IMG/VR virus record: IMGVR_UViG_3300022902_000970 | Location: 1-60,305 of that record | Length of the DNA: 60,305 nt | From: a virus | Taxonomy: Duplodnaviria; Caudoviricetes | Strand: one strand, 5' to 3' | Part shown: positions 1 to 60,305 of the stretch, piece after piece | Layout of the letters: each line of letters opens with the position of its first letter | Numbering within the stretch: the stretch's first letter is position 1 | Notes under the pieces: generated by a model | Databases searched by the model: none | What the model saw: only the letters and a program-made list of their open reading frames with translations | Told to the model about the DNA's origin: nothing | Program-made: the position numbers and the translations under genes

Positions 1-2
1 AT

Positions 3-335
3 TACAAACAAATATTTGCCCATGAGGAGCCTAATTCCATCACCTGTGTAGAAGATTTTTGCGACATGTTGAACTTTTTGGTAGATAACAATAAGACAGG
101 TATTTATAATTGTTCTAACGATGGTGTAGTCACACCATATGAAATCGCCCTGGGAATAAAAGAATATCTTTTACCTGAACTAGAAGTCACTTCCGCATCT
201 TATGAATATACTCTGAGCTTACAAGAAAATAAACGTGTAAATACTATTTTATCTAATGAAAAACTGAAACAAGCCGGCTTCACGCCAAGACATGCTAAAG
301 ATGCTTTAAAATGGTGTTTGGAAAATTATGAATAA
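3..335 (+). CDS. NDP-sugar reductase (RmlD/dTDP-4-dehydrorhamnose reductase-like SDR), C-terminal part, 5'-truncated
   Basis: Frame is open from the window start (YKQIFAHEEPNSITCVEDF...). 'TGIYNCSN...TPYEIA...RVNTILSNEKLKQAG' resembles the RmlD-type substrate-binding C-terminus. Sugar-gene context. Confidence 0.7.
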   Translation, partial: YKQIFAHEEPNSITCVEDFCDMLNFLVDNNKTGIYNCSNDGVVTPYEIALGIKEYLLPELEVTSASYEYTLSLQENKRVNTILSNEKLKQAGFTPRHAKDALKWCLENYE

Positions 336-1083
336 AATAGCTCTTGTTATAAACACTATTAGTAAAAATAAAGATATTTGGGATATGTTCTTCACCCAGA
401 TTAAAAAACACACCCCTTCTTCTTTCTTTACAAAAAAATACATTTTTGTTGATAAAACAGATGATATATTGCCAGATGATTATGAAGTAATACACTATGA
501 TACGGATAAAAAATATAGAGATCAATTTTTAACAGGGATTTCTAAAGTCCAAGAAGAATACTGTATCTATATTTCGGAAGATTACATTCTCTATGATGAC
601 ATTATAGAAGATTCGATAAAAGAATATATGGGGGTATTAAAAAACGACCCTCACCTGTCTTTTGTTAGGTTTATAAAAGGCGGAATAATAAACATTCCTT
701 TTCCTTCCTATCAAGGAAGGAAAGATCTTTTCGAGCTTCATCATTCTATTCCTTATTTCTATACCAATCAAGCAGCATTGTGGAGAACCAGAGATCTAGA
801 AAAAATTCATCAACATGGACCTAACCTGCATATCGCAAATATGGATTATGAAAATTCTTTTGAGTGGCAGGCAACAAAAACGTGTCAAGACCTTGATATA
901 AAAGGTCTTTTCTGTTATCATGGCGAAACCAAGCGCGGGATGTACCACTATGACTCAAGTATATTTCCACACGTAGCCACAGCATTAGTAAAAGGCAAGT
1001 GGAATTTAAGCGAATATCAAAAAGAACTCACACCTTTAATAAAAGAATATAAGATAGACACTAGCCAACGAGGAGCCGTTTAG
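328..1083 (+). CDS. Putative glycosyltransferase (GT-A-like)
   Basis: 251 aa. N-terminal beta strand 'IALVINT', acidic 'YISEDY' (DxD-like), 'QAALWR', 'FEW'. Lies in a sugar cluster. Confidence 0.55.
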   Translation: MNKIALVINTISKNKDIWDMFFTQIKKHTPSSFFTKKYIFVDKTDDILPDDYEVIHYDTDKKYRDQFLTGISKVQEEYCIYISEDYILYDDIIEDSIKEYMGVLKNDPHLSFVRFIKGGIINIPFPSYQGRKDLFELHHSIPYFYTNQAALWRTRDLEKIHQHGPNLHIANMDYENSFEWQATKTCQDLDIKGLFCYHGETKRGMYHYDSSIFPHVATALVKGKWNLSEYQKELTPLIKEYKIDTSQRGAV

Positions 1084-2042
1084 TGAAAATAGTTGAGGAT
1101 TTATCCATAGAAGTTCCAGATACAAACGCACATCACTGGAAGTTGAATGAACTTAGTAAAAATTCTCATGATGCTGTTTTGATGTACGGATTTAATGCTT
1201 CTGCGAATGCTCAACTACATGATGAATATAAAGACTTTAAAAGAAGAATTTATTTTAACAACTGGGCGCCATGCGAGTTCGCCCAATATAAACCTCACAA
1301 TAATAAAACAGGGCTGAAGTATGAAGAATATTTCAACGAAGTTTACTCTATATGTCCATATAGCAGCGATTGGCTTAATAACTTCGATCTGAATAGAGAA
1401 TACAAGCCAATATTTTATCCTTTCAATTCCAAGATTATACCTGAAAATTGTGAAAAACAATATGATGTCATTTATCATGGAGGTATTCACGGTCAAGAAC
1501 ACTACAACTGTCTTTTGACCATGAAAGAGTTTAACTATAGATATGTTACCATGACTAGCCATATAAATCAAATGACTCAACAGTGCCTGCCTTTTGCTAC
1601 TAATGTAAATTTAAATTTTCAAGAAAAGATAAATTTAGTAGCTAAAAGTAAAATTTCAGTATGTTATAATCTAGTACACATAGCCTCTTCACACATTCCA
1701 GCTATAAAATCTTATAACAAGTGGATGGAAAACAAAGCATTTAGTGAGGTAGACAAATGGAACGTGATGCCTCAATTTAAAACAAGAGCCCACGAAGCGG
1801 CTATCTCTAGAACATTAAATTTAGTACAGAAAGATTCTTGGAATATAATGGAGAATTATTATGAACCTGAAACAGAATTCATCTATTTTAACAATGAAAG
1901 CGACTTGAGAAATAAAATTATTGACATAATCAATAATTGGGAAGATTATCAAACTATTATTGAAAACGCTTATAACAAAGCGATGAAGTATACAACCAAT
2001 AATTTTATTCAATTAATAGCTTCAGGAGAACAATGGAAATGA
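1083..2042 (+). CDS. Putative glycosyltransferase (GT-B, CgeB/Glyco_trans_1_2-like C-terminus)
   Basis: GTG start overlaps the upstream TAG. Motifs 'KQYDVIYHG', 'SKISVCYN', 'KTRAHEAA', 'YEPETEFIYF...DLRNKI...IIENAY'. Confidence 0.7.
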   Translation: MKIVEDLSIEVPDTNAHHWKLNELSKNSHDAVLMYGFNASANAQLHDEYKDFKRRIYFNNWAPCEFAQYKPHNNKTGLKYEEYFNEVYSICPYSSDWLNNFDLNREYKPIFYPFNSKIIPENCEKQYDVIYHGGIHGQEHYNCLLTMKEFNYRYVTMTSHINQMTQQCLPFATNVNLNFQEKINLVAKSKISVCYNLVHIASSHIPAIKSYNKWMENKAFSEVDKWNVMPQFKTRAHEAAISRTLNLVQKDSWNIMENYYEPETEFIYFNNESDLRNKIIDIINNWEDYQTIIENAYNKAMKYTTNNFIQLIASGEQWK

Positions 2043-3247
2043 AATGTAGAGGCTGCAAATCAGAAAAAATAAACTTGGTATTAGACCTTGGAAATCAACC
2101 TTGGTGTAATGATTTCTTAACAGAAGAAAGAGTCGGCACAGAAGAGAAATATCCTCTTCGCTTATGTTATTGTGAAGATTGCGAGCTATTACAGCTTGAT
2201 CATACCGTCCCCAAAGAGACTATGTTCGCTGACCATCAATATCTTTCGGGCATGACTACAACTTTGGTAAATCACTTTTATGAAGTAGCTGAAGAAAACG
2301 TTAAACAATTTAGAATGCAACCTGATGACCTAGTGGTCGATATCGGCGGGAACGACGGAAGTCAACTTTTACAATACAAAAAAGCCGGCGTTAACAATGT
2401 TCTTAATATAGAATCAGCTAAAAGGGTATCATGCATCTCTAGAGATGCCGGCGTAAAAACAGTCAATGAATTTTTTAACGAAGATAGTGCTAAAAAGCAT
2501 TTAGGAGAAAAGACAGTCAAGCTTTATAATGCTTCCGGCGTGTTCTTTCACCTAGAAGAGCTTCATAGCGTTATTAAGGGTATTAAATATTCCCTCCGTG
2601 ATGACGGTATTTTGGTCGTTCAGTTCATGTATGCCGGAGCGATGATCGAGAATGGAAACTTCGATACGATTTATCACGAGCACTTGTGCTACTATACTAT
2701 TAGAAGCTTGAATAACCTTCTTAAACCCTACGGAATGGAGATCTTTGATGCCTACGCCTCTGACATTCATAGTGGCTCTATTATAGCCAAGATTTGTCAC
2801 AATCACAGCGATTTAAACGTGCAGACAGATAGATTTTTAGAGTTACTAGAAAAAGATAACGAATATTCAATTCAAAGAACCTTAGAGTTTGCGGAAAGCG
2901 TAAAGCAGAATAAACATGCTTTAAGAGAACTGTTGACTGATATCAAGAACAAAAATAAAAGTGTTTATGTTTATGGAGCCCCTGCTAAAGGAAATACTTT
3001 GCTCAATTATTTCGGCATTGATAGAACCCTTGTAGACAAGGCAGTAGAAATCAACCCAATGAAAATTGGTCATTTCTTACCTCAATCGCATATTCCCATC
3101 TGTCAGGAAACAAAAGATGACTTACCAGATTACTATCTTCTCTTGTCTCATAATTTTGCAAAAGAAATTTTAAACAAAAACAAAGACATCATCGCTCAAG
3201 GGGTTAAGTTTATCATTCCCTTTCCGAAACTTGAGGTGATTGATTGA
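2033..3247 (+). CDS. NDP-hexose C-methyltransferase (SAM-dependent, Zn-binding N-terminus)
   Basis: CRGC...LDLGNQP...YPLRLCYCEDC Zn site, VDIGGNDG SAM motif, YHEHLCYY, and a C-terminal YGAPAKGNTLLNY domain typical of sugar 3-C-methyltransferases. Confidence 0.9.
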   Translation: MEMKCRGCKSEKINLVLDLGNQPWCNDFLTEERVGTEEKYPLRLCYCEDCELLQLDHTVPKETMFADHQYLSGMTTTLVNHFYEVAEENVKQFRMQPDDLVVDIGGNDGSQLLQYKKAGVNNVLNIESAKRVSCISRDAGVKTVNEFFNEDSAKKHLGEKTVKLYNASGVFFHLEELHSVIKGIKYSLRDDGILVVQFMYAGAMIENGNFDTIYHEHLCYYTIRSLNNLLKPYGMEIFDAYASDIHSGSIIAKICHNHSDLNVQTDRFLELLEKDNEYSIQRTLEFAESVKQNKHALRELLTDIKNKNKSVYVYGAPAKGNTLLNYFGIDRTLVDKAVEINPMKIGHFLPQSHIPICQETKDDLPDYYLLLSHNFAKEILNKNKDIIAQGVKFIIPFPKLEVID

Positions 3248-4161
3248 AGGTTTTAGTTACAGGCGCAACTGGTTTTCTTGGAAGACATTTAACTCCAAAG
3301 TTAGACAATCTAGGTTGGGACATATATTTTTCCAACACTAGAACAGCAAATCTTAATAATATCAATAACCTAGATGTTTTTAAAAATATTAAGTTTGATT
3401 ATATTTTTCACCTTGCTGCCGTTACGAAAGCAGGAGATTATTGTTTAAAACACCCTGGAGACCAGTGGCTAAAAAATCAAATCATTAATACTAATATTTT
3501 GGCATATTGGGTTGAAAAACAACCACAAGCAAAAATGATTTGTATGGGAACGAGCTGTTCTTACACACCAGATATTTTCATGACTGAAGATAATTATTTG
3601 TCAGGGGAGCCAGAACCGAGTCTTTATACATATGCCATGACAAAACGAATGCTCCTTTTAGGACTTCAGTCAATTCAAAAAGAATTCGGTCTCAAGTGGC
3701 TTTATTTTGTTCCTTCGACTTTATATGGATCTGATTTCGAACTAGATGATAATCATTTTATTTTTGATTTTATTAGAAACTGTTATAACGCAAAATATAA
3801 TGAGCAAGATTTTGTAATATGGGGTAATGGCAATCAAAGAAGAGAACTCATTTATGTCGATGACGCCGTATCCGCCATGATAAATCTTTTATCAGAAGAA
3901 AATCAAGTATTCAATCTTGGCTCAGGTACAGATCATTCAATAAACGAGTTCGCAGAAAAAATTTGCAAATGTTACAACTATGATTATAATCTAGTAAAGC
4001 GTGATTTGTCTAAATATGTCGGAGTTAAAGAGAAAAAAATTGACACTGCTAAAGTTTTAAAACATTTAGGAGACAAAGGTTTTTTAAATACATCTTTGGA
4101 CGAGGGTTTAGAAAAAAGTGTTAACTATTTTATTACCGCAATGGAGAAAATAAATGATTGA
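3244..4161 (+). CDS. NAD-dependent epimerase/reductase, GDP-L-fucose synthase (Fcl)-like
   Basis: TGATGFLG Rossmann motif, HLAA, GTSCSY, YAMTK catalytic YxxxK, WGNGNQRRELIYVDD. TTG start overlaps the upstream stop. Confidence 0.85.
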   Translation: MKVLVTGATGFLGRHLTPKLDNLGWDIYFSNTRTANLNNINNLDVFKNIKFDYIFHLAAVTKAGDYCLKHPGDQWLKNQIINTNILAYWVEKQPQAKMICMGTSCSYTPDIFMTEDNYLSGEPEPSLYTYAMTKRMLLLGLQSIQKEFGLKWLYFVPSTLYGSDFELDDNHFIFDFIRNCYNAKYNEQDFVIWGNGNQRRELIYVDDAVSAMINLLSEENQVFNLGSGTDHSINEFAEKICKCYNYDYNLVKRDLSKYVGVKEKKIDTAKVLKHLGDKGFLNTSLDEGLEKSVNYFITAMEKIND

Positions 4162-5095
4162 TATAAACGTTTTTGCGACCAACTCTTATCTGTATTTAAT
4201 ACAAAAAATTCTACTCCCCAGTATTGTAGGTCACCACCCAGGAGCAGAGGTTAATATCCTTTTTACTGAAAAGGGGGCTCTTCCAAACATCGGCGGCGCA
4301 ACTCATGACCCTCAGTTTAAAGACTTAATGACTCATCGCATGGCTCATTATTTAAGAGTTCTAAAGAAGAATAAAGGTAAGAAAGTTTTATTTCTAGATG
4401 GTGATATAATCATTTTCCGACCCTTTCTACACGATTTAGAGGAGCGATTAGATAATTATGACATTCTGCACCAAGGCGGCGGGATTCTCGCTTTTAATTC
4501 CAATGAACACACTATTAAACTGTTTGAAGATTTTGTACACCAGTGTATAGCAACAAAACCAGAAGATCGACCCCCTGGTTTCCCGGAGTTCGAACTGCAA
4601 GCAGCTTTTAAAGAATACTACGACTCTTCTTTAGTGTCGCTCCTTCCTGAGCAATATGGTTATTTGTGCGAAGATCCTTACATGTATCACGCCATGAATA
4701 GTGGAAATACAATGCCTGAAAAAATGGTCATTCTTACTTGGGCAGAACAAATAGCCATTAAACTTAGAAATGTCAAACCAACTGAGTCAGAGCGATTTAA
4801 AAGATTTAAGAAAAATAAAGAAAATATATTATTTGGTTGCGGTTATGTAAAATATAACGACCTCGACGACCCTTCTAAAGGGTTAAATTATTTTGGCTTC
4901 GACTCTTATAAAACCGAAACCTTTGTGGATTTGGACATTATTAAAAATCATACTGATCATCTTTATTTTTGTTTTGAATCCTCTTGGGACAATGAAGAGG
5001 GTATAGAAAAAGAAGATAAAATAGTATATTTCGCTGACATGCAGAAGGCTGGTTTTCCAATTTTTGTTACTCAAGAAGCGGCTCCGTTCTTTTAA
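4154..5095 (+). CDS. Putative nucleotide-diphospho-sugar transferase
   Basis: 'KVLFLDGDIIIFRP' DxD motif, 'GGILAF', 'LLPEQY', 'MYHA'; GT-A-like layout. Confidence 0.6.
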   Translation: MIDINVFATNSYLYLIQKILLPSIVGHHPGAEVNILFTEKGALPNIGGATHDPQFKDLMTHRMAHYLRVLKKNKGKKVLFLDGDIIIFRPFLHDLEERLDNYDILHQGGGILAFNSNEHTIKLFEDFVHQCIATKPEDRPPGFPEFELQAAFKEYYDSSLVSLLPEQYGYLCEDPYMYHAMNSGNTMPEKMVILTWAEQIAIKLRNVKPTESERFKRFKKNKENILFGCGYVKYNDLDDPSKGLNYFGFDSYKTETFVDLDIIKNHTDHLYFCFESSWDNEEGIEKEDKIVYFADMQKAGFPIFVTQEAAPFF

Positions 5096-5111
5096 CGCCA
5101 AAGGAAAAATT

Positions 5112-5513
5112 ATGACTAATAGAAAATATTTACCCACACTATCCGAGCTTATAGATCGTCTCTCTATTGTTCAATTAAAAGAAGTGTTTATCCCCGAGCA
5201 CAAAAATGAATACGCACAAGAGATTAGCGCCATCGTCCACGATATTCAACTATCTTTAGATGAAGGTGGAGAGATTACTGCCGAAACAATTAGAGCAATT
5301 GTTGTTCTTTCACAGATGAACTTACATATTTGGCACAATGAATCCAATTATCGCAAAGGTATTAAAGACGGTAACAATCTTGAATTAACTCATGGGATTA
5401 ATGGAATTAGAAATACTGCTAAAAATAAAATCCAAGAGATTGTCGGAGGCAGAAAAGACTACAAAATTGATTGCCTCGCCGCAGATTTCAAAGATTGGGA
5501 AGTAAGCTGGTAG
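5112..5513 (+). CDS. Hypothetical protein (DUF6165-like, helical)
   Basis: ATG at 5112 follows an AAGGA SD. 'SELIDRLSIVQLK...N..IW..E...RN..K..I' pattern is typical of small proteins in phage/bacterial glycosylation clusters. Confidence 0.6.
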   Translation: MTNRKYLPTLSELIDRLSIVQLKEVFIPEHKNEYAQEISAIVHDIQLSLDEGGEITAETIRAIVVLSQMNLHIWHNESNYRKGIKDGNNLELTHGINGIRNTAKNKIQEIVGGRKDYKIDCLAADFKDWEVSW

Positions 5514-6256
5514 TGAAGGTTTTAGTCATTGGAGACGCCTGCGAAGATGTCTATATCTATGGAAATTGCAACCGTCTAGCTCCAGAAGCCCCCATACCAG
5601 TCTTCGTTCCTCAGAACAAAACCACCAACGGCGGCATGGCTATGAACGTTTTTGCTAATTTAAAGTCGCTTGGGACCACTTGTGATATTCTTCATAATAT
5701 TGAAGAAATTACTAAAACACGATACGTTGACAAAAAGACTAATCATATTTTTTTACGAGTAGATACGGATGATAAAAAACTAGAGCGAGTTAAAGAAAAG
5801 CATCTTGATAAAGATTTTCTTAAACAATACGACGCTATTGTAATATCGGACTACAACAAGGGATTTTTGACAGAAGAAGATATCGAAAAGATTTGTTATG
5901 ATCATCCTCTGACTTTTATGGATACGAAAAAAAATCTAGGGCGCTGGGCAAAAGACTGTACTTGGATTAAAATAAACGAAGAAGAATATGAGAAAACTTT
6001 TAATAAAATCTCACACTTAGATCATATTTTTGATGATAAACTCATCGTAACTTTAAGCGAAAAAGGTTGCCGCTACAAAGGAGATATATTCCCAGTAGAA
6101 AAGGTGGAGATTAAAGATCTAAGCGGAGCTGGAGATACTTTTCTCGCAAGTTTTGTTTCGGATTATCTTAAAAATAAAGATACTACACAAGCAATAATTT
6201 TTGCTAATGAATGCGCTACACAAGTTGTACAAAAGAGAGGGGTAAATGTCATTTAA
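5513..6256 (+). CDS. rfaE1: PfkB-family sugar kinase, heptose-7-phosphate kinase (RfaE/HldE domain I)-like
   Basis: GTG at 5513 overlaps the upstream TAG. VLVIGD, RLAPEAPIPV, GGMAMNV, ISDYNKG, DLSGAGDTF, VVQKRG. Confidence 0.85.
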   Translation: MKVLVIGDACEDVYIYGNCNRLAPEAPIPVFVPQNKTTNGGMAMNVFANLKSLGTTCDILHNIEEITKTRYVDKKTNHIFLRVDTDDKKLERVKEKHLDKDFLKQYDAIVISDYNKGFLTEEDIEKICYDHPLTFMDTKKNLGRWAKDCTWIKINEEEYEKTFNKISHLDHIFDDKLIVTLSEKGCRYKGDIFPVEKVEIKDLSGAGDTFLASFVSDYLKNKDTTQAIIFANECATQVVQKRGVNVI

Positions 6257-6536
6257 AGAATATTACGAGCACTATCTAACACTACATCAAAACAAGTGGA
6301 ATCGAAGATTGCACGTCCTTGGGAACGCCTCTACCGTTACATTCGCAACTCTTTGCGTTTTACATTCACTTTGGTTTGTGCTATTATTAACACCATTCAT
6401 AGTTTATCCTTTCGCTTGGAGCGGGCATTTCTTCTTTGAGAAAAACAAGCCTGCTGCTTTTTCCAACCCCTTGTGGGCTAAAGCGTGTGACTGGGTAATG
6501 TTGAAAGATATTCTAACAAGAAAAATAAGGTGGTAA
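6246..6536 (+). CDS. DUF962/Mpo1-like small membrane protein
   Basis: 'YLTLHQN..NRRLHVLG', a TM helix and 'AWSGHFFFEKNKPA' are the characteristic DUF962 His motifs. Confidence 0.85.
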   Translation: MSFKEYYEHYLTLHQNKWNRRLHVLGNASTVTFATLCVLHSLWFVLLLTPFIVYPFAWSGHFFFEKNKPAAFSNPLWAKACDWVMLKDILTRKIRW

Positions 6537-6539
6537 GGC

Positions 6540-7469
6540 ATGGCTAAAGTATTAATCACAGGTGGTGCAGGATATATTGGAAGCGAATTAGTTCGATTTC
6601 TTCTTCCTGACCACAAGGTAACAGTTCTAGACAACCTTCTTTACGGAGGAGATTCTTTATTGAGATATGTCCCGGACAAAAATTTTGATTTTGTCAAAGG
6701 AGATGTTAGAGATACGAAGTTATTTAGAACCCTTCTAAACGAGTCAGACATTATTATCCCTCTCGCAGCCTTAGTCGGTTTTCCTTTGTGCGATAAAAGA
6801 CCAAAAGAAGCTGTTGAAGTTAACTTCCAATCCAATGCTTGGCTATCGAATGTAAAGTCGTCTGATCAAATAGTCTTATACCCCTGCACTAACTCGGGAT
6901 ATGGCAAAAGCGTCGATGGTTCTGTAGTGACAGAAGAATCGCCTCTTAACCCTGTATCTTTGTATGGAAAAACAAAAGTTGATGCCGAGACCATTTTTAA
7001 AAAAACTGAAAACTGCGCGACTTTTCGTTTAGCCACCGTCTGTGGACCTTCAAGTAGAATGAGGACTGACTTATTAGTAAATAATTTTGTTCTAAGAGCT
7101 TTGCGTGATAGAATCCTTGTGCTCTATGAATGTGAGTTTATGAGAAACTATGTTCACATATGGGACGTATGTCGATCGTTTAAGTTTCTTATTGACAACT
7201 GGGATGACTGTAAAAACAACACTTATAATCTTGGACACGACGCCATGAATATGAACAAACTTCAGTTAGCCGAAAAGATTGCGGAACATACTCCTCTTGA
7301 GATCATTAAAGCAGAGTTTACCAAAGATCCAGACGTAAGAGATTATATCGTAAGCAGTCAAAAGATCTACGACAAGGGCTTTGAATGCCTCTATGACCTT
7401 GACACAAGTATTGAACAACTAATAAAAGCCTATAAGATTATTGATTCCCCGTGGTATGCTAACTACTAA
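6540..7469 (+). CDS. NAD-dependent nucleotide-sugar epimerase/dehydratase (extended SDR)
   Basis: TGGAGYIG, LAALVG, YGKTK (YxxxK), FRLATV, RNYVH. Confidence 0.9.
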   Translation: MAKVLITGGAGYIGSELVRFLLPDHKVTVLDNLLYGGDSLLRYVPDKNFDFVKGDVRDTKLFRTLLNESDIIIPLAALVGFPLCDKRPKEAVEVNFQSNAWLSNVKSSDQIVLYPCTNSGYGKSVDGSVVTEESPLNPVSLYGKTKVDAETIFKKTENCATFRLATVCGPSSRMRTDLLVNNFVLRALRDRILVLYECEFMRNYVHIWDVCRSFKFLIDNWDDCKNNTYNLGHDAMNMNKLQLAEKIAEHTPLEIIKAEFTKDPDVRDYIVSSQKIYDKGFECLYDLDTSIEQLIKAYKIIDSPWYANY

Positions 7470-7874
7470 ATGAAAGTTATTTGGACTAATGGTTGTTTTG
7501 ACATACTTCATCGCGGACACATAGAACTTTTTAAATTTTGTAAATCTCAAGGCGACTATCTTGTCGTAGGTATCGATACAGATAAAAGAGTAAAAGAAAA
7601 CAAAGGACCTGATCGACCTTTTAACAAAGAGGAAGACAGGTCCTTTTTTTTGGAATCTATTAAATATATCGATAAAGTAGTAATGTTCTCATCCGACGAA
7701 GAGCTTGGGCAACGATTAGTAGAAAATGGCGTTGATATCATGATTGTTGGATCGGATTGGCAAGGCAAGCGCGTGGTAGGAGAGGAAAAGGTTAACAAAG
7801 TTTTATTTTTTGATAGAATAGGAACATATTCTACAACCAACATCTTGGAGGCGAACAATGACATACGTAGTTGA
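7470..7874 (+). CDS. rfaE2: Cytidylyltransferase-family nucleotidyltransferase, RfaE/HldE domain II-like
   Basis: WTNGCFDILHRGH (HxGH), VGIDTD..V...KGPDRP, GSDW, YSTT. Confidence 0.85.
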   Translation: MKVIWTNGCFDILHRGHIELFKFCKSQGDYLVVGIDTDKRVKENKGPDRPFNKEEDRSFFLESIKYIDKVVMFSSDEELGQRLVENGVDIMIVGSDWQGKRVVGEEKVNKVLFFDRIGTYSTTNILEANNDIRS

Positions 7875-8187
7875 TATCGATGGAACCATTTGTGAAAAAT
7901 CTCCTGGTAATGATTATACCAAAGCCGTTCCTTTGCATAATAGAATAAAGATAGTTAATCAGCTTTATGATGATGGACACAACATTGTTTATCTTACAGC
8001 CAGAGGAATGGGTCGGCACAACAATGATGCTGAAAAAGCTATTGCCCAGTTTTACGAGATGACAGAAAAACAACTTGCTTCGTGGGAAGCTAAATACCAC
8101 ACTTTAATGCTCGGCAAACCAGCCGGGGATTTTTACATTGATGATAAAGGAATAAACGCACATGTCTACTTTGAATCAGGCTCCTGA
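7858..8187 (+). CDS. HAD-superfamily phosphatase (capsule-biosynthesis phosphatase-like)
   Basis: VVDIDGTI (motif I), YLTARG, GKP, YIDDK. Confidence 0.85.
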   Translation: MTYVVDIDGTICEKSPGNDYTKAVPLHNRIKIVNQLYDDGHNIVYLTARGMGRHNNDAEKAIAQFYEMTEKQLASWEAKYHTLMLGKPAGDFYIDDKGINAHVYFESGS

Positions 8188-8530
8188 AATCTCTCATGTC
8201 GAAAAAGGCTGGGGTTACGAAAAATGGATTGTAAATAAAAAAGAATATTGTGGAAAATTGCTATTTTTCCATCAAGGTAAAAGATGCTCTTGGCATTATC
8301 ATAAATTAAAAGATGAAGTGTTCTATCTTCAATCTGGCGAGTTAATAGTAAAATTCTCCGACCAAGATGATATAGAAAAAGCAGAAGAGATTATACTCAA
8401 ACCAGGAGGCAACTTTTACGTCTATCCAGGTCTACGACATCAAATGATAGCGCTTAAGCCATCACAACTGTTTGAGTTTTCAACAGAACATTTTGATTCA
8501 GATTCATATAGAGTGATTAAAGGAGATTAA
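8162..8530 (+). CDS. Cupin protein (sugar isomerase/epimerase-like)
   Basis: VEKGWGYE, SWHYHKLKDEVFY, PGLRHQM, EFSTEHFDSDSYR cupin motifs. Confidence 0.85.
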   Translation: MSTLNQAPEISHVEKGWGYEKWIVNKKEYCGKLLFFHQGKRCSWHYHKLKDEVFYLQSGELIVKFSDQDDIEKAEEIILKPGGNFYVYPGLRHQMIALKPSQLFEFSTEHFDSDSYRVIKGD

Positions 8531-8531
8531 T

Positions 8532-9482
8532 ATGAAACTCGTTGTTATTACAGGATGTCTAGGTTTAATTGGCTCATACGTCACCCGTAAGTGCCTCTCT
8601 AAGGGATGGAAGGTCTATGGGGTAGATAACCTCACCTATGCGGCAAACAAATCGTTTCTAGAGCTATTTAAGAGGGATTCTAACTTTACCTTCCTAGAAG
8701 AAGATATTGCTCAACTTAAATCTTTACCAGATTGTGATTATGTTATTAATATTGCTGCGGAATCTCACGTAGGTAATAGCATCATTGATAGTAGTGATTT
8801 TATCGAAACAAACGTAAATGGAGTTAAAAACCTGCTCGATCTTATACGAAATAAACCAGATAACACCATGAAGCGCCCCGTATTCTTTCACTTCAGCACT
8901 GATGAAGTTTATGGAGACATCACCGAAGGCGAGCATGTAGAGACAGACCCTCTTATCCCAAGTAACCCTTATTCAGCCTCCAAGGCGTCGTCAGACATGC
9001 TTATCTTGGCTTGGGCAAGGACTTACGGCGTAAAATATGTTATTGTTCGCCCCACAAATAACTATGGCGAAGGGCAATATCCAGAAAAGCTTATTCCTTT
9101 GTGTGTGAAGCTCCTCCAACGAGGAAAAAAGATTATGCTTCACGACGGAGGCGAACCAATCCGCAACTGGCTTCACGCAGACGATACAGCAGAAGCAGTT
9201 ACAACTATCGTCGAGTCTGGAAAGACAGATGAAATATTCAATATTCCCGGAGACTTCGAGCAGAAGAATTATTTAACTGTTAAAAAAGTCATCGAAGCAT
9301 ACTATAATAATGATGTAAAATGGAAAGATTACGTGGACTTAAATCACAAACGCCCTGGACAAGATGTAAGATACGCTTTGAATGGCGATAAGTTAAGACA
9401 ACTCGGCTGGAAACCTACAAAGGTTTTTGACGAAGAGATTATAAAGCTTGTTGAGTTTTATAAAGAGAATTTCAAATGGTAA
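8532..9482 (+). CDS. rfbB: dTDP-glucose 4,6-dehydratase
   Basis: DNLTYAA, AAESHV, STDEVYGD, PSNPYSASKA, NNYG..QYPEKLIP, RPGQDVRY. Confidence 0.9.
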   Translation: MKLVVITGCLGLIGSYVTRKCLSKGWKVYGVDNLTYAANKSFLELFKRDSNFTFLEEDIAQLKSLPDCDYVINIAAESHVGNSIIDSSDFIETNVNGVKNLLDLIRNKPDNTMKRPVFFHFSTDEVYGDITEGEHVETDPLIPSNPYSASKASSDMLILAWARTYGVKYVIVRPTNNYGEGQYPEKLIPLCVKLLQRGKKIMLHDGGEPIRNWLHADDTAEAVTTIVESGKTDEIFNIPGDFEQKNYLTVKKVIEAYYNNDVKWKDYVDLNHKRPGQDVRYALNGDKLRQLGWKPTKVFDEEIIKLVEFYKENFKW

Positions 9483-9492
9483 GGAGAAACAA

Positions 9493-9684
9493 ATGAAACT
9501 TTCAAATCAAGGAATGGGTACTCTTATGATGTGCCTTCAGAAATCCCTCATGGAACAAAGTGATATCATGCCTATGCTGCAAGAACTTAATTTCGAATTA
9601 GAAGGAGAAGAAATTGTTTGCGTCAACCCACCTAAGATAGAATTAAATACAACAGAATTTTATCAAGAAGATGAGGATGCCTAA
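9493..9684 (+). CDS. Small hypothetical protein
   Basis: AAGGAG SD at 9481 before ATG 9493; fills the gap between neighbours exactly. Confidence 0.7.
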   Translation: MKLSNQGMGTLMMCLQKSLMEQSDIMPMLQELNFELEGEEIVCVNPPKIELNTTEFYQEDEDA

Positions 9685-9961
9685 ATATTTTTATAAATGT
9701 GTAGACGAAACCTGCTCTCGCGTTTTTGAAATTGTTCATTCGATGTCTGAAAAATTAATATCTTGTTCGCAATGTACAAAAGATTGTGAACGAGATATTG
9801 CTATAGAAAGGATGCCTCCAATCTCTATTCAAATTATCAAAGAGAGAGAAACAATTAACCAAGGTAAGAAGCCAGGGGAATTGGTAAAAAAAAACATAGA
9901 AGAGTTTAGAAAAGCTCTGAAGGAAGAACAAAAAAAATTAAGCGATGTGGAATATAAATGA
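9677..9961 (+). CDS. FmdB-family zinc-ribbon protein
   Basis: MPKYFYKC...C...FEIVHSMSE...CSQC matches the 'MPxYxYxC..C...FE' FmdB pattern. Confidence 0.75.
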   Translation: MPKYFYKCVDETCSRVFEIVHSMSEKLISCSQCTKDCERDIAIERMPPISIQIIKERETINQGKKPGELVKKNIEEFRKALKEEQKKLSDVEYK

Positions 9962-10380
9962 ATAAAATAATTTTAGCTATTTCTGTTATTGTTAATTTAC
10001 TTCTCATAGCATTTGTTGTGGGCTTGCTTCCTTTCTTGTTGTCTTCGTCGATAGTTGTAGTAGGGCTTCTTGTGTGGTATATTAAAAAACTAACAAGCCA
10101 GATTAATGATATAACGGCAAATTTTGATGATTTATACTCACAAATTGAAAGCTATGAACAACATGTTGAAAGTATACACAGTTTAGAAATGTTTTACGGA
10201 GATCAAACCCTCCAAGGGTTAATAAAACATTCACGTTCCTTGTTGAACGAAATTTATGATTTCCAAGAAAAATTTATTACACAAGAGGAAGAAGAATTTG
10301 AGCGAGAAACCGAAGACACGCAAACGCCGGAAGAAGAAAAATCTATACTTTACCGAAGTTCACCAGAAAGCGATAGTTGA
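9958..10380 (+). CDS. Hypothetical membrane protein with coiled coil
   Basis: About 40 hydrophobic N-terminal residues (two TM helices), then a helical region with 'LEMFYGDQTLQGLIKH'. Confidence 0.7.
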   Translation: MNKIILAISVIVNLLLIAFVVGLLPFLLSSSIVVVGLLVWYIKKLTSQINDITANFDDLYSQIESYEQHVESIHSLEMFYGDQTLQGLIKHSRSLLNEIYDFQEKFITQEEEEFERETEDTQTPEEEKSILYRSSPESDS

Positions 10381-10999
10381 GTACGCCTTAACAGATTGCA
10401 GAAAAGTAAGAACTGACCTTTATGTTCAATACATTGGTCCTGTTTTCGATGAGATGGTAGACAAGATTACTTATACCTATAAGTTTACTACACTACCTAA
10501 CATTGATGTGCTTAAGGATGAATGTAAGATATGGCTTACTACCATTTTAGACAAGTTCGACCCTGAAAAAGGCTCCAAAGCCTTTTCTTACTTTAGTGTT
10601 ATAACAAAAAATTGGTTCATCCATAAGGTAAAAAAGAACTCTAAAAACCTTAAGAAAGAGATAAACTATGAAGATGCTGTAGGAGAAATAGAACAACAAT
10701 TCTTATCAGAAGAGAATGCTTATTTAGAAAAACGAGAAAAATACGAATTCTGGCAATCCTTGATGAAAGAATTCGATACGTGGGAAAAACAAAAATTAAA
10801 AGAAAACGAAAGAAAAGTTTTAAATGCTATTATTGATCTCTTCGATAATGTAGATGAACTAGAAATTTTTAATAAAAAAGCTATTTATATGCATATAAGA
10901 GAATTGACAAATCTTAATACTAAACAAGTGGTTAATAATTTGAATAGATTAAGAGAGAAATATAGAAATTTTAAAAAAGATTATAACAAGGATATATAA
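10298..10999 (+). CDS. Phage RNA polymerase sigma factor, T4 gp55 (late sigma)-like
   Basis: 'LDKFDPEKGSKAFSYFSVITKNWFI' is a sigma region-2 motif as in gp55-like proteins. C-terminal HTH-like 'IYMHIRELTNLNTKQVVNNLNRLR'. Likely TTG start at 10298 after GAGGA (ORF track starts at 10256). Confidence 0.75.
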   Translation: MSEKPKTRKRRKKKNLYFTEVHQKAIVEYALTDCRKVRTDLYVQYIGPVFDEMVDKITYTYKFTTLPNIDVLKDECKIWLTTILDKFDPEKGSKAFSYFSVITKNWFIHKVKKNSKNLKKEINYEDAVGEIEQQFLSEENAYLEKREKYEFWQSLMKEFDTWEKQKLKENERKVLNAIIDLFDNVDELEIFNKKAIYMHIRELTNLNTKQVVNNLNRLREKYRNFKKDYNKDI

Positions 11000-11293
11000 A
11001 TGGCAGGCTCTGATTTAGAAAATTGTCTCGATGCGGCTTTAGAAAACGTTAAAAACGATAGAGCTTTGGCTTTAACGTTGCTGGCGGATCTAATGAAATA
11101 CATCCAAGTAGAAGAAGCTCGTCATAAAGAAGTAGGTCTCACAGCCGCCAAATACCTTGAAACGTTACAACGCTCTAATGAGCAATTAGTAAAATTATCC
11201 ACCTTGTTATACAAAAAGAATAATCAAGAAGTAGGTCTTACACCTGACATCAAAGAAGATTTATATTCTCTTATTCAAAACAGCGAGGACTAA
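11000..11293 (+). CDS. Hypothetical helical protein (possible small terminase-like)
   Basis: 97 aa, all helical, first gene after the sigma. The resemblance to the gp16 helical core is only impressionistic. Confidence 0.45.
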   Translation: MAGSDLENCLDAALENVKNDRALALTLLADLMKYIQVEEARHKEVGLTAAKYLETLQRSNEQLVKLSTLLYKKNNQEVGLTPDIKEDLYSLIQNSED

Positions 11294-11295
11294 AC

Positions 11296-14200
11296 ATGGG
11301 TACTAAATCTTTTCGCAGAGCACTAGAGGAACAAAGACAAAGCGAAGATGGCTTAAGATTTGTAAGCAGAGCTTTAGATTTGCTGGCAGAAAAAGATGAG
11401 ATTTTAGATCACGGACCTTATCTTGCGTTTGTTTTGCGGGTAGAAATCCAAGAAGGTACGCACCCCAAGACAGGAGATAATGATTGGCTATCTAGGTTGC
11501 AATCCCAAGAAGTAAGATATCAAGCCGCCGCCTCCTCTAATTCTAAAAAAGTAAAGATACCTAATCCGGTCGCTGGTATAAGAAAAATGATTGTAACAGC
11601 CCGCGTCGCCCGAGATATTTTTCCTAGAGCCCCTAATAACCCATCACCAGGCTCATTCCCGCAACCGGACATTCACGCTTGGATCCCTTTCCCGACTCAG
11701 TTTGGTAATATAGATGAAGTAGATTCAGTTTCTAATTATTATATTACTCAGCATACCCAATTCATTTCTGAGTCCGAAAGAGTATTTGAGTATGGTATTC
11801 CTGCGCCCGGCAGTTTAGTACTTGTAGATTGGATAAAGAAGGGGCAAGATGGACCCCAAATGCCCATTTATAAAAGACCTTTAAGGACTGGGCAATCTGG
11901 CACTAAATCGTTACAAGACGAATGCAAAAAACAAAACCAGCAAACCAACCCTCCCCCCGGCAGTAGTAAACGTCAAAATACTCATCCCGGTAATAATAAA
12001 ACAGGACATATCTCCCCACCACCCAACGCCGGGTTTCGCAACTACCCCATATATAGTCACTTAACACCCCGGCTTCGCGGAAAAGGAATTATTCAGGGCG
12101 GAACAACGAGCCGGGATTATTTTAACAGCGACCAAAACCTTTTGAATAATATAAATTATCTTTTAGCTTCCATGCAGGTAATGCAATATTACGTTCAAGA
12201 CCTGGCTTTATCAGGGTGGATTCAAAAGCAATTTAAAATTTGTTCCAATTGGCCTGGTGTACGAGCGAAGATATACTACACGCCAAACGGAGGAGCGACC
12301 TATAAGGCACACGCTTCAGGGTCTCAACACAAAACAGGTAAAGCGGTAGATTTTGGGATTAAAATCTTTCCCACAATAGATAAAAATAACGCTCAACATC
12401 AACAAATAATGACGGATTATGTTACCGCTAATCATAAGAGAAGTTTTATGAAGTGGCGCAAAAAACGAAGATCGCGAAGACGCATGTCTGACGCCGACGC
12501 AGCGGTCGCATTCGCGGGAAAAGGGGTAAAATTGAGTTATGATTTTGCTTATGCTATCATAGCTTCTTTAATTGTAAAAGGAAAAATTAAAGATGGAGGT
12601 TGGGGAACTTACAAAAATGGTTCCGCCAAATCCACACGACAAGGCGGGACATATTACGACAGTTATAAAAATTTGTCTGCCGTTCCAGTAGATTCCACTC
12701 ACTGGGATTACCATAATAATCGTCGCTGGATGTGGGTAGCAGTTGAAAGTTCGAGAGAAAAAAAATGGTTTCAAGAATATTGGAAAGCATGGCGGAAAAA
12801 GAATAATTTAACGCAACACCAAGCCTCAAAGATGAAATATTGGATAAAATTTCAGATGGATTCTAAATTTACCACTCCCCAGGTTGATAGCTGGTATGGA
12901 GCTTTAACCACAGGCGCAGCCGCCTCCTTCGGAACACCACTCCCCTCACCAGAAACGGTGTTGCAATATTGGACCGATAATAATTTAATTTTAAAAGTAC
13001 AAGAAACAGGATATAGTAAGGCAGCTCTTAAAATCACCATTCCTCCTAGTACGCCCACCCCTACAAATACGTCTCAAGCACCGACACCTGCTGAAGCCAC
13101 ACCTCCCACCGCCGTAGCGGCGGTTATCCCTCCTCCTAATCAAGGACCGGGCTCCACCGGCGCCCAACACCGGGCAATGGCGATGGGCAACATGGGCACT
13201 CCCAGCGGCGGTGGCGGCGGATCTACTCCTCCTAAACCACAACCCACTCCCGCAACCGCTCCACCGACAACAAAAACTACTCCTAAGAAAGCCGACCCCA
13301 CACAACCTAAAAATGATTGTGCTAAAACCCCCTCTGGGACAACACCTACCCCGCCATCTTCGAAAAAGAACACCAAGGGCAATAAAAATACAGCACCTCC
13401 CGGAAAATCGCAACCAGTTCCTAAAGCACCTCCAGGAACTATAGAATATCCTTCTCAAAAGCCTCAATGGAAGAAAAACAAATATAATACTGCCCTAAAA
13501 GCCACCATGTTCGTAATCCACGAGACAGGAAAATCCAAACCTGCTTACCATGTAGCTAAAGAAAATTATGAACGTTCCCAAAAACGAAATAAAGATGGTG
13601 CCGGCTGGATGCATTTTTACGGCGGTCGAGCAGGAGAAATCATCCAACAGCTTCCGACTAATTCTCCCGCCCTTCATGCCAACTGGGCTAGTACTAATGC
13701 TATCGGCTACGAAGTATCTAATCTTGGTGCTATCCCATCATCTTCTACGCTGCTTAAGAAAGCGATTATAGACCAACGAGGTCTTAAAATCTTGGGACCT
13801 GATGGCAACATTGGTGGTAAATTCGGCAACGGCAAAGTAAAATCTTTAGGCTTGTATCCTGGGAAAAATTACACGCTCCCAGGAGAAAAACAATGTTTAA
13901 AAGTCTGGGAGACGATCAAATGGCTGGTAGGTACATCAAAACCACAGAAAGAATTATCTTTAAGTATCGTTTTCCCTGCTGTTCTTAATGATACGACCAA
14001 GAAGATTGGAACAGGTCTACATAGCTCAAAACTGGGCGGGTCTTCAAAAGAAAAAGTTTTTGTTTGGGGAAGATTTAATCCATTAAAGCCGCCTTTGTTT
14101 AAAAATGGAAATTATATGTCTTCGTGGAAAAAAGGACAACCATCTACTTTTGAAAGTCGCTTGTCATGGAAAGTAGAAAAGCCTTTCCAACATGGTATTG

Positions 14201-14529
14201 TGGGACATCACAGGTGGCAAGACAACGACGGTTGCTTTATAGAGTTTTATTGTTTGGGCAGAGCGCTAGGAATGACTAGTCCAGACGCATATTTTGCTGC
14301 CATCGGTGCGTTAGCTCTAACCTCTGATAAGACACCAACAGGAGCAAAAAATGTAACTTTCCTCCCAGATTATAAAAAAGCTAACTATGTTAAAGTCGGT
14401 CGAGACATCTGGGGTAATAACGGCGACATCAACTGGAAACAATGGATGAGTAGCATTCCCAAAGCTCTTCTTAAAGATAGAGGTAAGAAGTATGAAACCG
14501 GTACAGGCATTTATGAAAAATTTATTTAA
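11296..14529 (+). CDS. Virion-associated peptidoglycan hydrolase: peptidase M15-like + Pro/Thr linker + N-acetylmuramoyl-L-alanine amidase
   Basis: SQHKTGKAVD and THWD (M15 Zn ligands H-x6-D...H). FVIHET, HFY..R.GEIIQ, LHA, IGYEV, IVGH (Amidase_2 pattern). Located at the start of the baseplate module. Confidence 0.75.
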   Translation: MGTKSFRRALEEQRQSEDGLRFVSRALDLLAEKDEILDHGPYLAFVLRVEIQEGTHPKTGDNDWLSRLQSQEVRYQAAASSNSKKVKIPNPVAGIRKMIVTARVARDIFPRAPNNPSPGSFPQPDIHAWIPFPTQFGNIDEVDSVSNYYITQHTQFISESERVFEYGIPAPGSLVLVDWIKKGQDGPQMPIYKRPLRTGQSGTKSLQDECKKQNQQTNPPPGSSKRQNTHPGNNKTGHISPPPNAGFRNYPIYSHLTPRLRGKGIIQGGTTSRDYFNSDQNLLNNINYLLASMQVMQYYVQDLALSGWIQKQFKICSNWPGVRAKIYYTPNGGATYKAHASGSQHKTGKAVDFGIKIFPTIDKNNAQHQQIMTDYVTANHKRSFMKWRKKRRSRRRMSDADAAVAFAGKGVKLSYDFAYAIIASLIVKGKIKDGGWGTYKNGSAKSTRQGGTYYDSYKNLSAVPVDSTHWDYHNNRRWMWVAVESSREKKWFQEYWKAWRKKNNLTQHQASKMKYWIKFQMDSKFTTPQVDSWYGALTTGAAASFGTPLPSPETVLQYWTDNNLILKVQETGYSKAALKITIPPSTPTPTNTSQAPTPAEATPPTAVAAVIPPPNQGPGSTGAQHRAMAMGNMGTPSGGGGGSTPPKPQPTPATAPPTTKTTPKKADPTQPKNDCAKTPSGTTPTPPSSKKNTKGNKNTAPPGKSQPVPKAPPGTIEYPSQKPQWKKNKYNTALKATMFVIHETGKSKPAYHVAKENYERSQKRNKDGAGWMHFYGGRAGEIIQQLPTNSPALHANWASTNAIGYEVSNLGAIPSSSTLLKKAIIDQRGLKILGPDGNIGGKFGNGKVKSLGLYPGKNYTLPGEKQCLKVWETIKWLVGTSKPQKELSLSIVFPAVLNDTTKKIGTGLHSSKLGGSSKEKVFVWGRFNPLKPPLFKNGNYMSSWKKGQPSTFESRLSWKVEKPFQHGIVGHHRWQDNDGCFIEFYCLGRALGMTSPDAYFAAIGALALTSDKTPTGAKNVTFLPDYKKANYVKVGRDIWGNNGDINWKQWMSSIPKALLKDRGKKYETGTGIYEKFI
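13030..13440 (+). repeat. Low-complexity Pro/Thr/Gly-rich coding linker
   Basis: PPSTPTPT...TPPKPQPTPATAPPTTKTTP...; locally C-rich DNA. Confidence 0.8.
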
Positions 14530-14546
14530 AGCCAAGGAGCTTCAAC

Positions 14547-15497
14547 ATGGTTCAATTTAAACAAAACAATCCTTATGAAGGCATGGCAGAGCCTGAAAAG
14601 ACAGATTATTCAAACCAGGAGTCACGTTCAATGCCTCACCAAACAGGCATTGCAGGTGCTGAGTTAAGAGAGGCAATCGCCAGATTCAATCAGCTTCCTT
14701 GTGAAAAGGTTATTAAAGGCAAGAATGATGCTTATATTGTCCTGGGGCGAGACCGAACAGGAACAGCTTTGCAAGGCAAAGGGATGCAAGGAGAAGCTAA
14801 AAGCTCTGCTATTGATATTGTAGTAGGAAGATGGAGTGGCGCAGTCCCTGAGACAGATGAGAACAATCAACATCTTTATTTAGACCCAGAGTTCCACCAA
14901 GACGCCGCTAGAATATATGTATCTCAAAATACTGATATTGATAAAAGCTTTGGTCTGGCAGACGGCAAAGTAGGGCACTATACCGATAGGTCTGCTATAG
15001 CATTAAAAGCTGATGGAATTAGGATAATCTCTAGGGAAGGAATAAAGCTAGTTACAAAGAACGTGCCGGATAGTGATGAAAAAAACTCTAAAGGGGGTCC
15101 AATAGACTTGCCTCAATTTGGAATCGATTTAATTGCTAATAACAATGATGATGATTTGCAACCACTAGTGAAAGGAAAAAATCTTGTTTTAGGATTAAAA
15201 TCTTTAACTCGGCACATTCACGATTTAAATAATATAGTAAAGAATTTCTTGCTATTCCAAATGAAATTCAATAAAGCAGTACAAGATCACGTTCATGTAA
15301 GTCCTTTCTGGGGCGACGATTGTGCCCCGTCAAACAATTTAAGCATGTTCGACGGACCTTTAAACATGAAAAATTTACAAGAAATTGTGGATGAAGATAC
15401 AAAAAAATTCAAACGCAATTTAATCGGTTTTGAAATGAAGTATTTAAAAGATAGCGGAAAGAAATATATTAATAGTGAATATAATAATACAAATTAA
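14547..15497 (+). CDS. Putative baseplate spike/hub protein (gp5/gpV-like)
   Basis: Beta-rich 'YIVLGRDR', 'IALKADGIRIISREGIKL', 'QPLVKG', and a C-terminal HVH (HxH metal tip of spikes). AAGGAG SD. Follows the lysin. Confidence 0.5.
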   Translation: MVQFKQNNPYEGMAEPEKTDYSNQESRSMPHQTGIAGAELREAIARFNQLPCEKVIKGKNDAYIVLGRDRTGTALQGKGMQGEAKSSAIDIVVGRWSGAVPETDENNQHLYLDPEFHQDAARIYVSQNTDIDKSFGLADGKVGHYTDRSAIALKADGIRIISREGIKLVTKNVPDSDEKNSKGGPIDLPQFGIDLIANNNDDDLQPLVKGKNLVLGLKSLTRHIHDLNNIVKNFLLFQMKFNKAVQDHVHVSPFWGDDCAPSNNLSMFDGPLNMKNLQEIVDEDTKKFKRNLIGFEMKYLKDSGKKYINSEYNNTN

Positions 15498-15540
15498 TTA
15501 CTCTATGATATATAATAAAATCATTAGGTTAGGATAAACA

Positions 15541-18500
15541 ATGGCGGAATTAGTAGATTTTATTGGGAAGCGAACAGATTATACCACAGGTGAAGCTGGT
15601 GACAATCACTATGTGTTTAATATTAGATTCCGCGACACCGCTGAACCTGTTGTGAATGCGTCTAACACTTTGAACTATTGGTTTGCCCAGGAGTCTGAGA
15701 ACCCTAAAGCTCCATTCCATTTAAAAAATTATACTCTAGTTTCTTGGGACGGCATTAGATACTTTTTGAACAACTCAGAAAATAGATGGATAGGTAAAAT
15801 TAAAGTCCTTGATAAAAACAAAGACTACGCAAGACAACCTGATGATCCCGACGCAGAGCGAGATTTTAGCGGCGGCTGGTCAAAAATTGAAGATATACCT
15901 GATTTCGATAAACAAAATAATGTCTATGCAGATACCGCGAGCGACCCTACTGTTATCCCAGATGCTAAAATTTTAAGAACAACAGGGAAACCAACTAGAG
16001 AAGGAGAATATTGGATAGATTTAAGCAAGATATTAACAGTGGGCTCAAGCGATTTTCAAGACCAGAATTCTTTTGTAGTAAAAGATGTTGTTTTAAGTAA
16101 CCCGACTGATATAGAAAATTTACCTAAAGACACTGCATGGCGCTCCTCACCAGACAATACGATGTATGACGACACATTATATTATTATGTTCATATAAAT
16201 TCTTATAAAAACAAAATACCCTCGGAAAAACTAGAAGAGCTGAAAAACATAAACCGTCAATGTATCATTAATGCAATAGCGGTATTGGCTGATAAGCAAC
16301 AACGAAATATTGCTCTTTCTAAAGCAGAGAAGATAGCCGACTATCTTATGAAAGAACAAAGATCCGAAGTTATCAAAGAAAACGTTTCGAACCGACCTAA
16401 CTCGTTCTATAAAGCTTTAGTGAGGATTCCTAAAGCCTATATCGATCCTTATGAAATCGTTCCAAAAGTGGTCTCTACGCATGTAGGAGTATTTAGATCG
16501 TGGAAGGTTCTAGAAGAGAGCTATAAGAAGGTAGTTGAATATTTTCGAAAACTAACGCCACTCGTTAAAGAAAATACTGTTCGATTAGATATGGAACAGG
16601 AAATAAAATTTTTAAAGAAGGTTTGGGTAAATCTTGAATCGATTAAAAACGATCCCGTGTACAGCGAGCTACGATTCTTCGGCGACAATGCAGCCGGTAA
16701 ATACCATAAGATAAACGAAAGCACAATCATAAAATTTGGTTTTAATAGACGCAATAACTTTTCCCTCGAACAGATAGAGGCGGTTAATCTTATGGACGGG
16801 TCAGGCAATGCAAGTATTTCTGAACGTATCTTCCGAGGGATGATAGATCTTAACAAAACGGGCGTAAAAAACAATAGTACTTTTAAACGCGCCCGTACAA
16901 TGCTTTACTTGATGAATCTAGACCTAATGGCGCAAGATATAGACAACAAAGCCTTCGGAGGCAAAAACAAATGGATTGACTTTTTATTCAAATATACCTA
17001 TAAAATGCCTGACTTCCAGCCATCTAATACAACTTTTGATCAAATAAACTTCCAAAATAACGAAGTTGCATCGTTTTTAAACAAAATCGATCGTAAGTTA
17101 GATGGACCTAAAACATTGTTTTCTAACAATAAAATAATGAGAGAGATTAGCCCTGATATTAGAGGACTTGCCTCCGACGCTAAGAAATCGCTTTATTCTA
17201 AAATAGAAGACCCTACTTTACAAAAAATCTTTCAAACTATTGATGGTATCAATTCTTTAGAATCTTTATATACAGATGTTCTAAACAAAGTTCCCCTCGA
17301 TAAACTTTTAGAGATGGGAAGACAAGTTGCTGACCCCATCGCCAAACAGCAAATGTTTATTAAAAAGTCCTCGCAATTAAAATCTCAAGCAAGATTAGCA
17401 GAAGGAAGGCTTGAAGATATGCGTGGAAAAAAGTCTCTGCGTAAAGTAGAGATTAAATCCCCAACAGAGAAAGCCATCACTGACTTGACGGGACAACAGC
17501 CTGATATGATTATGAAAGCAATCGAAGAGATTTTTGTAGAAACTTTTTGTAATCAATTAAAACATATTATAAATACCATTAGAAGATTGATGTTTTCTCC
17601 CGATACAATACAACATACGAAAGACTTTGGAGAACTTAAAATACAAAATACCGTAAAAGATAACCAAGATGAAATAATAAAAAATATTTTAAATTCTTTA
17701 CCAGAGGGGAAAAATTTAGATATATTAGATGTCAGAAAAATTCTTCTCATAGTGTCAGAAAACTGCACCGCAGCGGAAATTGTCGCCCTTGCCGAAGGTG
17801 AAGCGCAATTGGCTATTTTAGAAATTTTAGGGTACTTGATAGGTTATGAATTTCCAATTTTAGCCGCCCGCTTGGATAGTGTTTATGATGTAGAAGAGTT
17901 TTTAGCATTGATTCTTAAACCTTTGAAATCACAATTAATCGAAGCCGCAGCAAAACTTCAATTTGATAAAAAAGAAGAAGAGACAAAAGCAACTTATTGC
18001 GCACCGGACTACCAAGAAATTACTAATCATTTATTGGACCGCTTCCCTACTGATTTAGCCGAAGCAGCCTTAAACGGCGAAAAAGAAAGCAAAGGTAATT
18101 TTTTAAGTTTATTAAATGAAATGGATACAGCGCTTAACCAAGATATAAATAAATTTATATTTGGTGATAAATTGGATGCAATTTTAAATCGAATTATGAC
18201 TGAAGATCAAAGCTCTTCTTATTTGACAAACATGGTTATAGAAAGCTTTTTTTCCCCTTTTATAAGAAATTTTTCTATTGAAGGGTTGAACATCTCCACT
18301 TTCTTTTTAGAACCGCAGTTGGTAGATAAAGATGTTTCGGATAATTTTTCTCGAACAGTAGCTCCACCTGAAATAACCTCTCGTATCAGCGAAATGATAG
18401 CAAAGCGGGATGCTTTGACTTTAGAAAGAGATTCCCTCGATAGAGGTGATCACAAAGCAAAACGAAAGAAACTAAAAGAACAAATAAATGATATAGACTC

Positions 18501-21500
18501 TTTTTTAGAATCAACAACAAAATCAAAAAAAGTTGTTTTGGGATTAAAAAATAGAATTGAGTTTTTAAAACAGGCTTTTGCCGAAGGCGTAGGAACTTGG
18601 GAAAGAACCTCTACCAATCCTGTCACTTATATTCTTATCGTTCCTCAGACAGAAGAAGATACAGCGGGCACATCTAGTTTTGTAGAATTAAAAATTTACC
18701 CTATGGAAGAAGTTTATCAAATAGACCCTGATAAACCTTTGGCATATGATTCCTCTTGGAAAACAAGTGGCAATCTACAAGCCAAAGATTCGGTGAAAAT
18801 TGAATTAAAAGCAGTCATTGCGGATGAGGTTGTTATCAACAACAGTAGCGTTATAAGTACGAAAGACTTGTCTATATACGACTTCATCTCTAATGATGAT
18901 GCAGGATATACGATTCAAGCGTCAGCGTTTTCTAATATTATAAAAGAACAAATAAAAGACTACTTTCCAGATTATATAGTAACAGATGGTTTGGGAGAAG
19001 AAGATACACTAGACATTGGCAATGCACAAAGACTTCAACAAGTAATAAATGATTTTAAAAGTTATTTGTTCGATCTTTTAAACCAACAACTACTAAAACT
19101 TGTCTCTAAAGAAGCATCTCGTTCATCTTTTTTTAAAGAAAGTGTATTGTCGCAGTTGAGAATCGCATCCTTACCAGGCGACATCAATGCGTCGCCACCG
19201 CCTATCTGCGGCGACGCTTATTCTGAAGAAGTAGTACCTCCCGGTGATAGAACATTATTTCCCGATCTTTTTGATTTAGAAGATATAGTAGAGAACATTA
19301 AATTACGCAAAACATATTTTGATATTTTGACTACTTCGGGACTTTCTCCTTTAATTTCAACACGATCACCATTAGACAATGCAATAATTTTTGAATCTAT
19401 AGACTTGTTATTACAAATAACATGTTTAGAATTTTTGATGAGCGGAATATTCATTTATGGAGAAATAAGTTTAGATACACTTCTAAAAGATAAGAATAAC
19501 TTTAAAATCTTACAAGATGCTTTGGACTTTTCACTTGAGAATCTAGGAGATGATTTTGAAGTAGTGTTCTACGATATATTAGAAGAATACGCCCACATCC
19601 GTCAAGATGGACCGCTTGAAGCCAGTGTAATGCGTCCAATGCCTGTTTTTTTCTCCTCGGAATCTTCTCAAATTGATGATGTAGTTAAATTCTTTTTGAC
19701 AGAAGCACTTGAAGATATTTTTCCTATTTTTCAACGGATTATACAAACATTTTCTTCAACAGATAAATTGTCACCCAACGAATTGTTGGATCTTGTTCCG
19801 ATAATGGACGTAGCTCCTCAGACAATCACTGATAATGTAAGGTTTGATTTTAGTAATGAAAAAACAAAAGATGTATATGATTATGGAGGTATTGTAGTAG
19901 AAAAATACATTAAAGCTATATATACACCTCCAGTCGGCTTAGAAAACAAAAGCTGGTATCATCCAGCTCACTCTGCCCTGTATAAGATGCTGATAATAGA
20001 CCCTCAGACCCCTTCTTCTTACTTCCAAGACGAATCGGGTCAGTGGATAAGGAAACAAGGCTCTGCTGAAGAAGTAGCCAGAAATACAACCATTGAGAAA
20101 TGGTTAAGCGACACAAATGAAAAAGTAAATCTTAATCAAGAACAGCGAGCCGACAGCCTGGGCAATATTGGTGTATCCCGGGAAAGTGAAAAAAAAGCCG
20201 AGCGGTTGAAGAATTGGCTAGAGGTATACCACAGCGAAGGACTATCGGGTATTGAAAATCTTGATATTCCTGGTTATGAAGATTTCGTGGTTGAATTAAA
20301 CTCTTTTGATTATTCATCGTTAAAAAACAATGAAGTCTTTCCAGTCGGCACAAAAACCGGAGTTGTAAATTTAAAATCATTCAAACATCTTCAACAACAA
20401 ATTATTGATTATAATGAGCCTTTCCTAGCAGCCATGCAAGATAAATTAACACTCTTAAACGAATCTTCAACATTTAAAAATAATTTTCTAGCTATCGAAG
20501 AAACAAGAAACGGGTACATTATGGAGCTAGATGCACTTGGTATTGAGTTAGATAAGTATTTGCTTGATTATTTGAATACTTTTAGAGATGGAGGTGCCAA
20601 TAAAGGTAAAGATTATATTGTTCAAGATAGCACTTTTCGATTCGACGCTGAACCTTCAATGGATGCCACCCCTCACATTTTTTCTGATCAAATTATATTC
20701 GAATGGGTATCAGGAAAGTCCCCGTATTACCATGAGTTAACAAAAATTCTTGGCGGAGGTCCAGTTCAAAAAAATGCCGAAGAATGGTGGGGATTAGAAT
20801 ATCCAGGGTACGAGCTTGCACAAAAGTATTGGATGGCTGTACTCGCAATAACAGGGATCCACCACAATTCTTATCTAGAAAACTTGTTTGATGAGGACGC
20901 CGCCAAAACCGCCTTTGAAAGCAACATGCAAGACTATTTAGCGGGTGACAAGTGGATGGCAGAAAATTCTCCGTATCTCTTTGGCTATACCGCAAAACTA
21001 AAACAATTCTTTTTTCTAAACCCGCTTTTCGGTAAATTAATATCCACTCTCGTAGGAGGCTCGTTTTACAGTGACATCTCGGGGTTTAGTTCGGCAACGC
21101 AGGCAGCAGCCAACGGCGACGAAAGTTGGGTCCCATACCATCTTGACTCCAGCCTGCTGACAACTCCGATACCAACGCCAGGCAGCCGAGGTACTGAAAA
21201 CGAGGTCGCCTTGCTAAATGAAGGACACAAAGCCATCATGCGCGGCGTGGGGCTGCAATCCTATTACGATGGTTTAGTTAAATATTATGAAAATAGAGTG
21301 GATCCGTACTGGCGTCAATGGAAGGAACAAATTCAGGGCTTGTTGAACCCACCTGAAAAGGCTTTAGAAAAATTTAACCACTGGGACACTCAACGAAAAA
21401 TAACTGAAAAAAGAATAGAATGGTTTGAAAAAAATATGGAAGCCATGAAAGCTACATATGAAAACTTTTTGTTAAAGCAAGAAGAAGTTTTAAAAAGCAC

Positions 21501-22851
21501 CCAAGAAAGGTCGGCTCTTTTATCCGAAGCTGAAGTTAACTTTGAAACAGACATTGATGATTCTAGCAGATCTTATGAAATGTATACTGATCCTAAAAAA
21601 TGGTTGGAGAACGCTGCATTTATTAGACAACAACTTTTAAATAAGGTGAATAAGGAAAAAAATGATAATGTCATTACTGGTGATTATAAGAAATACTTTG
21701 GATCGTTGAAATACGGTGTTAGGGTTTCCTACATTTTCCCTAATTTTGAAAATATTAATGTTCCTCCCGGTCTTCAACATAAATTACAATCCATACTTCC
21801 AAATCCGGCTGATGATAAAGCGCGTCTGGGGGAGATAAAAGATAATCTTAATAATTTATTTAGGGAACCCACCCACAGCCGCAACATTTTTCACAAAGCT
21901 TTTAAATTAGAAGAAAAATCAGTATCCAACACAAGTGTCCAAACAACTAAAATTAATTTGCTCCCCTTGGTCACTTACGAAGAGGATATAAATAACTTTT
22001 TCTACCCACCAGATGAACAAACAGGACCCACAATTATAGAAGGGATGTCGGTTCCTATTGAGAATATATCTATTTCAGATGAAAAAAAGTTTCCTTTTAA
22101 TGATCTTAAAAGCTCCTTGATGGAAACCCTTGAATATAAAGAAATATTTTCTGAATGTATGTATTACGGCGAATTAATCAATTGTATGGGATTATACAGC
22201 AGTCTTGTAACTTTAAAAGACTTTTACAACGCATCCGATACAGGAATGTTCTCTGGTACAAAAATTAATTTAAAAAACATAATTGAAGGGGTAAAAGAAA
22301 AAAAAGATTTCAGAGAAATATCAGCCGATACTTCTCCGCTGGACAAGATGAAAAATAATTTCCTTTCATTGTCAAATGCAGCAGACAACCCAAGACCGGG
22401 AGGAAGCAATCCCCCTAGTAAGACAGGATATGCTGCTGTCTTTGCAGCAAAAACGGCATTAAAAATATTGAAAGGGGTCGTCGAGACGACGGACCCAGCC
22501 ATCATCCAGGGTAAAAAAATTCAATCTGTTTTAGTTGGAGCCATCAAAGCGTCCAAAGACATCTCAGAGACATTAGCACAAGTAACGGGAAATGAAGTTC
22601 CTTCTAATAACTCAGACAGTTTTAGTCAAACTGAAAAAACTCTTGTCAATGATGCCATGCTCGGTCCCATTGTATTTATAGGGGTGCGACCATTCCCTCC
22701 TATCCCTTTCCCAGTAGGAAACCCTGTTTTTCCTTTGACAGCCGCCGGTGCCACTTATCTAGCTTTGACAACTGCCATGTCTTTGGGCGAAGGCACCGGA
22801 GACAAGAAATCTAATGCAGAGGAAGATGAAGCTTATTGCGTAGAAGAATAG
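15541..22851 (+). CDS. Giant hypothetical protein (2436 aa), probable virion component
   Basis: Uninterrupted ORF between the spike-like gene and gp25; largely helical and acidic; no recognisable motif. Confidence 0.75.
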   Translation: MAELVDFIGKRTDYTTGEAGDNHYVFNIRFRDTAEPVVNASNTLNYWFAQESENPKAPFHLKNYTLVSWDGIRYFLNNSENRWIGKIKVLDKNKDYARQPDDPDAERDFSGGWSKIEDIPDFDKQNNVYADTASDPTVIPDAKILRTTGKPTREGEYWIDLSKILTVGSSDFQDQNSFVVKDVVLSNPTDIENLPKDTAWRSSPDNTMYDDTLYYYVHINSYKNKIPSEKLEELKNINRQCIINAIAVLADKQQRNIALSKAEKIADYLMKEQRSEVIKENVSNRPNSFYKALVRIPKAYIDPYEIVPKVVSTHVGVFRSWKVLEESYKKVVEYFRKLTPLVKENTVRLDMEQEIKFLKKVWVNLESIKNDPVYSELRFFGDNAAGKYHKINESTIIKFGFNRRNNFSLEQIEAVNLMDGSGNASISERIFRGMIDLNKTGVKNNSTFKRARTMLYLMNLDLMAQDIDNKAFGGKNKWIDFLFKYTYKMPDFQPSNTTFDQINFQNNEVASFLNKIDRKLDGPKTLFSNNKIMREISPDIRGLASDAKKSLYSKIEDPTLQKIFQTIDGINSLESLYTDVLNKVPLDKLLEMGRQVADPIAKQQMFIKKSSQLKSQARLAEGRLEDMRGKKSLRKVEIKSPTEKAITDLTGQQPDMIMKAIEEIFVETFCNQLKHIINTIRRLMFSPDTIQHTKDFGELKIQNTVKDNQDEIIKNILNSLPEGKNLDILDVRKILLIVSENCTAAEIVALAEGEAQLAILEILGYLIGYEFPILAARLDSVYDVEEFLALILKPLKSQLIEAAAKLQFDKKEEETKATYCAPDYQEITNHLLDRFPTDLAEAALNGEKESKGNFLSLLNEMDTALNQDINKFIFGDKLDAILNRIMTEDQSSSYLTNMVIESFFSPFIRNFSIEGLNISTFFLEPQLVDKDVSDNFSRTVAPPEITSRISEMIAKRDALTLERDSLDRGDHKAKRKKLKEQINDIDSFLESTTKSKKVVLGLKNRIEFLKQAFAEGVGTWERTSTNPVTYILIVPQTEEDTAGTSSFVELKIYPMEEVYQIDPDKPLAYDSSWKTSGNLQAKDSVKIELKAVIADEVVINNSSVISTKDLSIYDFISNDDAGYTIQASAFSNIIKEQIKDYFPDYIVTDGLGEEDTLDIGNAQRLQQVINDFKSYLFDLLNQQLLKLVSKEASRSSFFKESVLSQLRIASLPGDINASPPPICGDAYSEEVVPPGDRTLFPDLFDLEDIVENIKLRKTYFDILTTSGLSPLISTRSPLDNAIIFESIDLLLQITCLEFLMSGIFIYGEISLDTLLKDKNNFKILQDALDFSLENLGDDFEVVFYDILEEYAHIRQDGPLEASVMRPMPVFFSSESSQIDDVVKFFLTEALEDIFPIFQRIIQTFSSTDKLSPNELLDLVPIMDVAPQTITDNVRFDFSNEKTKDVYDYGGIVVEKYIKAIYTPPVGLENKSWYHPAHSALYKMLIIDPQTPSSYFQDESGQWIRKQGSAEEVARNTTIEKWLSDTNEKVNLNQEQRADSLGNIGVSRESEKKAERLKNWLEVYHSEGLSGIENLDIPGYEDFVVELNSFDYSSLKNNEVFPVGTKTGVVNLKSFKHLQQQIIDYNEPFLAAMQDKLTLLNESSTFKNNFLAIEETRNGYIMELDALGIELDKYLLDYLNTFRDGGANKGKDYIVQDSTFRFDAEPSMDATPHIFSDQIIFEWVSGKSPYYHELTKILGGGPVQKNAEEWWGLEYPGYELAQKYWMAVLAITGIHHNSYLENLFDEDAAKTAFESNMQDYLAGDKWMAENSPYLFGYTAKLKQFFFLNPLFGKLISTLVGGSFYSDISGFSSATQAAANGDESWVPYHLDSSLLTTPIPTPGSRGTENEVALLNEGHKAIMRGVGLQSYYDGLVKYYENRVDPYWRQWKEQIQGLLNPPEKALEKFNHWDTQRKITEKRIEWFEKNMEAMKATYENFLLKQEEVLKSTQERSALLSEAEVNFETDIDDSSRSYEMYTDPKKWLENAAFIRQQLLNKVNKEKNDNVITGDYKKYFGSLKYGVRVSYIFPNFENINVPPGLQHKLQSILPNPADDKARLGEIKDNLNNLFREPTHSRNIFHKAFKLEEKSVSNTSVQTTKINLLPLVTYEEDINNFFYPPDEQTGPTIIEGMSVPIENISISDEKKFPFNDLKSSLMETLEYKEIFSECMYYGELINCMGLYSSLVTLKDFYNASDTGMFSGTKINLKNIIEGVKEKKDFREISADTSPLDKMKNNFLSLSNAADNPRPGGSNPPSKTGYAAVFAAKTALKILKGVVETTDPAIIQGKKIQSVLVGAIKASKDISETLAQVTGNEVPSNNSDSFSQTEKTLVNDAMLGPIVFIGVRPFPPIPFPVGNPVFPLTAAGATYLALTTAMSLGEGTGDKKSNAEEDEAYCVEE

Positions 22852-22887
22852 GTTTAAGAAGTAATGAGGGTAATATTTTTTATAAAT

Positions 22888-22896
22888 CTAATTAGT
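22888..22896 (+). promoter_or_regulatory. Candidate phage late promoter variant CTAATTAGT
   Basis: Intergenic before gp25; a similar CTAATTATT lies at 23279 before gp6. Confidence 0.4.
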
Positions 22897-22912
22897 TAGT
22901 AGAGGAAACATC

Positions 22913-23293
22913 ATGGGCAACAAAGGTTATTCTCCGTCATTACCATTAACATCTTTTCCCATTCATTATAAGATGCTTAATAATATTGGAGACAATATTA
23001 AACAAAACTTAAAAAATCTTATTTTAACTATTCCAGGAGAAAGAGTAATGATGCCTGAATTTGGAGTAGGGTTAAAACAGTTTATCTTTGAACATGCTAA
23101 ACAAGAAGTAGCAGCTGAAATAGATGGAGCTATTAGGGATGCAGTGGAAAAATATATGCCTTTTGTGCAAATAATAGATATTGACTTCCCTTTGGCGAAT
23201 AATGGACAATTTTTAGATGAAGAAAATCTTTTTATTGTATTATCTTATGCAGTACCTCCTCTGAATTTACAAGATAATCTAATTATTACATAA
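22913..23293 (+). CDS. Baseplate wedge protein, T4 gp25/P2 gpW-like
   Basis: IKQNLKNLILTIPGERVMMPEFGVGL...I..AVEKYMPFV. Confidence 0.92.
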   Translation: MGNKGYSPSLPLTSFPIHYKMLNNIGDNIKQNLKNLILTIPGERVMMPEFGVGLKQFIFEHAKQEVAAEIDGAIRDAVEKYMPFVQIIDIDFPLANNGQFLDEENLFIVLSYAVPPLNLQDNLIIT

Positions 23294-23306
23294 TGGAAAG
23301 ACAAAG

Positions 23307-25109
23307 ATGGTAAAAAAATTCACCCCCCCTATTGATTATACAGCGAGAGACTTTGATTCTATTAAATCTTCGTTAATAGAATATGCTAAAAGATATTACC
23401 CAAACACTGCTACAGATTTTAATGATGCTTCTTTTGGAGCACTGATGGTTGATATGGTGTCTTACGTAGGAGATGTTTTATCTTTTTATCTAGATTATCA
23501 AGCATCCGAATCTTTTTTAGATTCCGCAATTGAGTTAAAAAATGTAATACGTTTAGCTAAACAATTAGGATATAAATATGACTCTGAAGTCACTGCCTAC
23601 GGTATAGTTTCTTTGTATATTCAAGTTCCTGCCAATCCTTCAGGACTCGGACCCGATACGCGATATTTACCAGTCCTTCGAGAAGGAACTAGAGCTTCTT
23701 CTACATCTCGCGTACCTTTTATTTTATCGCAGGACGTGGATTTTAATTCAGCCGACGCGCAGGTTTTAGTAGCGCAAGCGGATGAGACAACCGGCAATCC
23801 TTTATCTTATGGTGTTAAAATGTATGGAGAAGTAGTATCCGGCGACATTGGAACTTACACATTTCCTCTTGGAACTGATGTTGCCTTCCCAAAGGTTTTC
23901 TTAAACACCCCTTCAGTTGCAGAGATTTTATCGGTGTTTGACGGCGAAGGTCATGAATATTATGAAGTAGAATATCTCTCACAAGATATAATATATAAAA
24001 GCTTGCCAAATCGCGGTGCCGACAAAGACACTGTTCCGTCTATTTTAAAAACTGTTGCGGTGCCTCGTCGTTTTGTTTTAGATAAAACTCCTGAAGGATC
24101 TTTTTTACAATTTGGTGGAGGCTCCACTTCAGACGCTATTATTAAAAATGATGATATCCTTAATCCTAACAATATAGCTCTTAAGATGCATGGAAAAAGT
24201 TATATTAGTGCTACTTCTTTTGATCCTTATAAATTAACTAAAAACAACAGCCTGGGTGTTGCGCCCTCTAACACAACTATCACAGTTACTTATCGCTCGA
24301 ACCTAACTGGATTAATTAACTTGGGTGTGGGTGAGCTATCCAGCATAGATGTGGCTTTAATGCTGTTTGAGGAGGAAAACTCTCTCACACCAGGAACAAT
24401 GCTGACTGTGAAGAACAGCTTAGAAGTAACCAACGAAGCTCCTGTTGCTGGAGATGTACAATTTCCAACTCTTGATGAAGTTAAGATTCGCGCCCAAAAC
24501 GCTTATTCTACTCAAAACCGAGCGGTAACCGTAGATGATTACAAAAGCTTGGTATACAGGATGCCTCCTAAGTTTGGCAAGATAAAAAAATGTAGAATTA
24601 TGCAGGATAAAGACTCTTTTAAACCCAATATGAACTTATACACTATCGGTGTCGGATTAGAAAACACTTTACAACCTTTAAATAATAAAATTAAAGTAAA
24701 CTTAAAAAATTGGCTTTCTAACTATAAAATGATAAATGATACGTTGGATATTTTAGATGCAAATATTGTAAATTTTGGCATAAAATATAAAGTTATAGGA
24801 GAAACTAATATTAATAAATTTGATTTAATGCAAGACATCTCTGTAGCGCTTGAAAATCACTTCAGCAATCCGCCGGAAATTGGCGAGCCTTTTTATATTA
24901 CAGATGTTTACAATGTTATCAATGTGTTAGACAATGTAGTGGACACAGTAGATGTAGATGTTTTTATTCAAAATGGCGCCCTATATTCTGACTACAGTAT
25001 TAATCTAACGGAAGCTATATCTCCTGATGGAAGGTTTATTAAACTACCGCAAGACGCTATATACGAAATAAAATTTATAGAAGATGATATTCAAGGTAAG
25101 ATTGTATAA
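23307..25109 (+). CDS. Baseplate wedge protein, T4 gp6/P2 gpJ-like
   Basis: DYTARDFDSIK, DFNDASFG, SYVGDVLSFYLD, LAKQLGY, LQFGGG, QNRAVTVDDY. Confidence 0.92.
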   Translation: MVKKFTPPIDYTARDFDSIKSSLIEYAKRYYPNTATDFNDASFGALMVDMVSYVGDVLSFYLDYQASESFLDSAIELKNVIRLAKQLGYKYDSEVTAYGIVSLYIQVPANPSGLGPDTRYLPVLREGTRASSTSRVPFILSQDVDFNSADAQVLVAQADETTGNPLSYGVKMYGEVVSGDIGTYTFPLGTDVAFPKVFLNTPSVAEILSVFDGEGHEYYEVEYLSQDIIYKSLPNRGADKDTVPSILKTVAVPRRFVLDKTPEGSFLQFGGGSTSDAIIKNDDILNPNNIALKMHGKSYISATSFDPYKLTKNNSLGVAPSNTTITVTYRSNLTGLINLGVGELSSIDVALMLFEEENSLTPGTMLTVKNSLEVTNEAPVAGDVQFPTLDEVKIRAQNAYSTQNRAVTVDDYKSLVYRMPPKFGKIKKCRIMQDKDSFKPNMNLYTIGVGLENTLQPLNNKIKVNLKNWLSNYKMINDTLDILDANIVNFGIKYKVIGETNINKFDLMQDISVALENHFSNPPEIGEPFYITDVYNVINVLDNVVDTVDVDVFIQNGALYSDYSINLTEAISPDGRFIKLPQDAIYEIKFIEDDIQGKIV

Positions 25110-26641
25110 TGGCTATTAAACGATATTCTGCAATTAAAGATACCACAATTTCCAATGCTTACAGATCTAATTTAAGTGGCACCGCCACCGGATCTAATAT
25201 GGGCTCGGCAGACGCTTTAGAAGTTTTTTCCATATATGGTCAGATATCTAATAGCTCTGGCTTTTCCAGGGAACAGTCTCGTATTCTAATACAGTTCCCT
25301 GCCACCGGAACTACAAGCATTAAATCGGATCGAAATGCTGGAACTATTCCTGCCTCGGGAAACGTATCGTTTTATTTAAATTTGTACAATGCTGTAACTC
25401 CAAACACAGTTCCAAAGAAGTTTAAATTAAACTTATATGCCATTGACGCAGGTTGGGACGAAGGTTTTGGTTTGGACATGGAGGAGTATAAAAACATTGG
25501 AGTTGCCAACTGGGATCAACGAGCCGCCAATGCTGATTGGTCTTATACAGGAGGCTCTTACATCACTACTTCTTCGATGACAGATGGCGGAGCGTATGCA
25601 TTTTTTGAAGACGGAACAGAAGATCTATCGGTAGATGTTACTCCGTATGTAGAGTCGTGGATCAAAGGAGACGCTGGCAGCGGCTTTGATAATTTTGGAT
25701 TTTTAGTTGCCTTTACTCCTACTGAAGAAAGCGCTTCTCGATCCTATTATGATAAAAAATTCTTTGCTAGAAGTAGCGAGTATTTCTTTAAGCGACCCAA
25801 TATCGAAGCAAGGTGGAATAACTCTAACACTGATGACCGAGGCAAGTTTTATCTTTCCAGTACCTTGGCACCAGCCTCAGATAATATCAACACTCTATAT
25901 CTGTATAATTATGTTAGAGGTCAACTGCAAGATATTCCTGGTCTCGGGAGTGATAAATATATTTATGTGAGCTTATTTTCTGGCTCTATTCTCAACACAA
26001 TTCCTACTGGCGCTGCATTGGAACTTTCAGCTGACGACGCCGGTCGGGTCAGGGCGGATTATAACACTGTAGTAACCGGCGGTATCTCCTCAACAGGCAT
26101 ATATACAGCTTCTTTCGCATTTACAGGGTCTTCTTCGTTGACTGATGTCTTCGACGTCTGGTTCACAGGAAGTCATACTCACGGTCTCGCTACGACCGCA
26201 ACTAATCAATTCCATACGGGTAATGTTTCAGTTAAACAATTAGATGCGTCAAATGTCAATCCTACTCCTCAATATGTTACAAAAATTACTAATTTAAAGC
26301 CATCTTATACTAGAGACGAAGAACCAAAGATGCGAGTATATACAAGAAAAAAAGACTGGTCTCCAAACATATACACTGTTGCAAACTCCGATATTCAGAC
26401 TGACAATGTAGAAAAATCTTATTACAGAGTTATAAGAACTATAGATAATTTAGAAGTCATCTCTTATGGTACGGGAAGCGATCAACAGACCAAATTATCA
26501 TACGATGTAAGCGGAAATTATTTTAACCTGGATATGAATCTTTTAGAAAGCGGCTACATGTATGATTTAAAATTTGCTTACTATCTGAACGGCGCGTATA
26601 AAGAACAACCAGAGAGTTTTAAGTTTAGAGTGGAGGATTAA
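25109..26641 (+). CDS. Virion structural protein (DNRLRE-like beta-sandwich N-terminus)
   Basis: 'KDTTISN...SNMG...SRILIQF...YLNLYNA...WDEG.G...NW...W...GG...DVTPYVESWI...NFGFLV...P.IEARW' pattern; baseplate context. Confidence 0.65.
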   Translation: MAIKRYSAIKDTTISNAYRSNLSGTATGSNMGSADALEVFSIYGQISNSSGFSREQSRILIQFPATGTTSIKSDRNAGTIPASGNVSFYLNLYNAVTPNTVPKKFKLNLYAIDAGWDEGFGLDMEEYKNIGVANWDQRAANADWSYTGGSYITTSSMTDGGAYAFFEDGTEDLSVDVTPYVESWIKGDAGSGFDNFGFLVAFTPTEESASRSYYDKKFFARSSEYFFKRPNIEARWNNSNTDDRGKFYLSSTLAPASDNINTLYLYNYVRGQLQDIPGLGSDKYIYVSLFSGSILNTIPTGAALELSADDAGRVRADYNTVVTGGISSTGIYTASFAFTGSSSLTDVFDVWFTGSHTHGLATTATNQFHTGNVSVKQLDASNVNPTPQYVTKITNLKPSYTRDEEPKMRVYTRKKDWSPNIYTVANSDIQTDNVEKSYYRVIRTIDNLEVISYGTGSDQQTKLSYDVSGNYFNLDMNLLESGYMYDLKFAYYLNGAYKEQPESFKFRVED

Positions 26642-26643
26642 AA

Positions 26644-29600
26644 ATGTCTCTAAAGGACTTATTTAAAGACATTGAAAGAATCGGAACAACCACCACCGCT
26701 TCAGCACCCGATGTTCCTGTTATTAAAGACGAAATAGAATCGGTTAGTTTTGCGCGTCAGGTTCAAGAAAGACAAAAATCGTTTGTTCCTCATGTGGATT
26801 TCACGCAAGCTAAGAACTTTGCTAAATACGGTTCCGCAGAAGAATATTATGCAAAAGGTATTGAATATATTTATTCATACTACCCTTATGACGGCTCGCT
26901 AAAAGAAAAAGAAGAGTGGTATAATGATGTTACTTATTTAGAACAATATGTATTTGATCATGAATATCCTCGCACAAATGGATATGTGATTTTATCCGCT
27001 GACGGTTGGGGGACAAGCACGATAACCGATGGTTATGGTCTTCCCTCGTCACTAGAGTACATACAAGTTAAAAGTGGACCTCATGAAAAAAACATATGGG
27101 ATGCAAGCAAAGACAGAGAAGAAAATTTAAAATTCGCTCTTACCGGAGGTCTTACAGTAGAGTTTTGGCTAAACAAGACTGAGTTTGTAACTACAGAGAC
27201 CAAGAAAGAAGTTATTTTTGATTTATGGAACGGGAAACACTTTAATGATACTGAGTATGGTAGATTTAGAATAGAACTCTCGGGAACATCTCCAGGCGCA
27301 GCCTTCCGACTTACTGCTTTATCAGGCACAAGTGGTTTTCACGATGCACCAATTGGAGAAGTAGTTACACCGTCCGTAGTTTCTAACGGGGATTGGTCAC
27401 ACTATGCTTTTTCTCTGCACAATACAGGTTCCACCGTCTTGGTAGAAATGTATAAAGACGGCGTATTTATAGAATCAGCCGCAACTGGAAGCGTCGTCGG
27501 TCATGTCACCGGTACTATGATTGCTAATATAGGGGCTTTGCGCACTGCTACTTTAAATACTTCTGCCGCCACGGGTTCGGGTAAGCTTTCGGGCTCCCTG
27601 GATGAATTTAGATTTTGGAAGTCACGGCGCACCGCCAGAGATATTGGAAGATATTATATTTCTCAAGTCGGCGGAGGGACAAACACTGACGACGCTAATA
27701 CAGAATTGGGGCTATACTATAAATTCAACGAAGGCATCGTAGGTGACAGTACTTATGACCGAACAGTACTCGACTACTCGGGTCGTCTTAGCAACGGCGT
27801 CTGGACGGGATATACTCCTAATTCTCGTAACACAGGTTCAGCTATGGTTCTATCAGGAGAAACTACTTTCGAGTTTAAAGATCCTATAATTTATTCTACG
27901 AACCCTTCAGTCGTAGCTCTTTTAAATTCAAAAAAAGAACTGGGAGAGAGATATGATATTAATAATCCCGCAAATATGTACAACAGTTTTCCTTCTTGGA
28001 TTATAGACGAAGATAGCGACGCAGGCAGCGAACTAAAGAATCTAACTCAAATCATGTCTAGTTATCTCGACGAACTATACCTCCAAATAGAAAATGTACC
28101 CGCAATCAAAGATAGAGAATATCCTTCGGGTAGTTTATTAACTGGAAGTTTTAAGCCTTATCCTTTTTCTAAACAATTACTTACTAGTCACGGATTTAAT
28201 ACGCCAGAATTATTTGTTGACACCAGCGTTATAGAACAGTTTTTGTCCCGCAACGAAAAAATTAAATATGAAGAAAAAATCTATAATACAAAAAACCTTA
28301 TTTATCACAACATTTATAATAATTTATTAAATATCTTTAAATCTAAAGGAACAGAAAAGTCCATCCGTAATTTGATCAGAGCATACGGAGCCAATGAAGA
28401 TATAGTGGCAATTAATGTTTACGGACACAACGAGCCATTTGAATTAAGAAAAAATGTTGAACAAAGAACTTTTAGAAATAAAGTTATAGATTTTAATCAA
28501 AGTGATAGAAATGTAGCAACTATTTTTCAATATCAAACAGGCTCGGGCACAACCTCTTATATTTCTGGCTCTAGGTTAAATGACCTTACAGTACCAAACA
28601 CTGTTGAATGTGAAGTATTTTTCCCAAAAAAAGCACAACAGGGTCTCTCTAGCTACTATTATTATCCTACAATTACGTCCTCGTTATTCGGTCAGCATAC
28701 TGTTAATTTAGGTGCAGGCGATATTAATGTTTTGCAGTGGGCAGATAATGATGATGCTTCTTTCCAAGTATATGCTGTCAGGGATGTAATTGACTCAACG
28801 AGAGCTAAATTTGTTGTTACTGGTGCTGCTTTTGCTCCTTTAACAACTAGTTTCTATTCCCATGTTTATGAAAATTCTAAATGGAACTTTGCTGTTAGAT
28901 TAAAACCTTCCCGTGAGTTTGGAGATTTAGTATACCACGGTTCTAACACCAGTTATTATTTAGAATTTTATGGAGTTCATGAATCAATGGGCGCCATCGA
29001 ACATGAGTTTTTTCTTACAAGCAGTCTTTCTGCTACCGAAGGAGAAGCATGGTCTAACGCACCCAAGCGCCTTTACGCCGGCGCCCACAGAACAAATTTT
29101 ACAGGTAGTTTGCTTGAACATACTGATGTGAAAATAGCTAATGTGCGCTTTTGGTTGTCCTACTTAAACAACGAAGTTATTCAAGACCACGCCAAGAGTT
29201 ATGAAACATATGGACCAGCGCAGCCATTAAACGATGAAGGTTTTACACATGTAAATCTCGATAATACAGAAATTCCTTCTTTAGAAACTTTAGCATTAAA
29301 TTGGAATTTCCGAAATGTTTCTTCATCCGCTGACGCTAGTGGTCGTCTGTTTATCGACGATTTTTCATCTGGTTCATCTGAAATGGCTAGTCGATATTCT
29401 TGGGTTGGAGATATTACCAAACAATTGTACTCAGGGAGAGCCGACTTCTTTTTAGCTAATGAACCTAAAGCCTCGGATATCGAATTCACATTTTCTACTA
29501 GAAATAGATTACCCGAAACTTTTATTAGTTCCGATATGATTTCTATTGGTGAAGACGCAGATAAAATTTTCACCTTAGATAGCCGACCAGTTCATTATTA

Positions 29601-32097
29601 CTTTTCTATTGAAAACAGTTTGTACCGAGTTATTTCTGAAGAAATAATAAACATTTTTTCATCTATTATTGATTTTAACAATCTTATCGGTGAGCCAGTC
29701 AATAAATATCGGGAAACTTATAAAGATTTGTCTAAATTAAGACAATTGTTCTTTGAAAGAGTAGAAAATAAACCTGATATTGAAAGATATTTTACTTATT
29801 TTAAACATATAGATAGCTTCCTTCAGCAGTGCCTGGAAAAGCTACTTCCAGCATCAGCCAATGTTTCTGATTCTGTTCTTAATATTGTTGAAAGCCACGT
29901 CCTAGAAAGAAATAAATATAGACATAAGTTTCCTACATTAGAAAGCAAACAAGGCGACCCTGAAGCCGCCATCCTTGGTATAAATGAAATGCTTTTTGAT
30001 TGGAAGCATGGACATGCGCCCGTGTCAAGTAGTAATGTCGCGGGTGTGTATCCTCACCTTGAAGGAACTGATCAAAATCAAAATTGTATTTACTGGCATG
30101 ATTTAGCAGAACGAGGAGGCTCTGTTTTAACTTCTGGCGATGCAACCGTAGATGAACAGAGAGAAACAATAAAAGATATTGTAAACTCTAGTGTATCCGG
30201 GAGCAATTACGCCACACGAAAGTTTGCCCAAGTTTATAATTTAACTACGAAAGAGCCTCTTGATCTGGGAGGCGGAGCAAACTTAAAATCTAACAATATA
30301 TTTGGATTTTACCGCCAAGTTATTAAATTCAACGACCGGACCAATTATATTAAAATACCTTTCGCTGAAAGCAAACTTAATAAAGATTGTAAGGAAGACA
30401 CAGAGCCGCAAGAATTAACTAAACGAGTAATGGATGTCCCAGCTATTGCTTACAACGATGGCGAGCCTCCCCGAGCTAATGATTACAAAGATGGAAGTGC
30501 AAATTTATTGCTGCCGTTTACTGTTTTTTCATCTTCCTTAGACACAGGCTATTTAGGGATCATTTCCGACGCTCATAGCGCTTCTTTTGAAAATATGCAC
30601 CTAGATGTTGTAGGAACGCACGGCACTAGACCGATGCAAGGTCCGTTCACAGAAAAATATGTCGGCGGTCTTCAATATCGCCACATTAACGTTAATTATT
30701 CTGCTTCTGCGGTTACTAACTCCGACACCACAGCGCGATTACTTGATACTCCCCTTACAAGACCAGAAGGATGGTTCTTAAAAGTCCCAACAACCCCAGG
30801 ACACGCTGCAAGCCTCTTAAGCGAATCTTTCTCCGCAACTGACCCTGTGGGTTGGACAAATGTAGGAAGTACCGCTACAGGACCTTCTGGGTGGATTCTG
30901 ACGCATTCTGGTCCCACTCCTTCCATGAACACCGGACCCGATGCTTCGTTTGACGGGGATTATTACGCTTATGCGGAAACTTCAACTCCCAATCACCCAG
31001 GCAGTGCTTTTGGTTTAGTAACTCCAATAATTGACGCTGCGGACATGGGCGGCGACAATTTCAGCGCCTCTTTTTATTATCATATGTATGGTACAAACGT
31101 CGGTAGTCTTAAAGTCCAACACTGCACCAGCCCTTTATTCGGAGCAAGTGTAACTGATTTATCAGTGGTCTGGGATTTTGTATCTGCTCCTGGAGCAGCT
31201 TCAGAACACATCGCAGGACAACAACAATCCGCTGCAACTGATCCTTACAAACAAGCTCAAATTGATCTTTCTGATTACGCAGGAACAGAATTTTACTTAC
31301 GCTTCTTTTACGAAGGAGGTATAACTTATTTATCTGATGTTGCAATCGATGCAATACAAGTTTCTGGTACATCAGGTGGTTCCACTTATAAACTTTTAGA
31401 TCCTTCTTGGGACAATCCTAACAAGCCAAGAGCCATGTATTACCGCGATGAAGTAGCGAAAAGACCTCTTAATATTAGAAATATTAAAATGACAGGATCT
31501 TCTCCTACTATTATTGGTAACTATTCTCACAATTATGAGGTGGTCAACATTCCGGGAAGAAATGTAAATAATTTATGGTTTGTACAAAACTCCGGTGCTG
31601 TGGGACAAACAGAGGTTTTATCCGATTATATAACCTCTAGCTATGATTACTCGCTAAAAAACCGGGATACTCTCCAAGATGGTAGTAAAAACCGCACTGT
31701 GATAGTGGAGAGATTTTCTGCACCCGGCGGTCCTGAAGTGATGAGTCGTGGATTTTTAGATGTAACCTCGGAAACGTACTCCGTTTATAACTGCTTAAAC
31801 TACAGAAACTCCACTGTCCGAAACAACTTAAATCTTTGGGAAAAACATCATAGTATATGGGGAGGGTACGATGGAGTTTATGGCTCCCCCACGGCATCAT
31901 ATCATCAGGTTCAAAGGAATACAGGGTTGAGGCTTCAATTGAGTGGAAATTTAGTATTAGCAGGGTCGAGTGTCAATAATGGTATGCCCGTTATAACTGC
32001 CTCTTATTATGATAATGGCTTTGTAACCCATCAGATTCCACAAACCGACGCCGGATATGCTTGGATTTCTGGTTCGATTACTGGGTCGCTAATTTAA
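26644..32097 (+). CDS. Large baseplate/tail protein: LamG (ConA-like) domains, gp7/gpI-like core, MAM domain
   Basis: LTVEFWL...WSHYAF...SGSLDEFRFW...LYYKFNEG (LamG). IFKSKGTEKSIRNLIRAYG (gpI/gp7-like KGT motif). MAM signature at about 30820-31370. Confidence 0.75.
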   Translation: MSLKDLFKDIERIGTTTTASAPDVPVIKDEIESVSFARQVQERQKSFVPHVDFTQAKNFAKYGSAEEYYAKGIEYIYSYYPYDGSLKEKEEWYNDVTYLEQYVFDHEYPRTNGYVILSADGWGTSTITDGYGLPSSLEYIQVKSGPHEKNIWDASKDREENLKFALTGGLTVEFWLNKTEFVTTETKKEVIFDLWNGKHFNDTEYGRFRIELSGTSPGAAFRLTALSGTSGFHDAPIGEVVTPSVVSNGDWSHYAFSLHNTGSTVLVEMYKDGVFIESAATGSVVGHVTGTMIANIGALRTATLNTSAATGSGKLSGSLDEFRFWKSRRTARDIGRYYISQVGGGTNTDDANTELGLYYKFNEGIVGDSTYDRTVLDYSGRLSNGVWTGYTPNSRNTGSAMVLSGETTFEFKDPIIYSTNPSVVALLNSKKELGERYDINNPANMYNSFPSWIIDEDSDAGSELKNLTQIMSSYLDELYLQIENVPAIKDREYPSGSLLTGSFKPYPFSKQLLTSHGFNTPELFVDTSVIEQFLSRNEKIKYEEKIYNTKNLIYHNIYNNLLNIFKSKGTEKSIRNLIRAYGANEDIVAINVYGHNEPFELRKNVEQRTFRNKVIDFNQSDRNVATIFQYQTGSGTTSYISGSRLNDLTVPNTVECEVFFPKKAQQGLSSYYYYPTITSSLFGQHTVNLGAGDINVLQWADNDDASFQVYAVRDVIDSTRAKFVVTGAAFAPLTTSFYSHVYENSKWNFAVRLKPSREFGDLVYHGSNTSYYLEFYGVHESMGAIEHEFFLTSSLSATEGEAWSNAPKRLYAGAHRTNFTGSLLEHTDVKIANVRFWLSYLNNEVIQDHAKSYETYGPAQPLNDEGFTHVNLDNTEIPSLETLALNWNFRNVSSSADASGRLFIDDFSSGSSEMASRYSWVGDITKQLYSGRADFFLANEPKASDIEFTFSTRNRLPETFISSDMISIGEDADKIFTLDSRPVHYYFSIENSLYRVISEEIINIFSSIIDFNNLIGEPVNKYRETYKDLSKLRQLFFERVENKPDIERYFTYFKHIDSFLQQCLEKLLPASANVSDSVLNIVESHVLERNKYRHKFPTLESKQGDPEAAILGINEMLFDWKHGHAPVSSSNVAGVYPHLEGTDQNQNCIYWHDLAERGGSVLTSGDATVDEQRETIKDIVNSSVSGSNYATRKFAQVYNLTTKEPLDLGGGANLKSNNIFGFYRQVIKFNDRTNYIKIPFAESKLNKDCKEDTEPQELTKRVMDVPAIAYNDGEPPRANDYKDGSANLLLPFTVFSSSLDTGYLGIISDAHSASFENMHLDVVGTHGTRPMQGPFTEKYVGGLQYRHINVNYSASAVTNSDTTARLLDTPLTRPEGWFLKVPTTPGHAASLLSESFSATDPVGWTNVGSTATGPSGWILTHSGPTPSMNTGPDASFDGDYYAYAETSTPNHPGSAFGLVTPIIDAADMGGDNFSASFYYHMYGTNVGSLKVQHCTSPLFGASVTDLSVVWDFVSAPGAASEHIAGQQQSAATDPYKQAQIDLSDYAGTEFYLRFFYEGGITYLSDVAIDAIQVSGTSGGSTYKLLDPSWDNPNKPRAMYYRDEVAKRPLNIRNIKMTGSSPTIIGNYSHNYEVVNIPGRNVNNLWFVQNSGAVGQTEVLSDYITSSYDYSLKNRDTLQDGSKNRTVIVERFSAPGGPEVMSRGFLDVTSETYSVYNCLNYRNSTVRNNLNLWEKHHSIWGGYDGVYGSPTASYHQVQRNTGLRLQLSGNLVLAGSSVNNGMPVITASYYDNGFVTHQIPQTDAGYAWISGSITGSLI

Positions 32098-32106
32098 TGA
32101 AAACAA

Positions 32107-32115
32107 CTATTTAAG
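32107..32115 (+). promoter_or_regulatory. Candidate phage late promoter CTATTTAAG
   Basis: In the 24-nt gap, 6 nt before ATG 32122. Confidence 0.5.
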
Positions 32116-32121
32116 AATAAC

Positions 32122-35100
32122 ATGAACGACGAAAACTTAACATTTATTAGTGCAAGCGAATACGGCTCTATCCAGGGACCTGCTCCCAGATCTTGGGGGT
32201 ACGCAACTCCATGGACTCAAACCGGATTTGTTCCAACAGATTTTGCTGGAATGAATACTAATGTTCATGAAGATACTGACTCTCTAACTCACACTTTAGG
32301 ATATCCAGCAGGGACAGGTCTCGTAACTGGGGTTCCTGCATATAGAAATGATGTATTCGCTCCAAACGTAACTGGTGATTACAAAGTGTTCGGCGCGGCA
32401 ACAATGTTTAACGCGCTGATCCTCCACCGTCAAGGTCCTTATGGCTGGCCAACTTGGAAACAAATCCGCACCGGCAACCATCCTTTGGCGCGATATTGGA
32501 AAGAAAATAGCACCTGGACTATTACTCTAAAACCTAGTATCAAACAACTTGCTAGCCTGATGTTTTATGATAACAACGCTACTAATTTAGCTGAAGCGGC
32601 TCAAGGAGCCCCTATCAACCTACAGTTTGTGCAATCCCCAATCAGTAATAGAGAGAAGCCTTTGGTTCATTCTTTTCTGGTGCAGCAAGACGATAAGACA
32701 AATCATTTAATTCTTAAAAGTTCGTATGCCAACTTGAAAGAGCAGTTTGCTAACAATAAACAAAATCTGTGGTCTCTTAAAACTAACAAATATGCAGCTA
32801 ATATAGAGATAATTTATGATGATTTAAAAAGCATATATATCGATGAAGATTATGGCACAAACACTCCATTTGAGCGATTTTTAGTTTTTAGATATGGACA
32901 AGGGATTTATCCCAAACAAACTAATAAATTTTTGCAGAGAACGCGCCAAAGAACCGTATATGCAGAAGCCGCCGGGACTGGGCTTAACGGTATCGATCAG
33001 ATCAATCCAAGAACTTTTTGGAAGGTGGTTTCTGCTTCAGCCACCCCAGTTAAGACCGTCTCCGAATGGGATTTAAGCCCGCGAAGGATAAGAACAGCGG
33101 AAGCATTAAACTCACAAGGAAATATTATAGGAGCTAGAACCCTAAGTGGCTCTGCCCTGGGAAGCCAACCATACTCCGGTCTAATCTCGCCTGGAATCCG
33201 CAGTGTGTGGTCGCTAGACACCGGAATTAATACTGGTAGTGCATATTCTAATGGCACGATAGTCGCAGGCGAATTAGGATGGAGACAAACTCAAGGAAGC
33301 GTCGGCGGCTTTAGAACCCAGGCTTATAATACTTGCTCCGCCGGCGCTTACAGACAAGATTTACGTGCAGATTACAGCGGCACCTATACTCAAATACCTG
33401 TATACGCTGCTGACTTAATCTCTGGTAAACAAGCTTTTTTCAATTCTTATGAAGATTTTGCGGAGGATATTAGAGGACTCGGTAAAGGAATGTCTATTCT
33501 ACCAGAATTTAAAATTTCAGAGCATATGGAATATTATGTGGCTGAGAAAGATGGAGACTTTTTAGCTCGTAACGATGCTTATCTTTCCTTAGAAGGCGCA
33601 GCAGTTACTTCTAGCGCTGTCACTAAGCTAGAGTACATTGGTGCGAGAGACAAAACATTCATAGCCAACAGCCGCACAGCAGGAATGAACGAAACGTTTT
33701 TTTCTGATTATTCTAATAGCGATTTTCTTAAATATTTTTCCATGTTTAAAAATGATCATAAAGGTAAAGCCAAAATTGCTAGCTATACTTTAAAAACTAC
33801 AGGTATTAAAAAACTATTACCTTATAAAGGTTTTTATCCCCATCAAAGAGCACTTCAACTGGCGACACTATTTTCCCAATCTTTTGCTGAGAATTATAAT
33901 GCCAACGGGACTCACACTAATACTTACTCCCCTAATGAAAGGGCTGGGTGGAACGCGATGTTACGCCCATTTTTCAATCCAGGTATTTGTTTTAACTCTT
34001 TGAGATCCTCTGTAGCTGTTAACTTTCCAATGATGACCGGATCATCTGTGGTGGATCTAGGGATAGAAAACGTGGGGGATATCCTTGGATACACTAGTGT
34101 GGGCGGCGGGGTTTCTAATTACAAACTTCCATTTGAAGCTATTATTTCACCTGATCAATATATTCCCATCGGCACCGCCGCCTCCCCTAAATATTTATTA
34201 AATGACGAAATTACTTTAGGAGATTGGGCAATAGGTACATACAACTTCAACACTGCACACGCACTTTATGGAGCCATACATGGTGAGTTATATTCCTTAG
34301 CAGCGAATAACTTTTTTGGAGAAATACCTCGCTTTTTCTTAGAAAATAAAAGTTTTACTAGCTTGACTTCTTCACCCCAAGGAGAGTGGAAAGAGGTTGT
34401 TCCTACCAAAACTTATTATATGGACGTATCTTTGTATAAAACTAAAAATATGTTACTGTCTGAAGGAAATGGGGAGGATAATTTGCGCGGCTCAATTTAT
34501 GGAAATCCCAATGCAAGCACCTATGCAAACGATACGCACTCTAATAAATTTAAAGATCCTGCTTATGCGGCATATACGCCACCGTATTTTTATGAAAAAT
34601 CAACCGCCCGGATTGCTTACACCCCAAGCACACCAGGACGCCCTACAGTGAAAGAACTTCTTTCTCGTATTGAACAAACCATTTCTTTAAGTGATGATTT
34701 CGTTGTTAACGAGTTTGGAGCGACTGCGGTTTCTGGTACTTTTTATACCGGTTCCTCTTACAATGTAAATGCTTTCGACGGCGGCGATTTAGCCTCATCA
34801 AACCGCATGAGAATTTCTGGCTCTGTTAATTTATTTGGTCGTGCAAAATATAAAAAAGTTACTTATGACAATAAAGTAAACTTATTAGATCCTGATGGAG
34901 GATATATTCCTTTAGTCTTTGAAGACACTTCTGACGACGCCTTCGACGCCTGGACGATAGGTACTAAGTTTGAATGCCCCGCTCTTAATTTTGTCGAAGC
35001 CACACAATTCCACAGTGCATCCGGCGCCCGAGGTATCTGGGGCGGTTATGGGCGATTTCCCAAAGGATCGGAAGGAGTATATTTGGAAGTTAAAAATCCA

Positions 35101-35976
35101 TTCCCCGATGCCGATCCTGCCACGACGGGCTCTTTGTTAGAAGTTTGTAAATTTTCTACTTTTGGTTCAACTAAAACTCGTAAAAAAATTGGCAAAATGG
35201 CAAAAGAAAAACAAATTTCAGAAGCTATTATAGCAATTCCCTACGTATGGGATTCTCTACAAGGAACGAACCAGCCTCCTTTAATCACATACCCAGAAAC
35301 TAAAAAGAAATTTTTTAGCATAAGCCAATCCACTCATTCGGAAACTTTATTAAATCTAAACGGCGGCGAGAAACCCCCTAGTGTTTCTTGCGGCGACCTC
35401 TACAAGAAAATGAAAAAATATAATATACCTCCACAATTTGATTTTTTAACCTTTCCTTTTAATTCTACGGATAAGAGCGGCTTGAAACCAATTGTTATGT
35501 TTATGTTTGAATTTACTCACACTCTTTCGAGGCAAGACTTAAGAGACATATGGCAAGGACTAATGCCTCAAATTTCTCGCCAAGCAGAAGTCCAAGAAGC
35601 AAAATTAACTTACCCCACTGGTCCCAAAGAATTCTTTGGAGGCAAAGAGATTCCGTCTTACGTAAGATGGATGGTTTTCAAGGTAAAGAAAAAAGCAGAA
35701 AAAAGTTATTTTGCTGTCACGGCAGACGTAGAAGACGATAATAATTTTAAGTTTAAGTTCCAAGGGCAAGAAAAAACCCCCGAGTATAATTATAATTGGC
35801 CATATGATTACTTTTCATTAGTAGAACTAGCGAACATAGAGAGTACAATGAATTTTATAGGAAACGGAAATATAATTGGAGCACCTGCTGAAGAGCCGCC
35901 ACCGGAAGACACATCCCAAGGCACTCTCATTACTAACATACCTTTCAGCGATGACGATGAAATACAGACGGGATAA
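32122..35976 (+). CDS. Large hypothetical virion protein (1284 aa)
   Basis: Long ORF in the tail module, in the same frame as the upstream gene; S/T/G-rich. Confidence 0.7.
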   Translation: MNDENLTFISASEYGSIQGPAPRSWGYATPWTQTGFVPTDFAGMNTNVHEDTDSLTHTLGYPAGTGLVTGVPAYRNDVFAPNVTGDYKVFGAATMFNALILHRQGPYGWPTWKQIRTGNHPLARYWKENSTWTITLKPSIKQLASLMFYDNNATNLAEAAQGAPINLQFVQSPISNREKPLVHSFLVQQDDKTNHLILKSSYANLKEQFANNKQNLWSLKTNKYAANIEIIYDDLKSIYIDEDYGTNTPFERFLVFRYGQGIYPKQTNKFLQRTRQRTVYAEAAGTGLNGIDQINPRTFWKVVSASATPVKTVSEWDLSPRRIRTAEALNSQGNIIGARTLSGSALGSQPYSGLISPGIRSVWSLDTGINTGSAYSNGTIVAGELGWRQTQGSVGGFRTQAYNTCSAGAYRQDLRADYSGTYTQIPVYAADLISGKQAFFNSYEDFAEDIRGLGKGMSILPEFKISEHMEYYVAEKDGDFLARNDAYLSLEGAAVTSSAVTKLEYIGARDKTFIANSRTAGMNETFFSDYSNSDFLKYFSMFKNDHKGKAKIASYTLKTTGIKKLLPYKGFYPHQRALQLATLFSQSFAENYNANGTHTNTYSPNERAGWNAMLRPFFNPGICFNSLRSSVAVNFPMMTGSSVVDLGIENVGDILGYTSVGGGVSNYKLPFEAIISPDQYIPIGTAASPKYLLNDEITLGDWAIGTYNFNTAHALYGAIHGELYSLAANNFFGEIPRFFLENKSFTSLTSSPQGEWKEVVPTKTYYMDVSLYKTKNMLLSEGNGEDNLRGSIYGNPNASTYANDTHSNKFKDPAYAAYTPPYFYEKSTARIAYTPSTPGRPTVKELLSRIEQTISLSDDFVVNEFGATAVSGTFYTGSSYNVNAFDGGDLASSNRMRISGSVNLFGRAKYKKVTYDNKVNLLDPDGGYIPLVFEDTSDDAFDAWTIGTKFECPALNFVEATQFHSASGARGIWGGYGRFPKGSEGVYLEVKNPFPDADPATTGSLLEVCKFSTFGSTKTRKKIGKMAKEKQISEAIIAIPYVWDSLQGTNQPPLITYPETKKKFFSISQSTHSETLLNLNGGEKPPSVSCGDLYKKMKKYNIPPQFDFLTFPFNSTDKSGLKPIVMFMFEFTHTLSRQDLRDIWQGLMPQISRQAEVQEAKLTYPTGPKEFFGGKEIPSYVRWMVFKVKKKAEKSYFAVTADVEDDNNFKFKFQGQEKTPEYNYNWPYDYFSLVELANIESTMNFIGNGNIIGAPAEEPPPEDTSQGTLITNIPFSDDDEIQTG

Positions 35977-35978
35977 CG

Positions 35979-37034
35979 ATGGAATTTTTTAATCAAAAAG
36001 AAGAAGTAATAGATATACAATTAACGCAGTATGGGAAGCGCATACTCAAAGAAGGTAACTTTAAACCAACTTATTACGCTTTTTTTGATAAAGATATACT
36101 TTACAATAAATACGGTGACGCGAGAGAGTCCGAACTTCAGAATGAAACAGAACCTCGAATCCGCGAAGAAACTCCTCGCTTAAAAGCTCAACATAATTTT
36201 ATTGGTATCGAAACTCAATTTAATGAAATGAAAGAAATTATTACTTTTAGCGAGAAATTCTCTAAATTTGAAATGATTCAAAAATTACAAGACACGGAGA
36301 ATACTTTTTTCTCTCCTAATTCAGCGATTGCGAACACCAAACTTGGAAATGAATATAGACCAAGCTGGGATTTGTCTTTTTACAATGAGAATCTTCAGTC
36401 AGTCACAGGCTCTCTCACTTCTTCTAATTCTCCAACTGTAAATATACCTCAACTTGAAGCTACGCTTGATTTTACTACTTTGATGTCTAACGCTACGCTT
36501 AATTTAGAAGACTCGACTAACGTAGCAAATAATGACTATTCAAGTGATTTGGAATGGTTTGAAAACGAACCTTTAGAATTTGAGGACGGCTCTATTATCA
36601 TTTTAAAAGACGATTTTCTGTTGATTGGAATAGACGAAAAAAACACTGATTTTTTAAGTGAAAATTTTGAGGTAGAGGTTTTCAGGATTGAAGAGACCAA
36701 AGGGGACAAATCGTCTACAGGACTCGAAGAAGACCAGAAAAAAACCAAACTCATCCCATTGCAATTTCTTCCATCACGCGCACCCAATCAAAGTGACATG
36801 TTTGATGAAGAAGAATTGGAAATAAAGATGGGTAACCCTAACTATGTGGAATACTTTTTTGATTTATTGATTGATAGCGAAATACCCGAAGGCATCTTCT
36901 GCAAAAAAGTAGGACAAGATGTTAAGTCTAATTTATATGTTAAGCAGATATTTAATTGTGATGAAACTGATTTTTCCCAAAAACAAGATTATAATGTATA
37001 TGACGACGATGATCTAGGAGAACCTTGCGAATGA
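35979..37034 (+). CDS. Hypothetical virion protein
   Basis: N-terminus 'IDIQLTQYGKRILKEGNFKPTYYAFFDKDILY' is similar to the N-terminus of the 43530 protein. Confidence 0.7.
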   Translation: MEFFNQKEEVIDIQLTQYGKRILKEGNFKPTYYAFFDKDILYNKYGDARESELQNETEPRIREETPRLKAQHNFIGIETQFNEMKEIITFSEKFSKFEMIQKLQDTENTFFSPNSAIANTKLGNEYRPSWDLSFYNENLQSVTGSLTSSNSPTVNIPQLEATLDFTTLMSNATLNLEDSTNVANNDYSSDLEWFENEPLEFEDGSIIILKDDFLLIGIDEKNTDFLSENFEVEVFRIEETKGDKSSTGLEEDQKKTKLIPLQFLPSRAPNQSDMFDEEELEIKMGNPNYVEYFFDLLIDSEIPEGIFCKKVGQDVKSNLYVKQIFNCDETDFSQKQDYNVYDDDDLGEPCE

Positions 37035-40000
37035 CGGTGCCCATATCCAACAATCAATTAATTGGTGATTTCCTTCCTAAAGTTTTTGTTAAAAGAATTC
37101 TATTAACAGAAGCCGGAGGTTCTACTGACACACGAGGCGATAATCCTCATATTGATATCCCACCAAGGTCCTTTAAAGAAACAAAAGATGGTCTTTGGGC
37201 GTGGAAAGATAAATTTAAAGGATTAAAAGAGGATGAAAAAACTACTCTATCTACCTATGGTGCGGCGTCCAAGAAGGGAAATAAGCCCTTATCTGCCAGA
37301 ATTGATTTAAATTTCAAAGACAGTATAGAGAGCAATCTTTTAGGTACGTGGTTCAATAACGAAGACTTAAAAAAGATGATAAAAGTGCAAGTTATTGCTT
37401 GTGTTACTGTATTAGCTTCGAAAACTATTAATCAGCGTATATACGATATCAAAAAAGGAATTTCACCTGTAGAAGATCTTGGTAGCGTTATTCAAGCAAA
37501 TAGTCATATAACGAGCCAATATTTTACGCTCGCAACCGGCGGCGGAGCGGACGCCGGGAATATCATGACTCATAGCAATTATGATACACCAGACGGTCAA
37601 ACTATTTACGATATCCGTTCTTCACTTCAATTTAAATTTACCAAGCCAAACATCAATCATTTAACTTTTTTTGTTCTTCCATATATCGACCGCGAAGTGT
37701 TGCAAGATCATTTTAACCCCCCCTTACAACTAGACTCTGTGGATAACAACATGTTGGTAGGTGATTGTAGAACAGAACCAGTTATAAAAAACGGAGAAAT
37801 CGTTACCACTGCAACGGCATTTTATGATCAACAAGGCAATTTATATGTAGGATCCGTAGAGTGGCTTGGGAATTATGAAGTACCTAATTCTCCTTTGTAT
37901 CCCTATGCAATGCCGTCCAAGGCTCTTTTAACGGAAGAAACTATCACCAACACTGTTATACAAGACTTTAGGCAGCAAAACTTGGTTAAAAAAATGGATA
38001 TAGACTTTTCAGACGCTAAGAAAAATCTAAATGTGCCTGGTTTTACAAAAAAGCAATTCTTTAATGACAAATTAAATAATTCTTCGAATTTTTACACCCC
38101 TATTATGAGTACTAGAAGCCCTAAAGGGGATGTTAAGCTGTGCTTTGGAGTTAATTTAGAGTGGTTTTTAAGAACCAATTCTCCTTATGGAAACCTGTGG
38201 GATAATATGACCCCCGGACAGAAAGATAACTTATTTAACTCTAAGCTTTTCAAAGATGTTTCCTTGATACGACGAAGAGTAAAAAGCATCGACGACGCTC
38301 GGCTCCTGGACGAAAACAACCCACCCTCAGTTGTAACAACTGCAAACTCTCTCAACTCTCTTGGAGATTCTCAAAAAAGCAATATCGGTAAAGAGAGTAT
38401 TTTGACCCGTCTTTCTATAGACCAATTTAGCATCACCGAAACAAAGAACAAATTTGTTTATTTTAGTGCTAGAGACGCGGACATCCACAATCAAGGTCCG
38501 GGGTATTATCAATATGGATTGCGTTATACCTTCAACGACTCTATTCTAGGGACTGTTCAAAGCTTGGTGCTTAGTTTAGAACAAGATTTAAAAGTTTATC
38601 GACAATTTGTTTATATGACGCGCATTCCAAAGTATTACGATGTCTATACCGATTCTTTTAATAAAGCGTTTTCTTCTCAACAAGCAAATTGGGAAGGCAT
38701 CGTTCCTGTGATGCTTTCTAACTTTATTATGTTGAGAGACCTTTTGACGGGAGAGAATTTAGTTAACGGTAACCCCACTGACAAGACTAATGAAATATAT
38801 ATAAACTTATTAAATATAACTTCTCCCAAAACTGGTACACCTCAAGGAGTTGAACTTTTATTAAATTTAGTTGATGAACTTTTATCTATGACTAATGAAA
38901 TATTTGAAATAAAAAGCGTTACCAACACTGGACAAGGAATTAGAAATCCTTCCCCGTCTTCTCCCAAAAAAGAAGTTAAAAGTATCATCCGTGAAGTATA
39001 TTTTTCTCCTCAAATGGGGGGGATTGTTGACACCACCGTGAATAAAAATTTGGGATATGACTTCTTGTGGAAAACAGACAGTGAAGGTTTTTTAAAAAAC
39101 ACCGGTGTTGCGGGAAATATCAAGGTTAACCGCACAAGCCCACAGGGATTATCTTCTTTTTCGTATGATTATTTTACAGAGAGAACCAAGCAAGAGACAG
39201 AAAAGTATTTCACCAGTGACAAGCTGGAACTCAATTTGCGTCTTCCAAAGCTAGAAAATAAAAAAATTCAAAGCACCCTTGAAAGCCAAAAATACAAATT
39301 TCTTTCACCGTCACTTGTGCAAACTCCGCAATTAGGTTTTGTTCCTGTGTTAAGCAACGCAACAAATAAAATTGAGTACGATCGTTTGAACACTCTTTAC
39401 ACCGAAATAATCAAAAGAAGATTAAACGACTTAGACTCTGGCTTTAAAGTGGATAAAAAGGAGCTTAAATTTTTAAGTCAAAACGACAAGGAACAAAAAT
39501 ATCAATTAGAGCAAATAATTTCCCTTAAAGGAGGTACAGTGGTGTCTACGGACAGAGGAGGCGCCGAGCTTTTTGGACTCCTTAACCCTCCTACAGAAGA
39601 GGGTCAAAATATTTCTTTTAATAATTTAGGATCTCCCCTGGGTCCGTCTCAAACAGAAATAGAAGAGCAAAGCAGCTTTGAAACATTAGGGTCTGGGGTT
39701 CCCCCTGTAGATGAAGCGACAGCTGCACTCCTACAAGAAACCAATTATAATGATGCCATGCTTGGCTTAACTATTATAGACGCCCACGGCGGAATGAATG
39801 AGCTAAAGAAATTTGCTAGCAGTATTAATGGCGGCGGTCGAAATAAAAATGAAATACCTTATGTAACACTAGAAGATCTTGTTCCGCTACCTAATCAGCT
39901 TAAACAATTGGTTATTATAAACTCCAATACCGACCTAGACAATGTACAAAATAACTTAAATTTCAAAACCAATACGCTTACTGCATCAGATATAGAAAAA

Positions 40001-40540
40001 GGCGCTACACGCTTAGACACGTCGGATGCACAAAAGATTGAAAAACAATTTGGTATTTGGATGAATTATTTTAATTTGGTCAAAGTTCAAGTATTTAGTG
40101 GATTTAAATGGTCCAAATCTTCAGGGACTGATTATGTGATGCAAAATGTTTTCGTAGACATGACTCCTGAACATTTTACAATGATTAAAAATTCTAACAT
40201 GCGAGTGTTATGTCGCCTGACTCCGTATGTTAACGAACTTTTAGACATTACGACTGACAATACCTTGTCTCTTCCTATCTTTGATCAATATTTTATTATT
40301 GAGAGCGGACCAAGCGTCGCTGTCAAAACAGCGACTCAAAACTTAGCTAGCATGACAAAACTTCTTAACGGTATGTCATCTCATACGGATGCACTAGAAA
40401 CGCCTCCTGACTATGTTAATACAGGAACACCAGCACCCACGAAGGAAGCAAGCAAAAAACTAGGTCAAGGCGCTGGATTTGGTTCCAACTTCGGCGGCGG
40501 CGGTCCTGGCGCCGGAACACCAGGCGGCGGCTCTTACTAG
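37025..40540 (+). CDS. Large hypothetical virion protein (about 1170 aa)
   Basis: Long ORF with a Gly-rich C-terminal tail. True start is probably ATG 37031 (AGGAG upstream, overlapping the previous TGA). Confidence 0.7.
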   Translation: MRMTVPISNNQLIGDFLPKVFVKRILLTEAGGSTDTRGDNPHIDIPPRSFKETKDGLWAWKDKFKGLKEDEKTTLSTYGAASKKGNKPLSARIDLNFKDSIESNLLGTWFNNEDLKKMIKVQVIACVTVLASKTINQRIYDIKKGISPVEDLGSVIQANSHITSQYFTLATGGGADAGNIMTHSNYDTPDGQTIYDIRSSLQFKFTKPNINHLTFFVLPYIDREVLQDHFNPPLQLDSVDNNMLVGDCRTEPVIKNGEIVTTATAFYDQQGNLYVGSVEWLGNYEVPNSPLYPYAMPSKALLTEETITNTVIQDFRQQNLVKKMDIDFSDAKKNLNVPGFTKKQFFNDKLNNSSNFYTPIMSTRSPKGDVKLCFGVNLEWFLRTNSPYGNLWDNMTPGQKDNLFNSKLFKDVSLIRRRVKSIDDARLLDENNPPSVVTTANSLNSLGDSQKSNIGKESILTRLSIDQFSITETKNKFVYFSARDADIHNQGPGYYQYGLRYTFNDSILGTVQSLVLSLEQDLKVYRQFVYMTRIPKYYDVYTDSFNKAFSSQQANWEGIVPVMLSNFIMLRDLLTGENLVNGNPTDKTNEIYINLLNITSPKTGTPQGVELLLNLVDELLSMTNEIFEIKSVTNTGQGIRNPSPSSPKKEVKSIIREVYFSPQMGGIVDTTVNKNLGYDFLWKTDSEGFLKNTGVAGNIKVNRTSPQGLSSFSYDYFTERTKQETEKYFTSDKLELNLRLPKLENKKIQSTLESQKYKFLSPSLVQTPQLGFVPVLSNATNKIEYDRLNTLYTEIIKRRLNDLDSGFKVDKKELKFLSQNDKEQKYQLEQIISLKGGTVVSTDRGGAELFGLLNPPTEEGQNISFNNLGSPLGPSQTEIEEQSSFETLGSGVPPVDEATAALLQETNYNDAMLGLTIIDAHGGMNELKKFASSINGGGRNKNEIPYVTLEDLVPLPNQLKQLVIINSNTDLDNVQNNLNFKTNTLTASDIEKGATRLDTSDAQKIEKQFGIWMNYFNLVKVQVFSGFKWSKSSGTDYVMQNVFVDMTPEHFTMIKNSNMRVLCRLTPYVNELLDITTDNTLSLPIFDQYFIIESGPSVAVKTATQNLASMTKLLNGMSSHTDALETPPDYVNTGTPAPTKEASKKLGQGAGFGSNFGGGGPGAGTPGGGSY

Positions 40541-40627
40541 TAAAAGATAACAATAATGTTAGAACAACACACATCAGAAAAAGAAAAACTTTCCAGTTTC
40601 AAATCTCAAGCCCAAAAGGACTGCTAA

Positions 40628-43444
40628 ATGGTATCAAAAATTCATCTGACTCCTCTTCAAAGAGTGTATATCGAAGCGGACAACACTAATCTTGTAGACG
40701 CAGAAGCAACTGAAAATAATATTCAAACCTTAGCGCTTACTACTACTATATCTGGCGATCCATTCCGACAGGATGCAAATATCTTTTGGACACAACGTAA
40801 AGTAGTTTCCGATGCAGCCGAACGCAACATGGAATATCTTTACGATCCCGAAGGTCAGTTAAAGTTAATTTCAACCCCTGAATATTCCCTCTCTCCCACT
40901 AATAATGAAGAGTTTTGTATACATAGCACCGCACTAGGAGGAAAGAAAGTTTACTTTAGACCACCACCATCACAGGATGACGCTCTGTGGTCAATGAACG
41001 GATCTAATCTTCCAACTAAAACTGAGCAATATCACGTTTATGTGCCAAACAACGCAGACTACACCCGCTCAAAACTAAACGAGCACCTACAGGGCTCAGA
41101 CAGTTTCCTAATAAATAACGCCTCCAAGACATTACAGCCTTTATGGTGGGAACAGTGGATGGGTAAAAACTTTCCTCAAGGAAGTTCTTTTGGTGATCAT
41201 TATTTTTCTATGGACCTCCCCACTACTAAAGATATATCCTCAATCAGCCCTAATCAAAACTTTGTTCACATAAAAACAAATTATAATTTTTATTTTGATG
41301 AATACGAAAAGGTCATTGAATTTCCTGAAGTCCCTGAAGTTTTGTTACCAAATCTTTATACGTACATGTATGTATCCGATTGGAATTACGATATTAATCA
41401 AGCTAACTGGGATGAGTCACAATTTAAATATTTAAGCCCTTTCGTTAATCATGCGACATTTGGCGGACTCTTGCCAACTGACAACATAATCTCTATTTAT
41501 GCGGAAGGAGGATTGTCGGGACACCCAATGCAACTTGAGCCTTTAGGCTCTCTTAACAGATATCTCGACACATGGTCCAAGACAATAGAACAATATTTTG
41601 ATCCTAATTTTAAATTCAGCGCAGGTATACAAGATTTAGTACTCTCTGAAGTAGTACAGGATTTTGATAAAATTGCTTTTGCTGAAAGTTCTTATAAAAC
41701 AACCTTCCAGCACAACAGAACAGCTAAACAATTTCCTATGAATGTGGAGATTAATTTCTCTACTGACAATAGAAATAACTTCCTTAATATGCTAAAGCAA
41801 ACTAATCAATATGATAATCTGCTCATGTATTTAATGAACAGCCCAGGAGTAAACGGAACTCCCACCGTACTTTCTCAAGCCCAAGCCAAAACATCGATTG
41901 TTACAGATAGATTAGAGTGGAATTTAATAAACTTTTTTAATGAAATAGACCCTTTGACTAATAAATTCAACAGCGTTTTACAGAAAAAACAAGATTTTAT
42001 TTACCTGGGGAAAGTAGTGCCAAAAGCTCCCGAGAATCAATTTTTTAATCAACTAATGGCACTAGGTTTGAAAACAAAATTTAATAATTTTGCTAAGAAA
42101 CACACCAGAGGTTTTCAAGATATTTTAAATGGAAGTGAAGCTTATGAAGAAATAGTGCTGTATGAAATGGAAAAATGGTCTTCTAACATGAACGGCGAGC
42201 CTCAAGAACTACTACAGCGCTTTTATCTTCCAAACGACGAAGATAAGATTTTAACTTTTTTTGACACGCAGGTAAAATATAACAAATTTTATGTTTATAA
42301 AATGTTTGCTTATAAGTTGATTATAGGTTCGACTTACTTTTATTCTCAAGAGACTTCAGCGCCAGGAACTGGAACAGGTGAATCTTATGGGAGCGACCCA
42401 CTCGCTGGAGGTCAATCTCCGTTGGATAGCCCTATATCTTATTACTCCGATACCAAAATGGGAAGTGCGAACCTCACTGTTGAGATCACCCCTTCTCCTA
42501 AAATTGTGAAAGTTCCTTATTATAACGCCGGTCCTCCCCCAGTGTTTAGAGTTTCAGGCGATTCTTACGATTTTATCACAGGGAACCCTACAGACAATCA
42601 AGCACAACATCAAACTACATATGTTTTAGATGCTCCTCCCTTAGCACCAGAAGTAGAGATCGTCCCCCTAATGGAAGATCGCCGTGATATAATCATTAAC
42701 CTTAAAGACACCACAGGAGAAACTCACGCCACTCCGAAAGCTATTTTTACTTCTGCCGATAATGTTAAGTTTGATGACGCACTAATATTTAAATTAATAG
42801 CCGTGATGCAAAAAAAGAATGAAGATAATATTTCTCTAGAACAAGCCACCAAAATCTTTAATGAATGGCACTATTACACGATTAAGTTTTCTTCCGATGA
42901 TCCAGCGAAAGAGTTCCAAATCTTTAGAACTAAAACAAAACCTGTTATCTATCCTCAGTTTTCTAATTCTTTATACGAGGTTGTACCAGGTCCAAATGGC
43001 TCTACGAAGGTAAGATTAAATTACAATGAAAAAAATTATTTTGTTTTTAGAACTGTGGACAATCATGGCAAGTTTTCCAACCCTACTGATGTCTATGAAG
43101 TAGAAATTAAAGAAGATAGTGGAATTTCTTATCCGGTTATAAGAGTATTCAACTTGGTTGCTGAAAATGCCAAAACTTCTAAAACAAAGCACGTTTTTTC
43201 CTTGGCAGGGAGAAAGTTTATTTATCTTAAACCAGCTTTCGAGCAGTGGGAGATGACAGAAAAATATGCTGAAGCAGATTACAATAGTGCTTTTGATATA
43301 CCTGATTTTGGGATAGGCACATCCAAAGAGTCAGTTTTTCAAGAAAACAGAAAATTTAAAATTCGCTTAACATCTAAGAAAACTAATAGGAAAATAGATA
43401 TTAATGTTTCTTGTAAACAAAAGAATAAAAAAGTAATACAATAA
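40628..43444 (+). CDS. Large hypothetical virion protein with FN3/Ig-like C-terminal segments
   Basis: 'FFDTQVKYNKFYVYKMFAY', 'FQIFR...NYFVFRTVDNHGKFSNPT' resemble FN3-like strands. Confidence 0.6.
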   Translation: MVSKIHLTPLQRVYIEADNTNLVDAEATENNIQTLALTTTISGDPFRQDANIFWTQRKVVSDAAERNMEYLYDPEGQLKLISTPEYSLSPTNNEEFCIHSTALGGKKVYFRPPPSQDDALWSMNGSNLPTKTEQYHVYVPNNADYTRSKLNEHLQGSDSFLINNASKTLQPLWWEQWMGKNFPQGSSFGDHYFSMDLPTTKDISSISPNQNFVHIKTNYNFYFDEYEKVIEFPEVPEVLLPNLYTYMYVSDWNYDINQANWDESQFKYLSPFVNHATFGGLLPTDNIISIYAEGGLSGHPMQLEPLGSLNRYLDTWSKTIEQYFDPNFKFSAGIQDLVLSEVVQDFDKIAFAESSYKTTFQHNRTAKQFPMNVEINFSTDNRNNFLNMLKQTNQYDNLLMYLMNSPGVNGTPTVLSQAQAKTSIVTDRLEWNLINFFNEIDPLTNKFNSVLQKKQDFIYLGKVVPKAPENQFFNQLMALGLKTKFNNFAKKHTRGFQDILNGSEAYEEIVLYEMEKWSSNMNGEPQELLQRFYLPNDEDKILTFFDTQVKYNKFYVYKMFAYKLIIGSTYFYSQETSAPGTGTGESYGSDPLAGGQSPLDSPISYYSDTKMGSANLTVEITPSPKIVKVPYYNAGPPPVFRVSGDSYDFITGNPTDNQAQHQTTYVLDAPPLAPEVEIVPLMEDRRDIIINLKDTTGETHATPKAIFTSADNVKFDDALIFKLIAVMQKKNEDNISLEQATKIFNEWHYYTIKFSSDDPAKEFQIFRTKTKPVIYPQFSNSLYEVVPGPNGSTKVRLNYNEKNYFVFRTVDNHGKFSNPTDVYEVEIKEDSGISYPVIRVFNLVAENAKTSKTKHVFSLAGRKFIYLKPAFEQWEMTEKYAEADYNSAFDIPDFGIGTSKESVFQENRKFKIRLTSKKTNRKIDINVSCKQKNKKVIQ

Positions 43445-43472
43445 GAAAAGTTAGAAAATTCAATAAAAAACA

Positions 43473-43481
43473 CTATTTATA
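43473..43481 (+). promoter_or_regulatory. Candidate phage late promoter CTATTTATA
   Basis: Intergenic; the same core recurs at 10881, 32107, 48351 and 59285. Confidence 0.6.
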
Positions 43482-43529
43482 GAAATAAATGAGTATCCAC
43501 ATGGCACCAAGAGATAGAGGAGTACGAAG

Positions 43530-44483
43530 ATGGGTTTCTTAGACAATTCAGGTGACATCATTCTTGATGCAGTTTTGACAGACGAAGGTCGTATGCGTTT
43601 AGCTAGAGGCGACGGCAGTTTTAAAATTGTAAAATATGCGTTAGGCGATGATGAAATAAATTATAAACTTTATGATAAGAACAATGCAAGTGGGTCTGCC
43701 TATTATGACTTACAAATTCTACAAACTCCTGTTTTAGAAGCTTTTACTAATAACGTCTCTTCTATGAAGTCTAAATTAATGTCAATGACAAAGAATAATC
43801 TTCTTTATCTCCCCGTTATTAAATTAAATCGCCTCCAAGGTCCCACTCAGATGTTCGATGCTAACACTTTTTTGATTCTCGTGGACTCAACAACAGAAAA
43901 TAAGTTCAAGTCAACTAATGGAGATTCGTTTCCAAAAGGAATTTTATTCGGACAGACATTAGATTCCGACTCACATATTCTTTTGGAACAAGGGCTAGAT
44001 ACAATTGAAATACCCCAATCCGTCGCCCTGGATTCTGACTTGGTTGAAACTCAATATATCTTAGAAATGGACAATCGCTTTGGAAAGCCTGCCAAAGCAG
44101 GTCCGAGTAATATTCAAATTGCTCAACAGTCTTTTGTCGATGATGATCAAATCGCAAGCTATTACTTCTCCTTAGCTAACAACGCTGACTATGTAAGTGA
44201 TAGCTGGACCGGTAAAGCCGATCCACCTCCCGGCGGCGTCCCCGCTAATACCAATTCTATTCGCGGACCACAAGGTACGCAGTTTAAGTTTGAAATTGCT
44301 TCGTCATTAGATTTGGCAACGAGCACTTATTTGTTCGATCAATTAGGCACCAGCACTACGATTAACGTTAATTCAACCGATCTATCGTGTTTAGTGCTCG
44401 ACAGCACCATTAGAGTCATGGGAGCAACAACCGGTTATACGGTTGATATTCCTGTTAGATATGTAAAATATACCGCAAGTTAG
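43530..44483 (+). CDS. Virion structural protein (tail/baseplate)
   Basis: AGGAG SD. MGFLDNSGDIILDAVLTDEGR..LARG...IVKYALGDDEINY; preceded by the CTATTTATA motif. Confidence 0.7.
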   Translation: MGFLDNSGDIILDAVLTDEGRMRLARGDGSFKIVKYALGDDEINYKLYDKNNASGSAYYDLQILQTPVLEAFTNNVSSMKSKLMSMTKNNLLYLPVIKLNRLQGPTQMFDANTFLILVDSTTENKFKSTNGDSFPKGILFGQTLDSDSHILLEQGLDTIEIPQSVALDSDLVETQYILEMDNRFGKPAKAGPSNIQIAQQSFVDDDQIASYYFSLANNADYVSDSWTGKADPPPGGVPANTNSIRGPQGTQFKFEIASSLDLATSTYLFDQLGTSTTINVNSTDLSCLVLDSTIRVMGATTGYTVDIPVRYVKYTAS

Positions 44484-44494
44484 AGGAAAAATTA

Positions 44495-45688
44495 ATGGCT
44501 ACCGTATTTAAAACACTTACAAATAATGATATCACCACGACGAGGACGCTTCTTCATGAAGCTATCCCAATCACAGGGAGTATCGTTTCTGGTACTTACA
44601 ATGCTGCCGGAGCAGTCGCATTAGGCTCAGAAGCCAATATTAAAACTTATGCACATGGAATGTTTGAATCTGTGTATGATTACCCTTATCTAAGCTCGTC
44701 AGCGAATCATATTATTGATATTACGCTCGGGTATTCTACTTCTTCTTCTGAAAACAATGCCGACAACACTCAAAACAGTAAAAAAGTCAATATTTACACT
44801 GAACTTGCTCAAGTGCTGGTCGGCTACAATACCGACAATAACATCTTAAGGTTCGACGAAGATGGAAATATTAGTGACGGCGGCACCAAAGTTGATGAAT
44901 GTTTCTTTTTGAACTTTTCACGTCTCCTAGCTAAAGATGAAATTAAAAAAGGATCTTTTAACCTTGAATTAGGTATTGGTACTGCTTTTGAAGAAAATCC
45001 TGCCGACCAAGATACTTTTCAAAATAGAATTTTGATTACCGACTACAGCGGAACCTCGGGTTATAAAGTTAATTCACCAGCTGGGGAATATGGAATTCTT
45101 TATGCAAGCTCCTCGGCGCAAGGAGGTTCAACGACACAACCTGCGGTTTTATATACCGGAAGCGCTACCTTTGAACAAGCCGCTTATGGCGTCCCGTGTG
45201 GATTGCTTTTCTATCAAGCTGGCATCGCGGTTGTCTCCGGTTCTGTTTTCAATGGAAATCAAATCGGAGGAATCTTAAACCACTCCTCGTCTTTTCTGGG
45301 CTCTAACACATATGGCTCTCCATTAGCGGGCGATACCGGCATGGGCGGCGGATTTTATTCAGTGACGGGAACATCAATCAACGATATGTCCAACGCTATT
45401 AGAAATCGTATTTATAATGTATCCTTCAACAACACCACAGAGTTAAATTCTACGATTTACTTCTGCCGTGCAAACCACAATGATTTTAATTACAGCACCA
45501 ACCCCACTTACCTGACGGAAAGTAAAATAAGAGTTAAAAACACCTCCACTGATAGTCCTGTCTCTTACGCTACAACGGTAGGGCTGTATTCCTCCGACAA
45601 TGCACTTCTTGCGGTAGCTAAGCTTTCGGAGCCTTTAAAGAAGACTCCTGAAACAGAACTTACCTTGAGAGTTAGACTGGATTACTAG
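44495..45688 (+). CDS. Virion structural protein (tail-collar-like C-terminus)
   Basis: C-terminal 'TTVGLYSSDNALLAVAKLSEPLKK'; paralogous C-terminus with the next gene. Confidence 0.7.
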   Translation: MATVFKTLTNNDITTTRTLLHEAIPITGSIVSGTYNAAGAVALGSEANIKTYAHGMFESVYDYPYLSSSANHIIDITLGYSTSSSENNADNTQNSKKVNIYTELAQVLVGYNTDNNILRFDEDGNISDGGTKVDECFFLNFSRLLAKDEIKKGSFNLELGIGTAFEENPADQDTFQNRILITDYSGTSGYKVNSPAGEYGILYASSSAQGGSTTQPAVLYTGSATFEQAAYGVPCGLLFYQAGIAVVSGSVFNGNQIGGILNHSSSFLGSNTYGSPLAGDTGMGGGFYSVTGTSINDMSNAIRNRIYNVSFNNTTELNSTIYFCRANHNDFNYSTNPTYLTESKIRVKNTSTDSPVSYATTVGLYSSDNALLAVAKLSEPLKKTPETELTLRVRLDY

Positions 45689-45698
45689 GCGATATGTT

Positions 45699-46901
45699 AT
45701 GTCTTTATACAAGTTTGGTCGAAATGATATATTTGTCACAAATATAAAGACCTATCCAAAAGCAAATTTTTTAATTTATTCGGGCTCTTATTATTATAAC
45801 CACGAAGCCCCTCAATCAGGCACATGGTCCGACCCGGTAACTAATGTACCAGTAGGCAACCTTAGCTTATATGAGTACAATGTTGATCGCCCTGCGAATC
45901 AATTTATCTATCCTTTTGTAACCAAGCAAGGCACCCTCACGGCTTTTAAAACTATATCTAAAGACTCTTTCATGGGTTTTGACTATGGAGATGTCTTGTC
46001 TGGGAGTTACCCTCTATCGGCTACTATTGATAGAAAATTTTATTTAGAGTACACAGGGAAGCTCCCTATCCCTACTGCTAATGCCACGTATCGCCCTCAT
46101 GTGATGGCTTTGAGAAATATCCTAAATGACAACCGAAGATTAAGCCCTCATTATCAATTTTCCGCATCGTCTGATAGTATTTTAAAAGGGTGGGATAAAG
46201 ACACTCAAATGATGACGATGATAAGCATCCCATCTATTTTCTACGGGTCATCGATCAAACAGGGTTCTGTAGATCTTAAATTTTACACCACAGGTTCTTT
46301 GGCAGGACAACTTATTGACTATTACAAGAATGGAGAGTTAATTCAATATTCTGGCTCGATTTCCGAAAATAACGGAAAAGTGGCAGGAGTGGTTCTTTAT
46401 AATCAAGGAATTATTTTATTAACAGGCTCTTGGGATGTTTCAGCCCACCAAGAAAAATATAGGAATAGCGCTACTGATTACAATGCTGCTTGGGTTTATT
46501 ATGGAGCCTCTGGTTCTGCTGTCAATGATTATCTTAAAGAGTCAAGCTACACTCTTGATTTCGAAGGAAACCATACAATACCTTCGCTCACTATGTTTGC
46601 TCATGCGAAAAAACATCAATTAAACAACTCTTCTAATCCTACTTTTGTTGTGAGTAGTTCTTATAACACCAACATTATAACTGGGTCTTCCAAATATATG
46701 GAATACGATAAAGTAAAAGTTAAAAATATCGTCAGCAGCTCTTTTGTCAACTATAGTGCTAGTTTTGAAAGACAAACTTATATTTCGGAAATAGGCATAT
46801 ACGATAAAGATAGAAATCTTATTGCGATTGCTAAAGTAGCGAATCCTATGAAAAAGACAGAAAACAACGATTACACATTCAAGCTCAAGATAGACATTTG
46901 A
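45699..46901 (+). CDS. Virion structural protein (tail-collar-like C-terminus)
   Basis: C-terminal 'YISEIGIYDKDRNLIAIAKVANPMKK'. Shares IK.GS, G...Y.QG and N.S.NPT motifs with the 44495 protein. Confidence 0.7.
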   Translation: MSLYKFGRNDIFVTNIKTYPKANFLIYSGSYYYNHEAPQSGTWSDPVTNVPVGNLSLYEYNVDRPANQFIYPFVTKQGTLTAFKTISKDSFMGFDYGDVLSGSYPLSATIDRKFYLEYTGKLPIPTANATYRPHVMALRNILNDNRRLSPHYQFSASSDSILKGWDKDTQMMTMISIPSIFYGSSIKQGSVDLKFYTTGSLAGQLIDYYKNGELIQYSGSISENNGKVAGVVLYNQGIILLTGSWDVSAHQEKYRNSATDYNAAWVYYGASGSAVNDYLKESSYTLDFEGNHTIPSLTMFAHAKKHQLNNSSNPTFVVSSSYNTNIITGSSKYMEYDKVKVKNIVSSSFVNYSASFERQTYISEIGIYDKDRNLIAIAKVANPMKKTENNDYTFKLKIDI

Positions 46902-47434
46902 TATTAGCCCTAGACATTAGCACCAGCATCACAGGAGTAACAATACTTGAAAAAGACGGAACCCTTGTTTATAATGATGCGTGGGACACAAGAAAATACA
47001 AGAACTTTTTTGAGAAAGTAAAACATGTTGAAAAAAATCTTACAGAGCTTTGCAACAAACGTGGGGGAATCGAAAGGGTATTTATCGAGCAATCTCTCCA
47101 GAGTTTCCGATCTGGATTCTCGTCGGCAAAAACTTTGTCAACTCTCTCTCGTTTTAATGGGGTGGTGTCATGGTTGGTATATCGAATTTTGCAGGTTGAA
47201 CCACAATACTTAGCTGCTACCTCCGCTCGTAAATTGTGTGGCATTAAAGTTCCACGCGGAACCAAAGCCAAACAAGTTGTTATTCAACATATTTTAGATA
47301 ATGTCCCTGAAATCCAAATAGAATACACAAAGCAAAACAACGTGAAGCCTCATTGCTACGACAAGGCAGACAGTTGGGTTATTGCTAAAGCAGGACTTAT
47401 TCAGTGTCAACAGGAAGAAAAACAGCAATCATAA
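46898..47434 (+). CDS. ruvC: RuvC-like Holliday junction resolvase
   Basis: ILALDISTSITG, VFIEQ and DKADS form the RNase H-fold catalytic D/E/D set. Confidence 0.8.
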   Translation: MILALDISTSITGVTILEKDGTLVYNDAWDTRKYKNFFEKVKHVEKNLTELCNKRGGIERVFIEQSLQSFRSGFSSAKTLSTLSRFNGVVSWLVYRILQVEPQYLAATSARKLCGIKVPRGTKAKQVVIQHILDNVPEIQIEYTKQNNVKPHCYDKADSWVIAKAGLIQCQQEEKQQS

Positions 47435-48345
47435 GGGAAGTCTTTGGAGACTGTTATGGCTCCGGCTCCGAAATGCTGTTTCACTGCCCTAAATGCGAAC
47501 ACCACAAGCGCAAGCTCTCTATCAATGTAGAGAAGGATGCTTGGAAATGTTGGGTTTGTGATTGGTCAGGACGAAACTTAACCAAGATTGTGCGCCGCTA
47601 TGGCGACCTCTATAATAAGAAGAAGTGGTCCGAACTTGTAAACAAAGTTGAACTTGCTTCTTTTGAAGAGAAGATGTTCGCTGAAGTAGAAGAAGAACCA
47701 GAGCAAAGGGTCGAACTTCCAAAAGAGTTTAAATCTCTTGCGAACAAAACTGTCCCTCGTTCAGCGTCAGCCGCCCTTCGCTATCTCCGCGAGAGAGGAA
47801 TAAAAAAAGATGACATTATAAGATGGAAGATTGGCTACTGTGATTCAGGAGAATTCGCCAAGAGAATCATCATTCCATCCTTTTCCTTAAATGGTCATAG
47901 CAACTACTTTATTGCCCGCTCCTACGATGGGCACTGGAAGAGATACCTAAACCCCAAGGCATCCCGTAACATCGTTTTTAACCACCTTTTCTTGGACTTT
48001 GAGGATGATTTAACCATTGTTGAAGGAGCATTTGATGCAATCGTCGCAGGAACCAACGCAGTTCCTCTTTTGGGCTCAACTTTGCGCGAGTCATCCAAAC
48101 TTCTCCAAGAGATTGTAAAGAACGACACAACAGTTTACATGGCACTTGACCCTGACGCACGAAAGAAAGAAGATAAGATAATGACGCTTCTGCTAAACTA
48201 TGGAATAGAAGTTTACAAAGTTGACTTAAGTGAGTATAATGATGTAGGCGAAATGTCCCCGAACGTTTTCCAAGAAAGAAAAGAAAAATCTCCTTTGGTA
48301 GAAGATAAATTCTATTTACTAACAGAAAGGTTGTTTTCCTTATAA
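47404..48345 (+). CDS. DNA primase (DnaG/gp61-like; Zn finger + TOPRIM)
   Basis: CPKC..H...CWVC Zn-binding, YLRERGI, RIIIPS, IVEGAFDA, ALDPDA, DVGEM. Confidence 0.9.
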   Translation: MSTGRKTAIIREVFGDCYGSGSEMLFHCPKCEHHKRKLSINVEKDAWKCWVCDWSGRNLTKIVRRYGDLYNKKKWSELVNKVELASFEEKMFAEVEEEPEQRVELPKEFKSLANKTVPRSASAALRYLRERGIKKDDIIRWKIGYCDSGEFAKRIIIPSFSLNGHSNYFIARSYDGHWKRYLNPKASRNIVFNHLFLDFEDDLTIVEGAFDAIVAGTNAVPLLGSTLRESSKLLQEIVKNDTTVYMALDPDARKKEDKIMTLLLNYGIEVYKVDLSEYNDVGEMSPNVFQERKEKSPLVEDKFYLLTERLFSL

Positions 48346-48350
48346 AACAA

Positions 48351-48359
48351 CTATTTATT
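48351..48359 (+). promoter_or_regulatory. Candidate phage late promoter CTATTTATT
   Basis: Intergenic, upstream of the MKITK-leader genes. Confidence 0.55.
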
Positions 48360-48381
48360 GAAGATAAAAGAGGCATTTTTT

Positions 48382-48615
48382 ATGAAAATCACAAAAACCA
48401 GACTTAAAGAAATCATTAAAGAAGAGATCGAGGGCTACGATGACCACTATACTGATCCTATTGCCCCACATAGACCGGAGTATCCTTGGACTGAATTTGA
48501 AGGAATAGTGTATACAACGGTTTCACGGGCCATCCAGCGTGGTGATGATGCCGCTGCTCTAATGAAGATAATCAAGCGCCTGCTGAGTGAAGAGCCAACA
48601 GGGGCAAACAAATGA
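48382..48615 (+). CDS. Small hypothetical protein with MKITKTRLKEIIKEE leader
   Basis: GAGG SD before ATG 48382; preceded by CTATTTATT; N-terminus shared with two other genes. Confidence 0.7.
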   Translation: MKITKTRLKEIIKEEIEGYDDHYTDPIAPHRPEYPWTEFEGIVYTTVSRAIQRGDDAAALMKIIKRLLSEEPTGANK

Positions 48616-48656
48616 AAATCACGAAAACAAGACTTAAAGAAATCATTAAAGAAGAA
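48382..48656 (+). repeat. 45-bp direct repeat (48382-48426 and 48612-48656; diverged third copy 60047-60091) encoding a shared N-terminal peptide
   Basis: Copies 1 and 2 differ at 3 positions, all synonymous third-codon positions. Confidence 0.9.
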
Positions 48657-48884
48657 GTTGTTAAAATCTTCGAAGCAGGACGACCCCATGCGTTACGCGG
48701 CGGACGAACCATGAAAGACCTAGATGACGATGCAAAAACTAGAGAAACCGATTTCTTAAAAAAGAAAAAGGATGAAAAGGAAGAAGAAGAACTCGATGAA
48801 ACTTCTGCCTCGGGCACTGGAGCAGTTGCAGGTTCCTCTGTCGGTCCTATGTCCCCCAGGCGCAAACCAGTCAAAGAACAATGA
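48612..48884 (+). CDS. Small hypothetical protein with MKITKTRLKEIIKEE leader
   Basis: ATGA overlap with the upstream gene; its first 15 residues are identical to those of the upstream protein. Confidence 0.7.
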   Translation: MKITKTRLKEIIKEEVVKIFEAGRPHALRGGRTMKDLDDDAKTRETDFLKKKKDEKEEEELDETSASGTGAVAGSSVGPMSPRRKPVKEQ

Positions 48885-48923
48885 CCGGACCTCGATCGCT
48901 AGTATAACGATTTAAATAACCTC

Positions 48924-48951
48924 TTGATTAACTGCAAATAGTGATTATAAT
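48924..48951 (+). promoter_or_regulatory. Sigma70-type promoter (TTGATT-16 nt-TATAAT), probably giving a leaderless mRNA
   Basis: -35 at 48924-48929, perfect -10 at 48946-48951, ATG 6 nt later at 48958, no SD. Confidence 0.65.
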
Positions 48952-48957
48952 ATACGC

Positions 48958-51900
48958 ATGAAGATTGCACATATTAGTGATTTGCATATTCGTAACTATC
49001 GTTATCATTACGAATATGAACAGGTGTTCGAACGACTCTACGAAAAACTCAAAGAGTTGAAACCAGACATCATTGTCAATACCGGCGATACAGCCCACAC
49101 CAAATTAAATCTTAGCCCGTCTTATTTTGACATGGCTGCGAGGATGTTTGAGAAGTTGGCTGATATTGCTCCCTATCATATTATCTTGGGGAACCACGAT
49201 CTAAACCTTCGCAACCTTTCCAAGATCGACGCCGTTTCCCCCCTTGTTGCGGCGTTGAACCATCCCGATATTCACTTCCACAAGCACTCTGCGGAAGTGG
49301 ATGTTGGAGATGGTTTTTGTTTTCATGTGTTATCTATCGTAGACGAAGAAAACTGGACTCTTCCTACAGACATGGACAAAATAAACATTGCTCTTTTCCA
49401 TGGTTCAGTCGCAGGAGTTAAAACTTCTACAGGTTGGACGATGACTCATGGGGATATTAGCCTAGATCGTCTCACAGAATACGACTATGCTCTTCTAGGG
49501 GACGTTCATAAACCCAATCAGGAGTTAGATAAAGAAGGTCGCATTCGCTACGCCGGTTCTCTCGTACAACAAAACTTCGGAGAGTCAGAAGAAAAGGGAT
49601 TTCTTCTTTGGGATATCAAAGACGTTGATACCTTTAAAGTAAAACATTACGCGCTTGAAAACCCTAAGCCTTTCGTGACTATCAATTTAACCAAGAAAGG
49701 GAAGATTCCCTCAAAAGCACAGATTAAAGAAGGTTGCCGCCTCCGCCTTGTTTCTAATGTTAATCTGCCTATCGACGTTATTAAACGCACCATCGATGTT
49801 GCGAAAACAAAATATAACCCTGAGACTGTAAATTATTATTCAAATGTATTTGGCAAGAAAGGCAAGAATGATATTATTAACTCTGTATTCAAAGATGACC
49901 TTCGCAGCATAGAGGTCCAACAGAACTTGATTTCTGAACACCTCGTAGATTATGAATTAGAGGAGGATACTTTAAACCAAATATTCGAACTTAATCAAAA
50001 ATACAACAAGCTGGTTACCGATGAAGAAGAAGTAAGCCGCAATATCCACTGGTCAGTTAGTAACCTGAACTGGGATAATCTTTTTAACTATGGAGAAGAC
50101 AACTCTATTAACTTCAACAAGCTAAAAGGAATCGTTGGAATCTTCGGTAAGAACTTCTCTGGTAAATCTTCCATTGTTGATTCTTTACTTTATACCATGT
50201 TTAATACAACTTCCAAGAACGAAAGAAAGAATCTTAACGTTATCAACCAGAATAAAGATAATGGTTCCGGGACTATTGAAATAGACATTGGAACTAATAC
50301 CTACAGGATTGAACGAACTAGCGAGAAGTATGAAAAGAAACTTAAAGGAAACACTTCTATAGAAGCCCGCACAAATGTAGAATTTACACAGATAGACAAA
50401 CTAACAGGTGAAGAAACTCCCTTAAACGGAGACACTAGAGCCCAAACAGACAAGAATATCCGCTCGGTTTTCGGTTCTATCGAAGATTTTCTTTTAACTT
50501 CCATGGGCTCCCAGGTAGATTCCCTCGCTTATATTAACGAAGGCTCAACAAAACGAAAAGAAATCCTTGCTAAATTCCTCGACCTGGAGGTTTTTGAAAA
50601 GAAATATAGAAAAGCTAAGGATGATGCAGGTGACCTCCGCGTAGCGATTAAAAAGCTCAAAGACCGGCAGTTTGAAGACGAGTTAAAAAATAAAAGAAAA
50701 GAACTTGCCCTCAATGAAGCTAAAATAGATGTCCGCCATAGAGAATGTGAAGAGCTTAAAACACAGACAGGAGAGTTTAGAGATTCTCTCTTAGCATTAC
50801 AAGAAAAAATTAGTTCTATCCCAACCGAAGTCATTCAAATCAAGAATGTCTTAAAGCAGATTAAAGCCAAAAATGGACAACTGGAAGAAATAACTAAAAA
50901 AGAAAAACAGTTTCTAGAAGAGATTGAAAATAAAATAGAGTTTATCCATAAGTTTGAAAAGTTCCAACAAATTTTTGATATTGAAGACGCTACAGAAAGA
51001 AAAGAAAAAGCCGATGCTTTAATCAGTGAACTTGAAATGATTGAAAAAGATATTGAAGTAACATCTTTAAGATATCAAAATCAAGTGAAAAAAGTGTCTC
51101 TTCTAAGTGAAGTCCCTTGTGGTTCCGAGTATTCGTCGTGTAAGTTCATTAAAGACGCCTATAAGGCATCCAAAGCGATTGATACTACCAAGGTAGCCTT
51201 AAATGACCTAACGCTCTCAAAGACCCAAAAAACCACTGATTTAGGGGGTTTAGATTACGAGCAAAATAATGAGTATATAAACAAATATAACACCGCAAAA
51301 ATAAAGAGTAACGAGCACGAGAAAGAAATAAAAGATGTCAAGTTAAAAATACAGGAAAACAAGACAGAAAGTCTGAAACTAACTAACGAAATTAACGAGT
51401 TGATTGACAAAAGAGAAGAATACGAAGAACATAGGGACGCTATTGAAAACTTAGAGACGCTTATAAACGAGAAAGATTGTATAGAAAGCGTAATCACCAC
51501 GAATGATTTAGCTTGCGAAAGATGTAACGAGGGATTGCTTGAGCTTTACAAGTCTAATGGATTTCTAGGGCAGCAATTCAAGCAGATTGAGATCGAACAA
51601 AAGGAATATGAAACATTAAATACAAGCTATTCTGTATATGATTTATACATGAAAGCAGTTCACTCTAACGGTATTCCTTCAAATCTTATTAACAGAAGTC
51701 TTCCAGTTATTAATCAAGAGATACAGAAGATTTTATCTAATGTTGTAGACTTTGAGGTTCTTTTCGAGAACGAAGATACCAAGCTAGATATTTTGATTAA
51801 ACATCCTAAATACGACGCTCGACCAATCGAAATGGGCTCGGGAGCAGAGAAAACTATCACTGCAATGGCAATCCGCCTTGCACTCCTTAATGTGTCAACG

Positions 51901-52110
51901 CTTCCTAAAGGAGACATTTTTATTCTCGACGAACCAGGGACAGCCCTAGACGAAGAAAATATGGAAGGTTTTATTCGCATCTTGGACATAATCAAAGGCG
52001 AGTTTAAAACAATCTTTCTTATTTCACATTTAGAAGTACTTAAAGATATCGTAGACAAGCAAATAATCATTAACAAAGAAGATGGTTATGCTAAAGTTAA
52101 TGAAAGCTAA
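48958..52110 (+). CDS. Fused Mre11/SbcD nuclease + Rad50/SbcC ATPase (T4 gp47-gp46-like)
   Basis: Metallophosphoesterase motifs DLH, GD, GNHD, HG, GDVH; Walker A GKNFSGKS; long coiled coil; signature GSGAEK; Walker B ILDEP; ISH. Confidence 0.92.
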   Translation: MKIAHISDLHIRNYRYHYEYEQVFERLYEKLKELKPDIIVNTGDTAHTKLNLSPSYFDMAARMFEKLADIAPYHIILGNHDLNLRNLSKIDAVSPLVAALNHPDIHFHKHSAEVDVGDGFCFHVLSIVDEENWTLPTDMDKINIALFHGSVAGVKTSTGWTMTHGDISLDRLTEYDYALLGDVHKPNQELDKEGRIRYAGSLVQQNFGESEEKGFLLWDIKDVDTFKVKHYALENPKPFVTINLTKKGKIPSKAQIKEGCRLRLVSNVNLPIDVIKRTIDVAKTKYNPETVNYYSNVFGKKGKNDIINSVFKDDLRSIEVQQNLISEHLVDYELEEDTLNQIFELNQKYNKLVTDEEEVSRNIHWSVSNLNWDNLFNYGEDNSINFNKLKGIVGIFGKNFSGKSSIVDSLLYTMFNTTSKNERKNLNVINQNKDNGSGTIEIDIGTNTYRIERTSEKYEKKLKGNTSIEARTNVEFTQIDKLTGEETPLNGDTRAQTDKNIRSVFGSIEDFLLTSMGSQVDSLAYINEGSTKRKEILAKFLDLEVFEKKYRKAKDDAGDLRVAIKKLKDRQFEDELKNKRKELALNEAKIDVRHRECEELKTQTGEFRDSLLALQEKISSIPTEVIQIKNVLKQIKAKNGQLEEITKKEKQFLEEIENKIEFIHKFEKFQQIFDIEDATERKEKADALISELEMIEKDIEVTSLRYQNQVKKVSLLSEVPCGSEYSSCKFIKDAYKASKAIDTTKVALNDLTLSKTQKTTDLGGLDYEQNNEYINKYNTAKIKSNEHEKEIKDVKLKIQENKTESLKLTNEINELIDKREEYEEHRDAIENLETLINEKDCIESVITTNDLACERCNEGLLELYKSNGFLGQQFKQIEIEQKEYETLNTSYSVYDLYMKAVHSNGIPSNLINRSLPVINQEIQKILSNVVDFEVLFENEDTKLDILIKHPKYDARPIEMGSGAEKTITAMAIRLALLNVSTLPKGDIFILDEPGTALDEENMEGFIRILDIIKGEFKTIFLISHLEVLKDIVDKQIIINKEDGYAKVNES

Positions 52111-52127
52111 TTTCAAGGAGAAATAAA

Positions 52128-52322
52128 ATGGAAAAAGTTAAAGCACTTTTAGATAGAATGACAGAAAAGGTTATTAGCCGCAAGTTTCTTGCGTGGGTTA
52201 CAGCGACAGTGCTGTCTGCCCATAATCATATTGATTCAGCCGATTGGGTAGCAGTAACGGTAATGTATATCGGTTCTGAAGCTCTGGTTGACCTAGCAGC
52301 AAGATGGAAGCACGGAGCCTGA
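52128..52322 (+). CDS. Putative holin-like small membrane protein
   Basis: 64 aa, AAGGAG SD, 'SRKF' followed by two short hydrophobic segments. Confidence 0.5.
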   Translation: MEKVKALLDRMTEKVISRKFLAWVTATVLSAHNHIDSADWVAVTVMYIGSEALVDLAARWKHGA

Positions 52323-52326
52323 TGAT

Positions 52327-52713
52327 ATGCTTACTTTAAAAAAAGTTTGGGTATGGATTAAAAAGCACTGGTATGTTCCGGTGCTTTTTATTTTGGCATT
52401 GGTTGCAGGAGCATTTAGTTTTTCTCGCAATAAAAAGTTAATCAAGCTGCTTGAAATTAATAAAGAAAGCTACGAGAAACAAATAAGAGTCTTAGAAGAC
52501 AACCATTCTTCTGAGATTAAAAGACGTGATGAGATTTACGCCAAATATGTAGAGACTATGAAGAAGCTCAATAAAGACCACGACATAGACATGAAGAATC
52601 TTTCCAAAGAAAAGAAAGAAAAAATGGACGATATGGTCAAGAAATATAAAGGAACACCAGAAGAGCTTGCAAAAGAGCTAGCAGAAATGTTTGGAGTTGA
52701 TTTTGTTGAGTAA
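52327..52713 (+). CDS. Membrane-anchored coiled-coil protein (i-spanin-like)
   Basis: Basic N-terminus, a single TM helix and a charged helical remainder. Confidence 0.5.
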   Translation: MLTLKKVWVWIKKHWYVPVLFILALVAGAFSFSRNKKLIKLLEINKESYEKQIRVLEDNHSSEIKRRDEIYAKYVETMKKLNKDHDIDMKNLSKEKKEKMDDMVKKYKGTPEELAKELAEMFGVDFVE

Positions 52714-53182
52714 GATTTTATCTATATTTTTATGTTTTCTATTGGTGTTTACACCTGCGATTGCGTTCGGTGGAGAATCAGACCCAGATAATTCGTTAAG
52801 TCCTAGCGGAAGAGTAACGGTAATAGGTCAAGGGGAGAAAACGCCCTATGGAGGTCTTCTTTTCGATTTAAAGGCGTCCGTCAAGCTAAAGTTAGATAAA
52901 GAATTTGCTTTAAAGAAATATGAACTACAACTAGATTTACAAAAGAAACTAATAACGTCAGAATTTACTTTAAAACTTGGGCTTCTACAAACTAAGTATG
53001 ATTCTTTACAAGAGAAGCACACCGCACTTCTAAAAATAAAGAACGAAGAAATCTTTCGTCTACAAGAATTGGTCAAAAATAGCCCTAACGATCATACACA
53101 ATGGTGGTTCATAGGTGGTATTGTGGCGGGATGTCTTCTCTCTCTTGGGGTTTATTACGCCGCCCTCAAGGTTAATCAATGA
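52691..53182 (+). CDS. Secreted/membrane protein with coiled coil and C-terminal TM (spanin-like)
   Basis: Signal-like N-terminus (..TPAIAFG), coiled coil, C-terminal 'WWFIGGIVAGCLLSLGVYY'; overlaps the upstream gene. Confidence 0.5.
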   Translation: MELILLSKILSIFLCFLLVFTPAIAFGGESDPDNSLSPSGRVTVIGQGEKTPYGGLLFDLKASVKLKLDKEFALKKYELQLDLQKKLITSEFTLKLGLLQTKYDSLQEKHTALLKIKNEEIFRLQELVKNSPNDHTQWWFIGGIVAGCLLSLGVYYAALKVNQ

Positions 53183-53577
53183 GCGAGAAAGATCCCAACT
53201 ATGTAGCCAAACTAGAGAAAGCTATTGCAGATAAATACGGCAAGGAAGCTATTCAAAACCCTAAGTCTGGCTGGACACCCGAGAAAGAAAAAGAATATAT
53301 TGAACAAGTAAAGAAAATCCAAGAAAAGAGAAACCAGAAAGAAGAGACAGCAGAAAAGGTTGAAACTAATGGCTTTTTCATCAAAAAAAAACTACTTAAT
53401 AGAGAACAAAAAAGAAACTGTCCTGTTTGCGAAGAATATTCGTTAGAAAAAAAAGATGATGTCTATATGACAAAATTTGATTGTTGTTTTAAATGCTATA
53501 TAAGCTATGTAGAAAATAGAGAGGAACGCTGGAAAACAGGATGGCGACCAAACACAGGAGATAAAGATAATGTCTAG
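53179..53577 (+). CDS. Hypothetical protein with C-terminal Zn finger
   Basis: CPVC...CCFKC, followed by 'RWKTGWRP'. Confidence 0.7.
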   Translation: MSEKDPNYVAKLEKAIADKYGKEAIQNPKSGWTPEKEKEYIEQVKKIQEKRNQKEETAEKVETNGFFIKKKLLNREQKRNCPVCEEYSLEKKDDVYMTKFDCCFKCYISYVENREERWKTGWRPNTGDKDNV

Positions 53578-54082
53578 CAAAGAAGATTTAGAAGTGATTA
53601 GAGCGATTGGGCAGTGCGCGGCAAATGCGTATGACGGCGCTCTGGATGAAAACGGAGAGCCTATTGTCATTGGTCTCTCTCGCGATGTAGGTAATCCCAC
53701 CCTTGATAGTCGTATTGTGGATGGTTTTAAGGTTAAGATGGTAGGAAAAAAACTTATGATTTCCTATCAATCAGATGTTTTTTTGAAAGATGTCCATAGC
53801 AATAACTTTGAAAACGACCTAGAAAGAAAAATGGGAGACATTGTTTCTTATCTCAAAAAAGAGTTTAAAAAAATCACCAAAAAAGCACTTAACCTAAAAT
53901 CTCTTGGAGATTGCGATGCCTTAGTCCAACAGACTTCCCGCGTTAGAGTGTTTGTTGTCGCTACTAAGACCTATGAAGTAGGAAACCTATCCAGTGTTGA
54001 CACTGTGGAGGGAGACACGACAGTGAAAAACACCCACCGCAATTTCCAAGATTTCCTCGCAGAAGGTGCATGGAAAGCTTAG
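53570..54082 (+). CDS. Hypothetical protein
   Basis: 170-aa ORF with AGGAG SD, immediately upstream of TerL. Confidence 0.7.
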   Translation: MSSKEDLEVIRAIGQCAANAYDGALDENGEPIVIGLSRDVGNPTLDSRIVDGFKVKMVGKKLMISYQSDVFLKDVHSNNFENDLERKMGDIVSYLKKEFKKITKKALNLKSLGDCDALVQQTSRVRVFVVATKTYEVGNLSSVDTVEGDTTVKNTHRNFQDFLAEGAWKA

Positions 54083-54103
54083 TAGATAATATAACCAAAA
54101 ATA

Positions 54104-55678
54104 ATGCCGTATAATCTTACCAAAAAAGAAATACTAACTGAGATTGTCAAAGCGGGAAAAGACCCGTCTTATTTTATCAACAACTACGCTAAGATTGCTC
54201 ATCCAATGCGCGGTTTAATTCCGTTCAAGCTGTATAACTTTCAAGAACAGTTGTTGAAAGATTTTAATGACCACCGTTTTAATGTCATTCTTAAGGCACG
54301 ACAGTTAGGTATTTCTACTATTTCTGCTGCTTACATCGCATGGATGATGATGTTCCACCGAGATAAGAACATTCTTGTCATTGCAACAAAGTTTGGAACA
54401 GCAGCTAATCTTGTAAAGAAAGTTAAATCGATTATTAAATATCTTCCCCCTTGGATGCAGATAGCAAATATCTCTATTGACAATAGAACTTCTTTTGAGC
54501 TTTCTAACGGTTCGCAGATTAAAGCCTCCTCGACTAGCTCCGACGCTGGACGATCTGAGGCTTTATCTTTGTTAGTAGTTGACGAGGCTGCACACGTTGA
54601 CGGACTCGACGACTTGTGGACTGGCTTATATTCTACCCTGTCTACTGGCGGACGATGCATCGCTCTTTCAACGCCGAATGGCTGCGGCAACTGGTTTCAT
54701 CAAACATATGTGGACTCCATCTCGGAAAACAACGATTTCTTCCCCACCAAACTAATGTGGGATGTCCATCCCGATAGAGACCAAGGGTGGTTTGAAAAAG
54801 AAACTCGTAACATGTCTAGGAGGCAGATTGCCCAGGAATTAGAATGTAACTTCAATATGTCGGGAGAAACTGTGTTTCATCCTGACGATTTAGTTTACAT
54901 TGCCAACAGCGTAAAACCTCCCAAACATAAAACTGGACTTGATAGGAATTTTTGGATTTGGGAAGAGTACCAATCGGAATCGACTTACCTTATCTCAGCC
55001 GACGTCGCTCGCGGCGACGGTAAAGATTATTCTACCTTTCATGTTATCAAGATAGAAACAAATGAAATCGTAGGAGAGTATCAAGGAAAGTTAACACCGG
55101 ATATTTTTTCTGGTATACTCTATGATGCCGGCAAAGAATATGGCGATTGCATGATTGTTGTAGAAAATTTAGCCGCAGGACATACGGTACTGGACAAGCT
55201 GGCAGAAAGAGAATATCCCAATGTGTACCACTCTTATAAATCTTCTCACGAGTATGTAGATCAAGTAACTGCCGAGTATTCTAATAACGCTATCGCAGGC
55301 TTTACCACCTCTAGTAAAACTCGCCCTTTAATAATTGCAAAAATGGAAGAATTCATTAGAAATAAACTACTTACGATATATTCGACAAGATTACTTGAGG
55401 AGATGAAAACATTCATTTGGCACAATGGTCGCCCACAAGCCATGAGAAAATATAATGATGATTTAGTTATGGCTTGCGCTATAAGCTGTTGGGTTAGAGA
55501 CACGGCATTTGAAACAAACAAGAGAGAACTGGAATACAAGAAAGCATTCTTAGGGGCTATGGCAACGACAAAAACAGAAATAAACACTGCAATCCCTGGA
55601 ATGCAGGGATATAAGTCTCATAAAAAACAAGATCAAATTAAAGAATATAAAGATTATAATTGGCTTTTAAAAGGTTAG
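54104..55678 (+). CDS. terL: Terminase large subunit (T4 gp17-like)
   Basis: LYNFQ (Q motif), KARQLGIST (Walker A), LVVDEAAH (Walker B), STPNG, QELEC, nuclease ADVARGDGKDYS, DDLVMA. Confidence 0.96.
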   Translation: MPYNLTKKEILTEIVKAGKDPSYFINNYAKIAHPMRGLIPFKLYNFQEQLLKDFNDHRFNVILKARQLGISTISAAYIAWMMMFHRDKNILVIATKFGTAANLVKKVKSIIKYLPPWMQIANISIDNRTSFELSNGSQIKASSTSSDAGRSEALSLLVVDEAAHVDGLDDLWTGLYSTLSTGGRCIALSTPNGCGNWFHQTYVDSISENNDFFPTKLMWDVHPDRDQGWFEKETRNMSRRQIAQELECNFNMSGETVFHPDDLVYIANSVKPPKHKTGLDRNFWIWEEYQSESTYLISADVARGDGKDYSTFHVIKIETNEIVGEYQGKLTPDIFSGILYDAGKEYGDCMIVVENLAAGHTVLDKLAEREYPNVYHSYKSSHEYVDQVTAEYSNNAIAGFTTSSKTRPLIIAKMEEFIRNKLLTIYSTRLLEEMKTFIWHNGRPQAMRKYNDDLVMACAISCWVRDTAFETNKRELEYKKAFLGAMATTKTEINTAIPGMQGYKSHKKQDQIKEYKDYNWLLKG

Positions 55679-55681
55679 AAA

Positions 55682-57619
55682 ATGGTTAATAAGAAAAATA
55701 CAAAAAATCCTCAAAGTAAATTATTTAGACAACTTACTCGTTTGCTTTCTGGTCCTATCACAGATTACAGGAGACAAAACCCTCGTAAGTTAAGGCGTAA
55801 GCAGCTGGATAAATATAATTTTCAATCCGCCGGCGGTCTTGAATTTAAAAAAAGTGCTTATGATCCGTATAAGAATCTAGGATCAAACTTTTTTAATAAC
55901 CAGAGTCGTATGGAGAGGTATCTCGATTTTGACCAAATGGAATATTCCCCCGAGCTTCATTCTGCTTTAGATATTTATGCTGATGAAATGACGACCTCTA
56001 ACGAATTTAGTCCTCTTCTAGCGATTAAATGCCCGAATGAAGAGATTCGATTTACTTTAGAAAATCTATATCACAACGTTCTTAATATAGACTTTAATCT
56101 TTTTGGATGGTGCCGCACTATGTGCAAATATGGCGACTACTTCCTTTATTTAGACCTGGATGATGAGACAGGTGTTAAGAATGTTATTGGTTTACCAGCA
56201 AAAGAAATTGAACGACTTGAAGGAGAAGACCCAACAAATCCTAATTATGTCCAGTTTCAGTGGAACTCGGGCGGTCTTACCTTCGAAAATTGGCAGATGG
56301 CTCATTTCCGTATCTTAGGTAACGACAAACACGCCCCTTACGGCACATCGGTACTAGACCCCGCAAGACGTATCTGGCGACAACTCACCTTGCTCGAAGA
56401 CGCCATGATGGCTTATCGTATTGTGAGAGCCCCAGAACGAAGAGTTTTCTACATCGATACTGGAAATATCGCCCCAGAAGATGTGGAACAATACATGCAA
56501 AAAGTCATGACTCAAATGAAACGTAATCAAGTTATCGATACCGACACTGGAAGAGTAGATCTCAGGTATAATCCCATGTCTGTTGAAGAAGATTACTGGG
56601 TGCCGGTACGAGGACAAAGCAATACGCGAATTGAAAATCTACCAGGCGGAACATATACTGGAGATATTGATGATGTAAAATATTTACGTGATAAGCTTTT
56701 TAGTGCTATTAAAATCCCAGCATCTTATTTATCGTCAACTGACGATACAGAGGACAAAACAACCCTTTCTCAAAAAGATATTCGCTTCGCTCGAACTATT
56801 CAGAGACTCCAACGTTCAATCATTGCTGAATTAGAAAAAATAGGAGTTATCCATCTCTTCACATTGGGATTTAGAGGACCAGATTTAATTTCTTTTAACT
56901 TGACGTTAAATAATCCTTCGAAGATTGCAGAACTTCAAGAATTGGAGCACTGGCGAACTAAGTTTGATGTTGCTTCCGCCGCTACAGAAGGATTCTTCAG
57001 CAAACGGTGGATTTTCGAAAAGCTGTTTAATCTTTCACATGAAGAAATAAATCAAATTCAACGAGAAAAATATTACGACAAGAAATACGAAACTGCCCTT
57101 GAAGGAACAGCAGAAGAAGCCGCAGGGGGCGTCGGCGGGGGTGCTGGTTTTGATACCGGAGGCGAAGGAGATATCTTTGGAGGAGGTGAAGGCGAAGATG
57201 ACCTCGGTGGAGAAGAAGATTTAGGTGATTTAGGAGGCGATGATCTCGGAGGGGAAGAACCAGCAGAAGAGGAATCACCAACCGGCGGGCTTATAACAGC
57301 CCCCGGTAAAAGAGATGATGAAAATTATAAAACAACAAAAGTAGATAATATGGGGAGAAAAAAGACCACCACTACCGATTCAAAGCTGAGTTGGCATAAA
57401 CCAGTCACTCACGACAAGCGAACTTCTTCCGGTCCCCGTTCAAAACAAATGAAAGCACCAGGTGGTATACCCCAACCAATGAAAAGTTTAGGCAAGGGGA
57501 TAGTCGCAGAAAAACTTGCTACTACTTATAAGAAGGAAGAAGAACTTTTATTTCAAAGAAAAATAGATATTGATAACCTCATAGCAGGGATGGAGAACAA
57601 ATCTAAAGATGAAGTTTAA
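55682..57619 (+). CDS. Portal protein (T4 gp20-like)
   Basis: ALDIYADE, QLTLLEDAMMAYRIVRAPERRVFYIDTGN, EEDYWVP, IENLPGG, DDVKY, DIRFARTIQRLQ. Confidence 0.95.
   Translation: MVNKKNTKNPQSKLFRQLTRLLSGPITDYRRQNPRKLRRKQLDKYNFQSAGGLEFKKSAYDPYKNLGSNFFNNQSRMERYLDFDQMEYSPELHSALDIYADEMTTSNEFSPLLAIKCPNEEIRFTLENLYHNVLNIDFNLFGWCRTMCKYGDYFLYLDLDDETGVKNVIGLPAKEIERLEGEDPTNPNYVQFQWNSGGLTFENWQMAHFRILGNDKHAPYGTSVLDPARRIWRQLTLLEDAMMAYRIVRAPERRVFYIDTGNIAPEDVEQYMQKVMTQMKRNQVIDTDTGRVDLRYNPMSVEEDYWVPVRGQSNTRIENLPGGTYTGDIDDVKYLRDKLFSAIKIPASYLSSTDDTEDKTTLSQKDIRFARTIQRLQRSIIAELEKIGVIHLFTLGFRGPDLISFNLTLNNPSKIAELQELEHWRTKFDVASAATEGFFSKRWIFEKLFNLSHEEINQIQREKYYDKKYETALEGTAEEAAGGVGGGAGFDTGGEGDIFGGGEGEDDLGGEEDLGDLGGDDLGGEEPAEEESPTGGLITAPGKRDDENYKTTKVDNMGRKKTTTTDSKLSWHKPVTHDKRTSSGPRSKQMKAPGGIPQPMKSLGKGIVAEKLATTYKKEEELLFQRKIDIDNLIAGMENKSKDEV
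57100..57290 (+). repeat. Gly/Asp/Glu-rich (D/E)LGG repeats in the portal C-terminal extension
   Basis: GGEGDIFGGGEGEDDLGGEEDLGDLGGDDLGGEE. Confidence 0.8.
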
Positions 57620-58427
57620 ACATAATAAAAAAAGAAACACTGCTTTTGTATTTGAAAGCCTGACCCGCGAAGTAGTTAAAAATATCATAGCAGAAGACTT
57701 AGAAAAAAAAGATAAAGTCCTCGCGATGCTTAAGAAGTTTTTTAATAAAGATACCGAACTTTACAAAGAGCTGCAAATCTACAAATCGATATTAGAAGCT
57801 AGAGAAATGTGCGCGGAAATGAAAGAAAAAGTAATCAAAGAAGCCAGATTTCAGCATGACAAACTCAACAAAGAACAAATTTTTAAGACTCAGACATTTT
57901 TGATTAAAGAAATCAACACTAATGTTTCAAAAGATATTTTCAATAACTTTGTTCCTAACTACAAAAACCTAGCTACGATTTATAACTTTTTGAATATGGA
58001 TATGTCTCCAAAGAAAAAAGTTATCTTAGAAAGCCAGCTTCTCGAAGAACTTAAGAAACTTGAAGAAGAAAAACAAACACCTTCAGATAAACTTACTTTT
58101 GATGTTTTTATGAAAAAGTATAACGAAAAATATGGAAATAATCTTCTTCAAGAACAAAAAACACTTCTTAATAAATATATTACCTCGTTTTCTGATAATG
58201 GTCTGGGTTTAAAGATATTTTTGAACGAAGAGGTAGGTCGCATTAAAACAAAACTTAAGAACACTCTTAAAACAAACATTGTTAAAGAAAATAAGCCGAT
58301 TAAAGAAAAGATGTTGAAAGTTGAGGAGATTGTTGAATCTTTTAAAAATCAACCTATTAATCAAGATGTCCTTAAAAGTATTCTTAAAATACAAACCTTA
58401 TTAAACGAGATGGAATTAAATGAGTAG
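57609..58427 (+). CDS. Hypothetical head-module protein (helical)
   Basis: MKFKHNKKRNT...; 272 aa, overlaps the portal stop. Confidence 0.7.
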   Translation: MKFKHNKKRNTAFVFESLTREVVKNIIAEDLEKKDKVLAMLKKFFNKDTELYKELQIYKSILEAREMCAEMKEKVIKEARFQHDKLNKEQIFKTQTFLIKEINTNVSKDIFNNFVPNYKNLATIYNFLNMDMSPKKKVILESQLLEELKKLEEEKQTPSDKLTFDVFMKKYNEKYGNNLLQEQKTLLNKYITSFSDNGLGLKIFLNEEVGRIKTKLKNTLKTNIVKENKPIKEKMLKVEEIVESFKNQPINQDVLKSILKIQTLLNEMELNE

Positions 58428-58944
58428 CGAAATAAAAATAACTATAAAACAAAAAAAACTTGTAGAAGTTGCTCTCGATGTTAAAAAATCATTAGATGGA
58501 AATCTAATGATTTTTGATCACAAAGATATTGATATTGTCATTATCCCCGAAAACAAAAAAATTGTTACTTTTCCTAAAAAGGAGTACTCTAAGCATGTGT
58601 ATCCCACCCAAGATAAGCTTTTTAATTATTTAAGAACCGACGGGGTTATCCAATACGATAGTATTAAAGGCGGTAATATTTTTATGTCAATGGAAGCTAT
58701 AATCTCTGAGTCGGAAGAAGTAAACTCTATCGACGCAACGCTTTATTCTATTTCTAAATTTATGATCCGGGAAAGAGAAATATTCGATTATGAAGACGCT
58801 ATGCAGAGCGATGAAGAAGATAACCTCACTGAACCTACCCCGGAAGACTCTACAGCGTTAGGAGAAGTCCCACAAGAGCCTAGAAAGGGAAGCATTGTCC
58901 CAGGGGTTAATCCCTATGGGCTGCCCGGTCAATATAATATGTAA
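58420..58944 (+). CDS. Hypothetical protein
   Basis: 174-aa ORF overlapping the upstream stop; acidic C-terminus. Confidence 0.7.
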   Translation: MSSEIKITIKQKKLVEVALDVKKSLDGNLMIFDHKDIDIVIIPENKKIVTFPKKEYSKHVYPTQDKLFNYLRTDGVIQYDSIKGGNIFMSMEAIISESEEVNSIDATLYSISKFMIREREIFDYEDAMQSDEEDNLTEPTPEDSTALGEVPQEPRKGSIVPGVNPYGLPGQYNM

Positions 58945-58948
58945 TTAA

Positions 58949-59263
58949 ATGGACTTGATTTATTTTATCCTGTGTACCTATGGAATGACACAAATCATTC
59001 TTTACGGGTCTATATTCAACAAAATCCGACCTTCCAAAGATTGGCTAGGAGGAACCGGAAAACTATTTCATTGTGCTATGTGCATGGGCTTTTGGGTGGG
59101 AGTTTTTCTTGCTTTCTTAAGCCCTTTTTGTTCTTTGTGGCAATATGAATTTACTATTGTAAATATCTTTCTGTTAGGGTGCCTCTCGTCGGGAACATCG
59201 TATATTTTAAACCGCCTTGTGAACGACGATGGAGTTTCTATCACCTTAAATAAAAATGAATGA
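58949..59263 (+). CDS. Small membrane protein (DUF1360-like)
   Basis: Three hydrophobic segments; 'LFHCAMCMGFWVG' CxxC-W motif. Confidence 0.65.
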   Translation: MDLIYFILCTYGMTQIILYGSIFNKIRPSKDWLGGTGKLFHCAMCMGFWVGVFLAFLSPFCSLWQYEFTIVNIFLLGCLSSGTSYILNRLVNDDGVSITLNKNE

Positions 59264-59284
59264 TGCTTTAAGTCCTTAAAGATA

Positions 59285-59293
59285 CTATTTATT
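59285..59293 (+). promoter_or_regulatory. Candidate phage late promoter CTATTTATT
   Basis: Intergenic, upstream of the small ORF and the prohead protease. Confidence 0.55.
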
Positions 59294-59323
59294 GTGGTAT
59301 TTTATATTTAGGAGTACAATAGA

Positions 59324-59407
59324 ATGCGAAGACAAAACACACCCGGCGTTCGGCGCTGTTGCAGCGGAAGTCATACCAAGCAGGGGCGAGCCCTGCTTCT
59401 TTTTTAG
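59324..59407 (+). CDS. Unannotated 27-aa peptide MRRQNTPGVRRCCSGSHTKQGRALLLF
   Basis: AGGAG SD at 59310-59314, ATG 59324, TAG 59405-59407; CTATTTATT motif at 59285. Confidence 0.5.
   Translation: MRRQNTPGVRRCCSGSHTKQGRALLLF
59378..59405 (+). terminator. GC-rich hairpin + U tract (intrinsic terminator-like)
   Basis: AAGCAGGG-GCGAG-CCCTGCTT (perfect 8-bp stem) followed by CTTTTTT. Confidence 0.6.
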
Positions 59408-59417
59408 GAAATGAAAT

Positions 59418-60050
59418 ATGAGTAAACAACTTATTAGAGAATTTTATGAACTTTGCCCTGATGGAAACTGCGTTCTTGACGTATTGACCGAAGGCGAAAG
59501 AGCCCGCCGCGACACCGGAGCAGTGTTTCTTGTTGGTATTTGCCAAAAAGCAGGCACTAAGAACGGCAATGGCAGAGTTTATCCTAAGAATGTCTTGGAG
59601 CGAGAGATAGAACATTATCAAAATCTTGTCCGAGAGAGGCGAGCCCTCGGAGAACTTGACCATCCCGACGATTCTGTCATTAATCTTAAAAATGCCTCTC
59701 ACCTTATTACAAAGATGTGGTGGGATGGCGATAGCGTCATGGGCAAGATTGAAGTCTTAGATACTCCATCTGGTAAAATACTTAAAGATCTTTTGAACTC
59801 TAATGTCAAGCTAGGTATCTCCTCCAGAGGAATGGGATCTGTTAAAGAATCTATGGGTTCTTTGACTGTAGAAGATGACTTTCAGCTTATCTGTTTTGAT
59901 ATGGTTGCAGATCCTTCTACTCCTGAAGCCTTCATGAGAGTGTCTACGGGCATGAATGAAAACAAGACACCTACCTTCACAAAGGAACTTACCCAAGTTG
60001 ATAAAATCAACTTTGCTTTAAACGATATTCTAAAGGAGACCAACACATGA
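59418..60050 (+). CDS. Prohead core protease (T4 gp21-like)
   Basis: NGNGRVYP, LGELDHP, NASH, TPSGKI, GISSRGMGS, FDMVADPST. Confidence 0.95.
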   Translation: MSKQLIREFYELCPDGNCVLDVLTEGERARRDTGAVFLVGICQKAGTKNGNGRVYPKNVLEREIEHYQNLVRERRALGELDHPDDSVINLKNASHLITKMWWDGDSVMGKIEVLDTPSGKILKDLLNSNVKLGISSRGMGSVKESMGSLTVEDDFQLICFDMVADPSTPEAFMRVSTGMNENKTPTFTKELTQVDKINFALNDILKETNT

Positions 60051-60305
60051 AAATTACAAAGCAGCGATTAAAAGAAATTATTAAAGAAGAACTCAATGGC
60101 GCGTTGACGGAGAACCAAATCGCACTTATCATGGAAAGTGACCCGAAGGCGCTAGGACGGAAGCTGGCTCTTATGCCATCAAACCAAATGTCACCTGAGC
60201 GAGCAGGCATACTTTCTAGAAACAAATTGCAGGGCGCTACTGAACAGGAGCTTATCGCTATGATGAATAATCATTTAAAAAGTCTTGAAAGCCCAAGTGC
60301 ATCTG
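60047..60305 (+). CDS. Hypothetical protein with MKITKQRLKEIIKEE leader (3'-truncated, not in the ORF track)
   Basis: AAGGAG SD; ATG overlaps the protease TGA; frame open to the window end. Confidence 0.75.
   Translation, partial: MKITKQRLKEIIKEELNGALTENQIALIMESDPKALGRKLALMPSNQMSPERAGILSRNKLQGATEQELIAMMNNHLKSLESPSAS

What the first reader, a model, noticed from the sequence alone, without database searches (positions are those of the whole stretch)
25109..46901. [ST]-[GAS]-[ST] tripeptide saturates a subset of tail proteins: candidate sequon for a phage virion glycosylation system
Seen: the proteins at 25109, 26644, 32122, 44495 and 45699 are studded with dispersed, non-tandem motifs, usually after a hydrophobic or aromatic residue. 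By hand I count about 14 in the 400-aa 45699 protein (YSGS, QSGT, LSGS, LSAT, FSAS, TTGS, YSGS, LTGS, NSAT, ASGS, VSSS, ITGS, VSSS, YSAS). Many more occur in 25109 (LSGT, ATGS, FSGS, YTAS, FTGS x2) and 26644 (LSGT, NTGS, ATGS, LSGS, LTGS, ISGS, ITAS, ITGS). The motif looks sparse in the neighbouring giants (15541, 37025, 40628) and in the enzymes, and codons vary, so it is not a DNA repeat. Known: some phages glycosylate virion proteins with their own GTs. Inference: a short surface sequon recognised by the GTs of the 1-9.5 kb cluster, giving a densely glycosylated baseplate/tail (shielding or adhesion). A defined sequon-plus-pathway system of this kind is not one I can name.
Basis: partly seen in the sequence, partly recalled or inferred. 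Interest (0 to 1): 0.85.

Follow-up and report, generated by a model that had tools for sequence, protein, structure and literature searches.

The report
Ser/Thr-Gly-Ser motif on virion proteins
A short motif (hydrophobic residue, Ser/Thr, Gly, Ser/Thr) is packed far beyond chance into some outer particle proteins of this uncultured aquatic phage and its relatives, which also carry a conserved pair of sugar-adding enzymes, so it may be a sugar-attachment tag, but it could equally be only a structural turn.

Summary
In the five named proteins TGS and SGS are the two most over-represented of all 8000 tripeptides. The form hydrophobic-[ST]-G-[ST] occurs 33 times against 3.4 expected. It survives local-composition shuffles, uses varied codons, and is absent from the neighbouring giant proteins, the enzymes and T4 structural proteins. 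Many sites are conserved across large protein families, and variable positions are still about 2x enriched. In two models the motifs tend to sit where a beta-strand ends and a loop begins.

The window's 1-9.5 kb block is a nucleotide-heptose-like pathway with one weak GT-like ORF. Clear GTs lie upstream of the window in relatives, including a tandem GT4 pair conserved in four related phage lineages and predicted to form a heterodimer. Across ten genomes, strong enrichment occurs only where the pair is present. However, this is confounded with phylogeny, weaker signals exist without the pair, and in fibres the motif is built into structural repeats. No chemistry exists.

I put a glycosylation acceptor at about 0.4 and a purely structural turn motif at about 0.4. 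Earlier unchecked notes of this scan report similar motifs on other DNA.

The parts
25109..26641 (+). 510-aa virion-block protein directly after the gp6-like wedge gene; motif-rich
   Evidence: 15 vs 5.2, z 4.5. Family of at least 4396 proteins. Seven of 15 sites kept in 34-65 of 65 homologs, with TGS at 455 in 65/65. Model pLDDT 76.
26644..32097 (+). 1817-aa protein with a LamG-type domain (164-334) and a MAM-like stretch; the most motif-rich protein
   Evidence: 38 vs 13.2, z 7.1. Strict form 12 vs 1.9. Pfam Laminin_G_3 E 1e-9, MAM below cut-off. Eight motifs lie inside the LamG domain.
32122..35976 (+). 1284-aa virion-block protein with weaker enrichment
   Evidence: Loose motif 14 vs 7.9, z 2.3. 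Strict form 6 vs 0.94, p<0.0025.
44495..45688 (+). 397-aa motif-rich protein, paralog of 45699 over the C-terminal half
   Evidence: 13 vs 4.8, z 4.0. BLASTP to 45699 E 2e-15. Orthologs keep the motifs.
45699..46901 (+). 400-aa motif-rich beta-rich protein of unknown fold
   Evidence: 14 vs 3.2, z 6.3. 1011 clusters at E<=0.001. Eight of 14 sites kept in 45-82 of 87 homologs. Model pLDDT 82, pTM 0.73. Eight of 14 motifs start at a strand end. No confident fold match.
3..9482 (+). 3' part of a glycan cluster: nucleotide-heptose-like pathway with tailoring enzymes. Includes RmlD-like fragment 3-335, weak GT-like ORF 1083-2042, sugar C-methyltransferase 2033-3247, Fcl-like reductase 3244-4161, heptose-7-P-kinase-like 5471-6256, epimerase/dehydratase 6540-7469, heptose-1-P adenylyltransferase-like 7470-7874, HAD phosphatase 7858-8187, cupin 8162-8530 and 4,6-dehydratase-like 8532-9482.
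   Evidence: Pfam and NCBIfam (all below equivalog cut-offs). No multi-pass membrane protein. By synteny with G001 the window starts about 8 kb downstream of the conserved GT pair.
22913..25109 (+). gp25-like (22913-23293) and gp6-like (23307-25109) baseplate wedge genes. They anchor the block as baseplate/tail and are not motif-enriched.
   Evidence: Pfam GPW_gp25 E 1e-11. PHROG baseplate wedge hits. 23307 has 3 vs 2.3.
15541..22851 (+). 2436-aa neighbouring giant protein; internal negative control
   Evidence: 8 vs 7.3, z 0.3. [ST]G[ST] 1 vs about 2.
37025..43444 (+). Two large neighbouring proteins (37025-40540 and 40628-43444); internal negative controls
   Evidence: 6 vs 5.6 and 1 vs 3.3. 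Flat under local shuffles.

Best explanation
Hydrophobic-[ST]-G-[ST], with [ST]-G-S as its core, is a clade-specific tag at beta-strand-to-loop junctions of outward-facing virion proteins. These are the baseplate-block proteins here, plus the capsid insertion domain, some fibres and the sheath in relatives.

The reading I favour by a small margin is that the tag is the acceptor or recognition element for cytoplasmic O-glycosylation of folded or folding virion proteins. The enzyme would be the clade's conserved soluble GT4 pair, encoded just upstream of the window in relatives. Sugars would come from a variable nucleotide-sugar cluster, which in this window looks like an ADP-heptose-type pathway with 4,6-dehydratase, epimerase/reductase and C-methyltransferase tailoring.

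Shown: the motif statistics, its conservation, its secondary-structure context in two models, the gene content and the co-occurrence. Inferred: that any sugar is attached, which GT does it, and which hydroxyl is used.
For: (1) Motif strength and specificity. TGS and SGS are the top two of 8000 tripeptides. The strict form occurs 33 vs 3.4, against 2 vs 2.6 in other virion-block proteins and 5 vs 5.8 in T4.

(2) It crosses unrelated folds. The motif-rich proteins include sequence-unrelated proteins, a LamG domain, the enlarged capsid insertion region in G002 and Mel-JY01, fibres and the sheath in immuto and Mel-JY01. Tube, tape measure, a second S74 fibre and enzymes are flat.

(3) Both hydroxyl positions interchange S/T but rarely become N/D. 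At site 242 the counts are T80 S3 N2 of 87; at site 198, T47 S35 D2.

(4) After masking conserved sites, the rest of both families is still about 2.1x enriched (340 vs 165 and 434 vs 202), with about 4 lineage-specific motifs per protein.

(5) Geometry. Twelve of 29 motifs start at a strand end vs 18 of 112 other S/T (p 0.005). This is the geometry published for the heptosyltransferase Aah (passages of PMC3835316).

(6) GT content. G002 has a roughly 25-kb glycan cluster with four clear GTs and no membrane or export proteins. A nuclease-GT4-GT4 trio is syntenic in G002, immuto and Mel-JY01 while the rest of the clusters differ. Both GTs keep E-x7-E, and their top 120 relatives are 55-100% identical.

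(7) Complex model of the pair. Score 0.89, best of 3 controls 0.00. That mark was reached by 116 of 157 solved complexes and 2 of 215 mismatched pairs. Runs agree in at least 97% of contacts and partner pLDDT is at least 90. My own alignments were used and GT4 dimers are solved, so this supports binding without showing it.

(8) Strict test across genomes. With the pair: G002 5/92 ORFs, immuto 6/85, Mel-JY01 5/73, RM378 2/90. Without it: LR756508 0/235, P-SSM4 0/74, T4 0/42, LIS04 0/81, HTVC008M 2/80 (only about 3x).

(9) Immuto DNA carries fdPreQ1, and no sugar nucleoside was reported (passages of bioRxiv 2023.04.13.536721), so DNA is an unlikely target there.
Against: No chemical evidence of any glycan exists.

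Many sites, including the Gly, are positionally conserved over 40-50% identity, as expected of structural turns. In fibres the motif is part of structural repeats: roughly 113-aa repeats in a G002 fibre, and hexapeptide runs in immuto.

HTVC008M lacks the pair (it has only a sub-threshold GT2-like hit), yet it has two proteins at 8 vs 2.5 and a capsid with [ST]G[ST] 6 vs 0.8. LR756508 orthologs keep an attenuated loose signal without GT#2.

GT content, motif strength and capsid similarity rank mostly alike, so phylogeny confounds the association; LR756508 is the one exception, with a capsid match as close as Mel-JY01's but no strict-form enrichment.

The GTs are generic GT4 by sequence, and nothing marks them as protein-specific. 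The window itself holds no clear GT. The p25109 model is only moderate (pTM 0.49), and its strand-end excess alone is weak (4/15 vs 10/70). The baseline for the loose motif is already about 1.4x genome-wide in all phages tested.
Confidence: 0.4

Rival explanations
1. The motif is a purely structural tight beta-turn or strand-end cap, with Gly in the turn and Ser/Thr hydroxyls capping the backbone. It is inherited with the domain families and fibre repeats that this clade uses for its baseplate, fibres and capsid decoration. The glycan/GT clusters serve another target, such as the host envelope or a small molecule.
For: High positional conservation including Gly: G199 and T242 are at least 90% conserved, and TGS at 455 is kept in 65/65. 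Motifs sit at strand-turn-strand junctions in the p45699 model. They are embedded in repeat units of fibres. An attenuated signal persists in orthologs of LR756508 without the pair and in HTVC008M. Motif-rich proteins in the three lineages are largely syntenic homologs.
Against: No enrichment in 14 beta-rich T4 structural proteins (5 vs 5.8), in P-SSM4 or in LIS04. One of two S74 fibres in G002 is flat, as are the large neighbouring virion-block proteins. The motif crosses unrelated folds. N/D, the usual turn alternatives, rarely replace S/T. Variable positions remain about 2x enriched. This reading leaves a conserved, highly abundant soluble GT pair without a target.
Confidence: 0.4
2. The motif is read by something other than a glycosyltransferase. 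Candidates are another Ser/Thr modification (phosphorylation, acylation), a chaperone or assembly factor, or direct binding of arrays of surface hydroxyls to host polysaccharide.
For: The same statistics as above show that something selects ordered S/T-G-S/T on outward proteins. Relatives encode chaperonin, Hsp20 and FKBP. Two hydroxyls two residues apart lie on one face of a strand (inference).
Against: No kinase or acyltransferase is conserved alongside the motif in the comparisons made (one search covered the glycan-cluster proteins only). The only conserved clade-specific enzymes found next to the sugar genes are the two GT4s.
Confidence: 0.12
3. The enrichment is an artefact of Ser/Thr/Gly-rich composition, low-complexity stretches or a DNA repeat.
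For: Motif-rich proteins are richer in S/T (0.16-0.21) than their neighbours.
Against: The enrichment survives shuffles within 10-residue windows. It is order-specific, since TGS is enriched but TGT, SST and TST are not. Codons vary. Sites are dispersed and conserved in homologs.
Confidence: 0.02

Closest known systems
Autotransporter heptosylation by Aah/TibC (BAHT family) in E. coli
   Same: A cytoplasmic, soluble enzyme modifies many Ser residues of a beta-rich surface protein. [quoted passage not shown] Mapped serines are followed by Gly or Ala, and the donor is ADP-heptose (PMC4358343, passages). The window encodes HldE-like kinase and adenylyltransferase domains.
   Different: No GT9/BAHT-type enzyme was found in the window, G001, G002 or immuto. 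The conserved enzymes here are GT4. The targets are phage virion proteins of several folds, not a beta-helix passenger domain.
Mycobacteriophage virion glycosylation (Freeman et al. 2023; seen only as cited in passages of PMC12619734; paper not held)
   Same: Phage-encoded GTs decorate the phage's own virion proteins.
   Different: There the glycans are reported at the C-termini of capsid and tail-tube subunits. Here the candidate sites are dispersed inside folded domains, the tube is not enriched, and the hosts and phage type differ.
GtfA/GtfB O-GlcNAc transferase of serine-rich-repeat adhesins (recalled, not read here)
   Same: Two adjacent GT4-type proteins are predicted to form a heterodimer. 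The acceptor is of the S-small-S type, and the reaction is cytoplasmic.
   Different: Both phage proteins keep the E-x7-E signature, so neither looks like a non-catalytic partner. There is no family-level match; the only adhesin O-GT hit is SdgA at E 1e-4. The acceptors are not low-complexity repeats.
Giant-virus autonomous capsid/fibril glycosylation (chloroviruses, mimiviruses; PMC4691112 seen in a search listing)
   Same: Virus-encoded soluble GTs plus nucleotide-sugar pathways modify virion proteins at atypical sites. The only solved structure both phage GTs match is chlorovirus GT B736L, weakly (E 5e-7 and 2e-3).
   Different: These are eukaryotic viruses with mostly N-linked, atypical sequons (recalled), and they have no relation to this motif.

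Membership tests
BAHT (Aah/TibC) protein heptosylation system | GT9-like/BAHT heptosyltransferase enzyme | tested here: not met
   PF01075 was searched in G000, G001, G002, immuto and Mel-JY01. The only hit is inside a 1226-aa Mel-JY01 protein (E 4e-9); there is none in the window's lineage.
BAHT (Aah/TibC) protein heptosylation system | ADP-heptose donor pathway | tested here: inconclusive
   Window 5471-6256 matches rfaE domain I (E 6.5e-38) and 7470-7874 matches rfaE domain II (E 7e-31), with a HAD phosphatase alongside. All are below equivalog cut-offs, and no GmhA-type isomerase was identified.
BAHT (Aah/TibC) protein heptosylation system | [quoted passage not shown] | tested here: inconclusive
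   On two AF2 models, 12 of 29 motifs start at a strand end vs 18 of 112 other S/T (p 0.005). Full strand-loop-strand: 6 of 29 vs 9 of 112 (p 0.08). These are models only, and no modification has been mapped.
Mycobacteriophage-type virion glycosylation | Phage-encoded glycosyltransferases | tested here: inconclusive
   The window has one weak GT-like ORF (E 7.5e-4, below cut-off). Relatives G001 and G002 have clear GTs upstream.
Mycobacteriophage-type virion glycosylation | Glycans on C-terminal extensions of capsid and tail tube | tested here: not met
   Motifs are dispersed. The tube in G002 has none, and the capsid motifs lie in the internal insertion region.
Mycobacteriophage-type virion glycosylation | Glycan demonstrated on virion proteins | not testable with these tools
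   Needs mass spectrometry or glycoprotein staining.
GtfA/GtfB-type two-protein O-glycosyltransferase | Heterodimer of two GT4-like proteins | tested here: inconclusive
   Complex prediction score 0.89 vs best control 0.00. This is a model, and related GT4 dimers are solved.
GtfA/GtfB-type two-protein O-glycosyltransferase | One subunit non-catalytic; sequence membership | tested here: not met
   Both keep an invariant E-x7-E. There is no GtfA/GtfB family hit in NCBIfam.
Bacteroidota general O-glycosylation sequon D-(S/T)-(A/I/L/V/M/T) | Asp immediately before the acceptor Ser/Thr | tested here: not met
   A charged residue occupies position -1 at 0 of 49 [ST]G[ST] sites. The sequon itself is recalled.
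Generic beta-turn / ST-turn structural motif | Gly-containing tight turn between strands, positionally conserved | tested here: met
   DSSP of the models. Conservation of G and S/T at 8 of 14 and 7 of 15 sites.
Generic beta-turn / ST-turn structural motif | Occurs comparably in unrelated beta-rich phage proteins | tested here: not met
   T4 structural proteins 5 vs 5.8. Strict test: P-SSM4 0/74 ORFs, LIS04 0/81. The neighbouring giants are flat.

The most novel reading that the evidence does not exclude
A globally abundant clade of aquatic T4-like phages (this record, Flavobacterium phage immuto, Microcystis phage Mel-JY01 and thousands of metagenomic relatives) uses a virion glyco-code. A conserved soluble GT4 heterodimer would read hydrophobic-[ST]-G-S hairpin tags on every outward-facing particle protein and prime them with sugar. 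A fast-changing downstream sugar cluster (here a tailored heptose) would then diversify the coat, much as O-antigen loci make serotypes. This would be the first defined sequon-plus-enzyme system for phage particle glycosylation, with different clades using different short tags.
Probability: 0.3. Interest if true: 0.85.

Novelty: new variant of a known kind. Interest (0 to 1): 0.62.

Why it matters
Virion glycosylation by phage-encoded enzymes is documented for only a few phages, and no acceptor rule is known. If this motif is an acceptor, glycosylation sites could be predicted from sequence across an abundant marine and freshwater phage clade. It would also explain why these lytic phages devote 10-25 kb to sugar genes, and it bears on adsorption, particle stability, grazing and immune or defence recognition. 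The idea is directly testable because two relatives with the same motif and GT pair are in culture. If instead the motif is purely structural, it is a strong clade-specific turn signature that is useful for recognising these virion proteins, and the target of the conserved GT pair remains an open question.

Tried and rejected
Composition or low-complexity artefact: rejected by local shuffles and order specificity.

DNA-level repeat: rejected, because codons vary.

Generic property of beta-rich tail proteins: rejected for T4. One of 31 proteins reaches z>3, and that is the non-virion gp32; the best virion protein is gp18 at z 2.5. P-SSM4 and LIS04 also show nothing.

Replacement of N-G/D-G turns by S/T-G: NG is mildly depleted (0.67x) in both motif-rich and motif-poor window proteins, so this is not specific.

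Shared hidden domain among the motif-rich proteins: no similarity between 25109 and 26644, or between 43530 and the 45699 family.

Fold assignment of p45699: Foldseek found nothing at E<=0.001. VIA wide gave a best Z of 6.0 (phage P1 head chain, 93 residues, rmsd 3.9), a generic beta-sandwich level.

Bacteroidota sequon and BAHT membership: not met.

DNA glycosylation as the GT target: no hydroxymethylase among the G002 ORFs scanned (record 75% complete). Immuto DNA is reported to carry fdPreQ1 only (passages). This target is weakened but not excluded.

The [ST]-G-x-T variant noted elsewhere in this scan: not enriched here (6 vs 4.7).

The search for related loci with the 71-sequence family alignment failed because the alignment is too diverse. 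Wider co-variation therefore rested on ten genomes only.

Literature: two searches for phage virion glycosylation or sequons and one for mycobacteriophage glycosylation listed no paper describing a dispersed phage sequon. 'Mel-JY01' returned no paper. Freeman 2023 is not held.

Full report
WHAT THE WINDOW IS. The window is a 60,305-bp IMG/VR viral record estimated 33% complete. All large ORFs are on the + strand. Positions 3-9482 encode nucleotide-sugar enzymes. A gp55-like late sigma factor follows at 10256-10999. Then comes a structural block with a gp25-like gene (22913) and a gp6-like baseplate wedge gene (23307), the proteins of the finding, and then RuvC-like, primase and a fused Mre11/Rad50-like gene. 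Close relatives are viral contigs G001 (92% identity for p45699), G002 and G003 (68%).

OBSERVATION. Against 1000 composition shuffles per protein (47 ORFs), [ST][GAS][ST] is enriched in 25109 (15 vs 5.2, z 4.5), 26644 (38 vs 13.2, z 7.1), 44495 (13 vs 4.8, z 4.0) and 45699 (14 vs 3.2, z 6.3). It is weakly enriched in 32122 (14 vs 7.9, z 2.3). The giants 15541, 37025 and 40628 and all enzymes are flat. The enrichment persists when residues are shuffled only within 10-, 20- or 40-residue windows, so it is not local composition.

The signal is order-specific. TGS occurs 22 vs 2.7, SGS 14 vs 3.5, SGT 10 vs 2.8 and SAS 9 vs 3.0, whereas TGT, SST and TST are at expectation. Only G (49 vs 10.7) and A (23 vs 9.6) stand out as middle residues. 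In an unbiased scan of all tripeptides, TGS and SGS rank first and second.

Position -1 is hydrophobic at 67% of 49 sites (background 32%) and never charged, and all Ser, Thr and Gly codons are used. Hydrophobic-[ST]-G-[ST] occurs 33 vs 3.4 (z about 16) in the five proteins, 2 vs 2.6 in seven other virion-block proteins and 5 vs 5.8 in 14 T4 structural proteins. With a hydrophobic or small residue after it, the count is 30 vs 1.7.

CONSERVATION. p45699 belongs to a family with 1011 clusters at E<=0.001. In 87 aligned members (40-64% identity), 8 of its 14 motif sites are kept in 45-82 members, with S/T interchange at both hydroxyl positions, G/A/S in the middle and few N/D. The family's median z is 4.2, and 84% of members exceed 3.

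The unrelated p25109 family (at least 4396 proteins) behaves the same way. Seven of 15 sites are kept in 34-65 of 65 members, TGS at 455 is kept in all 65, and the median z is 4.8.

After masking the conserved sites, the remainder of both families is still about 2.1x enriched (340 vs 165; 434 vs 202), with about four motifs per protein at lineage-specific columns. This suggests pressure on motif number as well as on fixed positions. Two cautions apply: alignment error can inflate this, and the genome-wide baseline of the loose motif is already about 1.4x.

STRUCTURE. The AF2 model of p45699 (pLDDT 82, pTM 0.73) is beta-rich and has no confident fold match. Foldseek found nothing at E<=0.001, and the best VIA Z was 6.0 over 93 residues. 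Eight of its 14 motifs start exactly where a strand ends and a loop begins, against 8 of 42 other S/T. The p25109 model is weaker (pLDDT 76, pTM 0.49) and gives 4 of 15 vs 10 of 70. Pooled, the figures are 12 of 29 vs 18 of 112 (Fisher p 0.005). Full strand-loop-strand gives 6 of 29 vs 9 of 112 (p 0.08).

WHICH PROTEINS CARRY IT. In G002 (158 kb, 75% complete) the enriched set is the orthologs of the window's proteins, plus one of two S74-chaperone tail fibres (28 vs 13.1; the other is 9 vs 8.0) and the gp23-like capsid protein ([ST]G[ST] 8 vs 1.5). Tube, tape measure and enzymes are flat, and the sheath is weak.

In the G002 and Mel-JY01 capsid proteins the motifs cluster in the enlarged insertion region between the N-arm and the conserved core. 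That this region faces outward rests on recalled knowledge of T4 gp23.

Microcystis phage Mel-JY01 and Flavobacterium phage immuto share the baseplate synteny and show the same pattern in their paralog pair, large baseplate proteins, several fibres or spikes and the sheath.

In fibres the motif is part of repeats. One G002 fibre has repeats of roughly 113 aa, each carrying two copies of the motif. Immuto proteins have hexapeptide-spaced runs of it.

SUGAR GENES. The window encodes:
- an HldE-like kinase domain (5471, E 6.5e-38);
- an adenylyltransferase domain (7470, E 7e-31);
- a HAD phosphatase, a 4,6-dehydratase-like enzyme (8532, E 3e-88), an Fcl-like reductase, a cupin and a sugar C-methyltransferase.

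All score below equivalog cut-offs. This points to a nucleotide-heptose-derived sugar. Only one weak GT-like ORF is present (1083-2042, E 7.5e-4; no PDB relative).

In G002 the cluster extends upstream to about 25 kb. It includes three GT4 and one GT2, UDP-GlcNAc 2-epimerase, aminotransferase, acetyltransferases, WbqC and methyltransferases. No multi-pass membrane protein lies in either cluster. The window's first base maps to G001 position 29069, about 8 kb downstream of G001's GT#1.

A CONSERVED GT PAIR. All-against-all BLAST shows a syntenic trio in G002, immuto and Mel-JY01: a PD-(D/E)XK nuclease, GT4 #1 and GT4 #2, at 29-32% identity and E from 1e-34 to 1e-72. Nothing else in the clusters is shared. 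RM378 has GT#1 and a weak adjacent GT#2-like stretch.

Both GTs are generic GT4 by sequence; the only solved structure both match is chlorovirus GT B736L, weakly. Both keep an invariant E-x7-E; that this marks retaining GT4 catalysis is recalled. Both have thousands of metagenomic relatives, the top 120 being 55-100% identical.

The complex model supports a heterodimer. The score is 0.89 and the best of 3 controls is 0.00. That mark was reached by 116 of 157 solved complexes and 2 of 215 mismatched pairs. Runs agree in at least 97% of contacts, and partner pLDDT is at least 90. I used my own alignments and GT4 dimers are solved, so this supports binding but does not show it.

CO-VARIATION TEST. 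The strict criterion was hydrophobic-[ST]-G-[ST] with n>=4 and p<=0.005 under 20-residue local shuffles, applied to ORFs of at least 200 aa.

Genomes with the GT pair:
- window: 4 of 28 ORFs pass (the pair is inferred from G001);
- G002: 5 of 92;
- immuto: 6 of 85 (150 of 160 kb scanned);
- Mel-JY01: 5 of 73 (124 of 190 kb scanned);
- RM378: 2 of 90.

Genomes without the pair:
- LR756508: 0 of 235 (GT#1-like only);
- P-SSM4: 0 of 74;
- T4: 0 of 42 (68 of 169 kb scanned);
- LIS04: 0 of 81;
- HTVC008M: 2 of 80, each only 8 vs 2.5.

HTVC008M has no GT1-family hit and only a sub-threshold GT2-like hit, yet its capsid has [ST]G[ST] 6 vs 0.8. LR756508 orthologs keep an attenuated loose signal. So strong enrichment is seen only with the pair, but the relation is graded. 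For most genomes it runs parallel to capsid similarity, so phylogeny confounds it. LR756508 is the most informative contrast: it has homologous virion proteins but no pair and no strict enrichment.

TARGET OF THE GTs. Lack of export machinery argues for a cytoplasmic acceptor. No DNA hydroxymethylase was seen among the G002 ORFs scanned. For immuto, LC-UV-MS found dG replaced by fdPreQ1 and reported no sugar nucleoside (passages of bioRxiv 2023.04.13.536721).

COMPARISON WITH KNOWN SYSTEMS. The nearest mechanism is autotransporter heptosylation. [quoted passage not shown] TibC uses ADP-heptose and modifies serines followed by Gly or Ala (PMC4358343, passages). Membership fails, because no GT9/BAHT enzyme is present in this lineage.

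Mycobacteriophage virion glycosylation is the nearest phage precedent, but it is reported at the C-termini of capsid and tube (cited in PMC12619734, passages). GtfA/GtfB resembles the two-GT4 architecture, but both phage GTs look catalytic. The Bacteroidota sequon is excluded by the absence of Asp at -1.

EARLIER NOTES OF THIS SCAN. Unchecked notes report similar short S/T-Gly motifs on virion proteins of other uncultured phages, several alongside two clade-specific GTs. I tested two of their variants here. [ST]-G-x-T is not enriched (6 vs 4.7), and [LIV]-S-[AGS] is mildly enriched (35 vs 19.1). These notes are leads, not support.

VERDICT. The motif is real, specific, conserved and clade-wide. 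Whether it is a glycosylation acceptor (about 0.4) or only a structural turn signature (about 0.4) cannot be settled without chemistry. That chemistry is feasible on the two cultured relatives.

Noticed in passing
window 48958-52110: A single 1050-aa ORF fuses an Mre11/SbcD-like metallophosphoesterase (1-221) with a Rad50/SbcC-like ATPase (368-1040). In HTVC008M and P-SSM4 these are annotated as separate genes.
   Followed up: no
window 11296-14529: A 1077-aa protein with an Amidase_2 domain (736-811) lies just after the late sigma factor. GC rises to 0.44 with negative GC skew at 12-14 kb inside this gene.
   Followed up: no
window 26644-32097: This protein has a LamG-type domain (164-334) and a MAM-like stretch (1415-1573, just below cut-off). 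Eight motif copies lie inside the 170-aa LamG domain, and the C-terminus ends in two motifs four residues apart.
   Followed up: partly
window 6246-6536: A 96-aa Mpo1-like protein with one hydrophobic segment sits in the middle of the sugar cluster and is conserved in G002 at 93% identity.
   Followed up: no
window 1083-2042 and 4154-5095: These two ORFs of the sugar cluster are absent from G002 (no BLAST match), while their neighbours are 72-94% identical. The cluster content therefore varies between close relatives.
   Followed up: partly
G002 (L024-L026, L019): The relative encodes Cpn60 chaperonin, Hsp20, FKBP isomerase, peptide deformylase, two ClpP-like proteases, PEP carboxykinase, IMP dehydrogenase, adenylosuccinate synthetase, a Pol III alpha-type polymerase and two Dam-type methyltransferases.
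   Followed up: no
L027 (G002 78297-81002) vs L023:1156-3729: These are two tail fibres with the same S74 intramolecular-chaperone C-terminus. One has roughly 113-aa tandem repeats, each carrying two motif copies, and is enriched. The other is flat.
   Followed up: partly
Mel-JY01 record 83441-84932 (L016): The GT#1 ortholog is split into two adjacent ORFs covering its N- and C-terminal halves.
   Followed up: no
proteins P0463, P0497, P0505, P0508: Some GT#2 homologs are 650-705 aa and carry an added GT2 domain, so fused forms of the second GT exist.
   Followed up: no
window virion block: The Asn-Gly dipeptide is at 0.67x of expectation in both motif-rich and motif-poor virion-block proteins, against 0.97x in T4 structural proteins.
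   Followed up: no
window 45560-45688 and 46775-46901: The last roughly 40 residues of the paralogs 44495 and 45699 form a conserved C-terminal module. It is also found in immuto, RM378 and LR756508 at up to 46% identity over 82 aa.
   Followed up: partly
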